In this document: positions 1-59,846 of the stretch, in pieces
Layout of the letters: each line of letters opens with the position of its first letter
Position numbering within the stretch: the first letter of the stretch is position 1
IMG/VR virus record: IMGVR_UViG_3300048823_000098
Span: 1-59,846 of that record
DNA from: a virus
Reading direction: 5' to 3' (one strand)
Length of the DNA: 59,846 nt
The notes under the pieces: model-generated
The model's input: the letters and a program-made list of their open reading frames with translations, nothing else
Told to the model about the DNA's origin: nothing
Database searches by the model: none
Translations under genes and position numbers: made by a program

Positions 1-127
1 GGCGCCCCATCGAAAGACCGCACATCGAATGAGGATGATCCTGTCCGCACTGAGATGACGGACAGTGAGTGGGAAGAACTGGGCAGCGCCCTGCGTCACA
101 TCCAGCAGGGCGACTTTGCTGAAACCA
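1..127. repeat. Contig-end overlap identical to 59720..59846 (circular or terminally redundant genome, unit 59719 bp)
   Basis: The first 127 nt (ggcgccccatcgaaagaccg...gctgaaacca) recur exactly as the last 127 nt. Confidence 0.95.
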
Positions 128-1914
128 ACGAGGGATGGTCGGAGATAGGCTATGCGCTCCTCTCAATCAAGGACACGCGACCCGCAGCACAGCTCTGGCT
201 CGACTTCTCAAAGCAAGCCGCTAACTACGAGCCGGGTCAGCCCGAAAGTTGGTGGTCTGCTCACGTTAATCAGGTTCCCCGATCTGACTTCCGCCACATA
301 TTTTCTATCGCGCGAGCCAATGGTTGGGGAAAGACTGTTCCTGCAGAAGCCTTCGGGCTCGTTGAGTCCGGGGGAAACCCCGCACCCGTCACAGTGGGAC
401 GATTACCGGTGGTGGACGATAAAGGGCAAGTCTGTACAGTCGATCCAATGCCACCCAAGCCCGCTCGCGAAACGATACGAATTGAGGGTGGAAACCTGCC
501 GCTCTGCATCGAGTGGTGCACAACGCTGATGAAGGATGAGCTGTATCACAACGGCGGACAGCTGCTGCGCGTCGAGGATACAACGATGCGCCCCATGCCC
601 GCGGGGCTGCTGGCTGAACGATTGACCCAGCTGGCGAAGTGGCAGAAGTTCGACGCGCGTGCTAAGGGCTGGGTCGACATCAACTGCCCTGACGATATCG
701 CGGACAAGTTCGTCAAGCGCTCGATTTGGGATCTGCGACAGCTCGAAGCCATCGTCACCGCGCCATTCATCCGACCGGACGGGAGTATTTGCGATGAGCC
801 AGGATACGACGCGGCAACCCACGCAATATATAGTCCCAATGCCACCTTCCCTGCGATCTTATCTGAGCCTACTGAGGCAGATGCGAGACGCGCCCTTGAT
901 GTACTCCTATCCCCGTTCGACGAGTTCCCGTATCAAGACGAGTATGCCCGCAGCGCCTTCGCTGCTCATCTACTCACCGAAGCCACCCGCCTGTCGGTAG
1001 ATTGTTCGCCGATGTTTTGGTATACGGCCGCAGATCCAGGCGCCGGTAAATCGATGCTGACCGATATGCCCAGCACCATCGTGCACGGCAAGCGCCCGCC
1101 GCGCCGTCCGTGGCTGCGCTCCGAGGACGAGCTGCGCAAGACGCTGATGTCCTCGATGTTGGCCGGCAATCGCAACATGATCTTCGACAACATGCCCAAC
1201 GGGTTCAAGGCGCGCGCTGCGGAGCTGTGCGCGGTGATCACGGCTACCGAGTGGCAGGACCGCAAGCTAGGCGTGAGTGAATCACCCATCGTGCGCAATC
1301 GCATGGTCATCAGCGCATCGGGTAACAACGTCACGCCCGTGGCGGATATGGCCCGACGCTCACTGGTGATACGACTCGTCGCACCGAACGGCGCGGACGC
1401 AGGGCGCGAGTACAAGATACCCGACTTGCGCGAGTACGTGAACGAGCACCGCCCCGAGCTGCTGGTTGCTGCACTGACAATCGTGCGCGCGTACCGGCTG
1501 CACGGAGCTACGCGCAAGTACCCGGCGCCCTTGCCCACATTCGAGCAGTGGTCGAAGCGCGTACGCAACCCGATGCTGTGGCTCGGATTGCCTGATCCAG
1601 TCGAGACGCAGAAGGAAACCGACCCGGAGACCGCGGGGCTGGGTGCAGTCTTCAGGATCCTCGGCCCGATGTTCGCCGGCAGCGAGATATCCGCGCCCGA
1701 CATCGCGCGGGCCGCCGGCAATCACGACAAGCTGAACGATGCGCTCGTCGCCGCCGGATGCGATGAGCCTTACAGCCCGCGCAAGGTAGGGTACTGGCTG
1801 CGCGAGAATCGTGACAGGAGGGGCGGCACGTGGAAACTGATTCACGGTCAGAAGACTGAGGACGGTCGCACCTGGGCAATCGTATCAACACAAACGAACG
1901 AGGATTTAGCATGA
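1..1914 (+). CDS. Replication primase/P-loop NTPase, 3' two-thirds. Same ORF as 59063..59846 across the circular junction.
   Basis: The frame is open from base 1 and in phase with the 59063 ORF. It has a Walker-A-like AADPGAGKSM. Size and layout resemble P4/D5-type phage primase-helicases. Confidence 0.85.
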   Translation, partial: GAPSKDRTSNEDDPVRTEMTDSEWEELGSALRHIQQGDFAETNEGWSEIGYALLSIKDTRPAAQLWLDFSKQAANYEPGQPESWWSAHVNQVPRSDFRHIFSIARANGWGKTVPAEAFGLVESGGNPAPVTVGRLPVVDDKGQVCTVDPMPPKPARETIRIEGGNLPLCIEWCTTLMKDELYHNGGQLLRVEDTTMRPMPAGLLAERLTQLAKWQKFDARAKGWVDINCPDDIADKFVKRSIWDLRQLEAIVTAPFIRPDGSICDEPGYDAATHAIYSPNATFPAILSEPTEADARRALDVLLSPFDEFPYQDEYARSAFAAHLLTEATRLSVDCSPMFWYTAADPGAGKSMLTDMPSTIVHGKRPPRRPWLRSEDELRKTLMSSMLAGNRNMIFDNMPNGFKARAAELCAVITATEWQDRKLGVSESPIVRNRMVISASGNNVTPVADMARRSLVIRLVAPNGADAGREYKIPDLREYVNEHRPELLVAALTIVRAYRLHGATRKYPAPLPTFEQWSKRVRNPMLWLGLPDPVETQKETDPETAGLGAVFRILGPMFAGSEISAPDIARAAGNHDKLNDALVAAGCDEPYSPRKVGYWLRENRDRRGGTWKLIHGQKTEDGRTWAIVSTQTNEDLA

Positions 1915-2023
1915 GACTCTATTGGTTCGGATGGCCCTTCTACCGACGCCTGCCGGTGTACGGGAAGGAGTGCATCGCCATCACGAGTTTCGGTCGCGCA
2001 TGGATACTTGGATGGAGGTTTCG

Positions 2024-2212
2024 ATGAGCAAGATCAAACACCCGCAGAGCCGATGGAACAAGGGCAACCGGTTCCCGACAGGTGATGTCTCGGGCGCGTG
2101 GAACCGCAACCTGCAGCATCGTGAGCGTGCGCCTACCGAGAAGGCGTACATCGATAGCTTCGCGGAAGGCGAGCTGTTTAAACACGGGGCAAAGGTGCGG
2201 GCGCGCAAGTGA
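2024..2212 (+). CDS. Hypothetical small basic protein (62 aa)
   Basis: ATG follows GGAGG at 5 nt. Third-position GC is high. The stop overlaps the next start as GTGA. Confidence 0.55.
   Translation: MSKIKHPQSRWNKGNRFPTGDVSGAWNRNLQHRERAPTEKAYIDSFAEGELFKHGAKVRARK
2176..2183. repeat. GTTTAAAC palindrome copy
   Basis: Perfect octamer 26 nt upstream of the GTG start at 2209. Encoded as TTT AAA. Confidence 0.9.
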
Positions 2213-3018
2213 CATCAGCCGCTGAATCATTCGTCATAGCCCTCGGCCGCGCTTCGAGTCGGTCCAGCTATCACCTGCGCGGCCTGCAGCGTGCGGATCG
2301 AGATGATGTGACAGCCACAGCGCTGCTATGGTGCTGGCAGAATCGATCCACCTACACACCGCAGATCTCCCTGGAGGAATGGTTCCTCGGCGCCCTGCGC
2401 AACGCGCGCAGATCCTGGCAGTCGGGGGAGGGCATACGCGCTGAGAACCTGTCGGAGCACATCCCAGTAGCGGACAACGCTCTGGCTCACGCTGAGGCAA
2501 TGAGCGCGGCCCAACAGCTGACACAGACAGCGACACCCGAGCAGTGCGAAGTCGCGATACTGCAGGCCCAGGGACTCACACGAGCCGAGATCATGAAGAA
2601 GCTGCACGTCAGCAAGCGCACGGTCGATCTGGCGCGCAAACACCTCTCCCGACTGCGACGGCTGATGCCGGATTCGAGTGAGGTCATCACCGCGCTGCGC
2701 ACACGTGCATCGGCCGGGAGTAACGAGGGACACAAGATGGCAAAGATTGACCGCGACATCGAGAAGCTGTACAAACCGGAACTGGGCGGCAGCTCGGTGT
2801 TCGCAGACGACTACCGCATGGGTGAGCGAGTGCGAGTGAAGGAAGAGGACATTCGCAACACTGTGGCTATGTGGAGCGGCGGGGTCAACCTGATTTCGGA
2901 TTACGAGGGCGATGCGCCGAACAGGCGGCTCGCGCTGTATACAGTCAACAACGATACGATTACCTGGGTAGCTGAAGCACACGCCACCCTCACGGAGAAT
3001 ATTTATGTCCGACGCTAG
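2209..3018 (+). CDS. ECF-type sigma-70-like factor with a roughly 100-aa C-terminal extension
   Basis: Region-2-like DRDDVTATALLWCWQNRSTY...WFLGALRNARRSW. Region-4 HTH-like LTPEQCEVAILQAQGLTRAEIMKKLHVSKRTVDLARKHLSRLRRL. Confidence 0.6.
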   Translation: MTSAAESFVIALGRASSRSSYHLRGLQRADRDDVTATALLWCWQNRSTYTPQISLEEWFLGALRNARRSWQSGEGIRAENLSEHIPVADNALAHAEAMSAAQQLTQTATPEQCEVAILQAQGLTRAEIMKKLHVSKRTVDLARKHLSRLRRLMPDSSEVITALRTRASAGSNEGHKMAKIDRDIEKLYKPELGGSSVFADDYRMGERVRVKEEDIRNTVAMWSGGVNLISDYEGDAPNRRLALYTVNNDTITWVAEAHATLTENIYVRR

Positions 3019-3334
3019 TAACAACGTGAACAAAGAACAGGAAGCGATGATGATCGCACGCGCCCTGCGCATGGGCCTCGAACGCGATGCCGGCCCTGGC
3101 AACAGCGTGAACAGCACGCAGAACCCGTACATCATCGCGCTACAGGGTCACTTCGATCTGCTGAAGGTCGCGCGCATCGTTGGCGTCGAAGTCGAGAACT
3201 GGCAGACGTATCAGGCCGAGTTGGCAGCGAAGGCTGCGCGCGAAGCCGCGAAGCTGGCGGCGCTCGATGCGCCGCTAGAAGGCCCGCACGATGTGCGCGG
3301 CGATCCGCTGAAAGGCGGAGATTCGCTCGCATGA
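3005..3334 (+). CDS. Hypothetical protein (109 aa)
   Basis: ORF with high GC3 in the co-directional early operon. Its stop overlaps the next ATG (ATGA). Confidence 0.6.
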   Translation: MSDASNNVNKEQEAMMIARALRMGLERDAGPGNSVNSTQNPYIIALQGHFDLLKVARIVGVEVENWQTYQAELAAKAAREAAKLAALDAPLEGPHDVRGDPLKGGDSLA

Positions 3335-3498
3335 GCGGCTGGGTAGAGTCGAGGCCGCAACTTACTGAAGGCGATATCTTCATCGTCGAGGGCGTCCACG
3401 TGAAGCGCCGGTGGTGGTTGCTGTGGGAGTTCTGGCGCCGCGTGATGCCGTTGCAGCGGTTCACCGCTACCAGCGCGGACGTCGATGGCGCGGCATAG
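3331..3498 (+). CDS. Hypothetical small protein (55 aa, Trp/Arg-rich)
   Basis: ATGA overlap with the previous stop. Hand-counted GC3 is about 80 percent. Too short for the ORF track. Confidence 0.5.
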   Translation: MSGWVESRPQLTEGDIFIVEGVHVKRRWWLLWEFWRRVMPLQRFTATSADVDGAA

Positions 3499-3663
3499 GC
3501 GACAGCGGGCACGGCTGCCGTGCGGATGTCAGCCGAACGCGCACAAGTGGACGGATCCGTGTCCCGCTATCGTCCGCATTCAGCGGGCGAAAGCGGAGGC
3601 ACTTGACAAGGTTCTCAGTGGCGGGTTAAGGTCCGTCCCGTAATTAAATCTTTCGGAGCCACC

Positions 3664-3858
3664 ATGAGACTTCAAGTACAGAACCACGGATCCATCTTCC
3701 TGCTCCAGCCCCTCGACGGGCCGGTGCACGACTGGCTGCGCGAGCATGCGCCGCCCGAGGCGCAGACCCTGGGCCGCGCCCTCGCCGTCGAACCCCGCTA
3801 CGTAGAGCTTTGGATCAATCACGCCATAGAGTTCGGCATCGACGTGGAGGTCGTATGA
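3664..3858 (+). CDS. Hypothetical protein (64 aa)
   Basis: GGAG lies 7 nt upstream. GC3 is high. The antisense ORF 3580..3861 is judged a shadow. Confidence 0.6.
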   Translation: MRLQVQNHGSIFLLQPLDGPVHDWLREHAPPEAQTLGRALAVEPRYVELWINHAIEFGIDVEVV

Positions 3859-3956
3859 CATACATCTGGAACTTCGTCGCCTTCATCGTGGGTGTGCCTC
3901 GGTGGCGCGTCCGCGGTTCGGGATGGCATCAATTCGCACGGGAGCCACGCCGATGA
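3855..3956 (+). CDS. Possible 33-aa membrane peptide
   Basis: ATGA overlaps at both ends. Hydrophobic MTYIWNFVAFIVGV. Confidence 0.35.
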   Translation: MTYIWNFVAFIVGVPRWRVRGSGWHQFAREPRR

Positions 3957-4300
3957 GAACGCTAGGAGACCTTGTCATCGACATCTGCGTCATCGCGGCG
4001 GTCATCCTCACCTGCATCGCGTTCTCGGGCTGCGCAGCGCTAGAGCCCGACGTGTCGCTCGACGCGGTGCACGTCTCCCACGCGAGCCAGCACTTCGGAC
4101 CCAATCCCACAAACTACGGCTACGACTCCGCGCAGCTGGCGCTGCATTGGCGCGTCAAGCGATTCGAGCTGACAGTCGCCGACGGCGTCGTACTGGAGCC
4201 CTGTCATCCGGTAGCCGGCAATCCTGAGTGCGGCGCCCTGGTGGGCCCACGCGAGGTGTTCGAGGCCCGCGCATCCTATTTCATCTGGCAGCATCACTGA
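3953..4300 (+). CDS. Putative lipoprotein (candidate superinfection-exclusion-type moron)
   Basis: Signal peptide with lipobox: MRTLGDLVIDICVIAAVILTCIAFSGC. The start could also be 3902 or 3923. Confidence 0.6.
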   Translation: MRTLGDLVIDICVIAAVILTCIAFSGCAALEPDVSLDAVHVSHASQHFGPNPTNYGYDSAQLALHWRVKRFELTVADGVVLEPCHPVAGNPECGALVGPREVFEARASYFIWQHH

Positions 4301-4312
4301 GGTATTCAAGCT

Positions 4313-4705
4313 ATGTGTTTCATGATCAATCCAAAGGCAACAGCGCCGAAGTCGCGATACGCGTACAAGGTGCTCCGCTGGGTAGCCCATCCCATGATCG
4401 GTTACGAACTGCAGTCCGCGCAGCGTCATGGCTTCACCTGGGTCGTCGGCGAAGTTCGCGAGTGCGGTCCCGGCAAGCGTCGAGAGTGGACCGGCATCTC
4501 CAAGCTGGTCAAGGGGAAACGGGTCAAGGTGTACAACGCCAGTGTCGGCATCTACGTGTACCGTACGCTGCAGAAGGCGAAGGAAAACGCCGGTGGCGGG
4601 GTCGTGGTGGCGCGCGTGGTAGTCGATCCGAAGGATTGGCTGTATTCGGGTTTCACCGGGACCGCGACCTACGAGAAAGTGCGCCTGGACAAGGTGTACG
4701 CATGA
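4313..4705 (+). CDS. Hypothetical protein (130 aa)
   Basis: ORF with GAGG upstream. Its stop overlaps the next ATG (ATGA). Confidence 0.6.
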   Translation: MCFMINPKATAPKSRYAYKVLRWVAHPMIGYELQSAQRHGFTWVVGEVRECGPGKRREWTGISKLVKGKRVKVYNASVGIYVYRTLQKAKENAGGGVVVARVVVDPKDWLYSGFTGTATYEKVRLDKVYA

Positions 4706-4887
4706 GTCGCAAGCCGCAGTCCGACGTCGTCATTACGGAGCTGGACTGCGGCTGCACTCACAACGGTCACGGTGATCGCTGCGGCGAGTGGGTGAAGCGA
4801 TGCCCGCCGCACAAGGCCGCGCATGATGAGCTGCACGAGCGGGCAATGCGTGACTACCGTCGCAAATCAAACGAGGATCTACGCTAA
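4702..4887 (+). CDS. Small Cys/His-rich (zinc-binding-like) protein (61 aa)
   Basis: ATGA overlap and high GC3. Motif CGCTHNGHGDRCGEWVKRCPPH. Confidence 0.55.
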   Translation: MSRKPQSDVVITELDCGCTHNGHGDRCGEWVKRCPPHKAAHDELHERAMRDYRRKSNEDLR

Positions 4888-5003
4888 TGCACTTTCTAAT
4901 CTGTATTCTGCTCATCGTGGTCATCTGGAAGCTGGTGAAGGCATGAACGACGAGCTGGTGTGGCGTCCGGTTCCCGACTTCGGGGAGACATTTCAAGTAT
5001 CGG

Positions 5004-5078
5004 TGGAGGGTAGCTCAGTGGTAGAGCGCGGAACTGTTAATCCCGTGGTCGAAGGTTCGATCCCTTCCCCTCCAGCCA
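5004..5078 (+). tRNA. trnN: tRNA-Asn (anticodon GTT) with encoded CCA
   Basis: Hand-folded cloverleaf. The 7-bp acceptor stem TGGAGGG/CCCTCCA is fully paired. D arm GCTC-AGTGGTA-GAGC. Anticodon loop CTGTTAA. T arm GAAGG-TTCGATC-CCTTC. Discriminator G plus CCA. One A-C mismatch in the anticodon stem. Confidence 0.9.
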
Positions 5079-5098
5079 ACATCGTGCCGGCATCGCTC

Positions 5099-5419
5099 AT
5101 GGATCTGATACTGAGCGACGAGCCATACTTCCCGGGGCGTGACTTCCCCGACCGCGAGAAGTGGCTGGAGCGCCGCTACACGAACCCCTCGAAGCGCGGC
5201 GTCCCGTGCGCGCTGCTGGCGCGTGGTCAAGTCAACAACCGCAAGGCGCGACGATCCGGCCGGTTCAATCCCGATCTGCCGAAGGCGCAGCCGCTGTACG
5301 GCGGCATCAACCGCATGAAGCGCGTGCTGAACACGACCGAGGAAGGTCACAAATCCCTGGTGCAGCAGCGCCAGGACTTCTACAACCGGAGGAGCGATGA
5401 GCAAGCCAGAACGAAGTAA
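5099..5419 (+). CDS. Hypothetical basic protein (106 aa)
   Basis: High GC3 downstream of the tRNA. This is the in-frame continuation of track ORF 4823..5419. The start is taken as the first ATG after the tRNA. Confidence 0.5.
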   Translation: MDLILSDEPYFPGRDFPDREKWLERRYTNPSKRGVPCALLARGQVNNRKARRSGRFNPDLPKAQPLYGGINRMKRVLNTTEEGHKSLVQQRQDFYNRRSDEQARTK

Positions 5420-5561
5420 CGTCGTCTATCAGGTGTGGTCGACACACGAGGACGGTCAGCAGGTGATGGAGACTCGTCGCACGGATCAGAGCGTTGCGTA
5501 CAGCGACATGAGCATCATCAAGTCGATCCTGTTCCGCAGCGCCTGGGTGGTCGAGGCATAG
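5397..5561 (+). CDS. Hypothetical small protein (54 aa)
   Basis: GGAGGAG lies just upstream. GC3 is about 78 percent by hand count. It overlaps the previous ORF by 23 nt. Confidence 0.45.
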   Translation: MSKPERSNVVYQVWSTHEDGQQVMETRRTDQSVAYSDMSIIKSILFRSAWVVEA

Positions 5562-5581
5562 CCTCGGGAGGAAGGATAGCC

Positions 5582-6007
5582 ATGAGTGAAGTTACAAACG
5601 ATCCGGCGCCGGTTGAGTCTCATCAGACCGTACTGACATCACGAGCGATTTTCAAGAGCGCCGTAACTACAGCGCTGGCCTACCTAGATTGCGAGCACCC
5701 GATGGTTGACTCAGCGGTTGCAAGGCTGAAGCAGGCATTCGATGAAGACGCCGAACTAGACTCTCCCCCATCCCAATTGATTAGAGATCCGCAGCCCGAC
5801 TGTGAACGCGCCCGAATGGAAGTTACCCTGGGGCGACATGTTCGATGGCGCGAGACGGCACTTGAATTCTTTCATCAGGTCATGAACGACCGCGCCACTG
5901 AATTCAAATGGCCGAAACTGATGGAGTTCGTCGAGCAATCAGAAACTCGCGTGGTAGCGGCGTCTCCTCCCAGCGCAGGCGCGTTCGAGGCCGACTACGA
6001 TGACTGA
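5582..6007 (+). CDS. Hypothetical acidic protein (141 aa) with atypical, lower-GC codon usage
   Basis: GGGAGGAAGG SD. Visibly more A/T-ending codons than its neighbours. Confidence 0.65.
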   Translation: MSEVTNDPAPVESHQTVLTSRAIFKSAVTTALAYLDCEHPMVDSAVARLKQAFDEDAELDSPPSQLIRDPQPDCERARMEVTLGRHVRWRETALEFFHQVMNDRATEFKWPKLMEFVEQSETRVVAASPPSAGAFEADYDD

Positions 6008-6053
6008 GTGCCGGCACTTGTGGATCCGCCAGTGGTTTGCTAGGCTGCGGTTC

Positions 6054-6071
6054 ACAGACCTGTGGGTCTGT
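6054..6071. repeat. Inverted repeat ACAGACC-tgtg-GGTCTGT upstream of the recombinase gene
   Basis: Perfect 7-bp arms, 39 nt before the ATG at 6110. No T-run, so it is not a terminator. Confidence 0.7.
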
Positions 6072-6109
6072 CATAACTGCAAAGCTGAATCACTGACCCG
6101 GAGACCGCC

Positions 6110-6922
6110 ATGACCAACGTAGCCCTGTATGCGAGGTTTTCCAGTGACCAACAACGCGACGCCAGCATCGAGGATCAGTTTCGACAGTGCGAGCGCGTTG
6201 CCGAAGCAAACTCGTTTACCGTGGTATGCCGATATGAGGATCGTGGGATCTCGGGCGGTACTACTGAACGCCCCGGTTATCAGCTGCTGCTTCAGGCAGC
6301 GCGGTCTGGCGTCATCCAAGTTATTATCGTTGAGGACATCAGCCGGCTCTGGCGCAACAGGGCCGAGTTTGGGGCCCGTAGCGCCGAGCTAGAAGACCTG
6401 GGCATCAACGTAGTCACCTGCGTCGGCGAGGACACCAGACGCGACGGATGGGGCCTTGTGATGGCGATCAAGGGCGCCATCGCCGAGCACGCCCGCAAAG
6501 AGATCAGCTTCCGCACCCGACGGGGACTTGAAGGACTCGCCCTGGCCGGCAAGTCGACAGGCGCCCACCCGGTGTATGGGTACAGCGACCCCGGACACGC
6601 CCAGGTCGTGCGGGAGATCTTCGAGATGCGCGCCGCCGGTAGCGGGCTTGGTCGCATCGCAGCATACCTCAATTCGAACGTGACCCCGGCCCCCCGCGGA
6701 GGCGCCTGGAGCAAATGGGGCGTAAGGGCCGTCCTTTCCAATCCTCGCTACGCCGGCCGGGTTCTGTGGGGCAGGACTGAGACTAAGGGCGGGGCACGAG
6801 ACAGTCGCCATAAACGCCGCGTAGCGCGTTCTAGGCCCATCGTGGATCGGTTCGATGCTGCACTGCAACTGGTATCCCCCGAGCTGTGGGCCCGCGCGCA
6901 GAAAGCTGTTGACAGGGTATGA
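6110..6922 (+). CDS. Large-serine-recombinase family protein, C-terminally truncated (270 aa)
   Basis: Resolvase catalytic N-terminus VALYARFSSDQQRDASIEDQ. Recombinase-domain motifs follow (YGY...VREIF...LSNPRYAG). No zinc-ribbon or coiled-coil region. Confidence 0.85.
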   Translation: MTNVALYARFSSDQQRDASIEDQFRQCERVAEANSFTVVCRYEDRGISGGTTERPGYQLLLQAARSGVIQVIIVEDISRLWRNRAEFGARSAELEDLGINVVTCVGEDTRRDGWGLVMAIKGAIAEHARKEISFRTRRGLEGLALAGKSTGAHPVYGYSDPGHAQVVREIFEMRAAGSGLGRIAAYLNSNVTPAPRGGAWSKWGVRAVLSNPRYAGRVLWGRTETKGGARDSRHKRRVARSRPIVDRFDAALQLVSPELWARAQKAVDRV

Positions 6923-6974
6923 GGGATCGGCGAGAATCGCCCTCGGTAATTCAATAACTGTTCAGGAGCTAGCC

Positions 6975-7214
6975 ATGATCATCACCGCTCTCAGCCTCGA
7001 CTTGGTACCCATCGCGGCCAACGTCCACCCGAGCGCCGCCAACGTCGCCCACCAGCGGTCCTACATCAAGACCCATCTCTCCGCCTTCCTTCTGCAGAAC
7101 CCCGATTTTGTGCGGGTCGACGCCACCGAGCAGCCGGCGCCGCACGTCTGCCAGCCGTGGTGCCCGATAAACCACGCCAAGTCCAACGTCATCCAGTTCC
7201 CGGTGCGGGCATGA
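6975..7214 (+). CDS. Hypothetical protein (79 aa)
   Basis: AGGAG lies 6 nt upstream. GC3 is high. ATGA overlap with the next gene. Confidence 0.6.
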   Translation: MIITALSLDLVPIAANVHPSAANVAHQRSYIKTHLSAFLLQNPDFVRVDATEQPAPHVCQPWCPINHAKSNVIQFPVRA

Positions 7215-7798
7215 GCGCCGCCCTCACCCGGGAAGGCTGGCTGACCATCGTCGCCGAGCGGTACCTCTGGCCGCTCATCGACGCGCACGCCGGCATGAAG
7301 CGCCGCGACGCCACGCGATTCGTTCGCTACTCCATCGGATTCCCCAAGGGCTCGCGCGGCGGGCGCAAGTCGGTGGGGCAGTGCTGGAGCCCGACGGCTA
7401 GCGGAGACGGGGCGAGCGAGATCTTCATCTCCCCGATCCTCTCGCCCTTCGACTCCGTCCACACCCTGCTGCATGAGCTGATTCACGCCCAGGTCGGGCT
7501 CCAGCACAAGCACCGTGGTGCGTTTAAACAGTTGGCCCTGGCAGTCGGGCTCACGGGCCAGATGACGGCAACGGTCCCTGGCGAAGCGCTTACCGGCAGT
7601 ATCAACGCGTGGCTGGAGAAGCTGCCGGCCTTCCCAGGCGCGGTGATGAAGGAACGCGAGAACCCGAACAAGCAGACCACTCGCCTGATCAAGTGCCAGT
7701 GCAACGACTGCGGGTACACCGTGCGGACCACCGCGCGATGGCTCGAAGTCGGCGCGCCGCACTGCCCCGAGCACGGCGAAATGGAGGTGATGTCATGA
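7211..7798 (+). CDS. SprT-like zinc metalloprotease domain protein with C-terminal zinc ribbon
   Basis: HELIH (HExxH) motif. C-terminal CQCNDCGY...HCPEHG. Confidence 0.75.
   Translation: MSAALTREGWLTIVAERYLWPLIDAHAGMKRRDATRFVRYSIGFPKGSRGGRKSVGQCWSPTASGDGASEIFISPILSPFDSVHTLLHELIHAQVGLQHKHRGAFKQLALAVGLTGQMTATVPGEALTGSINAWLEKLPAFPGAVMKERENPNKQTTRLIKCQCNDCGYTVRTTARWLEVGAPHCPEHGEMEVMS
7522..7529. repeat. GTTTAAAC palindrome copy
   Basis: Perfect octamer inside the SprT-like gene (TTT AAA codons). Confidence 0.9.
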
Positions 7799-8031
7799 AG
7801 CGCCCCAACAAGAACCCCGGGATCGAGTACGGACTCGCCCTGGAGGAGTGGTGTCGACAACGGGCGATGTGCGGTACCACCTGTGAGATGAAGCGCGCGG
7901 AGCGGCGCCTGTCACGCGCGTTCACCGCGTTCACCGCGTGGCAGGCTGCGCGTGAGCGCATCCGCAAGGCCGACAAGAAACTCGACGGACAGTTTGCCTA
8001 CGCGGCCGGTGAGGCTAAGGCACAGTCGTGA
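7795..8031 (+). CDS. Hypothetical protein (78 aa)
   Basis: ATGA overlap with the previous stop. High GC3. Confidence 0.6.
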   Translation: MKRPNKNPGIEYGLALEEWCRQRAMCGTTCEMKRAERRLSRAFTAFTAWQAARERIRKADKKLDGQFAYAAGEAKAQS

Positions 8032-8062
8032 AGCCCCGGCTTTCATACTCATCGAAGGGACT

Positions 8063-8090
8063 GGGCTACTGGGTAGCCCGGTCTTTTCTC
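8063..8090 (+). terminator. Rho-independent terminator
   Basis: GGGCTAC-tgg-GTAGCCC stem followed by ggTCTTTTCTC. Confidence 0.65.
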
Positions 8091-8136
8091 AACGGATTTT
8101 GTACCCAGGGTGTTGGATCAACTGCAGAGGAAGCCT

Positions 8137-8355
8137 ATGAGCGCTGGAAAGAACTTAACGGGGACGGTCCCCGCTGGGCGCACACGCGCCTTCGAACGGT
8201 TCCTGAACGACCTTCCGAAATCTGATCCGCTGCGCCGGCAGATTGAGGCCGCGGAACGCAGATACTTGACAGACCGCCTGGATCGTGCCACCGTAGAAGA
8301 GTCGATCTACGCAGATCAGATGCATGGCCCTCGCCAGCAGATCTTCGTAGTATGA
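8137..8355 (+). CDS. Hypothetical protein (72 aa)
   Basis: AGAGGAAG SD. In the overlap with track ORF 8028..8225 this frame has the higher GC3. Confidence 0.55.
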   Translation: MSAGKNLTGTVPAGRTRAFERFLNDLPKSDPLRRQIEAAERRYLTDRLDRATVEESIYADQMHGPRQQIFVV

Positions 8356-8380
8356 GCCCATCAACTATTCAGGAGTCAAC

Positions 8381-8911
8381 ATGACACTCGAAGCTACGTT
8401 CGAACGTATAGCAACGGCGTTGGAGTCGCTGCTTATCGTCGCCGCCTCACACCCGTCGCTGCCCAACTCGATTCGCGAAGCGGTCGCCGTTGCCCAGGGC
8501 GCAGCCGCGCCGCCGGCTCCCGCCGTCAACACCAGCGCATCCACCCCGGCCCAGGCTCCTCCGAGCAAGCCGAGCACTAAGAAAGCCACCACCAAACCGA
8601 CCACGCAGGCGGCGCCTCCCTCCACGCCAGCAGTAGCGACGGCTCCCGCAGCTGCGGCAGCGGCGCCGCCTGCGTCCTCTCCGCCCGCACAGACGCTGGC
8701 CGAGAAGACGCTACTGCAGACCACGACCGACGCGGTCATCGCCCTGGCGAATGACTACAGTCGCGATCAGGCTCTGGCGATCCTCGGCAAGCGGCGCGGC
8801 ATCACGCGCTGCTCCGAGCTGCTGCCGGACGAAGTGCAGGGCGTGCTCGATGAAGCCACCGCCGCGTACGAGATAGCGAAGACGGCGAAGGCGAACAGCT
8901 CACTGGTCTGA
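8381..8911 (+). CDS. Hypothetical protein with Pro/Ala/Thr-rich linker (176 aa)
   Basis: AGGAG SD. ORF in the co-directional operon. Confidence 0.65.
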   Translation: MTLEATFERIATALESLLIVAASHPSLPNSIREAVAVAQGAAAPPAPAVNTSASTPAQAPPSKPSTKKATTKPTTQAAPPSTPAVATAPAAAAAAPPASSPPAQTLAEKTLLQTTTDAVIALANDYSRDQALAILGKRRGITRCSELLPDEVQGVLDEATAAYEIAKTAKANSSLV

Positions 8912-9020
8912 ACCGAAAGAGTACATCCCCCGCGCCCGTAGTAGCGCGCTGCCCAAGGAACCGAGGCGGTGTATGGCAAACGGCCGGGGGCTCTGTACGT
9001 AACTGAGGAGTAACGACATC

Positions 9021-9248
9021 ATGTCTACGTTGTGGGAAATTAAGCACGAAGGCGAGATGAACGGCATCCGCCGCGCATTTGAGAACGAGTTAGCTCTCGT
9101 GTGTCTACACGCCGATAACGCGAAGCACGAGATCGACGGTCCGATCCGGTTCGGATCAGCTCTGGAAAGAATCGAGGCGGGGCTGATACGTGCGGAGACG
9201 CTGCAGGAGGAATACGCGCGGCTGAAAACCCTGGGAGACCCAACGTGA
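9021..9248 (+). CDS. Hypothetical protein (75 aa)
   Basis: GAGGAG SD. Stop overlaps the next GTG (GTGA). Confidence 0.6.
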   Translation: MSTLWEIKHEGEMNGIRRAFENELALVCLHADNAKHEIDGPIRFGSALERIEAGLIRAETLQEEYARLKTLGDPT

Positions 9249-9646
9249 TCAACCGCAGACACTTCTTCGGACTGGGCGCGGGACTTGCCGCTGCAGTCAG
9301 CCTCGACAAGCTGTTGCCCGCACACTCTGAGAATTCGCTTCAACACGCGGGGATAGCGGACCCGCAGACGAGTGTGCGGGCGGCATCGTGGAATCGCATC
9401 CCGATGCGCTACCGCTACGTCAACGACACGATACCGCGCCGCTACGATTCGCTGTTCAGGACGACCGACGGTGGCGTCGAGCAGATTGGCGTTGACCTGA
9501 AGGAGCGCAATGATGATCTAGCGCGCAGGAAGATAAAGTCCCACGCGTTGAGCCGGTCTGATATTACGCACCCGCTTCCACTCGATGTCGACTACGACGT
9601 GGGCGCGTATCGCTGGCGCGCATGCGACCCCGTCATCATCGTATGA
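9245..9646 (+). CDS. Putative Tat-exported protein (133 aa)
   Basis: N-terminus (M)INRRHFFGLGAGLAAAVSL matches a twin-arginine signal (RR-x-F-F plus an h-region). Confidence 0.6.
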   Translation: MINRRHFFGLGAGLAAAVSLDKLLPAHSENSLQHAGIADPQTSVRAASWNRIPMRYRYVNDTIPRRYDSLFRTTDGGVEQIGVDLKERNDDLARRKIKSHALSRSDITHPLPLDVDYDVGAYRWRACDPVIIV

Positions 9647-9909
9647 CGCAGTACCTGATCAAGTTCTGGACGATGCAGCGGCGGCGCGTCAACGTCGACA
9701 CCATCGCCGAGGCCGAGCAGTACGCTAAGGGTCTCGTCGAACGGCTGGGCGGTGACGCGCTGCTGGTGGCGATCTACGAAGGCGAGGAGCCGCCGAAGCC
9801 GGCGGATCCGCCGCTGGGCAAGCCGCCGAGCGGCCCGACTCCCGGGACTCCAGAGCTGGATCGCTACGCCATCACCCGAGCCTTCGGAGCACAGGCAGAG
9901 GCCGCATGA
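9643..9909 (+). CDS. Hypothetical protein (88 aa)
   Basis: ATGA overlaps at both ends. Confidence 0.55.
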   Translation: MTQYLIKFWTMQRRRVNVDTIAEAEQYAKGLVERLGGDALLVAIYEGEEPPKPADPPLGKPPSGPTPGTPELDRYAITRAFGAQAEAA

Positions 9910-10364
9910 AGATCGTCAACGAATTCCCGCCGATTATCAGCCGCATCCTCGAGGTGTTTCCCACAGCATCGCAGCCCGGTGTCGTGTTCGCCTGGGGCGA
10001 CACGATCTATAACCCATGCGGTGTGTCCCTCCCGCGAGCCATCGTCGCGCACGAGGAGGTGCACGGGGAGCGGCAGATGAACCTCGTACGCGACATTCCG
10101 CCGCCGGACGCCGCGCGCGAGTGGTGGGAGCAGTACCTGAAGGATCAGGACTTCCGCTACCGCGAGGAAGTGCACGCGCACGCTGCGGAGTTCACCTCGC
10201 AGACGAAGCGCAGCCTGATTCACGGCGACCGCAACTACCGCGCGCAACTGCTGCAGTCTACGGCGCAGCGGCTGATCGCGGAGCTGTACAACTACCAGCC
10301 GCGACGCGCGCTGTCGAAGGCGATGAGCGACATCGAGGCAGCGGTGAGAGGACAGTACGCATGA
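9906..10364 (+). CDS. Hypothetical protein (152 aa) with an HEEVH motif
   Basis: ORF with ATGA overlaps. HExxH-like AHEEVHGE. Confidence 0.65.
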   Translation: MKIVNEFPPIISRILEVFPTASQPGVVFAWGDTIYNPCGVSLPRAIVAHEEVHGERQMNLVRDIPPPDAAREWWEQYLKDQDFRYREEVHAHAAEFTSQTKRSLIHGDRNYRAQLLQSTAQRLIAELYNYQPRRALSKAMSDIEAAVRGQYA

Positions 10365-10768
10365 CAACGAGCCCTCCCTATCGCGAGCGCACGCTGACAG
10401 AGCGCCAGTATGAGCTAGCTATCCAACAGTTCAGCGTGAACTGGATGCACGATGAATTCGACAGCAGCACCGAGCTGCGCACACGCGTGCGTGAGCAGTT
10501 CACGGTCGAGTCCGCCATGAAGATGCTGCGTTGTGATTTTTGGATGCCCGGAAAAACGCTGCAGGATGACCGCGTGGTCGCGAGCTGGCCCACGAATCTA
10601 TGGCAGCACATCCGCAAGTCGTTAAGGCTGAGCTACAAGAAGACGGAGCTGCGCGTGAACGAGATCGTCGTGTTCCCCACCGTCGAGATCCCGCCCGAGC
10701 TGACGAAGACAGGCGACCGTATCTTTCTCCGCTGGCGTGAAGTTGAAATGGAGCCATACCGTGGTTAG
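10361..10768 (+). CDS. Hypothetical protein (135 aa)
   Basis: ATGA overlap with the previous gene. Coding-like composition. Confidence 0.6.
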   Translation: MTTSPPYRERTLTERQYELAIQQFSVNWMHDEFDSSTELRTRVREQFTVESAMKMLRCDFWMPGKTLQDDRVVASWPTNLWQHIRKSLRLSYKKTELRVNEIVVFPTVEIPPELTKTGDRIFLRWREVEMEPYRG

Positions 10769-10897
10769 TCTCGGTGAACAGTTCGCATTCTTTTGCTGGG
10801 CCTCGTCAAAGGCCCCGACGAAGATCATTAGCCACTACTACAGCTGGAAATGCGTAGGATGTCGCTTTGACTGGAACTCCCTGCAGCTGCGCTACCC

Positions 10898-12100
10898 ATG
10901 AGTAGCGGCGTCCATTCGATCCTCGCGCCCTCCGCCTCGGAGATGTGGGCTCGCTGCGTTGGCTCGCTGTACCTGGGCAAAGGCGTCCCCGACGTCGATG
11001 CCGAGTACAATGCCAGCGGCACGTGCTCGCACTGGATCTTGGAGACATGCCTGCGCACTACCCAACCGCCCGAGATTTTCTTGGGTAAGGAACTGAAGTT
11101 CGGCGAGTTCAGCTTCATCATCGATCAGGACCGCTGCGACCGCGTGAGCGCGTGCATGCGCAACATCTACCGCGAGCCTGGGCGCATGTGGGTCGAGCTG
11201 GAGCTGGATACGAGCCCGATCTTCGGGCGCCCAGGGCAGATCGGGCACGCTGACATCATCAAGCTGGATGAGCTAGGATCCGTCGAGCTGGCGGGCGAGC
11301 ACTACACAGGAGTGCTGACCGTTCACGACTTCAAGGACGGGTACATCCGTGTCAACGCGCAGGACAATCTGCAGGGCCTGTCCTACCTCGCCGCCGCGCT
11401 CTACAAATTCGATCTGACCGCGCCGATCAACGCGCTGCGGTTCTGCATCCATCAACCGAAGATAGGCCACTACGATGAATGGACCTACACCCGTAAGGAT
11501 ATCGAGACCTTCACTGCCGCCGTCAGACCCGCTGCAGAACTTGCGTATGACCTTTATTACGGCGTTGTCGAATTCGACGCCAGCCAGCATCTCAACGCTG
11601 GAGACGAGCAGTGTATGTGGTGCCCTGTGCGCGGCAGTTGTCCTGCCCGGGCAAAACGTATCGTCGATCTCTTTTCGGCCGTCATCACTAAGCACGCGAT
11701 AGACGACGAGCAGCTGTCGCAGCTGTATATGCGCGTCGATGAGATCGAGCAGGCCTGCAAGGACTACCGCACCGAGGCCTTGCGTCGAGCGATGAATGGG
11801 CGCAAGATCGCAGGCTACAAGTTGGTGCGCGGTAAGCGCAGCGCCCGCAAGTGGACGAGCGAGTCGAAGGCTGTCACCGCGCTGCAGTTCATACTGCCCG
11901 AGGACAAGGTCTTCAAGCCGCGCGAAGTCATCAGCCCCACGGAGGCCGAGAAGCTGTTGAAAAAGGATTACGTGTCTGTGGCGCCCTACGTGTCGCAGAA
12001 CGATGGATCGCTCTCACTCGCGCCCGTTGACGACGGACGCGATGAGGTGATAATCAAGCCGGTGGAATTCGCACCGGTCAAAACTGACCCGTTGATATAA
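10898..12100 (+). CDS. PD-(D/E)XK exonuclease, DUF2800/Cas4-like
   Basis: N-terminal HSILAPSASEMWARCVGS. Motifs HADIIKLDE...VHDFKDGY. C-terminal Cys cluster CMWCPVRGSCPA. Sits in the DUF2800-DUF2815-PolA module order. Confidence 0.8.
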   Translation: MSSGVHSILAPSASEMWARCVGSLYLGKGVPDVDAEYNASGTCSHWILETCLRTTQPPEIFLGKELKFGEFSFIIDQDRCDRVSACMRNIYREPGRMWVELELDTSPIFGRPGQIGHADIIKLDELGSVELAGEHYTGVLTVHDFKDGYIRVNAQDNLQGLSYLAAALYKFDLTAPINALRFCIHQPKIGHYDEWTYTRKDIETFTAAVRPAAELAYDLYYGVVEFDASQHLNAGDEQCMWCPVRGSCPARAKRIVDLFSAVITKHAIDDEQLSQLYMRVDEIEQACKDYRTEALRRAMNGRKIAGYKLVRGKRSARKWTSESKAVTALQFILPEDKVFKPREVISPTEAEKLLKKDYVSVAPYVSQNDGSLSLAPVDDGRDEVIIKPVEFAPVKTDPLI

Positions 12101-12112
12101 ATCGAGGAACCT

Positions 12113-12775
12113 ATGGCTAATGAAAAACCTTTGATCATGCAGATCGATAACGTGCGACTGGCTCGTGTATCGCTGACCACCCCGTACGTCGGCAAGGATG
12201 CGGAGATCGATCCGGCCACCGGCAAGCTGAAAGGCAAGTACCACGCTGACCTGATCCTGGCCGAGACGCATCCGCAGCTCGCCGGGTTTAAGGCGATGCA
12301 GCGCGAAGCGGTGATCCGCAAGTTCGGCGATCAGGCGACCGTGGTATTGGAGCAGATTGTTGCCAACAACAAGCTGGCTCTGCACCGCGGTAACGTGGAC
12401 CGTGCCGGCAAGCCGGAATACAAGGATCTGCTGTACATCAGCGCGAGCAATAGCGACCAGCCCAACATCGTCGTAACCGAGAATGGCGTCAACATCGCCA
12501 CCATCGGCACGCCGGTTGTGCTGACCCCGGCTCACCCGATGTACCCCTACCCGGGCTGCTACGCCAACGTGTTTGTGAGCTGCTTTGCTTACAGCCACGC
12601 GAAGGGCGGCAAGGGCGTCAGCTGTCAGCTGATGGGCGTGCAGTTCCTGCGACACGGTGAGCGACTGAAGGGCGCGTCGATTGTCAGTGCCAGCGAGTTC
12701 GGACTCGTGGCCTCCGATGCCGATGCCCCCGCGCCAGCGGCTGCTGCGGCCACTGGCGGCGCCGGTCTGATCTGA
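12113..12775 (+). CDS. DUF2815-like single-stranded DNA-binding protein
   Basis: Lies between the DUF2800-like exonuclease and PolA. N-terminus LIMQIDNVRLARVSLTTPY. Gly/Ala-rich acidic tail. Confidence 0.7.
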   Translation: MANEKPLIMQIDNVRLARVSLTTPYVGKDAEIDPATGKLKGKYHADLILAETHPQLAGFKAMQREAVIRKFGDQATVVLEQIVANNKLALHRGNVDRAGKPEYKDLLYISASNSDQPNIVVTENGVNIATIGTPVVLTPAHPMYPYPGCYANVFVSCFAYSHAKGGKGVSCQLMGVQFLRHGERLKGASIVSASEFGLVASDADAPAPAAAAATGGAGLI

Positions 12776-12777
12776 CC

Positions 12778-12975
12778 ATGATGTGGCTCATCGCCACAGC
12801 GTTCGGCCTCGGCGTGCTGACAGCAGCCGCCGGGGCCTACACGCTGCGTAATCTCTACTGGCGGCTCGCCGACGCTAAGCTGGTGGATGTCAACGCCTAC
12901 CTGCATGAAGAGGTGATGCGACTGCGGGCCCAAGTGGCTCTCCACATCGGCACACCGAAGTTTCCTGACGCCTGA
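12778..12975 (+). CDS. Small membrane protein (65 aa)
   Basis: N-terminal TM MMWLIATAFGLGVLTAAAGAY. Stop overlaps the polymerase ATG (TGATG). Confidence 0.5.
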   Translation: MMWLIATAFGLGVLTAAAGAYTLRNLYWRLADAKLVDVNAYLHEEVMRLRAQVALHIGTPKFPDA

Positions 12976-15212
12976 TGTTTAAACACTGCTTCATCGATAC
13001 CGAGACCCGGAGCGCGACGCCCATCGACCTGGGCCTCGATAAGTACACGCGCGATGCCGAGTGCATCATCGTCACCTACGCCCTCGACAACGGACCAGTG
13101 AAGATCTGGTTCCCGAAGGAGCGCTCCGCCAGCGTGCACTTCATGCCGGCGGATCTGAAGGCAGCCGTTGACGATGTCGGTTGCGCCTTCGTTGCACACT
13201 ACGCCTCATTCGACCGGCTCATCCTTTTGCGCGCGCTGGGGATACGGTTGCCCGTACTCCCCAGCAATCTTTTTGGCGACGTCTCCCGCTGGCGTTGCAC
13301 GCGCGCCCAGGCCTACTCGCACGGTCTCCCGGGATCCCTGGAGCTGCTAGGACAGGTGCTCGGGCTGCCAGCCGATCAGCAAAAGCTGGTCGACGATGCG
13401 AAGCTGATCCACACTTTCTGCGTCCCCCAGCAGGGGCGATTCATTCAACCCGAGGAGGCTCCCGATGCGTGGGCTCGTTTCTGCAATTACGCTATCAGGG
13501 ATACGGAGTCCCTTCGCGAAATCTTTCGGCGTCTCCCAGCGCACAACTACCGAGACGAGAACTTGGCACTATGGCACCTTGATCAGCTGGCGAACGAGCG
13601 CGGCTTTGGCTTTGATCTTGACTTGGCTCAGGCGGCTGTGGCTTTCCTCGCCGACGCGAAGGTGGCGAGTGACGGTACAATGGCGGAACTTACCGGGGGG
13701 CAAGTGCATGCTGCAACTCAACGTGACCGATTGCTGCGATTCCTCCGTGATCGACTCGACATACCGATAGAAACAATGCGCGCCGCTGAGGTGCGGGAGT
13801 GGTTAGAACATGACGATCTCGACCCAGTGGTACGCCTACTGCTCGAACAAAGACTGGAGGCTAGTAAGTCTTCCGGCTCCAAGTATACGAGAGGCATTAA
13901 CATGCTTGGACCAAATAGCCGTCAGCGCCACACGATCCAGTTTAATGGAGCTGGCCGAACAGGCCGTGACACGGGGCGAGGTTTTCAGCCTCTCAATATG
14001 CCACGACCCGCGCTCAACGTGCGACGCGTCGACGGTAGCATGGAGCTATCGCCTGTAAAGGCGAGCTACATCGATGAAGTCATCCTACCCGGCATTTACA
14101 ACCGTAAGGCACTTTGCAACCCGCTGGTTTACGGGGGCCCACACGAAGCCGCGTCCCTTGCCCTCCGCCATGTTATTGTCGCAGCACCCGGCAATGATCT
14201 TGTGGTTGGCGACTGGAAGAATATCGAATCCGTCCTCACCGCGTGGCACGCGGGCGAGTTCGACGAAGTAGAAGCGTTCCGTGCCGCATTCGCAGATCCC
14301 CACAACAAGGCACTCGATGTTTATCGCAAGCAGTTCAGCGCGTTCTTCGGTACCCCCGTCCTCAACGTCAACGATACCGAGAGGCAGGCTGGCAAGGTAT
14401 CGAAACTTGCTTTCGGCTTTGGTGGCGGCGTGGGCGCTCTGGTTACTATGGCGGCCGTCTACCAGATGGATCTGGAGCCTTTGGCCGACATCGTCCTACC
14501 GCGTGCGACCCCGCTTCAGCGCGAGAAGGCTTATCGCGCGTGGCGTCGCGCGTTCCAGCTGAACGAGGACTACAACCTGGAACCGAAGGTCTATCAGGCC
14601 TGCGATGTGCTCAAGCAGCTGTACCGCACGACCAATTCGAAGATCGATCAGTTCAAGAAAGACGTCGGCAACGCGGTACAGGACTCCATCGAGAACCCGG
14701 GTGCCCCGAAGATTCGCGCCGGGTACTGCTGGATCTGGAGCAACGGCAGTTACCTGATCATCGAGCTGCCCAGCGGGCGGCGCCTGCTATACGCATCGCC
14801 GAAGATCGCGGGCGAGATGCTGGAGGATCCTGATGAGGGCGACCGCAAGGTCAAGGTGGTGTCGTACCTGACCGCGCGCGGCAAGAGCTGGCGCCGTATC
14901 ACCGCGTGGCCTGGGCTGTTCGTCGAGAACATCATGCAGGCGACGGCTAACGACATCCTGCGCGTGGCAAAGCTGCGCGTGCACGCGGACACGATGAGTG
15001 TGCCGGCGATCAAGGCATACCTCGATACGCTGCCCCCTGAGGAGCGCACCGCGATCAACCTGCACATCTACGATGAGTTGTCAGTCGACGTCCCCAAGGG
15101 CTCGTACCCGGCGGAGCGGCTGGCGAAGATGATGACTGCGCCCATCGACTGGGCGCCGGGACTGCCCCTGGCAGTGGATACGTGGACGAACGTGCGATAC
15201 GGCAAGCGATGA
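12975..15212 (+). CDS. Family A DNA polymerase with 3'-5' exonuclease domain
   Basis: Exo I CFIDTETRS. Motif A VVGDWKNIESVLTAW. Motif B RQAGKVSKLAFGFGGG. Motif C HIYDELSVDV. Confidence 0.95.
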   Translation: MFKHCFIDTETRSATPIDLGLDKYTRDAECIIVTYALDNGPVKIWFPKERSASVHFMPADLKAAVDDVGCAFVAHYASFDRLILLRALGIRLPVLPSNLFGDVSRWRCTRAQAYSHGLPGSLELLGQVLGLPADQQKLVDDAKLIHTFCVPQQGRFIQPEEAPDAWARFCNYAIRDTESLREIFRRLPAHNYRDENLALWHLDQLANERGFGFDLDLAQAAVAFLADAKVASDGTMAELTGGQVHAATQRDRLLRFLRDRLDIPIETMRAAEVREWLEHDDLDPVVRLLLEQRLEASKSSGSKYTRGINMLGPNSRQRHTIQFNGAGRTGRDTGRGFQPLNMPRPALNVRRVDGSMELSPVKASYIDEVILPGIYNRKALCNPLVYGGPHEAASLALRHVIVAAPGNDLVVGDWKNIESVLTAWHAGEFDEVEAFRAAFADPHNKALDVYRKQFSAFFGTPVLNVNDTERQAGKVSKLAFGFGGGVGALVTMAAVYQMDLEPLADIVLPRATPLQREKAYRAWRRAFQLNEDYNLEPKVYQACDVLKQLYRTTNSKIDQFKKDVGNAVQDSIENPGAPKIRAGYCWIWSNGSYLIIELPSGRRLLYASPKIAGEMLEDPDEGDRKVKVVSYLTARGKSWRRITAWPGLFVENIMQATANDILRVAKLRVHADTMSVPAIKAYLDTLPPEERTAINLHIYDELSVDVPKGSYPAERLAKMMTAPIDWAPGLPLAVDTWTNVRYGKR
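12977..12984. repeat. GTTTAAAC palindrome copy
   Basis: Perfect octamer formed by the polymerase start, ATG TTT AAA C. Confidence 0.9.
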
Positions 15213-15472
15213 TCCGTCTCACCAAGCAATACGTGATGGACAACAGCTGGCTGCCGCTGCGCCCCGACATGGTCGCAGTGGCTATCGCATACGGAATGGA
15301 GGTTAAGATTATGGGACGCTGCGTATGTGGACACCACGAGGAGGACCACGACGACGAGACTCTGACACTCTCGCACGTCTGTATGGTCGAGGACTGCACG
15401 TGTGGAGAATTTGAACCAGAAAACGAGGAGGACTACGATGACGGAGAAGACGCAGACGACGGTAACGATTGA
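15209..15472 (+). CDS. Cys/His-rich small protein with acidic tail (87 aa)
   Basis: ATGA overlap with the polymerase stop. Motifs CVCGHHEEDH...CMVEDCTCGEF. Confidence 0.5.
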   Translation: MIRLTKQYVMDNSWLPLRPDMVAVAIAYGMEVKIMGRCVCGHHEEDHDDETLTLSHVCMVEDCTCGEFEPENEEDYDDGEDADDGND

Positions 15473-15875
15473 CTCGACTCACGTACTGCCACGCACGCTG
15501 GTGCTCAAGGCAATGCCGATCCCCGGCGGTGAAGCCATCGGCGTGTACGGCAGCGAGGTAATCGCCGAGGGCGCCACCGCGGATGTGTGGTGCGCCAGCT
15601 TCTTCGATGAGGACGAAGCGAAGGCGTGGATCCTCGGTAGCAGGCAGTTTGGTCAGGCGATCAAAGGAGGACGCATTGCGCCGCGAAAAGACAGTGGAGA
15701 ATTACCTGACGGCACAGGTGGAGAAGCTGGGGGGAGCGTGCGAGAAGCACACGAACCCGGGTCACCGGGGCGACCCGGATCGGCTGGTGAGCTTCCCGAA
15801 CAAGTACCGCTGCATGGTGGAGACGAAGTGGGCGGAGGACGCGACACCGGAGGATCACCAGCTGCGTCGACATGA
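15438..15875 (+). CDS. Hypothetical protein. Only the 5' part, to about 15675, looks coding.
   Basis: GAGGAGG SD. GC3 is high up to about 15670, then drops to about 40 percent where it overlaps the VRR-NUC frame. Confidence 0.4.
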   Translation: MTEKTQTTVTIDSTHVLPRTLVLKAMPIPGGEAIGVYGSEVIAEGATADVWCASFFDEDEAKAWILGSRQFGQAIKGGRIAPRKDSGELPDGTGGEAGGSVREAHEPGSPGRPGSAGELPEQVPLHGGDEVGGGRDTGGSPAAST

Positions 15876-15978
15876 GTGGTGGCGCAAGCGCGGGATGGAT
15901 GTGTTCGTGCTGAAGTCGAAGCCAGCGGTGGACGTGTGGATCTTCAGCATGATCGGTCGAGGTGCTGAGCGTGTCTGA
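15676..15978 (+). CDS. VRR-NUC domain nuclease
   Basis: AAGGAGG sits 5 nt before the TTG start. PD-(D/E)xK-type GDPDRLVSFPN...CMVETKW. GC3 is about 80 percent. Confidence 0.75.
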   Translation: MRREKTVENYLTAQVEKLGGACEKHTNPGHRGDPDRLVSFPNKYRCMVETKWAEDATPEDHQLRRHEWWRKRGMDVFVLKSKPAVDVWIFSMIGRGAERV

Positions 15979-16165
15979 GCACTACGAGCCTCGACCGTGG
16001 CAGCGGATTGCCACTAAGTTCCTAATAGAGAACCCCCGGGGCATGCTGGTAGCCGACCCGGGACTCGGTAATACGAGTATTACGCTCGATTTATTGCGCA
16101 TGGGGGGCTCGCGCTTTTTCCCTGCACTTGTGCTGGCACCCAAGCGTGTTGCCCCAGCACTTTGA
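15971..16165 (+). pseudogene. Decayed duplicate of the helicase 5' end (64-codon fragment)
   Basis: 15996..16153 is near-identical to 16174..16340. Differences are GKT->GNT (aaa->aat), a 9-bp deletion and one silent change. The frame ends at a TGA in the junction. Confidence 0.65.
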
Positions 16166-17546
16166 ACCGCGCCCGTGGCAGCGGATTGCCACTAAGTTCC
16201 TAATAGAGAACCCCCGGGGCATGCTGGTAGCCGACCCGGGACTCGGTAAAACGAGTATTACGCTCTCTGCGCTCGATTTATTGCGCATGGGGGGCTCGCG
16301 CTTTTTCCCTGCACTTGTGCTGGCGCCCAAGCGTGTTGCCGAGGTGGTGTGGGACGGCGAGGCAGCGAAGTGGGACGCGTTCCAAGACCTAAGCATCATC
16401 AAGGTGCTTGGCGAGCGCGACGCACGGCAGGCGGCGCTGCGCAAGAGCATCGCCGATATGTACATCATCAACTACGACAACGTGCCGTGGTTGGTTGAAC
16501 AATTCAAGGATCGAGAATGGCCCTTCAAGATAGTGATCGCGGACGAGAGCAGCCGGCTGAAGGGATTCCGCATCAAGAAGGGCGGAGTCAGGGCTGCTGC
16601 ACTCTCCATGATCGCCCGCTTTACTGGGCGTTGGTGGAATCTCACGGGCACGCCGACGCCTAACGGACTGCAGGATCTGTGGGGGCAGTTTTGGTTTTTA
16701 GACTATGGCGAGCGTTTGAAGCGAACGTATAGCGCCTATCTGGAGGCGTACTTTCAGGAGAATCGGTACTCCCGCCGCATCGACATACAGAAGGGTTGGG
16801 CGGCCGAAACGGCTATCCACGAAGCGGTGGCGGATCGCATGCTCGCCCTGCGCGCCGAGGATTGGCTGCCCCTGGATAAGCCCCAGGAGATCCCCATCGA
16901 GATCGACCTACCGGCCGACGCGATGGTGAAGTACCGTCAGATGCAGAAGGATCTGTTCCTCGAGATGTCCGACACGGAGATCACCGCCGGCACGGCGGCT
17001 GTGAAGTCCATCAAGCTATTGCAGATCGCTGCCGGCAGTATCTGGGACGAGATGTCGATGTCCCACCAGATTCACGAGGCCCGGGTAGAGGCCCTGGCCG
17101 ACATCGTTGAGGAATCTGGCGGGGAGCCACTGCTTGTGGCATACTGGTGGAAGTTTGACGTACCTCGTATCCTGGCAGCCTTTCCCGAGGCGCGGGTGTA
17201 CCAGGGCCCCAAGGACGAAGCGGATTGGAACGCCGGCAAGATCAAGATGCTGCTGCTGCACGAGCAGAACGCGTTCGGGCTCAACCTCGCGAAGGTATGC
17301 CGCGACGTCGTCTTCTACAGCTACTTCTGGAACGCGGAGCTGTGGCAGCAGATGGTGGAACGAGTCGGACCCGTGCGACAGTTCCAGCTGGGATTGAAAC
17401 GCATCGTGCGCATCTGGACGATCCGAGCGCGCGGTACCATCGACAGCGATGTGATCGAATCCAACTTCGGCAAGATCTCTGTCGAGCAGGCACTTAAGCG
17501 CGCGCGAGCGCGAACGAGGAATCAATGCGAACAGATGACGAACTAA
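16128..17546 (+). CDS. SNF2-family helicase (start uncertain: TTG 16128 or GTG 16146)
   Basis: Motif I DPGLGKTS. Motif II VIADESSRLK. Helicase C-terminal region. Follows VRR-NUC as in related replication modules. Confidence 0.9.
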   Translation: MCWHPSVLPQHFEPRPWQRIATKFLIENPRGMLVADPGLGKTSITLSALDLLRMGGSRFFPALVLAPKRVAEVVWDGEAAKWDAFQDLSIIKVLGERDARQAALRKSIADMYIINYDNVPWLVEQFKDREWPFKIVIADESSRLKGFRIKKGGVRAAALSMIARFTGRWWNLTGTPTPNGLQDLWGQFWFLDYGERLKRTYSAYLEAYFQENRYSRRIDIQKGWAAETAIHEAVADRMLALRAEDWLPLDKPQEIPIEIDLPADAMVKYRQMQKDLFLEMSDTEITAGTAAVKSIKLLQIAAGSIWDEMSMSHQIHEARVEALADIVEESGGEPLLVAYWWKFDVPRILAAFPEARVYQGPKDEADWNAGKIKMLLLHEQNAFGLNLAKVCRDVVFYSYFWNAELWQQMVERVGPVRQFQLGLKRIVRIWTIRARGTIDSDVIESNFGKISVEQALKRARARTRNQCEQMTN

Positions 17547-18649
17547 TCACCGCTCTCAAAGAGAACGGCTGGAACCAACGTGCCGCTGCGCGCTCGCTGA
17601 AGATGAACCGCAGCAGCGTCACGGAGCGCGTCCAGAAGATGCGCAAGAAAGGGATCGAGATCCCCGCGCTGACACCATGCAGAGAACAGGCACCGGCCCC
17701 GGAGGGATACCTTGTCAAAGGCACATCGACTCTTCTCGACTCACAAGGTAATACGGTCGTTCAATGGATTAAAACTCGTGTTGACGACGACAAGTTCAGG
17801 GCAATGGTTGAAGCGGCGTGTCGAGCCGCTGCGGGTAGTGTTCCGCCAATCGGTGTCATTCCACTCCCTCGCGCCACCGCGGCTCATCTTTGCAACCTCT
17901 ACACGATCACAGACGTCCACGTCGGCATGCTTGCCTGGGGGAAAGAATCAGGTGAACCGTGGGATCTCCTGATCGCAGAGCGGTGCCTTACCGAGACGTT
18001 CATCGCGATGATGGACGCTGCACCGAACGCGGTGCAGGGAGTGGTCAATCAGCTAGGCGACTTTCTGCACTTCGACTCGCTGAAGCCGTTAACGCCCGAG
18101 CACGGGCACTTGCTCGATGCGGACAGCCGCTACCAGAAGATCGTCGAAGTGGCGGTGCGGATCCTGATCCGGCTCGTCAACCACGCGCTGACTAAGCACG
18201 AACGCGTACAGGTGTACATGCACGAGGGTAACCACGATCCGGCGGGCTCGGTGTGGCTGCGCGTTCTCTTCGCCCAGCTCTACGCCGATAACCCTCGCGT
18301 GACCGTGGGAGATAGCCCGCTGCCGTACGTGGCCTACCAGTGGGGCAAGACGATGCTCTGCTTCCATCACGGGCACATGGCGAAGAACAATTCGCTGCCG
18401 CTGCTGTTCGCTGCAAGGTTCCCGCAGATGTGGGGGGAGACGACGAAGCGTTACATCCACGTCGGGCACCGGCACCATGTCGATGAGAAGGAACACCCGG
18501 GCATCAAGGTGATCCAGCACTCGACAATCGCGGCGGCCGACGCGTATGCTGCGCGCGGCGGATGGCTCTCAGAGCGCCAAGCAACCTTCATGACCTATCA
18601 CTTGGAATCTGGTGAAATCGCACGCGGTATCTTCATACCGCAGGAGTAA
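17525..18649 (+). CDS. HTH domain fused to a calcineurin-like metallophosphoesterase
   Basis: N-terminal NGWNQRAAARSLKMNRSSVTERV (Fis-type HTH). Phosphoesterase motifs HEGNHD, GHM and GHRHH. Confidence 0.75.
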   Translation: MRTDDELITALKENGWNQRAAARSLKMNRSSVTERVQKMRKKGIEIPALTPCREQAPAPEGYLVKGTSTLLDSQGNTVVQWIKTRVDDDKFRAMVEAACRAAAGSVPPIGVIPLPRATAAHLCNLYTITDVHVGMLAWGKESGEPWDLLIAERCLTETFIAMMDAAPNAVQGVVNQLGDFLHFDSLKPLTPEHGHLLDADSRYQKIVEVAVRILIRLVNHALTKHERVQVYMHEGNHDPAGSVWLRVLFAQLYADNPRVTVGDSPLPYVAYQWGKTMLCFHHGHMAKNNSLPLLFAARFPQMWGETTKRYIHVGHRHHVDEKEHPGIKVIQHSTIAAADAYAARGGWLSERQATFMTYHLESGEIARGIFIPQE

Positions 18650-18651
18650 CT

Positions 18652-19047
18652 ATGGACGCGGTGAATAATCCGAAGCATTACACGAGCCACCCGAGCGGGG
18701 TGGAGTGTTTGACTGTTGTTCGGCACATGAACTTCAACCGCGGGAATGCGGTGAAGTATATCTGGCGGGCATCGTTGAAGGGGAAAGAGATCGAGGATCT
18801 GGAGAAGGCGATCTTCTATCTGAAGGACGAGATCGAGCGGTTGAAGCGTCCTACCCCCCAGGAGGAATGGAACGACGCAAACCTTAAGCCGTATCAGCCT
18901 TATTACGGGTTTGGGCCGCCGATGGGTCAGAAGCTGCCGTCAACGGAAGAACTTTACTGGGGCTCCGGCTTCGCCGGGGCTGTCCCGCGGTTGGGCTGCC
19001 CTTGCGAGGTATGCGAGCAGGCCCGCTCAAAGTCATCGAAACAATAG
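18652..19047 (+). CDS. DUF3310-family protein
   Basis: NPKHYTSHPSGVECLTV...GNAVKYIWRA...EDLEKAIFYL pattern. AGGAG SD. Confidence 0.7.
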   Translation: MDAVNNPKHYTSHPSGVECLTVVRHMNFNRGNAVKYIWRASLKGKEIEDLEKAIFYLKDEIERLKRPTPQEEWNDANLKPYQPYYGFGPPMGQKLPSTEELYWGSGFAGAVPRLGCPCEVCEQARSKSSKQ

Positions 19048-19483
19048 GCGGCGCGCTGTACGGGTCGATCTTGCACGCGATCCGTACAGCCTGCTCCGCA
19101 GAGGCACCCATATGCAAAGCTCCCAACGCAGCCTTAGCCCCGCTTCCCACGGCGTAAAACTTATCCAGAATCTTTTCGCCACGACCCCACTTATCGTACT
19201 CATAAAGGCCCTCGCGAGTGAGCGCGAGAACGGTGAAGTCAGCTTCGCCGTTGACAAGACGTTCGACGGTCTCGATTGGCCGAGTCTCCGTCTTATACCA
19301 GTCGACGAATACGAGGCTGCTGAACGACTCTCCCGCAGTAGCGAGAATGGCTTCTTTGGAGGTTCCCTCGAAGCATCGATAGAGTTTTTCACATCGGAAA
19401 ACCCGTGCTCCCCCTTCTTCTGTCGCTATCGTTGTGCGCGAGTCAGCGCAGATGATCCCGTCGCGGATGGCAATGGTCGTCAT
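18884..19483 (-). CDS. HslV/proteasome-beta-like Ntn (threonine) hydrolase
   Basis: MTTIAIRDGIICADSRTT (Thr directly after Met). Lys about 31 residues later. AVGSGAKAALGAL (GSG motif). GGAGGTGAG SD. The last 47 or so codons overlap 18652..19047 convergently. Confidence 0.7.
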   Translation of the reverse strand: MTTIAIRDGIICADSRTTIATEEGGARVFRCEKLYRCFEGTSKEAILATAGESFSSLVFVDWYKTETRPIETVERLVNGEADFTVLALTREGLYEYDKWGRGEKILDKFYAVGSGAKAALGALHMGASAEQAVRIACKIDPYSAPPIVSMTLSGPARIPRKGSPTAGQPRRSRSPSKVLPLTAASDPSAAQTRNKADTA

Positions 19484-19500
19484 GTCTCACCTCCAGTTGA

Positions 19501-20799
19501 TTAGGGCAGCGTGATCGTCACCTGCGCGCCTGCAGTACCGTTCACCCACGAGGGGGCGGGAAATGCCGGCGCAAACCACTGCCAGTACGTGTAGCCGCCC
19601 GCCGCTAAGAAGTTGGATGCGCTGACCGTTGGATACGTGCGGCCTCCAGTGGTTATGCTAGCCATGTAGTTTTGCGCAAAGGTTCCTTGAAGCGCGAAGA
19701 TGAGATAATTGAATTGCGGGCCCGCCAAGACGTTCGCCACCAATCCAACGACAGGCGCGCCCAAGATATCTGCGGCGGGCGTGATGGTGCCGATTCCGCC
19801 GAGATAGCCGACGGTAAAAGCGAAGCCGGACGTAGCAAAGCCGTAGATCGTATTGGTGAACGGAGATTGCAAAGCGGAGCCAATCGTCATTACACCGCTG
19901 TAATCCAGTGCCCCCAGTGGCTGAGCGATGCTAACGCCCGCCTGCGCGGTGGACTGTATGTTCTGCACCTTGAGATAGCTGCCAGCCAGCATGAGGAGGC
20001 TGTTGCTGGTGCTGGTGTTCTGCGCCCACGCGAACGTGATCGAGCACGGGCCAGTGCACGTGAACATGCCGGTAATACGCACCGGGGAATGCACGGACGT
20101 CGACAGCGTTATGGGATAGCCCGTGGTGCCGCTGCTGTAGGCCGATTGTCCATACACGGCGCCGCTGCCGGGGTCGGCGATAGCGTCCGCAGCAAAAGCA
20201 GTAATGACACCGCCAGGGATTTGCACGGGGGGAGCGACATCCTGCAGCAGGCCGCCGTTCAGCGCGAGCACGTTGAACTGGGAGGTGCTGGCTCCGTTGC
20301 CTTTGAGGAACATGCCGAAGCTGAGGCCCGGGTTGGTTCCTGAGCCCGCGCTGCAGACGAATTCCGCCTGTAGTTCGTATCGGTAGGTGCCGGCGTACGG
20401 AACCGCAATCGTGAGATAGGTGCTCGGGGCCAGCGTTGTCGTGCTGGTTCGGAGTTCTGAGTAGGTGACGAGCGCAGTCGACACGAATCGACTGTTCAGA
20501 ACGTACGGATCGACGTCGCCCAGCAGCTGGCCTGACGGCGCTTTCGTCTGCACGCGCAGCGGCACCGAGGGGTTGATGTAGATCGGCGGAAGGCTGCCGT
20601 TCGATCCCGCCGTCACGATGTTGGACGGGTACGGTATCTGTAGGTTGCCGTCCTGATAGACGGTAGCCGGCAACTGCAGTCCGCCCGAGGTGCGCGACAG
20701 CCAGAAGGTCAGCGTCGCGAACGGCACCGAGAGGTTCGTTGCGGGCGCGATGACGTCGTACGTCGGCTCAGTCAGCAGCATGCCCTTTGCAACAGCCAT
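19501..20799 (-). CDS. Tail fibre protein (one copy of the fibre module plus a C-terminal domain)
   Basis: N-terminal ...ATLTFWLS...ATVYQDGNLQIPYPSNIVTAGSNGSLPPIYINP is paralogous to the two modules of the upstream gene. TAATG coupling. Confidence 0.7.
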   Translation of the reverse strand: MAVAKGMLLTEPTYDVIAPATNLSVPFATLTFWLSRTSGGLQLPATVYQDGNLQIPYPSNIVTAGSNGSLPPIYINPSVPLRVQTKAPSGQLLGDVDPYVLNSRFVSTALVTYSELRTSTTTLAPSTYLTIAVPYAGTYRYELQAEFVCSAGSGTNPGLSFGMFLKGNGASTSQFNVLALNGGLLQDVAPPVQIPGGVITAFAADAIADPGSGAVYGQSAYSSGTTGYPITLSTSVHSPVRITGMFTCTGPCSITFAWAQNTSTSNSLLMLAGSYLKVQNIQSTAQAGVSIAQPLGALDYSGVMTIGSALQSPFTNTIYGFATSGFAFTVGYLGGIGTITPAADILGAPVVGLVANVLAGPQFNYLIFALQGTFAQNYMASITTGGRTYPTVSASNFLAAGGYTYWQWFAPAFPAPSWVNGTAGAQVTITLP

Positions 20800-22295
20800 T
20801 ATCCCACCTGTATCGCTTGCAGAAAACTACCGGCGTTTAAACCTGCGGTTAGTCCAGCCGTGCCTGAAACAGACCACGCCAGCGCGAAGATCACCGGAGC
20901 GTTGATGATCGTAATCGATCCACGGCTGTACATCATATTCACAGAGTTGGCGCCCCCGAGCGCGAAAGTTTGCGTGCTGCCCACGGCGTAGGATCCACTC
21001 GCGTTTCCGCTGCCTACGGCTTCGTAGGCCGCAGAGCTGGCCGTTTGAGCTATAGCGCTGAGGACGGTCCCCGCTCCCGCAACCGCTGTTAGCTCGACAG
21101 CGACGGTGATAGATCCCGCGTTGGGTGAAAACTCCAACATCGAATCGATGGCATACACGCCCGGGTTCAGCGTTATCTGCAACGCGGAGTCAGGAGCCAT
21201 AGCGGATCCCGTCAGCCGGACAGTGGATGCGGTTTTAATCGCGGTGATCGGTTCGAAGGCGCGCGGCACGACGGGATCTACCGTCGGCTGCAGCGCCGTG
21301 CCAGACGCGTTGAATAGCCGTGTCGCGTAGGTGATTGAAGGATCCAGATATACAACGCTCATGCGTCCGTTGCCGTCCGCAGTGGTCGAGGGCAGCTGCT
21401 GCCCAGGGAACTGCGACAGCGGAATCTGTAGTCCCGCGTCGGCGTAAACCGGAGCGAGCGTTGTCGTACCGGTGAAGTAGAATTGGCGATAGCACCCGGG
21501 CTGTGTCTGCGTAGCCGAGCCCGCGGCAGCCAGCGGTTTGCTCTGCGGCTCGCGGAAGATGATGCCGAGGTTGATGACCGGCTGTACTAGCAGGTAACTG
21601 CCAGCGTTCATGCGGACGGTGCCGCCAGCGCCATTAGTCCCCCAGTTCATAGTGAAGATGCCGGGGGCGGTTGCAGTGAAGACGCCGCGTACCCAAAAAC
21701 CGTTTACCCCGATGCTGTTTATACTGAGGATATTATTTAAGGTTAGGTAGAGGGATCTCGGCGTGTTGTCAGAACCTACGAGCGTCCCGAGGTTAGCCGA
21801 TGATGAGCTGATAGTTATTTGCGAGGAATTGCCCGGATTGATCCCGATACCGGTCGCAGTGGAAGTGTTGACTACTTCCAGATACGACTCAAAAGCGTAC
21901 GTGCCGGCCTGAGGTATCGTAACCGCCAATCCGGTCGAGACAAGAGACCCCGAGGAAACCGTGATGGATGATGTCAGTACAGACGACGCAAATGACGGCG
22001 GCTGCTGGATGACGGGATCGGCCGTTTCGAGGACCACCCCTTGAGTCAGCACCGTCTTATACACGACGCTGGGGTCTAGGTAGATGGGCGGGAACTGACC
22101 GTTCGCATCAGCCGTCACGACGTTGGATCCGAAAGGCGTCATCAGGTATCCGTCTTGATAGACGACAGCCGCCGTAGTGGTGCCGGTGATGTAGAACGTG
22201 CGCGTTGCCAACGGCAGCGGGAAGCCTCCGACGAGCGGCTTCGTGTAGGGCTCAGCGAAGAGACAGCCCTTCGGTGGCGCGGAGGAGCCGGCCAC
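20799..22295 (-). CDS. Tail fibre protein with an internal duplication (two fibre modules)
   Basis: Residues 1-250 and 250-498 both carry FY(I/F)TGTTT...VY.D..L......ADANG...YLDPS and end in NAGS(Y/F)L. Confidence 0.7.
   Translation of the reverse strand: MAGSSAPPKGCLFAEPYTKPLVGGFPLPLATRTFYITGTTTAAVVYQDGYLMTPFGSNVVTADANGQFPPIYLDPSVVYKTVLTQGVVLETADPVIQQPPSFASSVLTSSITVSSGSLVSTGLAVTIPQAGTYAFESYLEVVNTSTATGIGINPGNSSQITISSSSANLGTLVGSDNTPRSLYLTLNNILSINSIGVNGFWVRGVFTATAPGIFTMNWGTNGAGGTVRMNAGSYLLVQPVINLGIIFREPQSKPLAAAGSATQTQPGCYRQFYFTGTTTLAPVYADAGLQIPLSQFPGQQLPSTTADGNGRMSVVYLDPSITYATRLFNASGTALQPTVDPVVPRAFEPITAIKTASTVRLTGSAMAPDSALQITLNPGVYAIDSMLEFSPNAGSITVAVELTAVAGAGTVLSAIAQTASSAAYEAVGSGNASGSYAVGSTQTFALGGANSVNMMYSRGSITIINAPVIFALAWSVSGTAGLTAGLNAGSFLQAIQVG
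20835..20842. repeat. GTTTAAAC palindrome copy
   Basis: Perfect octamer 36 nt upstream of the ATG at 20799. Encoded as TTA AAC. Confidence 0.9.
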
Positions 22296-25072
22296 TACTC
22301 TTCATCCTCGCCGCTGGCAAGACGCTCCTGCCGCACGCTCTCTACCCGTTCGGCTGCTCGGTCGAGTCGCGGCTGCAGAGCTTGTCTAATAGCCGCTTCC
22401 GCTTTGCTCGGAGCGCTGGGTGCGGCGGTCGGTCGCGCTCGTGCAGCCAGTCGTGCAGCATTTTCTCCGTACTTGCTTCCTGCGAGGAATCCGGCATGGT
22501 CAGCGGATCCGAAGAGGTCGTGGAAGGCCGGGGTTGCTCGAATGAGGTCATCGGTAATTTCTCCGTGTTTCACCAGTTCGGGGATGGACGCGCCAAGCGA
22601 GCCCATCTCTTTGTGATCTTTCTGCGCACGCTCGTACGCTGTCTTCGCCCAGGACCAGACGGTCTCCTGCACTTCACGCGGAGTCCACTGCTCGCCAGTC
22701 ATGTGACTGAGCATCTTAGCCGCTTCACGCACCTTCGCGCTGACCGCGAGATAGGTGGCGGATTTGCCGGGGCCCATGTTGTTCTTACCGCCGCCGAGCT
22801 TCCCTGAGTCGATCTTCGCGAACGACGCCATCCAAGCATCGTTGGTCACTTCGTGCACATTGCCCATCAGGTTGTGATAGAAGCTGTGGACCTTCGGCCC
22901 CGACAGCAGCAGTTTGTTCAGGTTCTCGGGATCCTTGTCGGTCAGCGCCTTGACGCTATTATTGAACCACGCATCGAGCACGTTCGACTTCGACCTGCTC
23001 TTCGGGTTCTTGAGCGAGGACTGCTCCATGATATCGCGGATTGCTTTCTCGGCTGCCTCCCCCTGGATCGAGGAGCCGGGAGCGCCAGGGCGTCCGGCGC
23101 GGTCCCAATTCACGAAGGTACGCAGGGCGTTGTGGAAATTCATCTGCACTGAGGTCTGCGGGCTCATCGCCGCCAGCAACGCGGTGAATCGCGGGGCATC
23201 GGCTCCGAACACGTTGGTGATCGCCTCGGCCGAGTCCTTGTACCAGCCTCGCTTGGCTTTGCCGGCGAGAGCCGCCGCAGCGTACTCAGCAGTGTGAGGC
23301 AGTTCCTTGAAGGCTGCCATGATGCGCTTGGTCGCGCCACCGCGCAGCATCTGTTTCTGCTCTTGCTCGGTCAGGTGCTGTTGCACCTCCTCGGGAGTAG
23401 AGGCGACCTTGTTGGCGGTCTTCTTCGCGTACGCCGCGGCCCACTCCATCGCGGGCACATCGGCTGACTTGATGACGTGATCCGGCAGCAGTCCCGCTTT
23501 CTGCGGAGCGTATTCGGTTTCCTCGGCACTTGCGGTGCGGTTCTTCGCGCCGTTGGGTCCGTAGTTCACATACGCGTTCTGGCCCAGCGTCTCCGTCGCC
23601 AGGGCCTTCTGTGCGAGCGCAGAGTACATCGGCTTGTGGATTCGATAGGCGTTGAATTCGCCGTCAGCGCGGAACCCGACCCCCTCCTTCACGTGCCCGA
23701 AGTAATCGTGCACGATGCGGAACTCATCGTTCGCCAGCATCTTGCGTCCGTCGATAGTGCGTCCCGTGGGCTGCAGTAGCGGATGCTTCATCACGCTCGC
23801 AGCTGTCTCTCCCCCGGGTAGCATGAACTGCTCGGGGTCGAACTTACCGCCGTTCCACTTGTCTTTTCCCGGCCCGTGCAGTTTGCCCTCGGTACCGTTG
23901 TGCTGAGCGATGGAGTCTTGCCCGAGCTGCGCCGCGGTGTCGCTCGCTTCCTGATCCGTGAGCGGGCGCGAGGTGCGCGCAACCAGCGTCGGCTCAGTGC
24001 CGCTCATGCGCACCTCGTGATCGAGCACGTTGACGCCCTTCGACTTCAGCGCGTTGATCGCCTCGTGAGGTAGCACCGCTCCGACTTCGTTGCCCTTGTT
24101 CAGCCCGATGTTGACGTGAGTGCCGCCGAATCCGCCCTCGGTGGGGAACACCCACAGGTGGTTCTTGTTGCGCACGTCAAGCGTCGCCAGTCGCGGATTG
24201 CCGGCATAGGGATCTTTCATCCCGGGTTTGATGAACTGTATGTTCAGGCCTGTCGCCTGAATCGCCTTCAGCTGCGCACCGGTCTCCCCGATCAGCGCGC
24301 CGTAGGCATTCGCCGTCTCAGGATCCTCAGGCGTGTGCTGCATGTTCTCATAAGCGTTTGCAATCATCGCTCCGCGACTAGGCGTGATCGGCTCGTAGGT
24401 GTTGGGCGGATCGTAGTTCAGTCCGACACTACGCGCGTAGTTGGAGGCTGCCTGACGCGCCGCTGGCGCGGGCCCGAAGCTGGTCATCTGCCCGTTCACC
24501 TTCACCTGCTGAGGCAGGCCCGCGAGCGGAGGAGCGTTTACGTCGGCACCCTGGGCGCGTCGAAGCATCGCACCGGGTTGTCCGGTGTCGCTGGATTCCG
24601 TGTCCGCGGGCTCGAACCCGTGAGCCTTATAGAAGGCGTCGAGTTTGTCCTGGGGGATGCGTCCTGCAGGGTGATCCTGCGGGATCGCATTCAACGTCAT
24701 ATCAGCGCCAGACTGATCGGCCATCGCCGTCAGTTGCTGCATCGCCTTGCCGCCGTGACCCTGGGCCGGGTGATCCGCGTAGAACCCCTGCACGTGCACC
24801 GTGCTCGGGTCTATCGGATCGCGAGTGATCTCCGTCGACACGTTGCCCATGCGGCGCTGAGCCGGATCCGCCGGATGCTGCTCGGAGGCATCCTCGTACG
24901 CATCCATGAACTGATCCTGGGGATTGCCCTTGGGAGCCGCCTTCGCCGGCACCGTCGGAGGTGCGTCCAGATCAACGTCCACGAGCGGATCGTGACCCTG
25001 AGCAGGCGCGGGTGCGTCGGGCTTCGAGGGCTCGTTCGCCCCCTGCATCAACTCAACCAGCGGCGCGGCCAT
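22295..25072 (-). CDS. Large virion/ejection-type multidomain protein (925 aa) with an N-terminal GNAT-like segment
   Basis: Occupies the P22 gp7/20/16 synteny slot. AQGHGGKAMQQL...LDAFYKAHGFEP resembles a GNAT acetyl-CoA motif. Coupled to its neighbours by TAGTG and TAATG overlaps. Confidence 0.65.
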   Translation of the reverse strand: MAAPLVELMQGANEPSKPDAPAPAQGHDPLVDVDLDAPPTVPAKAAPKGNPQDQFMDAYEDASEQHPADPAQRRMGNVSTEITRDPIDPSTVHVQGFYADHPAQGHGGKAMQQLTAMADQSGADMTLNAIPQDHPAGRIPQDKLDAFYKAHGFEPADTESSDTGQPGAMLRRAQGADVNAPPLAGLPQQVKVNGQMTSFGPAPAARQAASNYARSVGLNYDPPNTYEPITPSRGAMIANAYENMQHTPEDPETANAYGALIGETGAQLKAIQATGLNIQFIKPGMKDPYAGNPRLATLDVRNKNHLWVFPTEGGFGGTHVNIGLNKGNEVGAVLPHEAINALKSKGVNVLDHEVRMSGTEPTLVARTSRPLTDQEASDTAAQLGQDSIAQHNGTEGKLHGPGKDKWNGGKFDPEQFMLPGGETAASVMKHPLLQPTGRTIDGRKMLANDEFRIVHDYFGHVKEGVGFRADGEFNAYRIHKPMYSALAQKALATETLGQNAYVNYGPNGAKNRTASAEETEYAPQKAGLLPDHVIKSADVPAMEWAAAYAKKTANKVASTPEEVQQHLTEQEQKQMLRGGATKRIMAAFKELPHTAEYAAAALAGKAKRGWYKDSAEAITNVFGADAPRFTALLAAMSPQTSVQMNFHNALRTFVNWDRAGRPGAPGSSIQGEAAEKAIRDIMEQSSLKNPKSRSKSNVLDAWFNNSVKALTDKDPENLNKLLLSGPKVHSFYHNLMGNVHEVTNDAWMASFAKIDSGKLGGGKNNMGPGKSATYLAVSAKVREAAKMLSHMTGEQWTPREVQETVWSWAKTAYERAQKDHKEMGSLGASIPELVKHGEITDDLIRATPAFHDLFGSADHAGFLAGSKYGENAARLAARARPTAAPSAPSKAEAAIRQALQPRLDRAAERVESVRQERLASGEDEE

Positions 25073-27636
25073 TATCGTCCCCTCTTCGTATAGTTCGCGA
25101 GATTGGTCACGCGCTGTGCGTTGTAGCGCGCGAGCGCCTTCTCAGACGTATCCGCACGCATCACGTAGTCCTTGGCAGCGGCGAGCCCTTGTCGTGTTCC
25201 GAGTACGCCTGCCACGCCGTGCGTATTGGCATCGGCGATGTGCCCGAGCGTCGCCGTGATAGCGTTCGCGGCGTGGTTGGCGCCCTCACCGCTCTTCACC
25301 TGCACGCCCTGGGCGACAGCACCCTTGTACGAATCCTCGTACTTCAGGATGTTACCGGCATCGACGAGGTCTTCCCACTTCTGCATGCGCTCACGTGATT
25401 CGACACCCGTGTCCTTGTCCGGCGTCGCTCCCGGGCGGTGCATCTTATCTTCTACCGACTGCAGGTACTGGACGAAGTTCTTCTGATTCCAGCCGTTCTG
25501 CATCGCCCCCGCTTCGTGAGCCTGCGCTCCAACCTCGTCGCGAAACGCCTGATAGGCGCGCGAGATGTGGCGATCCATGTCCGCTGCGCCGGCCGCGTCG
25601 CCCCGGTCTGCCAGTATCTGACGCCCGTGCTTCAGTGTGTTCCAGTAAGACTCCACCTGAGGTGCAGTCGTGCTCGGCGAGAGGAGCGTATCCAACACCT
25701 TCACGCTAGGTATGCCGCGATTCTTCTCCGGGTTTTCTTCGTCCGGCCCCGGTGCGAACCGCTTGATAAACTTGTCGCGATCTATCAGTTCACCTTTCTG
25801 CGCACGTAGTCCGCGGGCATCCGCGGCGACATCTTCGCCGAGCCCTTTGGTCACCGTGTCGTCGATCATCGTCGCGATGCCTTCGTTCTCCTCGTCGCCG
25901 CGGATGAGGTGAACGGTTTCAGGCTTAGCGTTGTTGAGCGCGAACCGACGCAGAGATTCTGTGCGCTGTGGAGTCCATCCCCCTGGCAGACTGCCGAGAT
26001 ACTGCGCGCGCTGCTGCACGCCTTTCCACAACTTGGTGCCGGCCTCGGTTCCACTGAACAGCGACTCGTTGGCATCCATCCACGTATGGAAGGGCGTCAT
26101 GTCCACGTTGCCGCCGATACGCTTGAAGGCATCGTAGGCGCCCTGGACGTGCCCGCGCAGGTGGCCGACGAGTGCTGTCATCGCGTCAGCCACTGTCTGG
26201 CTGCGCGCAGCGCTGGCCGTCGGGTCGGCCTTGGCTCCGTTGGACATCTTGGCGACGCCCTTGTTCATCTGGTCGATGGAGTTATCGATCAGCGCGGCGG
26301 AGCGCGTGCGCAGATCCTTCGAGTTCGAGCCAATGGACGTGGCTACGTCGTCCCCGGTATCCCGGTAGTTGCTCTCCAGCAAGCTCGTATGTACTTCCGG
26401 CAGCGCGGGCAGCGCCCGCTGCAGAATAGCAGCACGGTTGTCGATCTCCGTCGGGTCGGTTATCGGGGGAGCGCCCTTACGGTTGGCCTCGTCGGCCGGC
26501 AGGGCGAATCGTGATTGCACGGGCCCGGGCGGTGTCTCCGGGGCTACAGGAGCGGCCTCAGGCGCCGATTCCGGTGTCTCTGGGGCTACCGGCGCGGCAG
26601 CGTCGGCAGCCGGCGCAGCGGGCTCCTGCTGGGCGGCGGCGCGCGGTTTGAGAGTGATATGGGGCTTGCCGGCGGGGATGGACGGTACTTCCGGGGTGGG
26701 TGCCGCAGGAGGAGGTGACGTCGGGGGACGGCTCTCGGGCAGTGCGGACTCTGGCGTAGCGCCCGCAGACGGCTTCCACGCGGTGTCATTCGTGCCCCCA
26801 GTCTCAGGGTTCCGCCAGATCGCGCCGCCCTCAGACTCGCCCTCACCGCCGAATGGAGCCGTGACCGACTCCAGCCCCTCACGGGCAGCGCCGGCAAACG
26901 CACGGGCAGCGCCGGCAAACGGCAGCAGAGTAGCCACGGCCTGCGCGTTGCGGCCGACGACGCCCGCGTAGCGGCCCAGGGCATTCTTTACGACGGCAGC
27001 GGCGGCCGGGGTCTGCTGCAGCAGGTACATGAACTGATCAGCCTGGGGGAGCATGGCCCGCAGCATGTTCTCCTGCTGATCGGTGAATTGATCGCCGAAA
27101 TTCTTTCGCGCCCATCCGTCCACCGCGCGCATCCCTTCCGGGGTAGTCATTGCTTGCGTCGCGCTGGAAAGAAACTCGCCGGGTACGGCGCCCATCTTAT
27201 CGCCCGCGGCAGCGTAGACGGAGTTCGGATGCCAAGTCGCTTTGTCCCGCCACGCTTTAGCGAGCGCGTCATTCGCCTCGGCGCTGTTGGTGATTCCGAA
27301 GTCTCCCGCTACCGCGCCGACTGCCTGCGCGCCTATAGCGTTCCACGCGTGCATCACGGCTCCGCCGCCGAATTCCTCCGCACCTTTGTAGAAGTCTGCA
27401 GCAGTGGAGAGCGCGGCGGCGACGTCGGGGTTCGTACCCGTGCTGGTGTGCACCTGCGCAGCGATGGCTGGATCAAGCGTCTTGTTACCGACCGCAGTTG
27501 CGGTCGGGCTGACCCCGGTCATGTTGCTCGCCTGCGGGTCCGGCGTAAACTCCGTCGACGGATCGAAGTCGCCAGTAGCGTCCGGCGTGAATTCTTTCGA
27601 CGCGTCGAACGGAGCGTCTGCGGCAACCTGTTGCAT
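25072..27636 (-). CDS. Large virion/ejection-type protein (854 aa)
   Basis: Synteny. Pro/Ala-rich central linker. TAATG coupling at both ends. Confidence 0.65.
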   Translation of the reverse strand: MQQVAADAPFDASKEFTPDATGDFDPSTEFTPDPQASNMTGVSPTATAVGNKTLDPAIAAQVHTSTGTNPDVAAALSTAADFYKGAEEFGGGAVMHAWNAIGAQAVGAVAGDFGITNSAEANDALAKAWRDKATWHPNSVYAAAGDKMGAVPGEFLSSATQAMTTPEGMRAVDGWARKNFGDQFTDQQENMLRAMLPQADQFMYLLQQTPAAAAVVKNALGRYAGVVGRNAQAVATLLPFAGAARAFAGAAREGLESVTAPFGGEGESEGGAIWRNPETGGTNDTAWKPSAGATPESALPESRPPTSPPPAAPTPEVPSIPAGKPHITLKPRAAAQQEPAAPAADAAAPVAPETPESAPEAAPVAPETPPGPVQSRFALPADEANRKGAPPITDPTEIDNRAAILQRALPALPEVHTSLLESNYRDTGDDVATSIGSNSKDLRTRSAALIDNSIDQMNKGVAKMSNGAKADPTASAARSQTVADAMTALVGHLRGHVQGAYDAFKRIGGNVDMTPFHTWMDANESLFSGTEAGTKLWKGVQQRAQYLGSLPGGWTPQRTESLRRFALNNAKPETVHLIRGDEENEGIATMIDDTVTKGLGEDVAADARGLRAQKGELIDRDKFIKRFAPGPDEENPEKNRGIPSVKVLDTLLSPSTTAPQVESYWNTLKHGRQILADRGDAAGAADMDRHISRAYQAFRDEVGAQAHEAGAMQNGWNQKNFVQYLQSVEDKMHRPGATPDKDTGVESRERMQKWEDLVDAGNILKYEDSYKGAVAQGVQVKSGEGANHAANAITATLGHIADANTHGVAGVLGTRQGLAAAKDYVMRADTSEKALARYNAQRVTNLANYTKRGR

Positions 27637-29810
27637 TACTGCGCTACCGCGGGGGCAAGTTTAAAGCCTGCCTTCTCTGCCGCCTTCTGGCGGCTGGCGG
27701 CTACCGGGCCGCCAATGCCGTCAGGACTTATCATGCGCACCATCGGAGGATGGGCCGCAGCGCTGATGGCGGCGGAACGCGGGAAGTAGTGTGCATAGTT
27801 TTTGCCGTAGTTGTCTGGATCGACGCCAAACTGCATCGCGGCGGGTATACGTCCGGCGGCAAGATTCGTGTAGTTCGCTTGCTCGATGCTCGTGTTCAGC
27901 AGATCCACCGCGGACTTGGTGTCCATCTTATCCAGATTCGGCGTCGCCTTGTTGGCGTTGAATTCCAGCGCTGTCGCTGATTTTGGTGCGCCTCCAGAAG
28001 CCATTTGGGTCTCCGCGCCCATCGCTAGGTACTTCGCAGCCTCTGCACGCTTCTCACCCGTGATATTTTGAATGCCGTTCTGCGCGGCCCACTGCGTGAA
28101 CGCGCCGGGTAAACCGGTGCCAAGCGCCGACAGCGGCTGATTGTCGTACTTGCCTGTCAGGATGTCGCGAGCGAGAGTGAAGTTGGTGATCGCCTGCTGT
28201 GCGCTTGCCGTCGCCTGCTCTCCCCACTGCTTCAGTTCAGGGACCGCTTGATTGTACCGAGCCTGATTGGCTAGCTGGGTGCCGTTCATCGTCGTGTTGG
28301 GCCCGTTGCCCTGGTTGTCGGGATCGCCGCCCTGTGCGCCGGGTGTGTTGTGCGCGTGGGTGTAGCGGTCTCGCAGGAACACCGGCCATACGTCAGCGTC
28401 CTTTGCTCCAGGCAGCGGGGTGCCGAGATATTCGGCAGGGATGCCTTGTGGATCGATCGGACGCGGACGATTGATGTCTTCCGCGAAGGTGCCAACGGGT
28501 GGCGTAGGATACTGAGAGCGGTTGGACATCGGTGCGGTGCCGGTGGGGCTGCGCGCGGCGGAGTTGGGCGGAGCGTCAGCTCGTGCCTGATCTTGAACCT
28601 GACCGGCGATCTTCGTTTCGTGCTTGAAGGGAGCGCTGCCACGCACTTGAGTGGATCCCAGCGGAGATCCGCCTAATGCGAGCATCCTCGCGACTCCCGC
28701 CTCGATGGTGGTGGCGCCCAGGCCTCCAAACTTTAGAGGTGCCGCATACATCGACTGCGTCCACGAGCCGCCCTTACCGTCAGTGATGGTTTTCGGCTCC
28801 AGCAGTGACTTGTACATCTGAACGCGCTGTTCCATCGATAGGCCTGATCGGCCAGCACCGGGGACAGGGATGCCGGTCTCGGCATCGATAGGCGTACCGT
28901 CCGGCAGATGCGCGATGGGTCGCTTGGTGTACATATGCACTTCGCCCGCGACGTGCGTAGCGTAAGCCATCGCGTCAGCTTCCTGCTCCACCGGATCCTT
29001 CACCTTGGATTTGATGCGCGCAGCGACGTTGGGGTCAATGGCATCCAACGTATGCAGCGCGTTACCGTTCTCGCCGGCTTCCACAACTGAACGCATTCGG
29101 TCGAAGATGCTGGCGGCCTGCAGTGTGGAGTTCGCGTGACGCTGCTGGATACCGAGATCGCGCTGGGCCTTCGCCTGCTCTAGCGCGCCGAGAGCATCGC
29201 CGGCCACACCCCCCGCTGCGGGAATGAATCCGGCTATCCCGTTCAGCGTCCCGGCCCGACGCATAGCGTTCGTGACAGCTTGCTGTTCTTGCGGAGTGCC
29301 GGCGTCGTTCACTGCCAGCGCTTTATGGAGTCCTTGATCCAGGCGTCCGATATACCCGGCGTCCAGCCCCGAGGAGTCATCGACGGGGGTCGGTGCGACT
29401 CCAGACTTGGTTGCCGCAGGTACGGGGACTCCGCCGGCAGCCGGCGGAAGCGCAGCATGCTGCCTGTCAATCGCATCGTTCTCTGCTTGCGTCAGCGCGG
29501 CGTTAGGATCCTGGCCCGCCGGGAATCCGCCCGGGGTGGTGGCGGCGCCGGAAGCACCGGATTGACCGCCGCTCGAGTCACTGGCGGCGTTCTGCTGACC
29601 CTGCTGATCCTGCTGCTGCAGCTGTTGCATCTGCTGCATGATGTAGGGCATCGCGGCCTGAGCCATCGTATTCTGCTGCTGCATCCCCTGCGTCTGCGCC
29701 GCAGCTCGATCAGCCTCGTAGCCTGTCAGACGCTGTTGCTGCTGACCCTGGCCGAAGCTGTTGAGCAGGGAACCCCAATCGGTAACGCCCAGCCCGGTTA
29801 TATCTGACAT
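27636..29810 (-). CDS. Large virion/ejection-type protein (724 aa) with Gln-rich N-terminus
   Basis: Synteny. Long ORF with coding-like composition. Confidence 0.65.
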   Translation of the reverse strand: MSDITGLGVTDWGSLLNSFGQGQQQQRLTGYEADRAAAQTQGMQQQNTMAQAAMPYIMQQMQQLQQQDQQGQQNAASDSSGGQSGASGAATTPGGFPAGQDPNAALTQAENDAIDRQHAALPPAAGGVPVPAATKSGVAPTPVDDSSGLDAGYIGRLDQGLHKALAVNDAGTPQEQQAVTNAMRRAGTLNGIAGFIPAAGGVAGDALGALEQAKAQRDLGIQQRHANSTLQAASIFDRMRSVVEAGENGNALHTLDAIDPNVAARIKSKVKDPVEQEADAMAYATHVAGEVHMYTKRPIAHLPDGTPIDAETGIPVPGAGRSGLSMEQRVQMYKSLLEPKTITDGKGGSWTQSMYAAPLKFGGLGATTIEAGVARMLALGGSPLGSTQVRGSAPFKHETKIAGQVQDQARADAPPNSAARSPTGTAPMSNRSQYPTPPVGTFAEDINRPRPIDPQGIPAEYLGTPLPGAKDADVWPVFLRDRYTHAHNTPGAQGGDPDNQGNGPNTTMNGTQLANQARYNQAVPELKQWGEQATASAQQAITNFTLARDILTGKYDNQPLSALGTGLPGAFTQWAAQNGIQNITGEKRAEAAKYLAMGAETQMASGGAPKSATALEFNANKATPNLDKMDTKSAVDLLNTSIEQANYTNLAAGRIPAAMQFGVDPDNYGKNYAHYFPRSAAISAAAHPPMVRMISPDGIGGPVAASRQKAAEKAGFKLAPAVAQ

Positions 29811-29823
29811 TTAGCCATACCCC

Positions 29824-30786
29824 TTACGTGTTGCCCCAGTATGTTCCGTTGTCGCTGATGCTACCCAACAGAGACTGCATGCTCTGCATCCATTGCGCCT
29901 GACTCACGCCCCACCCAGCGGCGCCGCCCGTCGCATTGAAGATAGATTCCATATTCGCCTGCGCCGTCGCTGCGCCTGCGTTTAGCTGCGCCTGCGTAGC
30001 CGGGGCACTCGTATTCGACTGTCCGCTTAGGATGTTAGTCGGACCGGTGGTCGTTGTCACGGTACTGCCGAACAAATTTCCCGTCATCGTGCCGCCGGGA
30101 TTGATACCGCTGCTCTGGTCGTACTGCGCCTGAGTCTGCGGCCCCGCGGCAGCAAGTTGCTCTGCGATGGAATCTTTTTCCAGCTCGCCCGAGTATTGCT
30201 GACCTATCCAGCTAGGCGTTGTCGTGCCATCGGTCTTGTAGATCTCGCCGGATCCTTGCGTCTCCTCACTGCCGAGGCCAACGCCAACACCGCCCAACTC
30301 AGCGACGGTGTTGCCACTCGCTAGCTTTGCGTTCGTCTCGCCCGGGAGCATGGACTTTTCAGTATCTGGCACGTTCGCAGGGTCGATGGCGTTGTAATCG
30401 ATCATGCCCAGCTCGGCTCCGACGCCTGCAATGCCCAACGCTGCGGTAAGTGACGACGCCGTATCCGTTCCGATCAGCCCCGCCTGACCCGCGATCTTCG
30501 CGGCGCCACTCGCTGCCTGAATATCCGACACCGGGTTCTGGCCGCCCTGCAGCGCCGCGCCTACGATGCTAGACAAGCCTCCCATATACGCCGAGGTACC
30601 CGCGGGCAGTGTAACCAATCCCGTGGAGTTGCCCAGTTTCGCCACACTGCCGATGGCGTTGAGATCCGCAATCGGATTCGTGCCTCCTGTTTCAACCGCA
30701 CCGAGGACACCCGTGCCCGCGCCGAGCGAGGAGCTTAATCCGCCGGGTAGCGAAGGCAGTCCGCCGGTCGCCGAGTCCGAATTCAT
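29824..30786 (-). CDS. Gly/Ser/Thr/Ala/Asn-rich low-complexity virion protein (320 aa)
   Basis: ORF in the structural operon. Almost no charged residues. Confidence 0.6.
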   Translation of the reverse strand: MNSDSATGGLPSLPGGLSSSLGAGTGVLGAVETGGTNPIADLNAIGSVAKLGNSTGLVTLPAGTSAYMGGLSSIVGAALQGGQNPVSDIQAASGAAKIAGQAGLIGTDTASSLTAALGIAGVGAELGMIDYNAIDPANVPDTEKSMLPGETNAKLASGNTVAELGGVGVGLGSEETQGSGEIYKTDGTTTPSWIGQQYSGELEKDSIAEQLAAAGPQTQAQYDQSSGINPGGTMTGNLFGSTVTTTTGPTNILSGQSNTSAPATQAQLNAGAATAQANMESIFNATGGAAGWGVSQAQWMQSMQSLLGSISDNGTYWGNT

Positions 30787-30872
30787 CTGACCCGATACCG
30801 CGGCGTCTACCGGGTTTACACTTCCACTTGAAAGAGCGCCAACAGGGTTAGTGGACCCCGCCGCTGACGCGC

Positions 30873-31973
30873 CTAAAAACCCGAGCTGAAGTCGTACCCG
30901 CCGCCGCCACTATCCGTCAAGCTGGTAAGATTGGCGTTGTTGTCGGCGGCAGCGTTGCTGAGGTCGGCGCTCGTGTTACCTGTTAGATAGTTCGACGGCG
31001 TCTGCAGTCCTGCGCCGCTTCCATCGAACGGGTTTGAGGTGTTGCTCAACCCTGGCGAAGCTCCCCCCACGATACCGCTGCTCGTGAGCCCGAGCCCGGG
31101 ATTACCTGTCGTAACGCCCGATGCGTTCGCGCCGGTTCCCGTTAGACTTTTGATGAGACTGCCGGCCGAGTTACCGATGGTGTTCGCCAGTGGCAGCAAC
31201 GCGCTGGTCGTACCTGCAACGCCGCTTGAATTCGCGACGCCCGCGTTCTGCTGCAGCTGTGAGATGTTGGCGCCTGTCTGCAGGTTCGAATTGATATTCG
31301 ACTGATCCAACTGCGAGATGTTGGTGCCGGTCTGAATGTTGGAGTTCGCAACAGCCTGACTGCCCGTCGAGCCGAGCTGTCCCGCCTGAATCAGACTCTG
31401 CACGTAGTTGTTGTAGGCCGGCAGCGCGACATTGCCCGCGATGTAGTTACCGATCTGCGCAGAGGTACCCGAGTTGCCCAACGCACCGAATGAAGCATAG
31501 TTGTTATTCTGCGCGGTCTCCGCAGTACCGACTGCCTGGGTCAATCCCGGTATATTCTGAATGCTGAAACCGGATCCTGGTGTCAACGCGTTGGTGAGAT
31601 TCCCGAAAGCGCTGTTACCTGCGGCGATCTGCGGCTGGAAGAGTGCGGTGTTGGTCGATTGGTTGTTCAGCTGCGTGTTGATGCCGCTGTTGATGAGCCC
31701 GGTGTTGGTCGTCTGCACACCCTGCTGAGTGCCGATAGCGTTGTTGATCCCCGTCACCTGCGCGCCGGCCGCCGAGCTGGAGCCGAGGGCGCCGCCGACA
31801 GCGGTACCAAGTCCGCTGATCAGCGCGCCATAGTTGATCGAGCCGTCAGCGTTGACGAACGACTGGGACGGGCTACCGGTACTGGCTCCCGCGACCGTTG
31901 CGCCGGGTGCAACCGCTGTCTGCTGTCCGCCCATATATGCAGGTCCACCGCTGATTGCAGAAACGCCGGCCAT
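30873..31973 (-). CDS. Gly/Asn/Ser/Thr/Gln-rich low-complexity virion protein (366 aa)
   Basis: ORF in the structural operon. Contains the internal repeat QTG(T/A)NISQL. Confidence 0.6.
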   Translation of the reverse strand: MAGVSAISGGPAYMGGQQTAVAPGATVAGASTGSPSQSFVNADGSINYGALISGLGTAVGGALGSSSAAGAQVTGINNAIGTQQGVQTTNTGLINSGINTQLNNQSTNTALFQPQIAAGNSAFGNLTNALTPGSGFSIQNIPGLTQAVGTAETAQNNNYASFGALGNSGTSAQIGNYIAGNVALPAYNNYVQSLIQAGQLGSTGSQAVANSNIQTGTNISQLDQSNINSNLQTGANISQLQQNAGVANSSGVAGTTSALLPLANTIGNSAGSLIKSLTGTGANASGVTTGNPGLGLTSSGIVGGASPGLSNTSNPFDGSGAGLQTPSNYLTGNTSADLSNAAADNNANLTSLTDSGGGGYDFSSGF

Positions 31974-31976
31974 GTT

Positions 31977-32474
31977 TTATTTTCCTGTTAGCGAGTCGCG
32001 CTCGGCCCAGCACTGCTGCAGCTCTGCGTAGTCGTGTCGCAAGGCGTCGGCGAGTTCGAGCCCGAGCCCTGCAGGTACGTCTCCCAGTCCTTCAGCGCTT
32101 GCGGCGCTGCCGGCGGATCCCGCGGCGGGGGTGCTGGCACCTTCCACTGCGGCGTTGACACTGCTGTGACCAGCGGCGCGCTCGCGCAGCCGCTTAAGAT
32201 CAGCGTCGTGCTGATTAGAGGCATCAGCCAATTGCTTTTCATAGTCGTCCTTCACCTTCGCCGCAGTGGCGGCGTACTGTTGATCGAGATCATTGATTCG
32301 AAGCTGGGCCGCGTGCTCCGCCTTGGCAGTCGCGGTCTGCACGGCTGCGCTCACCGCTGCTGCGCCCTTCACCTGTTCGACGTGATCGTGATGGAACCAG
32401 AAGATCACAGCCGCTACCGCGATACCGGCGTAGAGCCAGTCGCGGAAAGGAATTAACTTCGCGAGGAGGGGCAT
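31977..32474 (-). CDS. Rz: i-spanin (Rz-like)
   Basis: N-terminal TM LYAGIAVAAVIFWF followed by a long helical, charged periplasmic region. Contains the embedded o-spanin. Confidence 0.8.
   Translation of the reverse strand: MPLLAKLIPFRDWLYAGIAVAAVIFWFHHDHVEQVKGAAAVSAAVQTATAKAEHAAQLRINDLDQQYAATAAKVKDDYEKQLADASNQHDADLKRLRERAAGHSSVNAAVEGASTPAAGSAGSAASAEGLGDVPAGLGLELADALRHDYAELQQCWAERDSLTGK
31988..32242 (-). CDS. Rz1: o-spanin (Rz1-like), fully embedded in the +1 frame of Rz
   Basis: Lipobox LILSGC followed by a Pro-rich mature region. Confidence 0.8.
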   Translation of the reverse strand: MKSNWLMPLISTTLILSGCASAPLVTAVSTPQWKVPAPPPRDPPAAPQALKDWETYLQGSGSNSPTPCDTTTQSCSSAGPSATR

Positions 32475-32629
32475 GGGGCGTCTGGCTCCTTGTCGTCACG
32501 GACATTTGACCAATGGTAGAGCCCGATCATCGCCGGCAGCGCGGTACACGCGGCTGCGAATTCGGCGGGGCCCGGATGTTGGAACACATAGGTCATCATG
32601 GATGTACTGAAAGCGGTGATGCTAGCCAT
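32453..32629 (-). CDS. Putative small two-TM holin (58 aa; the ORF could start at 32710)
   Basis: Lies between the endolysin and the spanins. Two hydrophobic segments and a charged C-terminus. Confidence 0.45.
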   Translation of the reverse strand: MASITAFSTSMMTYVFQHPGPAEFAAACTALPAMIGLYHWSNVRDDKEPDAPCPSSRS

Positions 32630-32654
32630 GATGAACCAGTCGCGAATGTCCTGC

Positions 32655-33086
32655 TTACTGCTCACAGAACAGACTCCACTCAGCAGCGCGGCGTCGGTCG
32701 AGTCCGGCATTCTGCCGACCGCTGATATGATCCCATTCCTTAAGAGCGCGCTGCTCGTCGAGGGCGTTCCCTGAATTGATATCCTTCACCAGCGTGGAGC
32801 TGTGGAAGTTGCCCGAGCCAATGTTGAAGCAAAGCGAGCACAGGGCATCGAATTGGTTCTGCGATAGCGCGACAGTGACCGAGTGGCTCACCGCAGCTTC
32901 GGTCGTCGCAATGTCCAGCAGGAAGTGCGAGTCGGCCTGCTCCTGAGTCCAAACTAACCCAGGGACAACGTCGGGACCCGTGTGACCCCAGCCGATAGTC
33001 CGTATGCCGCGCAAATCCAGGTAGACCGTCAGCCGGCACTCCTCGAAGCTCTGGATGAGCGCTGCGCCAGTGGGGCTAATCTTCAT
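32655..33086 (-). CDS. Endolysin, T4-lysozyme-like (GH24) muramidase
   Basis: E-x8-D-x5-T triad in FEECRLTVYLDLRGIRTIGWGHT. ATGA overlap with the upstream gene. Confidence 0.85.
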   Translation of the reverse strand: MKISPTGAALIQSFEECRLTVYLDLRGIRTIGWGHTGPDVVPGLVWTQEQADSHFLLDIATTEAAVSHSVTVALSQNQFDALCSLCFNIGSGNFHSSTLVKDINSGNALDEQRALKEWDHISGRQNAGLDRRRAAEWSLFCEQ

Positions 33087-33340
33087 GACGCGTGGTGACC
33101 GCCGATATACCCGGCCAACGCTCCGAGGAGTGAGCCGGCCGCCACTGTGAGGCGACCCCACACCTTTGCTTCACCGCGCTGAACGGACTGATGGTTCTCA
33201 ACGGCGGCCACGCGTTTCTCCACCTCGTTGTCATCTGAGACGTGACGATTAAATGCGCCCTGCAGGGAATCCAACTTGCCGTCGATAGTCCCGAGTGTAT
33301 GGGACATTTCCAATGCCCACTGCGGTGCGTCGCTGTTCAT
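33083..33340 (-). CDS. Small protein with C-terminal TM (85 aa), holin/antiholin candidate
   Basis: C-terminal VWGRLTVAAGSLLGALAGYIGG. Immediately upstream of the endolysin. Confidence 0.5.
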   Translation of the reverse strand: MNSDAPQWALEMSHTLGTIDGKLDSLQGAFNRHVSDDNEVEKRVAAVENHQSVQRGEAKVWGRLTVAAGSLLGALAGYIGGHHAS

Positions 33341-33675
33341 ACCTTGTAGAATCCTGCGGCTTTTAGGTCCGCGATAAGTTTAGCCACCGCAGCGGAGGTT
33401 TGCGCGAGTGTGGCCGAAGCGCCGGGGAAGTTCGTCAGTATCGAAGCGCCCGTGGGTGTGCCGACTCCTGACGCCTGCGACGCCAAAGCAATCGTGCCTG
33501 GAAGCTGTTCAGTGCCCGTGATCGAGATGCCCGGGCCGGTGATCGCATTACGGTAGTCCGCGTTCTGCAGGTGATCCGTGACGAAGCGACGAAACCATTG
33601 CGCGGTCCACTCAGAAGCTACGCTACGGATCGCATTGCCGTTGATGCCCTTCGGTATGGTGAGATTGATCGTCAT
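33337..33675 (-). CDS. Hypothetical virion protein (112 aa, in the gp26-slot position)
   Basis: ORF coupled to its neighbours by overlaps. Confidence 0.55.
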   Translation of the reverse strand: MTINLTIPKGINGNAIRSVASEWTAQWFRRFVTDHLQNADYRNAITGPGISITGTEQLPGTIALASQASGVGTPTGASILTNFPGASATLAQTSAAVAKLIADLKAAGFYKV

Positions 33676-35246
33676 CAGAGTACCGCCGGCTCAAAGGTCA
33701 CCTGCGCATCGACGGTGAACAGCGGCGTAGGATCAGTCACCCGGTTGCGGATGAACAGATCGCGGTATTGCCCGAGGTTCCACCATTGCGCGCGTTGGTC
33801 GCTGCACCCCGGCAATCCGAGGTTCTGCGGATCCTGAAAACTTTCGTAGGTGCGTCCGTCAATCGAAGTGAGCAGATCTATTGTCGGAGCCACCGTGAGT
33901 GAGGAGCCTGCCCCTGGCGTCACCACTACTTCGATTCGCCGTACGATGATGCGATTATGGCCCGCGTAGACCGACTGGTAGGTCCACTCGCAGATCATCG
34001 GGCCGCCGAATTCGCTGAAGATGGTCGTATCGAGAATGCCGACATTGCTACCGAGAGCATCGCCGACCAGCTGGCCGCCCAGTCCGTTGTAGTAGCAGAG
34101 CACCCGCCACATGCCTAGCGGATCGCCCGCAGGAGTGTACGAAGCCAGCTCAAACCACTTCTGCGTCTTGCAGTCGTAGCACAGCGTGCGTCCTTTCGTG
34201 CCTTCGGGCGAGATAGCGTTCGGCAGCTGCAGGATGTATAGGGGGTGACCGGAAACCGTAGGCACCAGGGCGTACGCACCGAGGAGGCTTCCCTGCTCCC
34301 CGTTTGGACTCGCAATCTGCTGCAGGATTTGGTCGACGCCACTGTTCGATACCACCACGGGGGTTTGCCCGTTTAAACGCCGCACGGTCAGATCGTTCGC
34401 CACGAAGAAGGGCGCTTGATCTTGATGGGTCACCGTGTCACCGCATAGTGGGTGGCACCCTATCTCCGCGAAACTGTCGGGCGATGCGGCAAACGGCGAA
34501 CCTGTTGGATTGTTCGTCCCCGTCACGTAGCCCTCCGTCGTGCGCACTCCGAACAGCAGCAGCTGCCGGTGATCGACGACTCCGCCGACAAACGGGTCGG
34601 TGCCGAATTCACGCGTGAACGAAGCCACCGGGCTCGTCGCGAAAGAGATCTGAGCAAACCCCGTGACGGAGAAGCCCTGGTCGTTGTAAAAGGTCTTGGT
34701 CTGCGCGCCGCCGCCCAGGAACACGATGAAGTTATCCAGATACCAGAGGTTCATCGTGACCGTCGGGTAGCCGGCCGGCACGGTCAACACCGCGAAGGTG
34801 CCAACGTACGGGCTGGCCGCGCTCGTCAGCGACCACGTCCACATATTGTTCGTACCCGGCTGCAGGATCACCATGCACGCGTTGTTGTCCGCCATGCGAA
34901 CAAAACCGTTGCCGGTGATCGCCGTCGATCCATTTAACTGCGTAAGCGTAGCCTGTTGGGTCACCGGGTCGACGCTCATCTGATAGAGGTTGGGTCCGAT
35001 GACGCAATACTGCACGCCGGCCATCTCCCAATAACCGCGCACCGGGAAGCTCGAACCGTCCGTGCAGATCGTGCGGATGCCGGCCATACGCCGCAGCCAT
35101 GCCGGGTTAACCTCTGACTTCGCGTCAGCTGCCGAATCCTGATCCGCGGCTTCCGAGAAGCATCCTACCAACCGTTTGCCGCTCGCGCGCGGGTCGAGCG
35201 CAGTGTAGGAGCCGAGAGGCAGCGCTTCTGATACTTGCTTGCCCAC
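33675..35246 (-). CDS. P22 gp10-like tail hub / DNA stabilisation protein
   Basis: Size and position after the gp4-like gene. N-terminal pattern ...GIRTI...VRGYWEMAGVQYCVIGPNLYQM resembles gp10. Confidence 0.6.
   Translation of the reverse strand: MGKQVSEALPLGSYTALDPRASGKRLVGCFSEAADQDSAADAKSEVNPAWLRRMAGIRTICTDGSSFPVRGYWEMAGVQYCVIGPNLYQMSVDPVTQQATLTQLNGSTAITGNGFVRMADNNACMVILQPGTNNMWTWSLTSAASPYVGTFAVLTVPAGYPTVTMNLWYLDNFIVFLGGGAQTKTFYNDQGFSVTGFAQISFATSPVASFTREFGTDPFVGGVVDHRQLLLFGVRTTEGYVTGTNNPTGSPFAASPDSFAEIGCHPLCGDTVTHQDQAPFFVANDLTVRRLNGQTPVVVSNSGVDQILQQIASPNGEQGSLLGAYALVPTVSGHPLYILQLPNAISPEGTKGRTLCYDCKTQKWFELASYTPAGDPLGMWRVLCYYNGLGGQLVGDALGSNVGILDTTIFSEFGGPMICEWTYQSVYAGHNRIIVRRIEVVVTPGAGSSLTVAPTIDLLTSIDGRTYESFQDPQNLGLPGCSDQRAQWWNLGQYRDLFIRNRVTDPTPLFTVDAQVTFEPAVL
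34371..34378. repeat. GTTTAAAC palindrome copy
   Basis: Perfect octamer inside the gp10-like gene (CGT TTA AAC). Confidence 0.9.
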
Positions 35247-35249
35247 CCG

Positions 35250-35684
35250 CTACATCCAGTTCGGGCCGCCCCACGGGCCGCCCTGCGCACGCGACAGCTC
35301 GCCGAAGTCTGCGTCAACGGACCACAATGAGCGCTTTGACAGGCGCCGGAACGCGGATTTGATTTGCGCAGCCAGTGACATCTGGTCGTCCTGATCGTAG
35401 GGATTCGAGGAAGCCGGGATAGTGATGCCGTAGTGAATCGCAAGCCACGCCGTAAGGCACAGCTTGACGTCGCCTATGTCTTCATCGCGCAGTGGCGCAA
35501 TGGCGGCAGCGTTGGTCTGCGGGTACCACCCCAAGTGCCACCCATCGCGCTGCTGCGTGAGCAGGTTGTCGTTGAGTATCGTCAGACCCGTGGCTGCTTG
35601 AGTCGGTGAGGGCGCTTTGCCGTCCGCAACAATGCCTACCTTGGTGAAGGCTTCATTGATGATTTGCGTGATCGTCTGCGTCAT
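35250..35684 (-). CDS. P22 gp4-like head-tail adaptor
   Basis: Size (144 aa), position, and N-terminal IINEAFTKVGIV...GLTILNDNLLTQQRDGWHLGW pattern. Confidence 0.55.
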   Translation of the reverse strand: MTQTITQIINEAFTKVGIVADGKAPSPTQAATGLTILNDNLLTQQRDGWHLGWYPQTNAAAIAPLRDEDIGDVKLCLTAWLAIHYGITIPASSNPYDQDDQMSLAAQIKSAFRRLSKRSLWSVDADFGELSRAQGGPWGGPNWM

Positions 35685-35803
35685 AGCGTCCTCTGTAATA
35701 TGTGCCGTCTCTCCGAGCTGTCACGACTTCCTTTAGCCTTACGGCACCGTGGTCGTTCACGAAGTGTGCACTTGGGTGAGGCAAGCGCACGAACCCTTCA
35801 GGC

Positions 35804-36190
35804 TTACAGCGTTCGAACCCACGTACGCGGCTGCACGCCCTTGGTGATGTCACCAAGCAACGAGTAGCGGTAGCGCACCGTGATGCCGGAGTTCAGCGAC
35901 GCAGCCGCCGTTCCGACAATCGAGTCGCCCGTGTTCGCGGCGACTGTGAGCGAGGTGATGTTGAACGTGCTCACTGAGTTTGAAAGCTCAGCGTCCGCCC
36001 CATCCGGGGGATTGAGCGGAAGGTTCACCGTCTCGGCGGCGAGAGTCGCCGCGAGATGGAACACCAGTTTGCCGCTCTGCATGTTGATGGTCTGACCTGT
36101 TACCAGGGCGCCACCACCGACGCTCGAATAGAAATCGAACGGCAGAGCCACGACATCGCCGTGCCCGTATCCGACTTGAATGTTAGCCAT
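35804..36190 (-). CDS. Hypothetical head-associated protein (128 aa)
   Basis: ORF immediately downstream of the coat gene. Confidence 0.55.
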   Translation of the reverse strand: MANIQVGYGHGDVVALPFDFYSSVGGGALVTGQTINMQSGKLVFHLAATLAAETVNLPLNPPDGADAELSNSVSTFNITSLTVAANTGDSIVGTAAASLNSGITVRYRYSLLGDITKGVQPRTWVRTL

Positions 36191-36202
36191 TCTCAGTTCT
36201 CC

Positions 36203-37477
36203 TTATGCCGGCACTGCGATCAGACGGACAGCCATTTCAGGGTAAGCCAAAACGAAGCCGTAGATCACGTCCAGACGCGCCGGAAGCACGTCGTTGCTGG
36301 GATCCCACTGCTGGGCGAACCGGATGTTGTAGCCTTCGAAACTCTCCGCGGCCGTCATCTTCACCAGGGGTGAAAGATCGAGCATCGGGGGGTTGGCGAA
36401 CACTACCGCGTCACGGTACCAGCCGAGAGACTGCTTGATCAGCTGACCAGACGCAGCGGCAAGGGCCGCGGTGCCGGACTGACCGAACACGAGGATCGCT
36501 GCGCCAGTGGCGGGGACAGAGTCCACGTTCTGGTAAGCGCCGCCCGTGATGATACCGGGGGCCAGCGGGACCGAGATCGCGCCAGCGGTATCGCTGATGG
36601 TCTGAGTGACCACAAACTGCTTCAAGCGGCCAAGCGAAATCTTCGATTCCGGGTCAACGTCGTTGACACCCGCAATCGAGACAATGTCGCCCGCGTTCAG
36701 CGTCGTGGTGCCCGAGCCCCAGCCGTTGGTGTTCAGCGTGAAGGTCGACACAAACGCGTTACCCGCGCCCGAGTTCGACTGTCCCGCGCCGTTCACTACC
36801 GGGGTAGAGCCAGTGATCGCACCAATCAAGTGGGTCGGCAGCTTCGTGTTACGGAAGCAGATGTACCCGGCCGCCTTGTCGGAGATCACGCCCTCAAGCC
36901 ACTGATCAGAGATCGTGCTCTCGGGATTGAACAGACCCTTGTTGTCCTGCACGAAATACTGCGAGGCCTGCGGCGTCGCATGGAACGTGCGCTTGCTGCC
37001 TTCCGGCGCAAGGGTTTCCGTCAAGTACCGCTCGTTGGCGAGCAGCTGGTTGAAGGTCTCAGTCGTGTTGTAAGCGCCAACAAACTTCGGCACGCTGTTC
37101 ACAACAGCGGTCGTGGCAACTTCGAGGACCGAAGCCACCTTCGCGATTGCCGGTTCGAGGAACTGCTCTTCGAAGTTGTTGACCAACATCGCGCGTTCGA
37201 CGGACGTGAAGTTCAGGTCGACACCGGCCTGATTGTTGACGTTCAGCGTTGCGAAACGCTGCACGCTGTTCTGCGCGTTCATCGCGGGGCCAGTGCGGGC
37301 CACGTATTGGAACGGCAGACGGATCGAGAGCTGCTGGCCCAGGATGACACCATTGATCGGTCCCGGCAGCAGGCTCTGGAAGTCACGGTTTGTACGTCCC
37401 GTGAAGTTGCTCTTGGAGTGCATAAGGACAAGCGCCTTACGTGCGACCCACTGAGCAGAGATGAGTGAATTAGCCAT
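36203..37477 (-). CDS. Major capsid protein, P22-coat-like
   Basis: 424 aa, directly after the scaffold. The C-terminal pattern WYRDAVVFANPP...FEGYNIRFAQQWD...LDVIYGFVLAYPE parallels P22 gp5. Confidence 0.8.
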   Translation of the reverse strand: MANSLISAQWVARKALVLMHSKSNFTGRTNRDFQSLLPGPINGVILGQQLSIRLPFQYVARTGPAMNAQNSVQRFATLNVNNQAGVDLNFTSVERAMLVNNFEEQFLEPAIAKVASVLEVATTAVVNSVPKFVGAYNTTETFNQLLANERYLTETLAPEGSKRTFHATPQASQYFVQDNKGLFNPESTISDQWLEGVISDKAAGYICFRNTKLPTHLIGAITGSTPVVNGAGQSNSGAGNAFVSTFTLNTNGWGSGTTTLNAGDIVSIAGVNDVDPESKISLGRLKQFVVTQTISDTAGAISVPLAPGIITGGAYQNVDSVPATGAAILVFGQSGTAALAAASGQLIKQSLGWYRDAVVFANPPMLDLSPLVKMTAAESFEGYNIRFAQQWDPSNDVLPARLDVIYGFVLAYPEMAVRLIAVPA

Positions 37478-37498
37478 TTTTTTCCTTCAAAACAGAGG

Positions 37499-38650
37499 TC
37501 ATCTCAGCCCGCGTAGCTTTCGCGACGCTTCGCGCTGAGATTGGCGACCCTCGTAATGCCGTCTCGCAAAATCTTCCATGCTCAGGCCTGGATCCTGAAT
37601 GTCTCTGGCCTGCGAGCGGTTGCCAGCAGGTACGCGAGTCGGCGGCGGAGGGGCGTTGGATGTGGACTTCGTTGTCTTAACCGTCGGAGTCTTAGACGCG
37701 TCCGACGCAGGGGTGGCGTTCTTCGGGGCTATCACGGGTTTTCCTTGCTTGATGGTTGCTCTGATCGTGCCCAGTTCGAGTAGCTGATCCTCGGGAGGCA
37801 ACTTGGCGATGCGCACTGCATCGACCTTGTGCCTACCGAGCCAGTACAGGAGGTCGGGGCCGTCTTCAGAGAGAATCATTGTGCGAGCAGCTAGGGGGCC
37901 AAAAGTCGGTAGGGTAGAGACCGCAGTTACGAAGTCTTTGTGCGTCTCGGCGAATTTCGCCGCGCGTGCGTTGTACGTTTCTACTACTTTTTGGAGTTCA
38001 GTGTTTGGTGCTGATGCTGCCGTTGCAGCGGCTTTAGACCGCCTTGCAAGTTCCCGATCTGTCCACGCTTTGACTTCTCGATTGAATGCCGTGGGGTCAT
38101 AGTTGATCCCGGGGTCTTCCATCGAGGGCATGGGGTCTGCCGGCTCCGCTTGGGTTGCAGTCGCTGCGGGGGTCGGAGTAGTGACCTTCTTTCGAAGCTC
38201 AGCTATCTCCGCATCTTTTGCAGCGATTACTTCTTGTGCGTATGTGCCGTAGGCCTTGTAGCCTTCGCGTTCGTCGATCACTTCCTGAATGCGTTCCGCA
38301 GCAGAGCCTTTCTTCGGCGGCGGAGTGACGGTACTGCCGTCGTCCTCTGTCGTCTCGGTGGTCTCTGTTTCGCCGCTGGGAGCGGCGGGGTCTGGGGTGG
38401 ACGGATCCCCATTTGCGCCATTTTCGTCCGAAGTCCCATCTCCCTGTTCGTCAGGGTCCGTTACAACCTCGTCGCCCGATGGGGGTGTTCCGAGGTCGGC
38501 ATCGTCTTCAACAGTGACCGATTCGTCGGCCGGCGGATCCTGCTTTGTCGCAGCAGGGGGCGTTTTACCCGTAAACGGGTTGATCTTGTCGTCTACCTGA
38601 ACCTGCGGACGTTTTTCATACTCCGCCAGTTCTTCGCGTGTGAAGGCCAT
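37499..38650 (-). CDS. Scaffolding protein
   Basis: Acidic, Pro/Thr/Glu-rich and helical. Lies between portal and coat. Confidence 0.7.
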   Translation of the reverse strand: MAFTREELAEYEKRPQVQVDDKINPFTGKTPPAATKQDPPADESVTVEDDADLGTPPSGDEVVTDPDEQGDGTSDENGANGDPSTPDPAAPSGETETTETTEDDGSTVTPPPKKGSAAERIQEVIDEREGYKAYGTYAQEVIAAKDAEIAELRKKVTTPTPAATATQAEPADPMPSMEDPGINYDPTAFNREVKAWTDRELARRSKAAATAASAPNTELQKVVETYNARAAKFAETHKDFVTAVSTLPTFGPLAARTMILSEDGPDLLYWLGRHKVDAVRIAKLPPEDQLLELGTIRATIKQGKPVIAPKNATPASDASKTPTVKTTKSTSNAPPPPTRVPAGNRSQARDIQDPGLSMEDFARRHYEGRQSQREASRKLRGLR

Positions 38651-38702
38651 CGTGATCTCCTAAATGCACGGCATATCGCTGCCGCGAGGCGATGTCACCA
38701 GA

Positions 38703-40856
38703 TCAAGCAGACTGGGGCTGGGGCGTCGGTGTAGACGTTCCCTGCGCGGTGGATTCCGCTTCTTCAGCTGCACCGGGTTCTCTTAACTTTTTCGCCGCTA
38801 GCTCGTTGGCTAGATGTCGGCCGGCGGTCTCGTACATTACTCGCAGTCCTTCCATGTGGCTCATGCCGGCCTTGCTCTGCGCGATGGTTGTGTCCGCGCC
38901 GAGTTTCTGCAACTTCGCCTGCGCCAGCGCCTGCTCCAGTTGCTTCATCGGATCGGGCTTCGGAGGGGGCACATTCTCGCCCTCGGAGGGCTTAACGATG
39001 CCCTGCTGAATGAGCGGGATACGCAGCCGTCGCGCCATCTCGTGCGCGTCGGGCGAATCGAGGTTCTTCGCGAGAAGATCGGGGCAATACTGAGCGACGA
39101 GCGGAATGGACTCCGCAGCTTCGAGCAGAATCTGCAGCGTCTCTTGGCGCTGAGTCTGGAAGTTCGGGCCGATGGTGACGGTCACATCGTACCGGCCTTT
39201 CTTGAGATCGTTGATCAGGTTCCCCGCGTCCTCGGGGTTCTCCTGATTGATACGCGCAACCTGCTCGGAGAAGTCAGCGCCGAGAATGCGTATCACCCGC
39301 TCCGTGTCATACACGGTCGGGATCATGTCGATGAACAGTTCCCACGTCAGCTGCAGAGCTGCGTTGTAGCCGTCGACGAATTCATAGCTGCCCAGGTCGG
39401 AGCGCTTCGTGTGCTGCACGAGCGCCTTACCCGACACGCGATTCATTTCCTCCGCGTTGCCGAGGTTGTTATCGTAGATGCCGGTGGTCGCCTGGATGTC
39501 CGACTGCGCCAGCTGCGCGAGCGCGAGAGCACCCTGCGGCAGATCGATAGGCGGAGTGCGGAACGGCATGCCGCCTTCCGGCGCGTTCTTGTCGATGTTG
39601 TATGGCAGGTACGGGCGGCTGGCGACGTTCGCCTGATTCCACTCGTTCTCGTAACCCTTGATCATCGTCTCGGTGACGAGGTACGGAGCCTTCGGGATGA
39701 GAGCGCTGCGCTCGATCATGTCCGAGCAGCGCGAATTGTAGCTGCGCTGCGCATCCTTCGCGTGACGGATAAGGCCCTGAAGTTTCTTGCGGCCCTCGAT
39801 GTTGACGTAGCGACCAGGGCAACGAACAACGGGGATACGCTTCCAGTTATAGAGGTACGGGCCTTCAAGGACGCGCGAACCGTCCATCTTGACCCACAGC
39901 ACCTGCCAGGAAATGGTGGTGCGAATCTTTTTGTTGCCGTCGCGATCCGTGGCGATTCGATTTACGTGATCGCCCGCTGCTGTCAATCCGTGCTCGTCGA
40001 ACAGTTTCTCGCGCGCTTTCAGCTGCGCATCGAAATCTACGACGTCGCCATTCTCCATCAGCGCAATCTGCTTCTGTTTCGGCACGCGCTCGAAGTATTC
40101 GCCGATGCGCACTTCGTGGTCCGTGAACCAGCCATAGCTGTCGCGTGAGAAATTTAAACTAACCCCGCTATCATCCGCGTCGCCGTAGAGCGCTTTGTAC
40201 ATGCTCTCGCTGATACGCTCCGCGATCATGCAGCGGTTGGCATCGCCTGCCGTGGGGTCGTTACACTCAGGATCCCACACCACTGTCTGCGGGTTCGGAA
40301 TGTCGACGACACGTAGCACCTGATCGAAGGCACCCTCGCCATCGTCAGCTTCCCACACCGGCATGACGCGCCATGCGCCATATCCGCCAGCCACTGAATA
40401 CTTGTACTGGCCCTTATAGATGACATCCGCGCGCGAGGCCTGCTCAATCGAGCGGCCCAGGCCCGCGTAGATGTCAGCGATATCTTCCTTCGCTCCGTCC
40501 GACGCCGGCCGCACCTTGGCGGAGGGGCGCGTCTGCCTCATATCCGCCACGATGGTGTTGACCGGGCCGATGCAGCGATTGAACGTGTAGCACGGCTTTC
40601 CGCGCCGATTCATCAGAACAACCGGATCCCACTGGCCCATAGCCTCGGAGTTGTAGACGAAGTTGAGATCTTCCGAGTGCATGCGCCGGTTCTCTTCGAA
40701 GGCTCCCACGCCCTCGTCGTAGAACATGCGCCCGCGCCCGAGCAGCAGCTCGTTGTCGTTTACCTCTTCCTCGAATCCAGGCAGGTTGGATCGGTCCTGG
40801 GTCTCGAACCCAGGAACCGTGCCTGCCAGATCGTAGTTGCTAGGCCCGTACGCCAC
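38703..40856 (-). CDS. Portal protein, P22 gp1-like
   Basis: 717 aa. VNTIVADMRQTRP...AGGYGAWRV aligns by eye with P22 VRKLVSEMRQNP...AGVGAWRL. Helical C-terminal barrel region. Confidence 0.85.
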   Translation of the reverse strand: MAYGPSNYDLAGTVPGFETQDRSNLPGFEEEVNDNELLLGRGRMFYDEGVGAFEENRRMHSEDLNFVYNSEAMGQWDPVVLMNRRGKPCYTFNRCIGPVNTIVADMRQTRPSAKVRPASDGAKEDIADIYAGLGRSIEQASRADVIYKGQYKYSVAGGYGAWRVMPVWEADDGEGAFDQVLRVVDIPNPQTVVWDPECNDPTAGDANRCMIAERISESMYKALYGDADDSGVSLNFSRDSYGWFTDHEVRIGEYFERVPKQKQIALMENGDVVDFDAQLKAREKLFDEHGLTAAGDHVNRIATDRDGNKKIRTTISWQVLWVKMDGSRVLEGPYLYNWKRIPVVRCPGRYVNIEGRKKLQGLIRHAKDAQRSYNSRCSDMIERSALIPKAPYLVTETMIKGYENEWNQANVASRPYLPYNIDKNAPEGGMPFRTPPIDLPQGALALAQLAQSDIQATTGIYDNNLGNAEEMNRVSGKALVQHTKRSDLGSYEFVDGYNAALQLTWELFIDMIPTVYDTERVIRILGADFSEQVARINQENPEDAGNLINDLKKGRYDVTVTIGPNFQTQRQETLQILLEAAESIPLVAQYCPDLLAKNLDSPDAHEMARRLRIPLIQQGIVKPSEGENVPPPKPDPMKQLEQALAQAKLQKLGADTTIAQSKAGMSHMEGLRVMYETAGRHLANELAAKKLREPGAAEEAESTAQGTSTPTPQPQSA

Positions 40857-41336
40857 TTACGTCGGCATCTCGTCGAGAATAATCCGCAGGCCTTCGCCGA
40901 CTGCGAAACCGCCCCATTGATTGGGCGGCAAGTAGATTGTGTTCTGATCCGTCCACGCTTTGATGTCCTTGCCTTCCTTATCCTTCTTGCCAACCGGCGC
41001 CAGCACCTGCGTCTTGATGCGCATGATGTTGCGCACGCTGCTGTTGCGGAAATCGATGTTGGTGACCGCGCCTTTGCGCTCGACCACCAGATTCTTCAGC
41101 CCGAAACTGATGCTCGGCGAGTACGTGCCCAGCAGTTTGTCGGGGTTGCGCTTGTCGCGGTCCTGCTCCACCTCAACATCCTCGCGCGTACCGGGTTTCT
41201 TCTCGAAGTGCCATTCCTTGGCTCCGACCACCATTCCGTCCGATGTTTCGGTACCTTTTACGCGCTCGACCGTCGCCGCGACTTGCTGGCGAAGTCGCAA
41301 GCCGTCCACGTGCTGTAGTGTCAGAAAAATAGCCAT
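40857..41336 (-). CDS. Hypothetical protein between TerL and portal (159 aa)
   Basis: AGGTGAGG SD before the ATG at 41336. The stop abuts the portal start. Confidence 0.55.
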   Translation of the reverse strand: MAIFLTLQHVDGLRLRQQVAATVERVKGTETSDGMVVGAKEWHFEKKPGTREDVEVEQDRDKRNPDKLLGTYSPSISFGLKNLVVERKGAVTNIDFRNSSVRNIMRIKTQVLAPVGKKDKEGKDIKAWTDQNTIYLPPNQWGGFAVGEGLRIILDEMPT

Positions 41337-41352
41337 GTTTGCCTCACCTGTG

Positions 41353-42084
41353 TTAGCCGGACCAATCCGGCGGATTCCAATGAAACCACGGCATGCCGTC
41401 GGGGCCATCCGCGGGCTTAACTCTTGCCACCGCGCGCCCGCTCATTACGTTGTAACGCAGCGCGTCCATTAGGTGGTCGTTCTCTTTGATGATCTCGCCC
41501 TTGTCGTTGCGGCGATACAGGCGCATCTCGTTGCGCGTGTTTGTCATCGTGTTGAATATCTTCAGCTGGCCTATCGCCAGCATGTGCCACACCTTCGTGA
41601 GACCCGCTACAACCGCGTTGTCCGCCAGTTCTACCGTCAGTCCCAGGTCAGCGTAAACCTCAGTCAGCTTCTTGCCGTCGTGTCCTCGCGCGCCTTTGGC
41701 CGCCGGATCAATCACGCCAGCCATCCACTTACCCTTGGCGTTGATCGCCGCTGCATGCGACGAGGGCTCGCGGACACCGACGTAGTATTCGTCGTAGGCG
41801 AACACGCTGCCATCGTCCGGGTTCCACGCCAGCCAGATGACCGCAGTGCGATTCCAGCCCGGGTCAATCGAATACGACCGAGGCCAGTGATCCGGCAGCG
41901 TGAATGGCGCGCACAGGATCTCCGTCTCCGGTATCGGGTAGATCGCGCCCGCTCCCGGCGATGGCGTGCCGTACATACGCGCGTCTCGCTGCCAGGGCGG
42001 GATACCCGAGAGTGCGGCCTCTTTCGATTCCGCAGACAGGTGGGGGACATCGTCCCAACCAACCATCACGCATGCCTTAGCCAT
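41353..42084 (-). CDS. terL: Terminase large subunit, C-terminal nuclease half (separate ORF)
   Basis: WDDVPHLSAESKEAAL...PPWQRDARMYGTPSPGAGAIYP aligns with P22 gp2 YDAEHYTDEQKEQII...PEHEREARARGIPTMGSGRIF. C-terminal NDHLMDALRY. Confidence 0.85.
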   Translation of the reverse strand: MAKACVMVGWDDVPHLSAESKEAALSGIPPWQRDARMYGTPSPGAGAIYPIPETEILCAPFTLPDHWPRSYSIDPGWNRTAVIWLAWNPDDGSVFAYDEYYVGVREPSSHAAAINAKGKWMAGVIDPAAKGARGHDGKKLTEVYADLGLTVELADNAVVAGLTKVWHMLAIGQLKIFNTMTNTRNEMRLYRRNDKGEIIKENDHLMDALRYNVMSGRAVARVKPADGPDGMPWFHWNPPDWSG

Positions 42085-42841
42085 TGGTCTGCTCGTCGAT
42101 AGGCACCGGGCTGAGGTGAGGCATGAATGCCAACATCAGCTTGGTGACGCCCATCAGTGGAGTCTCTGTTAGTAACAACATGCCGTTGCGGGTCATGAGT
42201 CTCAGGATACATTCCGCATAGATCTCAAGGTCCGGCTCCTCGTCTAAGTGAATGCCGTCGTTAGCCGTGCCTTGGAATGCTATGCGGCCCTGATCGTAAC
42301 TTTTAAGCTGCAACGTCGACACGCCGCCAGTCGGCACGTGCTTCACAAATACTGTTTCGTACGCGTCCGCGAGACCGTGCTTCACTGTCGTACGCAGGAT
42401 CAGATCGCCAGGAATCATTCCCGTGCCGTGAGCGGCGGCGTCACCCGGCTTGCCGCAATACACCGACTGCAGAATGTCCCGGGTGTTCTTACCGGTGTCG
42501 GTAGCAGCCCACCACTCTACGGGGCGCTTGAAACGATAGCCTTCCCACCAATCCGGGTACAGACCCGTGAGGTGAAGCGTATCCTCGAAAGTTCCGGTGA
42601 CTGTTTTTCCTGTGCGATTGCCGCCGAACATAGCGCGTTCCTGATACCTCGGACGACCCGTACCGTCGTCCTTTCCGAGTCGGAAGAATTCCATCGACTT
42701 AGGGTAGAGGTGCCGCGCAAACGGTCCTGTATCACTAAAGTAGGTCCAGATTCGATTGCGGCTTGCTCGGCGGTGCTTCGCTTCCATCAGTTCGAGAAGC
42801 TTCAAGCGCTCGTTGCGGCTTAAGTTCAGTAAACTCGGCAT
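42077..42841 (-). CDS. terL: Terminase large subunit, N-terminal ATPase half (separate ORF; the track offers GTG 42916 as an alternative start)
   Basis: Walker A FGGNRTGKT. Walker B GIHLDEEP. Coupling motif LTETPLMG. N-terminus LLNLSRNERLKLLELMEAK parallels P22 gp2. GC3 switches to this frame near 42841. Confidence 0.85.
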   Translation of the reverse strand: MPSLLNLSRNERLKLLELMEAKHRRASRNRIWTYFSDTGPFARHLYPKSMEFFRLGKDDGTGRPRYQERAMFGGNRTGKTVTGTFEDTLHLTGLYPDWWEGYRFKRPVEWWAATDTGKNTRDILQSVYCGKPGDAAAHGTGMIPGDLILRTTVKHGLADAYETVFVKHVPTGGVSTLQLKSYDQGRIAFQGTANDGIHLDEEPDLEIYAECILRLMTRNGMLLLTETPLMGVTKLMLAFMPHLSPVPIDEQTNG

Positions 42842-43772
42842 CGATAGTTCGATTAATGATTCGGCCGTATCCTTGCTCGACGAGCTGGAGGATTCTGGTG
42901 TTGATTTGGTCGTCACTCAACTTCTCCGTCACATTCATGTTCACGTTCACGCGCGGGCCATACGTATCAGGCATATGAGCCTCCATCACGCGCTGCAAGA
43001 GACGACTGTCTCCCTTGTAAGCACGACTGATCGCTTCGCGATCCATCACCTTCAGTGCCCAAGGCTGCATCTCTTCGACTGCAGTTGCGAATTCGGGGTT
43101 GTCACGCAATTCGGTCTCGTACGCCCAGTTCGAGCATCCGATGGCCGATATCGCGGCGGCGAGATCGCCAGTGTTGATCCACGCGCGGAAGAACAGGACG
43201 CGTTTATCGTCGGTCCACTCAAAATCCTCCGTCAACGAAGCCGTGTGCGATAGCCCATACTGTTCTTCGAGGAACGTGACCGATTCGCGGAACGGTTTCG
43301 AGTAGCTGAGCCGCGCCTGGAAGTCCGCCATCGTCTTCCCCACCTCCGCAGCAGCCTCAGCGAAGTCACGCTTGTCGGCGTACGCCTTCAAAAACCGTTT
43401 TTCGAGCGGATCCGGCTCAAGCGGAGCGATGGTGGACTCGCCGAGCACCTTTGCCGCGGGATCTCGCTGCGCGTAAGAGCCGCGCTTGCCGTGGCTTGTG
43501 TATTCGGCTTCACCGCGTCCGCCCATCGGCAGTCGGCCCTTGCGAATTCGATGGCAATCGACGCACATACGGTCGTTATTCGCGAACCACGTCGATTTAT
43601 GCCCATATCCGCACACCTCGCCGAGATAAAAGTGCTTCCAACCGCGCGCGAGCGCTTCGTCTTTCGTCACGAGTCGCGTCGGCACGTGGTTATAGAGATC
43701 TGGGCGTCCGTCTTTGTTCAGCGGGGCGATAGCCGCCATCTCTTTGTTGCTCAACTTCGGCCAATCAGCCAT
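42735..43772 (-). CDS. terS: Terminase small subunit (345 aa) with N-terminal Cys-rich segment
   Basis: Immediately upstream of TerL. GGAGAG SD. Motif CGYGHKSTWFANNDRMCVDCH. Confidence 0.65.
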   Translation of the reverse strand: MADWPKLSNKEMAAIAPLNKDGRPDLYNHVPTRLVTKDEALARGWKHFYLGEVCGYGHKSTWFANNDRMCVDCHRIRKGRLPMGGRGEAEYTSHGKRGSYAQRDPAAKVLGESTIAPLEPDPLEKRFLKAYADKRDFAEAAAEVGKTMADFQARLSYSKPFRESVTFLEEQYGLSHTASLTEDFEWTDDKRVLFFRAWINTGDLAAAISAIGCSNWAYETELRDNPEFATAVEEMQPWALKVMDREAISRAYKGDSRLLQRVMEAHMPDTYGPRVNVNMNVTEKLSDDQINTRILQLVEQGYGRIINRTIDAEFTELKPQRALEASRTDGSEAPPSKPQSNLDLL

Positions 43773-44307
43773 GATTCCAGCTCTCCGCACCGCTCATGAA
43801 GTTGCCCTTGCGGTCGTAGCCTGCACTCTGCTGCCACAACATCGCGTCGGACAGCGATTCATCGGGATCTATGCTGATGATCGCCTTCTGCCACACGAAA
43901 ACTAGGTCGCCGATGCCTGGAAACGCCGGCTTGCGCCAGGGTCCGGTCGACGCGTTCGCGCCGTAATCGAAAATCTTGTCGAAGTCGACGATCACGTAGT
44001 TGCGAAAACTGAATTCAACGACATCACCGGGCTGCGCCTGCATCGGTGAGATCTTGCCCGTCTCCTCGCCGTCCTCAAACCACAGCGTTTTGTCGGTGCC
44101 GGTGCCGAACCCGTCCATCTTCTGATGAAACGGCGTCTTGCGGCGCTGACGACGACCATAGCCCGTCGCTATGACGATGCCCTTCTGGATGTCGACGCCT
44201 ACCGTCGCGAGCACGGGGTGCTCGTAGGTGAGCGGACGAACCAGCACGCGATCACGCAGTACGCGCACGCGCTTCTGGACTTCGAGCAGTTCTTCAGGCA
44301 GCTCCAT
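43765..44307 (-). CDS. GroES-fold (Cpn10-like) protein with insertions (180 aa)
   Basis: LRDRVLVRPL...GIVIATGYG...PGDVVEF follows the GroES pattern. Confidence 0.5.
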   Translation of the reverse strand: MELPEELLEVQKRVRVLRDRVLVRPLTYEHPVLATVGVDIQKGIVIATGYGRRQRRKTPFHQKMDGFGTGTDKTLWFEDGEETGKISPMQAQPGDVVEFSFRNYVIVDFDKIFDYGANASTGPWRKPAFPGIGDLVFVWQKAIISIDPDESLSDAMLWQQSAGYDRKGNFMSGAESWNHG

Positions 44308-44593
44308 GACTCACCTCCACTGCGTCGACGTCGTCATCTCTCATAACTCGAATCATGGTCCCGCGGTACATCGACTCCATGCCGGTGGCCGCGCCGAAGA
44401 TCACTCGATCCCCCACCTTGGTCATCATCGGAGCCTGCTTGCCCGTCGTCAGCATACGGCCCGGGCCGACGCCGATGACGGTGCCGCGCAGGACGCGCTG
44501 CCAGTCGGGTAGCAGGATCTTGCTCTTCGCATCCACTCTGTCGGGCTCGACGACGATCAGATCGCCCATCAAGCGTTGTTTAAACTCAGTCAT
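44294..44593 (-). CDS. Co-chaperonin GroES-like protein (99 aa)
   Basis: LMGDLIVVEPD...ILLPD...RGTVIGVGPGRML..G...PMMTKVGDRVIF matches GroES PL.DRVIV...GIVL...G.V.AVG.G......G......VKVGD.V.F. Confidence 0.7.
   Translation of the reverse strand: MTEFKQRLMGDLIVVEPDRVDAKSKILLPDWQRVLRGTVIGVGPGRMLTTGKQAPMMTKVGDRVIFGAATGMESMYRGTMIRVMRDDDVDAVEVSHGAA
44578..44585. repeat. GTTTAAAC palindrome copy
   Basis: Perfect octamer at codons 3-6 of the GroES-like gene (GAG TTT AAA CAA). Confidence 0.9.
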
Positions 44594-44610
44594 CATCTCA
44601 CCTCTGACTG

Positions 44611-45018
44611 TTAAGGAAACGAAATACCCACTGGCGACGGAATAGCGCACAGCTCTATGATGTAAATGAACGGCGCGGTGAACGAGTTACCCGTCACCGA
44701 GTCAATTGCCTGGAACCAGCCAGCCAACTGGCACAGCTGCGAGCCAACGTACGGGTACGTCATCTGCATCTGCGCGCCAGGGAGCTGCAGCGTCATTGAC
44801 GGTGCCAGACCCGTCGTGACCGTCACAGGCGGAATCATGTTCGTGACGTCCGTGATATCGTCCACCTGATAGAACAGCGTGGTCGGCGTCACGGGCGTCT
44901 GCGTGTGATCGACGAAAGCCATGTCAAGGAAAACGTCCGCGCCCGCGTATGACTTGAACTGCGGATACGGCAGGGTCGGCGACCCTTGGATGGATCGGTT
45001 ACCTATGGTCGGGGACAC
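44611..45018 (-). CDS. Hypothetical protein (135 aa)
   Basis: ORF with a GTG start in the co-directional operon. Confidence 0.5.
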   Translation of the reverse strand: MSPTIGNRSIQGSPTLPYPQFKSYAGADVFLDMAFVDHTQTPVTPTTLFYQVDDITDVTNMIPPVTVTTGLAPSMTLQLPGAQMQMTYPYVGSQLCQLAGWFQAIDSVTGNSFTAPFIYIIELCAIPSPVGISFP

Positions 45019-45086
45019 GGACTACTGCCACTGCCGATTGACGCGACACGTGATGATAGCTTGCCCGGTGCGAGCCTGGAGGATGA

Positions 45087-45326
45087 TTACCACGGATTCT
45101 TACCTTTGTTCTCGCCGGTCGCGCCCTTGAAGTCCCTCGGACGCTTACCCGCGAGGATGTGGTCCGCGCGCCGATGAATCTTCTCGTGCTCGGACGTTTT
45201 CAGCGAACCCGCTATCCAACGCTCGGTCGAACGGCGCTTCTCGTAGCGCGCGTGATCCTTCGCGATATCGTGCTCGGATGGCTGCTTCGGAGGTGTCGGT
45301 ACAGTGTCACTGCCGCCATCCACCAT
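45087..45326 (-). CDS. Hypothetical basic protein (79 aa)
   Basis: Internal ATG chosen just after the upstream stop. Coding-like GC3. Confidence 0.45.
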   Translation of the reverse strand: MVDGGSDTVPTPPKQPSEHDIAKDHARYEKRRSTERWIAGSLKTSEHEKIHRRADHILAGKRPRDFKGATGENKGKNPW

Positions 45327-45339
45327 GATGTGCACCCGC

Positions 45340-45654
45340 TTAGCCACCGGTTCCGCCCTGACCCGGCGTGATCTCGAAGGACGATGCAACGCTCGAAATG
45401 AAGAACGAAGCCGCGGGCACTTCGATGTACGTCACCTGACCGACGATGGAAACGCCGATGGTGTTCGCTGACGGAGTCGCGCCTGGGGCGCCAGCCGCGG
45501 TGACCGCGTTCGTGCGGCCCCACGTGACGTATCCCGCGACCAAGCAACGCAGCCGGAACGTCGCAGTGCCAGAGGCATCTGGCGTCGGCTGGATCGCCGT
45601 AGTGCTGAGCAGATAGGTCGCGCCTATCGGCTTGAAGGTTGTATCAACGCTCAT
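45340..45654 (-). CDS. Hypothetical protein (104 aa)
   Basis: GAGGAAG SD before the ATG at 45654. Confidence 0.55.
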   Translation of the reverse strand: MSVDTTFKPIGATYLLSTTAIQPTPDASGTATFRLRCLVAGYVTWGRTNAVTAAGAPGATPSANTIGVSIVGQVTYIEVPAASFFISSVASSFEITPGQGGTGG

Positions 45655-45857
45655 CGGTAACTTCCTCGTTTTCCCTGCACCCACGACTGGACCTTTGCGT
45701 AGTCCTTGTCGAGGCCTGAATTCCGCGTATCGTCCTTGGGTGGGTTCACCTGAAACGACCGACCGCGCTGATTGCGTGCCGCGTAAGGCGCGGGCTCGCT
45801 TTTTCCCGGTAACGCTTTGCCGGGGCCCGATGGGCCCGTCAACGCTTTCTTAACCAT
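45651..45857 (-). CDS. Hypothetical basic protein (68 aa)
   Basis: 8-nt ATGGTTAA start/stop overlap with the upstream ORF. Moderate GC3. Confidence 0.4.
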   Translation of the reverse strand: MVKKALTGPSGPGKALPGKSEPAPYAARNQRGRSFQVNPPKDDTRNSGLDKDYAKVQSWVQGKRGSYR

Positions 45858-46053
45858 ACGATGATCTCTCGCCCTTCGTCCATTTCGAGACCTTGTCTCG
45901 ATCCAAACGCTGGGGGTGTCTGTGTCCTGATTCCGCGCGTCGCTGCACGGCGTACCCGATGGCAACGGCTTGCTTCACCGGTTTTCCAGCCTCGATCTCG
46001 CGACGCGTGTTGCGCTCGCGAGCCTTGCTGCTGGTTGAGTTTTCTAGTGGCAT
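45850..46053 (-). CDS. Hypothetical basic protein (67 aa)
   Basis: ORF in the operon. Motif KPVKQAVAIGYAVQRR. Confidence 0.45.
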   Translation of the reverse strand: MPLENSTSSKARERNTRREIEAGKPVKQAVAIGYAVQRRAESGHRHPQRLDRDKVSKWTKGERSSYG

Positions 46054-46105
46054 GCGAGGAGCGCGTTATACGCAATCCGAAGACTGCGTATAACGCTGCA
46101 GTTGC

Positions 46106-46318
46106 TTACCGCTCGGTCAGGGCCGGGTCGCCGCCGCCACGATTGGCGAGCGCGCCCTTGTACAGCTTCGACGCGACCGGGGCCAAATTCCCTTCGCCGC
46201 CGCCGTCCTTGTCTTCGCCGCGATCAAGGACCGTCTTTTCGACGACGCCCTTGCGCTTCTCGCCGTACGATTCCTTGAAACTGTGGGTCATGCTGCCTTT
46301 GCCGTATGATTCGCTCAT
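46106..46318 (-). CDS. Hypothetical Gly/Lys-rich protein (70 aa)
   Basis: High GC3 ORF. Confidence 0.55.
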   Translation of the reverse strand: MSESYGKGSMTHSFKESYGEKRKGVVEKTVLDRGEDKDGGGEGNLAPVASKLYKGALANRGGGDPALTER

Positions 46319-46346
46319 GTGATCATTCCTCTGTTGAAAGCCGGCC

Positions 46347-46832
46347 TTAGACCGTGCCTGAGAACAGGTTCTGCAGCACCACCGTGGTCGGCGACGTGAC
46401 GGAAACCTGATAGACGCGGCTGGTCGTGATGGCGACCGTTGCCGTGCCGTTGATGGTGACGCCCGCGCCGCCGGCCAACGTGATCGCGCCCGAGGCGGAG
46501 TTGTTATTCACAACGACCAGCAGGAACGTCAGGTTGAACAGGTTCGGGACACCCGGGGGTGGCTGCACGCCGGCACCGAAGCCAGCGAGCGAAGCCGCGT
46601 ATGCCGTAGCAACGGCGCTCTGCAGGCGCGAGATGATGTTCACGGCCGTATCGGTCGTGACAGTGTCCGCACCAGCGTCGCCGCTGATCGCCAGCGTATT
46701 CACCTGCGCGCCGGCCAGGACCGATGCGGAAGCAGTGAAGTTGACGCCGCTAGCGTTGGCGTTGTACTGCGAAGCGGGTAGGACCGCAATCGCGTTATAG
46801 AAATCGTCTGAGAAGACGCCTCGAAAAGCCAT
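46347..46832 (-). CDS. Hypothetical structural protein (161 aa)
   Basis: ORF preceded by a terminator and by GTTTAAAC abutting its ATG. Confidence 0.65.
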   Translation of the reverse strand: MAFRGVFSDDFYNAIAVLPASQYNANASGVNFTASASVLAGAQVNTLAISGDAGADTVTTDTAVNIISRLQSAVATAYAASLAGFGAGVQPPPGVPNLFNLTFLLVVVNNNSASGAITLAGGAGVTINGTATVAITTSRVYQVSVTSPTTVVLQNLFSGTV

Positions 46833-46840
46833 GTTTAAAC
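46833..46840. repeat. GTTTAAAC palindrome copy
   Basis: Perfect octamer directly abutting the ATG at 46832 (minus strand). Confidence 0.9.
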
Positions 46841-46857
46841 CTCGCGCTCGCGCGCAT

Positions 46858-46887
46858 CAACAAAACGCCGGCTCAACCAAGAGTCGG
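46858..46887 (-). terminator. Rho-independent terminator after the 510-aa tail gene
   Basis: On the minus strand, CCGACTC-ttggtt-GAGCCGG (one mismatch) followed by CGTTTTGTTG. It begins 2 nt after the stop. Confidence 0.55.
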
Positions 46888-46888
46888 A

Positions 46889-48421
46889 TTATCCCACTTG
46901 TGGGGTAGAAGGTACCGAGCACACGCTCGCAGTGAGCGGACGAAAAGCCGTCGATGCTTCGGCCAAAACTGATAAACCTGTCTGCGTGTCCAGCGCATTC
47001 GCCTGGGCGGTGCCATACGAGAGTGACTTCAGCCACGGAGTCGATGCGTTGACCGGCACCGCGGATCCGCCGCTCGCGCCCCATATGTTGCCGCCGAATC
47101 CTACCTGCTTTGTGGCCGGCGGCAGGCAGGGGAGTAACGTGCTAACCGATAATCCGGTTAGCCCGCTCAGCGTCTGACCTACTATTGATCCGGTCGAATC
47201 CGTCGCGCTGAACGTGACGAAGAACACCACCGGTCCCCCGCCAGGATTAGGAGGCACCGCGGTCGGAGTACCCGTGATCAACCCCGCGACGCTCAGAGAC
47301 AGACCCGGGGGCAACGCGCCCGAAGCGACTGCAAATGTGAGTGTATCGCCTTCCGTAGACACGCAAACCGAGTTGAGATTGAACGGAACCATCGGCTGAC
47401 CCACATTCAGGCCGGGGATAACGACTGCGCTCCAGATCGGCGGAATCTCGTTGACCCACACCGTACCGGGTCCGTCAAACACCTGCGTGCCCGCGCGATA
47501 CAGCTCTGCCTGAAACGACTGGCGCGAGTTGTCTCCGCCAGAGAATACAACCACCGTGCTGTCGAACTGGGGCTGCGGAATGTAGCCGCCCGGGCTCGTC
47601 AGCGTCGTAAACCACGTGTCACCAATCGCGGAGATCGGTGTTGCAATCTGCTGAAGCGCGAATCCCGAGCCCGCATAGATCGCCGTCTGCACCGCGGCGG
47701 CCACGTAGCCACCGGGCATCGCTACGAAGTTACCGACGCCAGCGACGGCGTCTGCTCCTTCCGTGATCGCGGCGGTGCCCGTGTATGTCACGGATACGCC
47801 CTTGACTACTAGCCCCGAGTACGCCCAGTGGGACCCGAGCGTACCGCCGAAGGTCAGACTGAACGAGCCGGATCCGCTTCCCAAGCAGTCCGAGCAGAAC
47901 GCGCTGCCGTAGGAGTTGATGTTCTGCTGCGATTCGATAGTGGTCTGCGCATCGGTGCCTGCAGTGGCTCCAATCGCGCCTACTGCGGCGTACAGATCCA
48001 CCCCGGACACTGCCCCACTCAAACCCAGCGTAGCCGGTCCCTGGTTGGTGCCGTCGTTGGTCGTCACACCCGCATACGGCGTCGACGTGCTGGTGTTGTT
48101 GAAGGACACCGCAAATACCGCCGCGTAGCCGGGGAAGTCGCTGATGGTCACCGTTGCCGTGTGCGAAGCACCCGTCGGCGGCGAGATCATGTACCAGATC
48201 GATGTTTCGCAGTTGTTTGTTTCTACGACAGATGATCCTGGGACCATCGTCATCGCCACGCCGTTGTACGTCACCCCGGTAGGCGTGCCGCATCCGTTGC
48301 CGCCGTTGTACTCAAACACCAGCAGCAGCGTGGCGCCGGCCGTGATCGTAAGGTTCGTCGAATAGGTCTTCGAACCACTCTCACTAGCACTGCTGTGCTG
48401 ATCGACGGTAACGGCCGTCAT
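46889..48421 (-). CDS. Tail-associated protein with an Ig-like repeat (510 aa)
   Basis: LPPGLSLSVAGLITGTPT (putative Ig/He_PIG-type motif). Adjacent to the tailspike. Confidence 0.65.
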   Translation of the reverse strand: MTAVTVDQHSSASESGSKTYSTNLTITAGATLLLVFEYNGGNGCGTPTGVTYNGVAMTMVPGSSVVETNNCETSIWYMISPPTGASHTATVTISDFPGYAAVFAVSFNNTSTSTPYAGVTTNDGTNQGPATLGLSGAVSGVDLYAAVGAIGATAGTDAQTTIESQQNINSYGSAFCSDCLGSGSGSFSLTFGGTLGSHWAYSGLVVKGVSVTYTGTAAITEGADAVAGVGNFVAMPGGYVAAAVQTAIYAGSGFALQQIATPISAIGDTWFTTLTSPGGYIPQPQFDSTVVVFSGGDNSRQSFQAELYRAGTQVFDGPGTVWVNEIPPIWSAVVIPGLNVGQPMVPFNLNSVCVSTEGDTLTFAVASGALPPGLSLSVAGLITGTPTAVPPNPGGGPVVFFVTFSATDSTGSIVGQTLSGLTGLSVSTLLPCLPPATKQVGFGGNIWGASGGSAVPVNASTPWLKSLSYGTAQANALDTQTGLSVLAEASTAFRPLTASVCSVPSTPQVG

Positions 48422-48431
48422 CTAACGCCTC

Positions 48432-51110
48432 TTACGGCGGCAGCGCTGTAAAGACGTCGTTGTTGTTCGGCGTGAACGGAGACACCGACAGCAGCGTGGC
48501 GGGAGTCAGCGCATTGCTCGACCAGCTGGCCCAGCCTGAACTGCTGACCGACCATACGTTGCGCCCCATCCCAATCGAGTTCATTCCGGCGATGGCGGTC
48601 AATCCGTTGAACGTCAGGCTCGTCGACTTGTTGTACTCAGTCATCCACGGCACGATACCGAGTGATTGGATAGCGAGGTACGGGTTCATGCCGCCGTAAG
48701 TCGGCGCATAGTGCATCGACCCGGCGAGCTGCGGGATCCATGTTCCGACGTAGCCCGCGGGTGCAATATCATCCTGCGGATTCACGCCGACATACGTTGT
48801 GCCCCCGTAGGTCACCGACACCGATTGCGTGACGTTATTGCACCAGCCTGGGCACGAGAAAATGAATACGTTCGGTGCGCCGGTCGAGCGGAAAAAGTCC
48901 AGCAACTGCTGGTGTCCCATGATGTTGACCGAGGTCACTTTCTCGACAGGCGAACCCTGGCCGCCGACTTGGTCGTACCAAGCCGCGGTGCCGACATCCG
49001 CCATCAGCTGCGAACCTTGATTGCCGGGAGACGAGCTGAGATTGTAGGTGCCGGTGCCGCCAGTGCCGGTGCCGAAGCTGGTGATATGCAGTCCCGCGGG
49101 CGCGCCGGAATAGACCACCGAGTTGCCATTGACGACCGCGCTCGAACTATGAAGCATCTGCGACACGGTAAGTACGGAGCCGGTGATCGACCCCATGAAC
49201 GTGCCGCCGTTGCCGTTCCGAAGCAAATTCAGAACCGTCGAACTGCGAATCGCGCCGCCAGAGGAGCCGTTATCCATCGGTTCGTTGAAGCCTTCAAACA
49301 CGATGCCGGGGCGCGAGACGCAGAAATTGCCGATCAAGAGACAATAGGCCATCATCTGATCAGGCGACAGGTACCCGGGCTGACCGTCACCGATACCGCT
49401 GTTGTATGCGTTCGGTGCTTCCCAGTGAGTGTCCAGCATGGGGACAATCTTCGCAGCCAGCAATGCGTTGATCGTGGTCTGAAGATTCGTCCAGCAGTTG
49501 TTCGTGTTTGCAACGAGTGCGCCCGGTTCAAGCGTAACGCGCATGCAGTTGAAGAACCATTTGTTGCAGATAGCGGTCCAGTCGGACGCCTTAAACTGCG
49601 CGAGGTCCGAGCAATAGGTGGTGAAGTCGCCCTGGCCGAAGCTGACCGCGCCGCCCTGCGGAATGAACTGCGTGCCGTCGTAATACTGCATCGTGCCGCC
49701 GGATACCACCTTCACGCCGAACACCGGGTTCGTGCCAGGGATCGTTATCGCGATATTGACGAAACCCGATAGGTTGCCGGCGTTGTCCTGACTGCGCCAC
49801 GTCCCGGTATAACTCTGCGGGTTCGTGGTCTGCGTGACCGCGGTGTCTGTGAAACTGATACCGGCGTCCTGGCTCAAGCAACTCTCGGCAAACACTGCGG
49901 TCGTGGTGCTGACCGCGTCGTGCGCGCTCAGGCACAGGCCGGTGTACACCGTCGCGGGCATCGACACGCCGGCAATCGAACCGACCGTTGTCCAGCTCTG
50001 CCCGTCGGGCGAAACGTCAAACTCGAAGGTCCACGACCCCGCGTAGGTGCCGATCAATCGTCCGTACTGCGCCGTGAAGGGGGCGGAGGACTGAGATGCA
50101 ACGACCGTGCCGGTGCCGCCACTCGTGGGGCGCGCCAGAATCTGTCCGCCAGCGGCCACCGTGCAGACGCCGAACACGCGCGCGTCAGTCGGGCTCATGG
50201 ACGGTGAAACAAACGCGCCGCCTTTCGCGTACGTCTGATTGGCGGAGTTCGTCAGCGTCGTGAGTTTGAATCGGCGAACGAACGATCCAGTCAATGCCTG
50301 CGTGTTCTGCGCGCAGTAGCCTTGATCTGAAGTGCCGTACCCGATGTCCGTGCCGCCGCCTGTAAGGGTCACCACCGCGCCGGTCTGCGAGAAGGTGCCA
50401 CCGACCGCGGGAGATCCCAACGCGACGCCCGAGAGCTGGTCGCGGTACTGACCGGTGCCCGCGGGTATGGTGACCTGCCCGTTGGATCCTACGTTGCTCG
50501 CGATCTGATAGCACTTCATGCCGGTGAAGTCGCCAGAGTTCGCAGGCGGAGGCGACGGATCGCTCTGCGCATCGCAGGTGATGACCGGCTGGAACGAACT
50601 GTTGAGCGTGACCTTCACGGTGGTCGGTATCGTGGGCGCGAACGTATCGCTTGCACCGCCGACCGCAGAGATCGAGAACGTGTTGGTTGTCAGCTGCGCG
50701 CCTGTCGCGGTAAGCGTGTAGGTCACGCTCAAACCGGTAACCAGAGAGACCGTCGCGGTGCCGTTGTAGCTCAGCGTCGCGCTGTTCCACGAGAACCCGG
50801 CCGGCAGTGTGGAACCGTTGGTGCCGGCACCGTTTAGGATCGCGGTAACACCGGTGGTCGGCGTAACGTATCCGCCGGGACCAATGAACGGCTGCGAGAG
50901 CGCCGATGTCAACCCCGTGAAGTTCGGAACTGTGGACGTAGTGAACGGGCTGACTGGCGCATTACCTTGCGGAAACGCGGTGTATTCGTTTGTGTCAGCC
51001 GACAGCTGCAGAATCCAGTCTACGGTACCTAAAGACACGTCTGTCTCCAGCTCGCCCGCGAAGGGCGCCGCAGGGGCAGTCGGCTTGAAGGTGAGCCCGT
51101 AGACATTCAT
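48432..51110 (-). CDS. Tailspike/fibre with a GH5-like glycoside hydrolase (depolymerase) domain (892 aa)
   Basis: ...MRVTLEPG...LDTHWEAP...VFEGFNEPMD (the NEP acid/base motif typical of GH5) follows a long beta-rich N-terminal part. Confidence 0.7.
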   Translation of the reverse strand: MNVYGLTFKPTAPAAPFAGELETDVSLGTVDWILQLSADTNEYTAFPQGNAPVSPFTTSTVPNFTGLTSALSQPFIGPGGYVTPTTGVTAILNGAGTNGSTLPAGFSWNSATLSYNGTATVSLVTGLSVTYTLTATGAQLTTNTFSISAVGGASDTFAPTIPTTVKVTLNSSFQPVITCDAQSDPSPPPANSGDFTGMKCYQIASNVGSNGQVTIPAGTGQYRDQLSGVALGSPAVGGTFSQTGAVVTLTGGGTDIGYGTSDQGYCAQNTQALTGSFVRRFKLTTLTNSANQTYAKGGAFVSPSMSPTDARVFGVCTVAAGGQILARPTSGGTGTVVASQSSAPFTAQYGRLIGTYAGSWTFEFDVSPDGQSWTTVGSIAGVSMPATVYTGLCLSAHDAVSTTTAVFAESCLSQDAGISFTDTAVTQTTNPQSYTGTWRSQDNAGNLSGFVNIAITIPGTNPVFGVKVVSGGTMQYYDGTQFIPQGGAVSFGQGDFTTYCSDLAQFKASDWTAICNKWFFNCMRVTLEPGALVANTNNCWTNLQTTINALLAAKIVPMLDTHWEAPNAYNSGIGDGQPGYLSPDQMMAYCLLIGNFCVSRPGIVFEGFNEPMDNGSSGGAIRSSTVLNLLRNGNGGTFMGSITGSVLTVSQMLHSSSAVVNGNSVVYSGAPAGLHITSFGTGTGGTGTYNLSSSPGNQGSQLMADVGTAAWYDQVGGQGSPVEKVTSVNIMGHQQLLDFFRSTGAPNVFIFSCPGWCNNVTQSVSVTYGGTTYVGVNPQDDIAPAGYVGTWIPQLAGSMHYAPTYGGMNPYLAIQSLGIVPWMTEYNKSTSLTFNGLTAIAGMNSIGMGRNVWSVSSSGWASWSSNALTPATLLSVSPFTPNNNDVFTALPP

Positions 51111-51512
51111 TTAAGCTCCTGTCGCTGTGATAGTGAAACTGGTGACAGCAATGGTTCCACCCGAGGTGAACACATCGCCGCCAGCGAAGTTGAGATCCGC
51201 ACCCGAGGTGCCGACGTTGCCCTGGGCAACGACTGTCGTGCCGGCGCTGCTCGTGCAGAGTCGCCAGTATCCAGCGGTGCCGGCGGCTGCGGTTGCGCTC
51301 GTGATCGCGTTCGCCGTCAGCACGCCTCCGCTTGGGGCGGCAGCGAATGGATTCGAGCACGGCAGCGTACCGAGCAATGTGCCCGACGCTGCCGTGCCGC
51401 AGTTGGCAGGGGCGGATCCAGTATAGATCAACAGGAACGGCGTCGTACCGAGGTCGGACGTCAAGTCCGCCATGTTGTTGTTACGATGCGTTGTTGAATA
51501 CTGGACCGCCAC
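51111..51512 (-). CDS. Hypothetical tail-associated protein (133 aa, GTG start)
   Basis: ORF abutting the tailspike start. ATTTAAAC precedes its GTG. Confidence 0.6.
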   Translation of the reverse strand: MAVQYSTTHRNNNMADLTSDLGTTPFLLIYTGSAPANCGTAASGTLLGTLPCSNPFAAAPSGGVLTANAITSATAAAGTAGYWRLCTSSAGTTVVAQGNVGTSGADLNFAGGDVFTSGGTIAVTSFTITATGA

Positions 51513-51514
51513 GT

Positions 51515-51856
51515 TTAAATCACCGCGCTCGGCTTCTTGGGCTGATCAGGATGCCCAGGCTCGGAGCGAACCGGCGGTGCCGGGTCCTCGGTCTTGGGTT
51601 CCGATGTCTTCGGTGTCACTGAGGCCGGGGGAGCCGCCACACCGCATATAACCGCAGGGATGTATCCATCCGCGAGTTGTTTGGCCGCATCCGGCAGATC
51701 TTTCAGGATCTCAGGCAGTCGGTTGTTCATCTCGCCGCACACGCGCGCTTCCTTGACCACGCCGCCGAGTTCCATCGACTGCACTTCCATCGTGGTATCT
51801 TTTGCGCCAGGAGCGCTCAGCAGATGCAACCAAGCAACGATGACGAAAATGTTCAT
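51515..51856 (-). CDS. Secreted Pro-rich protein (113 aa)
   Basis: Signal-like MNIFVIVAWLHLLSAPGA. ATGA overlap with the upstream gene. Confidence 0.55.
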   Translation of the reverse strand: MNIFVIVAWLHLLSAPGAKDTTMEVQSMELGGVVKEARVCGEMNNRLPEILKDLPDAAKQLADGYIPAVICGVAAPPASVTPKTSEPKTEDPAPPVRSEPGHPDQPKKPSAVI

Positions 51857-52143
51857 GGCAGGAACCTCAGTTTGAAAACAGCGAGTGCGATCCCGAGAGC
51901 GTATCCAGCGAAATCAGTCGCGTTGTCGGTGAAGGTCTGCTTTGGCACCTCGTAGTGCGCGTCGAAGTAGAATTCCTTGACGGCAGCCGCAGCGAGGGCA
52001 GGCAGCGCGAGCACCGGGCGATGGGCCGTAACAATGACCGCAAAAGCGAACCAACAATGCGCGTTCGCGGCGATGAAGGTCGGATTGACGCCGATCTTTG
52101 CTACCCACGACGCGAGGCTCACGGTGTCGATCCGTGCAGGCAT
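51853..52143 (-). CDS. Membrane protein with about 3 TM segments (alternative GTG start at 52122)
   Basis: Hydrophobic segments FIAANAHCWFAFAVIV, LALPALAAAAV and GYALGIALAVF. Confidence 0.5.
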   Translation of the reverse strand: MPARIDTVSLASWVAKIGVNPTFIAANAHCWFAFAVIVTAHRPVLALPALAAAAVKEFYFDAHYEVPKQTFTDNATDFAGYALGIALAVFKLRFLP

Positions 52144-52343
52144 CCCAGGAAGATTGCCTGCCCATCGATCTCCGTCCACGAGACGACCCCGTGGTGCTGT
52201 ATGCACATCGCGGGCGAGTCATCGGTGTGCGCGATCTGCTGCGACATCGCAAGAGGGTCCGTGCCGTGCTGGCGATGTACGAGGCTGCCGGCTGACACCC
52301 CGGCGAGTGAGCCGGCCACAATCCACGGTACTAAAGTCTTCAT
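52119..52343 (-). CDS. Small protein with N-terminal TM/signal (74 aa)
   Basis: MKTLVPWIVAGSLAGVSAGSLV. GAGGTGAG SD. GTTTAAAC lies 20 nt upstream. Confidence 0.5.
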   Translation of the reverse strand: MKTLVPWIVAGSLAGVSAGSLVHRQHGTDPLAMSQQIAHTDDSPAMCIQHHGVVSWTEIDGQAIFLGCLHGSTP

Positions 52344-52362
52344 GGTCTCACCTCACGAAGTT

Positions 52363-52370
52363 GTTTAAAC
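52363..52370. repeat. GTTTAAAC palindrome copy
   Basis: Perfect octamer, intergenic. Confidence 0.9.
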
Positions 52371-52377
52371 GAATTGA

Positions 52378-52713
52378 CTACAGCACCGCGCTGGTTAGAG
52401 CGGGCGTGTTCATGCGCTGCAGGCCTGTGCCCACAGCTCCGAGCTGAGTGATCTGGTTCGCGGTGCCGAGCGGCAGGTTGGTTGAGATCGCCTGCGCATT
52501 CGGGGCCGGGGCCACGCTGGCAAACTGCGGCGGCACGGACACGCTGCGCGTATCCTGCAGCGGCGCAATCGGAGGCGGATTCGAATCGAGCGGGCTGTCG
52601 ACGCCCGTGTTGAATCCGCGCGAGAGCAGCACGAGAACCGGCGGGTTCTGCGGATCGTTCGCACAGAAGTCTTGTCCCGGGAGCGGATTGATTGGGTAGG
52701 CTGCGAATGTCAT
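52378..52713 (-). CDS. PGF-C-ND family paralog D (111 aa)
   Basis: MTFAAYPINPLPGQDFCANDPQNPPVLVLLS. AGGAA SD. Confidence 0.6.
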   Translation of the reverse strand: MTFAAYPINPLPGQDFCANDPQNPPVLVLLSRGFNTGVDSPLDSNPPPIAPLQDTRSVSVPPQFASVAPAPNAQAISTNLPLGTANQITQLGAVGTGLQRMNTPALTSAVL

Positions 52714-52721
52714 GGTGATTC

Positions 52722-53141
52722 CTAGTTCGCCGCGAGCGCAGTTTCGAGTCCGCCGCCAGTGATCTGGCCGCGCGACATGGCGCCCTGGCTTGTGAAGAGC
52801 CCGGTGCTCTGCGCGCCCTGTCCGCCGCCCTGGCATGTCGAGGCCGCGTTGTCGCCATCGACTGTACCGTTGCTGAGCCCAGCCTGCGCTGTGGTCGGCA
52901 GGATGTTCGGGTTCGGGCCGCCGAGTCGCAGGTCAGTCTGCACGGGCGCACCCGGGGTGACGATGACATCGGGGCCCGGAAGGTTTCCGCCGGCACCGTT
53001 GCTCTGCGACACGAGCTGGTTGACCGCGCCCGAGCCGCCGGCCTGCGCCGTGTTGTTGTCGCACGGAACGAATCCCGGGATCACCATCGGATTGCTCGGA
53101 GAGCTGAGATTGATCTGGTTGTAGATGTTGCTGAGTGCCAT
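52722..53141 (-). CDS. PGF-C-ND family paralog C (139 aa)
   Basis: ...NPMVIPGFVPCDNNTAQAGG. AAGGAA SD. Confidence 0.6.
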   Translation of the reverse strand: MALSNIYNQINLSSPSNPMVIPGFVPCDNNTAQAGGSGAVNQLVSQSNGAGGNLPGPDVIVTPGAPVQTDLRLGGPNPNILPTTAQAGLSNGTVDGDNAASTCQGGGQGAQSTGLFTSQGAMSRGQITGGGLETALAAN

Positions 53142-53150
53142 GTGAATTCC

Positions 53151-53558
53151 TTACGCGATGGTCGACGCGATGTTCGCGTTGCCGTAATTGGGGATCGACA
53201 CGATGGGTACCGACACGCCGGTCAGAACCGGAGCGCCAGTGTCAGGAGTCGCGCCGCTGCCCGCTGCGCCGCCTCCGACGCATTCGAGCCAGTTCGCGTG
53301 CTGAGACACAACTTCGACCGAGGCCGGCGGCACCGGAGCGGGGGCGTTGGGTCCGCCATCACCAAAGGCGAGCCCGTCAGCGCGCACGTTGGTCGCGATG
53401 CCGGATACACCCGGGATCGTTCCAGGGGGGACTCCGAACGGCGCGACCCCGCCGGCACCGATGGATGCCAGCGCAAGGATCGAGCGACCGTTGACGGAGT
53501 TGTTTAAATCATTCGTGCAGAACGCGAACCCGGGAAGGGGCGAGGAGAAGATCGTCAT
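53151..53558 (-). CDS. PGF-C-ND family paralog B (135 aa)
   Basis: MTIFSSPLPGFAFCTNDLNNSVNGRSILALASI. TAATG coupling to paralog A. Confidence 0.65.
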   Translation of the reverse strand: MTIFSSPLPGFAFCTNDLNNSVNGRSILALASIGAGGVAPFGVPPGTIPGVSGIATNVRADGLAFGDGGPNAPAPVPPASVEVVSQHANWLECVGGGAAGSGATPDTGAPVLTGVSVPIVSIPNYGNANIASTIA

Positions 53559-53845
53559 TACGCCACCTGCTGACCGAGATTGAATCCGCCGACAGCCTGC
53601 GCGGCCGGTCCCGTCGGTCCACCGGCGAGCGGGAACAGCCCCTGGTTGCCGCCGACCGCGGACGACTGCAGTATCGAGGGATAAGGTTCCTGCGGGTTCT
53701 GCGGAGCGAGCGCGGCCGGCGAGAGTGCCTTCAGATCGAGCGCACAGACGGATGCCAGAACGAGAGCGCTGCGACCGTTGGCCGCATTGTTCTGATCGTT
53801 GTAGCAGTAGGCGAAACCCGGGAGGGTGGAAACGGTGATGGTCAT
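53558..53845 (-). CDS. PGF-C-ND family paralog A (95 aa)
   Basis: MTITVSTLPGFAYCYNDQNNAANGRSALVLASV. Confidence 0.65.
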   Translation of the reverse strand: MTITVSTLPGFAYCYNDQNNAANGRSALVLASVCALDLKALSPAALAPQNPQEPYPSILQSSAVGGNQGLFPLAGGPTGPAAQAVGGFNLGQQVA

Positions 53846-53867
53846 GAGGATGCCTCAGTGGGTGCGG

Positions 53868-54203
53868 TCAATGTCGTCGCCAGCGCTCCAGCGTCCTCAT
53901 CACCTGGGGCTGTGCCAGCAGTGTCTCGTCTGCGTACCAGAAAATAACGCCGTCCACGCGGATCGGCAAGGGTGCCATCTTGCGGCAGATCAGTCGACCC
54001 AGCTCGCCGTGGGTACAGCGGTAGAGGATCGTCAGCTGCTCTCGCGAGAAGAAGTCCGCAGCGCCCCCGAGGGGCAGCTGCACGCGACGCGGGGAAGGAA
54101 CGGGGGTCGGTGGAGCTTGTGCGCGCTCCTGTTGGGGGGTTCGCGGGGTGACCGGACTTGCGTCCGGGGTGACCGATGTCCCCTTCTCCGACCCGGCGTT
54201 CAC
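53868..54203 (-). CDS. Small DNA-binding (excisionase/AlpA-type HTH-like) protein (about 111 aa, GTG start)
   Basis: GTGA overlap with the upstream stop. C-terminal FFSREQLTILYRCTHGELGRLICRKMAPLPIRVDGVIFWYADE. Confidence 0.5.
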   Translation of the reverse strand: MNAGSEKGTSVTPDASPVTPRTPQQERAQAPPTPVPSPRRVQLPLGGAADFFSREQLTILYRCTHGELGRLICRKMAPLPIRVDGVIFWYADETLLAQPQVMRTLERWRRH

Positions 54204-54394
54204 AGAACGTGCCCGATGACCGCACCGACCAGCGCGACCGCGGCATACTTGAAGTATGACCCGTACTCTGACCAGAACGTCTTCACTTCCGCTTCGACCT
54301 TCGTAACCTCGCCGGTCACCGCGGAGGTGACGGAGGCGGGGACGGCGACTGAAACGGAAACCGGGGCCACGGGTGTCGTCACTACGTCGGCCAT
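54200..54394 (-). CDS. Small protein with C-terminal TM (64 aa), first gene of the leftward arm
   Basis: GAGGAG SD. C-terminal YFKYAAVALVGAVIGHVL. Confidence 0.6.
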   Translation of the reverse strand: MADVVTTPVAPVSVSVAVPASVTSAVTGEVTKVEAEVKTFWSEYGSYFKYAAVALVGAVIGHVL

Positions 54395-55160
54395 GTGTTT
54401 TCTCCTCGGTGGCGGGGTGGGAAGAATTTCCTCCCCTCAGGTATGTATGTCGTTTTTTTGGATGTGCTGCCCCGCTTTTCTGCATCCTGGGGGCTGTTTT
54501 ATCGAAAATTGTGTAACCCGTCACGGTTCTCGGGGCGACGAAGCAGGGGCAGTCACAGTTGCGCCTGGGCCAGGGGGTTTTAGGGATTCTACCCGCATCG
54601 AGGGGCGCGGCGAGGCGGCCGAGCGGCCGAGGGGCGAGGCTAAGCCCTTGATTCTAAAGGGGGAGGAGGGGCGAGGGTGTAGTATGAGCCCGCATGCTAC
54701 ACCACCTCAGGTCACAGATCTGGTCACGTATCAACCGGGTGCGAATGCTGCACTACAGCACTGGGGTTGGGCACGAGGGGCGTGCGGAGCCAGTCTATTG
54801 GCGCATAGCCGAGCTAACGGCCAGTCTATTGGCGCTCATGCAGGCGGCACCAGAGGAGGGTACGAGGTGAGGCCTGGATGCCTGACGATGCCCGAGATGA
54901 CGATACAAATCATGGGTGTGTATACAGACCGATAGCTATGTGATTGATACTAATACGTTCCTGACGATACAGGTGATGAAGATGACCTGTCCTACACGTA
55001 TAAGTGTCACACACGTATTACGTTAACACTATGTATACTGACAGTTTCTACACACTTATTTAAGGCTATCTATCATCCTATCTTCAGGAAGCGTTGGATA
55101 TCAGTTACTTGAGCGTGACTGATGGACAGCCTAATGACTGACGATGGGCACCATCGTCAG
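54395..55160. promoter_or_regulatory. Large non-coding control region between the leftward and rightward arms (candidate promoters, operators or origin)
   Basis: No ORF here has coding-like GC3. Several repeat families are present and an AT-rich block lies at 54935..55135 (see findings). Confidence 0.6.
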
Positions 55161-55180
55161 GATTGTGGTACGCTTGTGAG

Positions 55181-55450
55181 ATGGATAACTACACATACGC
55201 ACGAGACGTGGCGTTGGCCGTCTACAAGAACCGCAGGACCGAGGCACGCATTCGCTACAGGCGCGCCCTGCTAGCTGCCAGGAAGGCGCGCGACCGTGAG
55301 CTGGTGATAGCTGAGGATTGGGCCGAGAAGCGCCCACAGCTGCGCGTTGACGCGATGGAGGCGTTCAAGCGCAAGGCCTCAGCTCTGAGGCACCAGATGA
55401 GCCGTACGCTTCAGTGGGCAGCCAAGGACTACTCGCGTTTGGTCAGATAG
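55181..55450 (+). CDS. Hypothetical basic helical protein (89 aa; the track start TTG 55163 is possible)
   Basis: Coding-like GC3. Weak RBS. Confidence 0.55.
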   Translation: MDNYTYARDVALAVYKNRRTEARIRYRRALLAARKARDRELVIAEDWAEKRPQLRVDAMEAFKRKASALRHQMSRTLQWAAKDYSRLVR

Positions 55451-55490
55451 CCTGGGCCCAGGTGGCAGGCACCAACAAAAAGGCCCGCTG

Positions 55491-55513
55491 AAAAGGGGCG
55501 CACGAGGCGCCCC
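55491..55513 (-). terminator. Rho-independent terminator of the leftward gene 55537..55833
   Basis: On the minus strand, GGGGCGC-ctcgt-GCGCCCC followed by TTTT. Confidence 0.65.
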
Positions 55514-55536
55514 AGGTGTCAGCTTCGATGATCAGA

Positions 55537-55833
55537 TCAGGCGGGCTGCACCGCGAACCCACCCACTAGGGTGGATTCCGCGGCGTCCCAGCGATATGCC
55601 TGGGTGGCCTTGGCAGCGGTGTCGGCCGAGCTGTGCCAAGTCACACCGTATCCGTGGTCCTTCACCCAGCGCTGGCCGACTCCCGAGGGGTGGAATCCGG
55701 GGTCGCTGGCTTGGCTGCGTACCAGGGCACGCATGGCGCGGGGTGAGGCCCACACCACGATGTGGGTGTAGGCGCTCTCGGTGTTGCGGGTGAAGACACC
55801 GACCGGGGTGGTGACTGAGAGGCTCTTCTTCAT
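55537..55833 (-). CDS. Hypothetical protein (98 aa), a stand-alone leftward transcription unit within the early arm
   Basis: Has its own sigma70-like promoter, AGGAG SD and terminator. High GC3. Confidence 0.7.
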   Translation of the reverse strand: MKKSLSVTTPVGVFTRNTESAYTHIVVWASPRAMRALVRSQASDPGFHPSGVGQRWVKDHGYGVTWHSSADTAAKATQAYRWDAAESTLVGGFAVQPA

Positions 55834-55872
55834 GTCCGTGCTCCTGGGTCAGTTACTAGTTACTAGGCCTCC

Positions 55873-55900
55873 ATTATCTACACCCCAGGGCCCGTGTCAA
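55873..55900 (-). promoter_or_regulatory. Sigma70-like promoter (leftward): TTGACA-N16-GATAAT
   Basis: Reverse complement of tgtcaa at 55895..55900 and of attatc at 55873..55878. Confidence 0.6.
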
Positions 55901-55907
55901 CAAGTTT

Positions 55908-55915
55908 GTTTAAAC
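55908..55915. repeat. GTTTAAAC palindrome copy (core of the 12-bp palindrome TTGTTTAAACAA)
   Basis: Lies midway between the two divergent -35 boxes. Confidence 0.9.
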
Positions 55916-55925
55916 AACACAGCGC

Positions 55926-55955
55926 TTGACAGCCTGGGCGGATCTGTGTTGCAAT
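55926..55955 (+). promoter_or_regulatory. Sigma70-like promoter (rightward): TTGACA-N18-TGCAAT with an extended -10 TG
   Basis: TTGACA at 55926..55931. tgtTGCAAT at 55947..55955. Confidence 0.55.
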
Positions 55956-55993
55956 CCAATCCTCGTAATTAGTAACTGATCAGGAGCACAGAC

Positions 55994-56203
55994 ATGAACA
56001 AGAGAGCGTCCATCCTAGCCTGCGATCTGCGGGCTCTTTCGCACGAGAAACTCGCCGTCCTTGCCGCACAGCTGGCAGTGGCACTGCAAGACATTGCCGC
56101 CGCGTCCTGGCAGACCAACATCCAATTCGCCAAGGATGCGGCCCAGCACGCGTTGGATAACAGCGCGGTCGAGGCACTGCAGTCCGAGGAAAGCGCGTCA
56201 TGA
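55994..56203 (+). CDS. Hypothetical protein (69 aa)
   Basis: AGGAG SD. ATGA overlap with the next gene. Confidence 0.6.
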   Translation: MNKRASILACDLRALSHEKLAVLAAQLAVALQDIAAASWQTNIQFAKDAAQHALDNSAVEALQSEESAS

Positions 56204-56502
56204 AGTTCATGAATGACTACGACGTCGCGATGGCCGCACAGCGGTTCACCCACCCTGAGAGTGCGCAGTACAAGGCTGTGCGCATTCTCCAGGCCCACAT
56301 CGAGATAGTGGACAACAACTCTGACGGCTGGGCCCACTGGAAGGCGCCAGTGGCTGCAGCGAAGCAGCTGATGGAGCTGATTGAGCGACGCGATGCGCCC
56401 CCGCAGTCCCTGGCTCACTTCTACCTGAAGAAGGCGATTACGCCGCTGCGCGCGTTCTACACCAAGCACCCCTACCTGCCCGAGCGGCCCGAGGGCATTT
56501 GA
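56200..56502 (+). CDS. Hypothetical protein (100 aa)
   Basis: ATGA overlap. Coding-like composition. Confidence 0.6.
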   Translation: MKFMNDYDVAMAAQRFTHPESAQYKAVRILQAHIEIVDNNSDGWAHWKAPVAAAKQLMELIERRDAPPQSLAHFYLKKAITPLRAFYTKHPYLPERPEGI

Positions 56503-56528
56503 CACGTTCGGGCGGGTGTGCTTATCAT
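56499..56528 (+). promoter_or_regulatory. Sigma70-like promoter: TTGACA-N18-TATCAT
   Basis: TTGACA at 56499..56504 overlaps the preceding stop codon. TATCAT at 56523..56528. Followed by the GTAACTAGGAGCA leader. Confidence 0.55.
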
Positions 56529-56566
56529 CCGCCCGAATTGAATCCCCGTAACTAGGAGCAATCGTC

Positions 56567-56851
56567 ATGAAGATCGTTAGAAACGCAGCCGTTCAGCTCG
56601 GTACGACGCTGGGCAAGGTGCTAGCGGGCAGCGTGGTGCAGTCCGTGAACAGTGCCAGGGGCTCGCTGGCCCCGCTGTATCTGGTAACGAACGAGTACAC
56701 GGAGACAGCGGATCCAGGGCGTCCCTGGGAGCGCTCCCAGGTCAAGCGCAAGATAGTTCATCTGGAAAACGGCACCGAGTACCCGTGCAATGTGGATATG
56801 CGCGTGGCCGTGGTCGAGTGCGAGCTGCACGTCACGGGCATCGATGAGTAG
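56567..56851 (+). CDS. Hypothetical protein (94 aa)
   Basis: AGGAG SD. Confidence 0.6.
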   Translation: MKIVRNAAVQLGTTLGKVLAGSVVQSVNSARGSLAPLYLVTNEYTETADPGRPWERSQVKRKIVHLENGTEYPCNVDMRVAVVECELHVTGIDE

Positions 56852-57044
56852 CCGGCTCATCGGGCACCACGAGATGCGCACACGCCTGGGCGACACGGTA
56901 CGCACCGTGATCGCCCAGCGATTGGACGGCAGCACCGTGGAGCAGATCACAATCACGGGTGAGGAGCCATTGACACTGGCTCCCGCCCCCTGCCGGCCGA
57001 ACGCACTGCACGAGCACAGGGCACGGCATTTGACACGGGCCTAG
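56845..57044 (+). CDS. Hypothetical protein (66 aa)
   Basis: ATG overlaps the previous stop region. GC3 is about 75 percent. Confidence 0.5.
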
Positions 57045-57090
57045 ATCTGTGCCACCGTGAAGAAGTCCCCTTAATCAACTGGAGCCATAC

Positions 57091-57276
57091 ATGCCGAAGC
57101 CGACGTTCGCCCCAGGTGAGTGGAAGTCGATTGAGGACGCGCTGCGGGTAGCCGAGGCGCATTACGCGGCCGACGCGGAGGGCAAGAGCGCACGCGAGAT
57201 CGACAAGCTACTCAACCGTATGCGTCGCGTGCACGTGCTCGCGGATCGCATTCACGATTACACAGCCAATCTGTAG
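57091..57276 (+). CDS. Hypothetical protein (61 aa)
   Basis: GGAG SD. Confidence 0.55.
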   Translation: MPKPTFAPGEWKSIEDALRVAEAHYAADAEGKSAREIDKLLNRMRRVHVLADRIHDYTANL

Positions 57277-57285
57277 GAGCTGCCT

Positions 57286-57690
57286 ATGGCGAACACATTG
57301 CTGAACAAAACAGCCATCTCCGCTATCCTCGAACGTCTTGCAGATGACGCAGGACACGCGGTACGCGCGACAGCAGGCGAGGAGCGTTGGGACCAGATGC
57401 AGGACAAGGTGTACTGGACCTACTCGCTGAAGTATCTGCACTCAGGCGACCTGTTCGCGAATGTCGAGGTGGATTGCAGCGTCCTCGACCGCGCACTGAG
57501 CTACGACGAGTTCGCTACCAAGGTGGCGAAGAAATACCCCGGGCTCTTCACACCGCTGCCCATCACAACACCACTGACACCCATCGAGCTGACAGCTGCT
57601 GAGATGGTGGCGTTGTACAACGGCGAGACAGTCGAGACACGCAACGCCCAGGGCGAGAAGCTGAAGCTGCACTACCGAGTCATGGCGTGA
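57286..57690 (+). CDS. Hypothetical protein (134 aa)
   Basis: AGGAG SD. Confidence 0.6.
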   Translation: MANTLLNKTAISAILERLADDAGHAVRATAGEERWDQMQDKVYWTYSLKYLHSGDLFANVEVDCSVLDRALSYDEFATKVAKKYPGLFTPLPITTPLTPIELTAAEMVALYNGETVETRNAQGEKLKLHYRVMA

Positions 57691-57962
57691 ACAAGCCACG
57701 CATCAATTACGTGGATGTCGCGCCTCCCCTGGTACTGGGGCAGACGGCGCGCTTGCTGCTGACGGATCGCAAGTGGTATCGTACGTCCCCCGTGGTGGAT
57801 ACCACGTACACGACCAAGGGTCCGATCATTGAGACCAAGAACACGTTCTACTGGCCCGGTGAGACCGATGAGAGCATGCCAGTGGCCAGCATTCCGCGTC
57901 GCGCGCCTGTCGCTGTGATTGGCGTGCCCTACCGATACCCGGGAGAGAGTCATGAGCCGTGA
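57687..57962 (+). CDS. Hypothetical protein (91 aa, GTG start)
   Basis: GTGA overlap with the previous stop. Confidence 0.55.
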   Translation: MNKPRINYVDVAPPLVLGQTARLLLTDRKWYRTSPVVDTTYTTKGPIIETKNTFYWPGETDESMPVASIPRRAPVAVIGVPYRYPGESHEP

Positions 57963-58401
57963 TCTTGAAACCACCAGCCTGCTTGAAGCGATTCGAGATA
58001 CGGATCCCGACGGCGTGGCTTATCGCTTGGACAACGAAGACCAAGTGCACTACATCTACTTCGGCCTGCTGCTACAGCGCGCAGCTAAGCTGATCGAGGC
58101 AAAGGATCGCGCCAACGAGACCCAGGCGGCGGTGATCAAGGATCTGGAGACCACGCTCAACGGTTTGCGCGATCAGGTGGACTTCACGGCGGGCAGCGAT
58201 GCGCGCATATCCGCCGCCCTGGCCGATGCGAATGCGTGGCGGTGCCGGTACCAAGAATCCTTGAACGCAGCCTATACTGCTCGACGTGCTGTTGTGCGCA
58301 GCGCTAATCACCGCGTGCGGCGCTGGAAATTCTACGCGGGTCTCGCCATCGCATTCTCTCTGGGGATCGCGATTGTCAGCGGGTTCTCGCACTACAACTG
58401 A
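57952..58401 (+). CDS. Coiled-coil protein with C-terminal TM (149 aa)
   Basis: GGGAGAGAG SD. C-terminal FYAGLAIAFSLGIAIVSGF. Confidence 0.55.
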   Translation: MSRDLETTSLLEAIRDTDPDGVAYRLDNEDQVHYIYFGLLLQRAAKLIEAKDRANETQAAVIKDLETTLNGLRDQVDFTAGSDARISAALADANAWRCRYQESLNAAYTARRAVVRSANHRVRRWKFYAGLAIAFSLGIAIVSGFSHYN

Positions 58402-58426
58402 TTTTAATCAAACAGGAGTACATTCG

Positions 58427-59059
58427 ATGGGTATTTTCGACACACTGAATCGCCTCGTGCTGGGCGTCTATCAAAACGCTGGCATCGGGCAGTCCGAAGC
58501 GGTAGAGATCGGACGCGCTCTGGCCTCGCAGCAGGTGCAGATCGAGAACGTGACTGCGCAGCGCGATGCGCTGGGACAGTACGTAGTGCAGATGTCCCGG
58601 GTGATCGATCAGGACGCCGATCTCAACGATGCGCTGGAAACGGAAGTGGAGTATCTGCAGAAAGAGAAGGCGATCCTGCAGGAGCAGTACGACAACGCCA
58701 TCGAGCGCATCGGGAACTATCAGACCGAGCAGGTCTATCAGACCGAGCTGGACGAGGTGTATCGTCTCGCGGCCCAGGACACCAAGATCTTCAATGAGCA
58801 CGTCGCGCAACAACTGGCGATCATCACCGCGATGCGTGAGCGCACCGACGATCTGCTGCTCTCCATCGCCGACAATCGCGATACGGTGGACACCGCGATC
58901 ACCGCCGGTGCGGATGGCAAGTGTGAGTGTGATTATTGCGTCGCCTTGCGCGTCGGCGCCCGTGAGCGTGTGGCTCGTGAGGCAGACGCCGACACTGACG
59001 CCAACGGCAGCGCGGATGAGGAACTGACGACGCCTTCGGGCTCGTTCGAGCTGATCTAG
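58427..59059 (+). CDS. Coiled-coil acidic protein (210 aa)
   Basis: AGGAG SD. Heptad-like Gln/Glu-rich sequence. Confidence 0.6.
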   Translation: MGIFDTLNRLVLGVYQNAGIGQSEAVEIGRALASQQVQIENVTAQRDALGQYVVQMSRVIDQDADLNDALETEVEYLQKEKAILQEQYDNAIERIGNYQTEQVYQTELDEVYRLAAQDTKIFNEHVAQQLAIITAMRERTDDLLLSIADNRDTVDTAITAGADGKCECDYCVALRVGARERVAREADADTDANGSADEELTTPSGSFELI

Positions 59060-59062
59060 CTC

Positions 59063-59846
59063 ATGTCACTTGGCGCGACCCCACGCGAGTGGGGTCACTT
59101 TGATCTGGCGCTAGGCTTAGGCGCCAACCTGCTGCCCTGCGTGCCGGCAGGCCCCGACGTGCGCGTGCTTCCTGGCAGCGCGCTGGAGGGCAAGGTCGGC
59201 AAGATCCCCAGCGTGTACAATGCTGAGGGTCAAGCGCACGGGCTGACAGGTTGGCAGGTGCGCGAGATCCTGCCCGACGCCCTGGCGATCTGGTCGAAGG
59301 ACTCGCGCTACAACGTATGCGTGCGCACCGGCCCGCTGAGCGGTGTGTACGCGTTCGATGTCGATGTGAACGATGAGGAGCTGAGCCAACGGATCGCGAT
59401 ACAGCTGCTGCACGCGCTGCCCCCAGGTGATTGGTCAGTGCGTAAGCGATCCAACAGTTTCAAGTTCCTCGTGCCGTTTCTGATGGAAGAATCATGCGAC
59501 AAGCGAATCATCAAACTCGATCACGAGAAGCGTGGCAAGAAGATCGAGCTGCTGGGCGATGGTCAGCAGTTCGTCGCTGCTGGCACGCACGACTCAGGAG
59601 TGCGGTACGAGTGGGGCGGCGGATTACCGTCGCGTTTGCCGTTGCTTACGCAATCGCAAGTGGATGCACTGTGGGCGCATCTATCGCAGAAGTTCTCGGT
59701 ATCGCCAACGACAGACGCTGGCGCCCCATCGAAAGACCGCACATCGAATGAGGATGATCCTGTCCGCACTGAGATGACGGACAGTGAGTGGGAAGAACTG
59801 GGCAGCGCCCTGCGTCACATCCAGCAGGGCGACTTTGCTGAAACCA
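59063..59846 (+). CDS. Prim-Pol (bifunctional primase-polymerase) N-terminal domain. The ORF runs off the window and continues at 1..1914.
   Basis: VYAFDVDV (DxD) and AAGTHDSGVRYEW motifs. No stop before the window end. In phase with 55..1914 once the 127-nt overlap is removed. Confidence 0.85.
   Translation, partial: MSLGATPREWGHFDLALGLGANLLPCVPAGPDVRVLPGSALEGKVGKIPSVYNAEGQAHGLTGWQVREILPDALAIWSKDSRYNVCVRTGPLSGVYAFDVDVNDEELSQRIAIQLLHALPPGDWSVRKRSNSFKFLVPFLMEESCDKRIIKLDHEKRGKKIELLGDGQQFVAAGTHDSGVRYEWGGGLPSRLPLLTQSQVDALWAHLSQKFSVSPTTDAGAPSKDRTSNEDDPVRTEMTDSEWEELGSALRHIQQGDFAET
59720..59846. repeat. Second copy of the contig-end overlap (identical to 1..127)
   Basis: Direct sequence identity with 1..127. 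Confidence 0.95.

Follow-up and report, generated by a model that had tools for sequence, protein, structure and literature searches.

A short palindrome maintained by selection in two related phages is a possible dispersed operator

The stoperators of the Cluster A mycobacteriophages, known from L5 gp71 and its relatives, have a motif that is lineage-specific and co-varies with phage clade (PMC6550527, PMC9283540). The IncP-1 plasmid RK2 likewise carries global operators, OA for KorA (GTTTAGCTAAAC) and OB for KorB (TTTAGCCGCTAAA) (PMC2680271, PMC11790492). Here we compare these systems with the palindrome GTTTAAAC of a P22-like environmental phage. The window, meaning the whole stretch of 59,846 nucleotides analysed, is a complete circular genome (59,719 bp, 61% G+C), and the identical sequence was assembled independently from at least seven samples.

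A sequence-only reading of this DNA had reported 13 TTTAAA hexamers, nine of them within GTTTAAAC, had put the chance expectation at about 0.3 octamers, and had proposed counting against dinucleotide- and codon-preserving shuffles. All 13 coordinates are correct, and the nine perfect copies lie far above the 0.31 expected from base composition and the 0.19 found in 100 dinucleotide-preserving shuffles (largest 2); the same shuffles gave 2.2 TTTAAA hexamers (largest 6). Despite the 61% G+C, GTTTAAAC is the commonest 8-bp palindrome of the window. When synonymous codons were shuffled so that every protein and the codon usage were preserved, the six perfect intragenic copies dropped to about 0.25, and the total averaged 3.25, including the three intergenic sites left untouched. 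Each TTTAAA is at most one outer-base mismatch away from GTTTAAAC, and all four window variants are mismatched at an outer base only, on either side (GTTTAAAT, ATTTAAAC). At the window's base composition the octamer carries a calculated 17.6 bits or so, which is enough for a transcription-factor site.

One close relative, whose portal is 90% identical, has six perfect sites (0.12 expected) and five near sites in 44 kb; its variants are also mismatched at outer bases, except for one doubly mismatched TTTAAA site. Given the seven or more independent assemblies, and given that GTTTAAAC differences in the alignment of the two phages are substitutions rather than insertions, we conclude that the enrichment is not an artefact. 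The motif is absent from about 60 relatives that are more distant (63-75%) and from the nearest outgroup. Positional conservation, which had also been proposed as a check, is partial: five positions are kept between the window and the close relative, one of them in the divergent early region and one before an HTH gene, and the rest turn over. The 13 sites are as follows.

2176..2183: GTTTAAAC within TGTTTAAACA, inside the 3' end of a 62-aa ORF; the sigma/LuxR-like HTH gene 2209..3018 starts with its GTG 25 nt downstream; position kept in the relative (L077:12917), flanks diverged
7522..7529: GTTTAAAC in a 195-aa HExxH/zinc-ribbon gene, 7211..7798 (TTT AAA); the relative has GTTTAAAA at the same position (L077:19715)
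12977..12984: GTTTAAAC as DNA polymerase codons 1-3 (ATG TTT AAA C), overlapping the stop of the upstream ORF; the DNA polymerase N-termini of L001-L003 differ and are without the site, and the close relative's sequence there was not recovered
20835..20842: GTTTAAAC among the final codons of a 498-aa tail gene (GGT TTA AAC, G L N); the ATG at 20799 follows 36 nt downstream
27659..27666: variant GTTTAAAG, 3'-terminal in a 724-aa gene; the ATG at 27636 follows about 23 nt downstream
34371..34378: GTTTAAAC in a 523-aa Phage_stabilise gene (CGT TTA AAC); the relative has CGG CTG AAC, the same amino acids
40152..40159: variant ATTTAAAC (GTTTAAAT on the coding strand) in the portal gene (AGT TTA AAT); the relative's portal has AGC CTG AAT, the same amino acids
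44578..44585: GTTTAAAC in codons 5-7 of a GroES-like gene (GAG TTT AAA CAA); the relative has GAA TTT GCG CAA
46833..46840: GTTTAAAC, intergenic, occupying the whole gap from the Shine-Dalgarno GAGG to the ATG of a 161-aa gene, 46347..46832; kept in the relative (L064:4344, GAGGTTTAAACGATG)
51513..51520: variant GTTTAAAT where two genes meet; its TAA serves as the stop of a 113-aa gene, 51515..51856
52363..52370: GTTTAAAC between genes; the ATG at 52343 follows 20 nt downstream
53502..53509: variant GTTTAAAT in codons 17-19 of a 135-aa gene, 53151..53558; identical variant at the same position in the relative (L077:1261)
55908..55915: GTTTAAAC as the core of a perfect 12-bp palindrome, TTGTTTAAACAA

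Within genes the motif imposes rare codons, as the sequence-only reading had it: TTA makes up 2.1% of Leu codons, TTT 19% of Phe and AAA 22% of Lys, while TTT-AAA encodes 5 of 27 Phe-Lys pairs and TTA-AAY 6 of 52 Leu-Asn pairs, with 1.1 expected in each case. Intragenic sites occupy both stop-free frames, and the third frame (GTT TAA) appears only at 51513, where the TAA is a real stop. At three sites the orthologous codons of the two phages differ solely by synonymous changes, in support of the earlier proposal that selection is on nucleic acid and not on protein. The example then offered, the fibre motif AGLNAGSF, does read GCA GGT TTA AAC GCC GGT AGT TTT, but a pattern search found none of the paralogous modules with which it had been contrasted. 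Late-gene sites have been gained and lost between the two phages by synonymous changes to rare codons (TTA, TTT-AAA), and intragenic sites in general turn over, whereas intergenic and regulatory ones are conserved. Given this synonymous turnover alongside conserved positions elsewhere, we conclude that selection acts on double-stranded DNA, on both copy number and position; the dozen or so copies of GTTTAAAC in the two phages were made and are kept by selection on the DNA itself.

The association with gene starts is weaker than had been claimed. By our gene calls, eight of the 13 sites, rather than nine, have their centres no more than 50 nt from a start codon, with the ninth at 52 nt. This zone covers 14% of the genome (binomial P = 1e-4), but gene boundaries are AT-rich, 36% of other six-A/T runs also lie near starts, and against that background the excess is marginal. 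The window sites are more evenly spaced than random points (largest gap 7.9 kb, P = 0.002; coefficient of variation, P = 0.004), and in the relative evenness is not significant (P = 0.09). An extended form, GTTTAAACA, stands at seven of the nine perfect window sites as reported, but the relative has G as the next base at four of its six. Read along transcription, a purine follows the motif at 22 of the 26 oriented sites of the two phages, and no further column is conserved within 45 nt on either side.

The clearest regulatory placement is at 55908, where the following features surround the site.

55873..55900, minus strand: leftward sigma-70-like promoter, TTGACA-16-GATAAT, 11 of 12 matches
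55926..55955, plus strand: rightward promoter candidate, TTGACA-18-TGCAAT, an inferred feature that fails the position-2 rule of the promoter scan
55823..56004: inverted repeat of about 180 bp, with arms 55823-55867 and 55961-56004

The site sits between back-to-back TTGACA boxes, as the sequence-only reading had described, separated by 7 nt from the leftward -35 box and by 10 nt from the rightward one. It is also central in the inverted repeat, through which the two divergent genes share their leader, ribosome-binding site and first codons and whose centre (about 55914) is 2 bp off that of the motif. The relative too carries GTTTAAAC in its divergent early region (L077:4378), though the flanking genes differ; there it falls downstream of the leftward -10 box, at about +8 to +15, whereas the window site is upstream of the leftward and the rightward -35 box alike. 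Strong sigma-70-type promoters occur in the early control region only, and the sigma-70-like promoters coincide with no motif site other than 55908.

Among the options that the sequence-only reading offered, an operator of a phage regulon fits best. We tentatively favor GTTTAAAC as a multi-copy operator for a putative clade-specific dimeric DNA-binding protein, a reading that we regard as possible while stopping short of calling it probable. It draws on the enrichment in two genomes (9 versus 0.19, 6 versus 0.12), the exact dyad symmetry with outer-base-only variants on either side, the information content of the octamer, the synonymous rare-codon origin of sites in every possible frame, the early-promoter-region site in both phages, the conserved site 25 nt upstream of an HTH gene with a lineage-matched recognition helix, regulatory and intergenic conservation set against intragenic turnover, the even spacing in the window, and the precedents for dispersed operators (stoperators, PMC6550527, PMC9283540; KorA GTTTAGCTAAAC, PMC2680271). 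Under such an arrangement GTTTAAAC, with TGTTTAAACA as its optimum and TTGTTTAAACAA at 55908, would be a double-stranded DNA site for a sequence-specific symmetric dimer, encoded by the two-phage clade or, less likely, by the host. The primary sites would be those at control points with conserved positions, namely the divergent early promoter spacer, the region upstream of the sigma/LuxR-like HTH gene and the ribosome-binding region of the 161-aa gene. Another eight or so would run through the long operons every 5-7 kb or so, at gene junctions or inside genes where synonymous changes permit; selection would maintain their number, and they may be auxiliary, serving as roadblocks or in looping or loading. 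The outcome could be genome-wide repression or temporal control, working like L5 stoperators, the dispersed C1 operators of P1 and the KorA/KorB operators of RK2.

Two products are candidate binders.

2209..3018, plus strand: 269 aa, with an ECF-sigma region-2-like N-terminus and a region-4/LuxR-GerE-type HTH at residues ~100-150
53868..54203, minus strand: 111 aa, 86% identical in the relative

The first appears the most plausible, and would bind through its LuxR/sigma-4-type HTH; the motif-bearing relative keeps the recognition helix of this HTH, and the outgroup that lacks the motif has a different one. Its matches are all weak (Pfam HTH_23, GerE and Sigma70_ECF; PHROG sigma factor and DNA-binding protein; PDB EL222, ComA and NarL). 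The second gave no HMM or PDB match; by eye its C-terminal half resembles a winged helix of excisionase/HTH_17 type, and its AF2 model is a low-confidence helix-helix-strand-strand-helix (pLDDT 59). Several observations count against an operator. Scans of about 75 products found no repressor, ribbon-helix-helix, ParB or KorA family; the position of the early site relative to promoters differs between the two phages; the serine recombinase has only 270 aa and the temperate lifestyle is putative; evenness is not significant in the relative; and ordinary regulators do not normally select intragenic sites. Eight contiguous base pairs without conserved flanks are also short for an HTH dimer, and look more like a restriction/modification site or a ribbon-helix-helix box.

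HIP1 (GCGATCGC) is the cyanobacterial highly iterated palindrome, a GC-rich, methyltransferase-linked property of host chromosomes that occurs about once per kb. We consider it unlikely, although it is the alternative that survives best, that GTTTAAAC is similarly the target of a DNA methyltransferase or of restriction-modification-associated repair, of host or phage, with copies piling up through biased repair or methylation-linked selection and not through regulator binding. Such a process would suit an exact, flankless palindrome that arises synonymously in all frames and turns over fast, and restriction to one lineage may equal restriction to one host. Deamination of a methylated terminal C would yield the transition GTTTAAAT/ATTTAAAC that most variants show, but neutral decay predicts a transition majority as well. 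Restriction pressure on the phage family is clear (CTCGAG, 3 versus 26 expected), and phages normally lose the sites of host enzymes; yet GTTTAAAC, the recognition sequence of the type II enzymes PmeI/MssI, shows enrichment where a restriction site should show avoidance, an opposition that the sequence-only reading had rightly pointed out. Moreover, Pfam and PHROG scans found no methyltransferase or Vsr-like gene in the phage, and neither the early-region site in both phages nor the conserved regulatory positions nor the even spacing is predicted.

The even spacing in the window would suit sites of phage DNA metabolism, used for priming or initiation by the 856-aa Prim-Pol/PriCT-2/helicase or for specific nicking or processing, which we judge quite unlikely. 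A palindrome would give the same signal on both strands at regular intervals, density rather than position seems to be selected inside genes, the primase shares 74% identity with that of the motif-bearing relative and no more than 52% with that of any other phage found, and the Prim-Pol of phage NrS-1 offers a precedent in its recognition of an 8-nt template sequence, TTTGGTTA (PMC8718748). However, primase sites normally have 3-4 nt and are frequent, sites some 5 kb apart are too few for priming of the lagging strand, the relative lacks significant evenness, no nickase gene was recognised in the phage, and the divergent-promoter site and the conserved positions adjoining starts are left unexplained.

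An mRNA signal GUUUAAAC, whether a cleavage or processing site, a translational operator or an unstructured AU-rich spacer by ribosome-binding sites, is very unlikely. The frame matches a -1 frameshift heptamer, U_UUA_AAC, in four genes. In favor of such a signal, eight or nine of the 13 sites are near start codons, the 46833 motif is the exact Shine-Dalgarno-to-AUG spacer in both phages, a purine usually follows, and the relative's early-region site lies in a 5' UTR. Yet other AT-rich hexamers are enriched near starts too, the purine may reflect codon structure alone, the distance to Shine-Dalgarno or AUG varies, and several sites lie deep in genes and turn over. RNA has no need of a palindrome, whereas here both outer bases are constrained and decay is symmetric, and 55908, the best palindrome, lies in a spacer between divergent promoters that should not be transcribed; the earlier suggestion of an RNA-processing signal is weakened accordingly.

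Least probable of all is a single-element promoter that the phage's sigma-like protein would read, comparable to T4 late TATAAATA or phiEco32 TAATGTATA: the phage does encode such a protein, four sites lie 20-36 nt upstream of start codons and strong sigma-70-type promoters are confined to the early control region, but a palindrome would fire both ways, transcripts from sites that abut an ATG (46833) or fill codons 1-3 (12977) would begin intragenically, and deep intragenic sites turn over between close relatives. Since the sites are accompanied by neither a -10 or -35 partner nor a conserved flank and stand at no fixed distance from start codons, the promoter element suggested earlier is, like an RNA signal, unlikely.

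Among known systems, the T4 late and phiEco32 gp36 promoters are asymmetric elements set at a constant distance from transcription starts. They share with GTTTAAAC an AT-rich single element of 8-9 bp repeated upstream of many genes and a sigma-like factor of the phage's own, whereas GTTTAAAC is symmetric, often abuts or enters coding starts and is inconsistently spaced. Unlike usual restriction sites, the PmeI/MssI sequence is enriched 30-50 fold, while CTCGAG is depleted in the phage family. Like HIP1, GTTTAAAC is a perfect 8-bp palindrome, far over-represented, that directs codon choice in coding DNA in all frames; unlike HIP1, it is known from two phage genomes only, and the phage scans found no methyltransferase. 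RK2 OA has the same outer bases, GTTTA...TAAAC, and the KorA/KorB sites are likewise AT-rich palindromic operators that recur around a replicon of GC-rich hosts, their placement relative to promoters varying (PMC2680271, PMC11790492). The half-sites of GTTTAAAC overlap, however, and it is 4 bp shorter than the 12-bp OA, so its binding geometry cannot equal that of KorA; no KorA, KorB or ParB homologue was detected among the roughly 75 phage products. Stoperators are 13-14 bp long, asymmetric, oriented with transcription, monomer-bound and present at about 24-36 per genome, whereas here there is an 8-bp perfect palindrome in about 13 copies, with a putative repressor and putative lysogeny. As with stoperators, many copies of a short site are spread genome-wide in short intergenic gaps and at gene ends, and one copy lies at the early lytic promoter (PMC6550527, PMC9283540).

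We found the enrichment of the octamer GTTTAAAC to be real and statistically very strong, and it is now joined by evolutionary evidence of selection. Thirteen TTTAAA hexamers, nine of them perfect GTTTAAAC, had been reported in the sequence-only reading, and our recount agreed exactly in number and position. Dinucleotide-preserving shuffles gave 0.19 octamers (maximum 2 in 100 shuffles) and 2.2 TTTAAA, against the nine and 13 observed; base composition gives 0.31 octamers, close to the earlier estimate of about 0.3. No other 8-bp palindrome is as common in the window. One-mismatch variants are overall at chance (seven seen versus ~6.8 expected), and four of the seven are outer-base changes, so the TTTAAA core is strict and the outer G and C slightly less so. 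The TTTAAA sites that depart from the perfect form in the window are as follows.
27659, GTTTAAAG
40152, ATTTAAAC
51513 and 53502, GTTTAAAT

When synonymous codons were shuffled within each gene, leaving proteins and codon usage unchanged, a mean of 0.25 of the six perfect intragenic sites was left. The codons at the sites are indeed rare, as had been claimed: TTA makes up 2.1% of leucine codons in the genome. Of 27 Phe-Lys pairs, 5 are written TTT-AAA, and of 52 Leu-Asn pairs, 6 are written TTA-AAY, with ~1.1 expected for each. Intragenic sites occupy both stop-free frames, and in the third-frame cases the TAA is a genuine stop codon (51513 and, in the close relative described below, position 2911 of contig piece L064). 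Chance and artefact are excluded as causes of the enrichment.

The genome in which these sites lie is complete. Nucleotides 1-127 of the window are identical to 59720-59846, and an independently assembled Logan contig (L066) that is 100% identical spans the joined ends. It follows that the window represents one complete genome of 59,719 bp, either circular or circularly permuted. An 856-aa Prim-Pol gene crosses the junction. Its G+C content is 61%, and its sequence was also recovered from several JGI, ENA and Logan samples. The phage is P22-like. Its minus strand encodes a P22-type portal and coat protein, a scaffold protein, terminase, a GroES-like gene and lysozyme, and its plus-strand replication module comprises a Prim-Pol/PriCT-2 primase-helicase, a DUF2800 nuclease, an Enc34-type single-strand-binding protein, a family A DNA polymerase, an SNF2 helicase and an SbcD-like exonuclease. 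GenBank phages gave no nucleotide match to the window and no match to its 892-aa protein, and the DNA polymerase shares only 35% identity with its BPP-1 counterpart. Further features of the genome are listed here.
5004-5078, tRNA-Asn with anticodon GTT, the sole RNA gene found
6110-6922, serine recombinase of 270 aa with Resolvase and Recombinase domains, without the zinc-ribbon or coiled-coil part
41353..42084, minus strand, Terminase_6C ORF of the large terminase (243 aa)
42077..42631, minus strand, Terminase_6N ORF of the large terminase (184 aa)

An Rfam search of the window returned nothing beyond the one tRNA, which is overlapped by an ORF call (5018..5419) whose 5' end is probably too long. 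The serine recombinase is 263-279 aa long in relatives. The two terminase ORFs overlap by 8 nt; the gene is also split in an outgroup (L078) and, as two separate ORFs with a 10-nt gap, in the close relative (L063/L064), so the split is not a sequencing error and may represent a frameshift or a genuine two-subunit arrangement. The beginning of the SNF2-type helicase gene carries a near-identical direct repeat of ~90 bp (16040-16130 and 16227-16317, copies 187 bp apart).

Conservation among relatives, proposed earlier as a check on the motif, proved to depend on distance. Some 60 IMG/VR contigs that share the head module (portal 63-73% identical) hold two GTTTAAAC in ~770 kb, with TTTAAA at or below expectation. 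In the 35 kb recovered from the nearest outgroup (portal 72%), TTTAAA is missing altogether and no other 8-bp palindrome is enriched. A protein search yielded one close relative, with a 90% identical portal on a 62,572-bp Logan contig (SRR29078143_17482), of which 44,020 bp were recovered at 72-82% nucleotide identity to the window. This relative keeps the enrichment: it has eleven TTTAAA, six of them perfect GTTTAAAC (0.12 expected) and the others ATTTAAAC or GTTTAAAT (three), GTTTAAAA and ATTTAAAA. Given that the relative is enriched and the distant family members are not, the motif is a property of a young two-phage clade and not of the family. We rejected the idea that each relative has its own palindrome, since the CGGCAATGCC signal of one distant contig (L001) is an 18-bp tandem coding repeat and the nearest outgroup lacks an enriched palindrome.

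The motif's reach may extend beyond the two-phage clade. A more distant phage, L085, whose HTH protein is 43% identical, has one perfect GTTTAAAC (9807-9814) at a gene junction, followed by a Shine-Dalgarno sequence and ATG, along with two TTTAAA variants in 13.7 kb; the TAA in the perfect site is apparently the upstream gene's stop codon. Scans of metagenomes and viruses with the HTH protein gave only distant homologues (33-43% identical), L085 among them, and one genome-collection scan gave only a bog MAG contig with a 64% identical portal and no motif.

Five positions are shared by the window and the close relative.
46833, filling the Shine-Dalgarno-to-ATG spacer of a 161-aa gene in both phages
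2176, 25 nt 5' of the HTH gene, the octamer intact in the relative and its flanks diverged
53502, imperfect GTTTAAAT in both phages
7522, GTTTAAAA in the relative
A fifth site in the divergent early control region, kept despite different flanking genes

The late genes show turnover: the relative lacks the window's sites 44578, 40152 and 34371, and has four sites that the window lacks. At three of these seven the amino acids are the same and the phages differ by two or three synonymous changes only.
Terminase, CGG TTT AAA CGC versus CGT TTC AAG CGC
Portal, AGT TTA AAT versus AGC CTG AAT
523-aa gene, CGT TTA AAC versus CGG CTG AAC

This synonymous turnover is direct evidence for selection on the DNA word itself, and at the places concerned the presence of a site counts for more than its exact location.

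In distant relatives, octamers of the AATTTTTA or ATTTTTCA type precede several late genes by 19-33 nt and are followed directly by a Shine-Dalgarno sequence (5470, 9461 and 15546 in L033; 4175 and 15515 in L057; 3344 in L059). At the corresponding position, upstream of 35684 (about 35690-35700), the window has ACATATTACAGAGG, with ATATTA and not GTTTAAAC. We rejected these AT-rich octamers as counterparts of the motif; they are a different, positionally conserved element, perhaps one that acts in late promoters or in translation across the family. The XhoI-type word CTCGAG is strongly avoided (3 versus 26 expected in the window, 0 in the relative's 44 kb, 47 versus 314 expected in 60 related contigs) except in a few contigs (L001, L002, L005 and L006); this avoidance suggests that the hosts carry a restriction system for CTCGAG.

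Across 59.7 kb the 13 sites are distributed more evenly than randomly placed points would be, the widest gap being 7.9 kb (P = 0.002 for the largest gap, P = 0.004 for the coefficient of variation); the relative has 11 sites in 44 kb, and there the test of even spacing was not significant (P = 0.09). A link to gene starts had been proposed, and it held in part. For eight of the 13 sites the centre is no more than 50 nt from a start codon, and such positions make up 14% of the genome (P = 1e-4). However, 36% of other runs of six A/T are equally close, and it may just be that gene boundaries tolerate an AT-rich word. Distances to the start codon have no fixed value, ranging from overlap with it up to 700 nt.

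We aligned 26 oriented sites from both phages and found that information was confined to the eight core columns, plus a weak +1 purine preference along transcription; within 45 nt on either side there was no second conserved element of the -10 or -35 kind. An extension to GTTTAAACA, also claimed earlier, is true of the window, where TGTTTAAACA is present three times, but in the relative a G follows four of the six perfect sites. A sigma-70 promoter scan coincided with a site only at 55908, and promoter-like matches were no commoner than in shuffled sequence. The suggestion that the motif is a promoter element is disfavoured by its palindromic form, its variable distance from starts and the lack of a second conserved column.

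Strong sigma-70-type promoters occur in the window only in the control region near 55.9 kb. Here site 55908 does lie between back-to-back TTGACA boxes, 7 and 10 nt away, as the core of a perfect 12-mer, TTGTTTAAACAA. It is also at the centre of an inverted repeat, through which both divergent genes share a leader, ribosome-binding site and first codons. Both phages have a site in their divergent early region. That of the window has a -35 box on either side; that of the relative comes after the -10 box, in the leader just 3' of a TTGACA-16-TATAAA promoter. The divergent flanking genes encode 98 and 69 aa in the window, and 166 aa and a UvrD-like helicase in the relative.

Nearby, a GC-rich hairpin (GGGGCGC-ACGAG-GCGCCCC) and then a minus-strand T-run (55495-55513), kept in the relative, lie between the convergent genes 55181..55450 (plus) and 55537..55833 (minus); the leftward early transcript probably ends after one gene. 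The start of the late operon is separated from the early control region by ~0.8 kb of non-coding DNA (54400-55180). Two blocks of it, CAGGGGGTTTTAGGGATTCT and GGCTAAGCCnTTGATTCTAAAGG, are kept in the relative; it also contains an AT-rich iteron-like segment (54900-55080) and two identical 16-bp direct repeats, GCCAGTCTATTGGCGC, at 54789 and 54820. This DNA has no Rfam match and may serve as an origin or attP site, or may encode a non-coding RNA.

Taken together, the strict dyad symmetry of the octamer, the symmetric decay of its variants and the position of its best copy (55908) in an untranscribed spacer between divergent promoters point to recognition as double-stranded DNA by a symmetric protein. 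The octamer carries ~17.6 bits in the window's base composition, which is ample for a regulator. A few conserved control-point sites combined with selected, scattered auxiliary sites, as in three known systems, favour a clade-specific global regulator that would bind dispersed sites, probably repressing, or insulating, transcription along the two long gene arms. We tentatively infer that the sites are of the dispersed operator type.

One competitor to such a regulator is a HIP1-like or methylation-linked palindrome. The octamer has the HIP1-type trait of being an over-represented, perfect 8-bp palindrome made by codon choice in several frames, and this account would fit the exactness of the word, its absent flanks, the synonymous turnover and the GTTTAAAT variants. 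However, the scanned phage proteins yielded no methyltransferase domain, and the control-region sites are left unexplained. Sites of priming, nicking or processing would agree with the spacing and turnover, and the Prim-Pol of phage NrS-1, with its 8-nt site, offers a precedent (PMC8718748), although the account is otherwise unsupported. More broadly, the octamer could be a phage-borne iterated palindrome, a genome-wide DNA-level signal with no described phage counterpart, kept for number and spread along the chromosome and not for single positions. We give this a substantial, though minority, chance; such a signal might serve in self-marking, priming, processing or defence and would be read on both strands, with the control-point copies secondary. 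An RNA signal or single-element promoter is disfavoured by the dyad symmetry and the untranscribed best copy, and a -1 frameshift site (U_UUA_AAC) was rejected because that frame is found in only four of nine intragenic sites and sites turn over synonymously between the relatives.

For the regulator that we favour, the best candidate binder is the product of 2209..3018, a sigma factor- or LuxR-like protein with a LuxR/sigma-4-type HTH (weak Pfam, PHROG and PDB matches) and a conserved site just 5' of its gene. Its recognition helix is SKRTVDLARKHL in the window, DKRTIELARKHL in the relative and SKREYDDVMRRI in the motif-less outgroup. Another candidate, 111 aa long and encoded by 53868..54203, shares 86% identity with its counterpart in the relative and has a putative winged-helix pattern in its C-terminal half, suggested by a reading of its sequence and a low-confidence model (single-sequence AF2, pLDDT 59, too poor for a fold search). 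The 98- and 69-aa proteins flanking 55908 are unlikely binders because they have no homologue in the relative's recovered 44 kb, and the motif is absent from contigs that encode a homologue 57% identical to the 98-aa protein. We also rejected the HTH_8/metallophosphatase protein (17525..18649) as a site-specific nuclease, since it is a full-length member of the widespread phage "DNA repair exonuclease" family. No repressor family was detected among the phage proteins scanned, and none of them matched the KorA or TrfB family; the two HTH candidates are both weakly supported.

The octamer is a clean natural case of a short viral DNA word under strong and recent selection: the number of sites is the same in two genomes of ~80% identity, and their positions have been exchanged via synonymous switches to rare codons. 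As operators, the sites would form a genome-wide control circuit built on an unusually compact 8-bp palindrome, and would provide a tractable pair of protein and site that is orthogonal in GC-rich hosts. Otherwise, they would be the phage equivalent of the iterated palindromes that are unexplained in bacterial chromosomes, and each copy in this 60-kb genome could be mutated and tested.

Literature searches on the octamer found nothing relevant, and our comparison is with systems of similar layout. The dispersed C1 operators of P1 have the same arrangement of control-point and scattered sites. Like the window phage, Cluster A mycobacteriophages carry many copies of one site, the stoperator, over the whole genome (PMC6550527, PMC9283540), although stoperators are asymmetric and have one orientation to transcription, whereas the window site is a perfect palindrome with a weak +1 purine preference. 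The KorA and KorB operators of RK2 likewise combine conserved control-point sites with scattered auxiliary ones (PMC2680271, PMC11790492). KorA binds OA, the 12-bp palindrome GTTTAGCTAAAC, and the half-sites of our octamer are alike but 4 bp closer together (PMC2680271).
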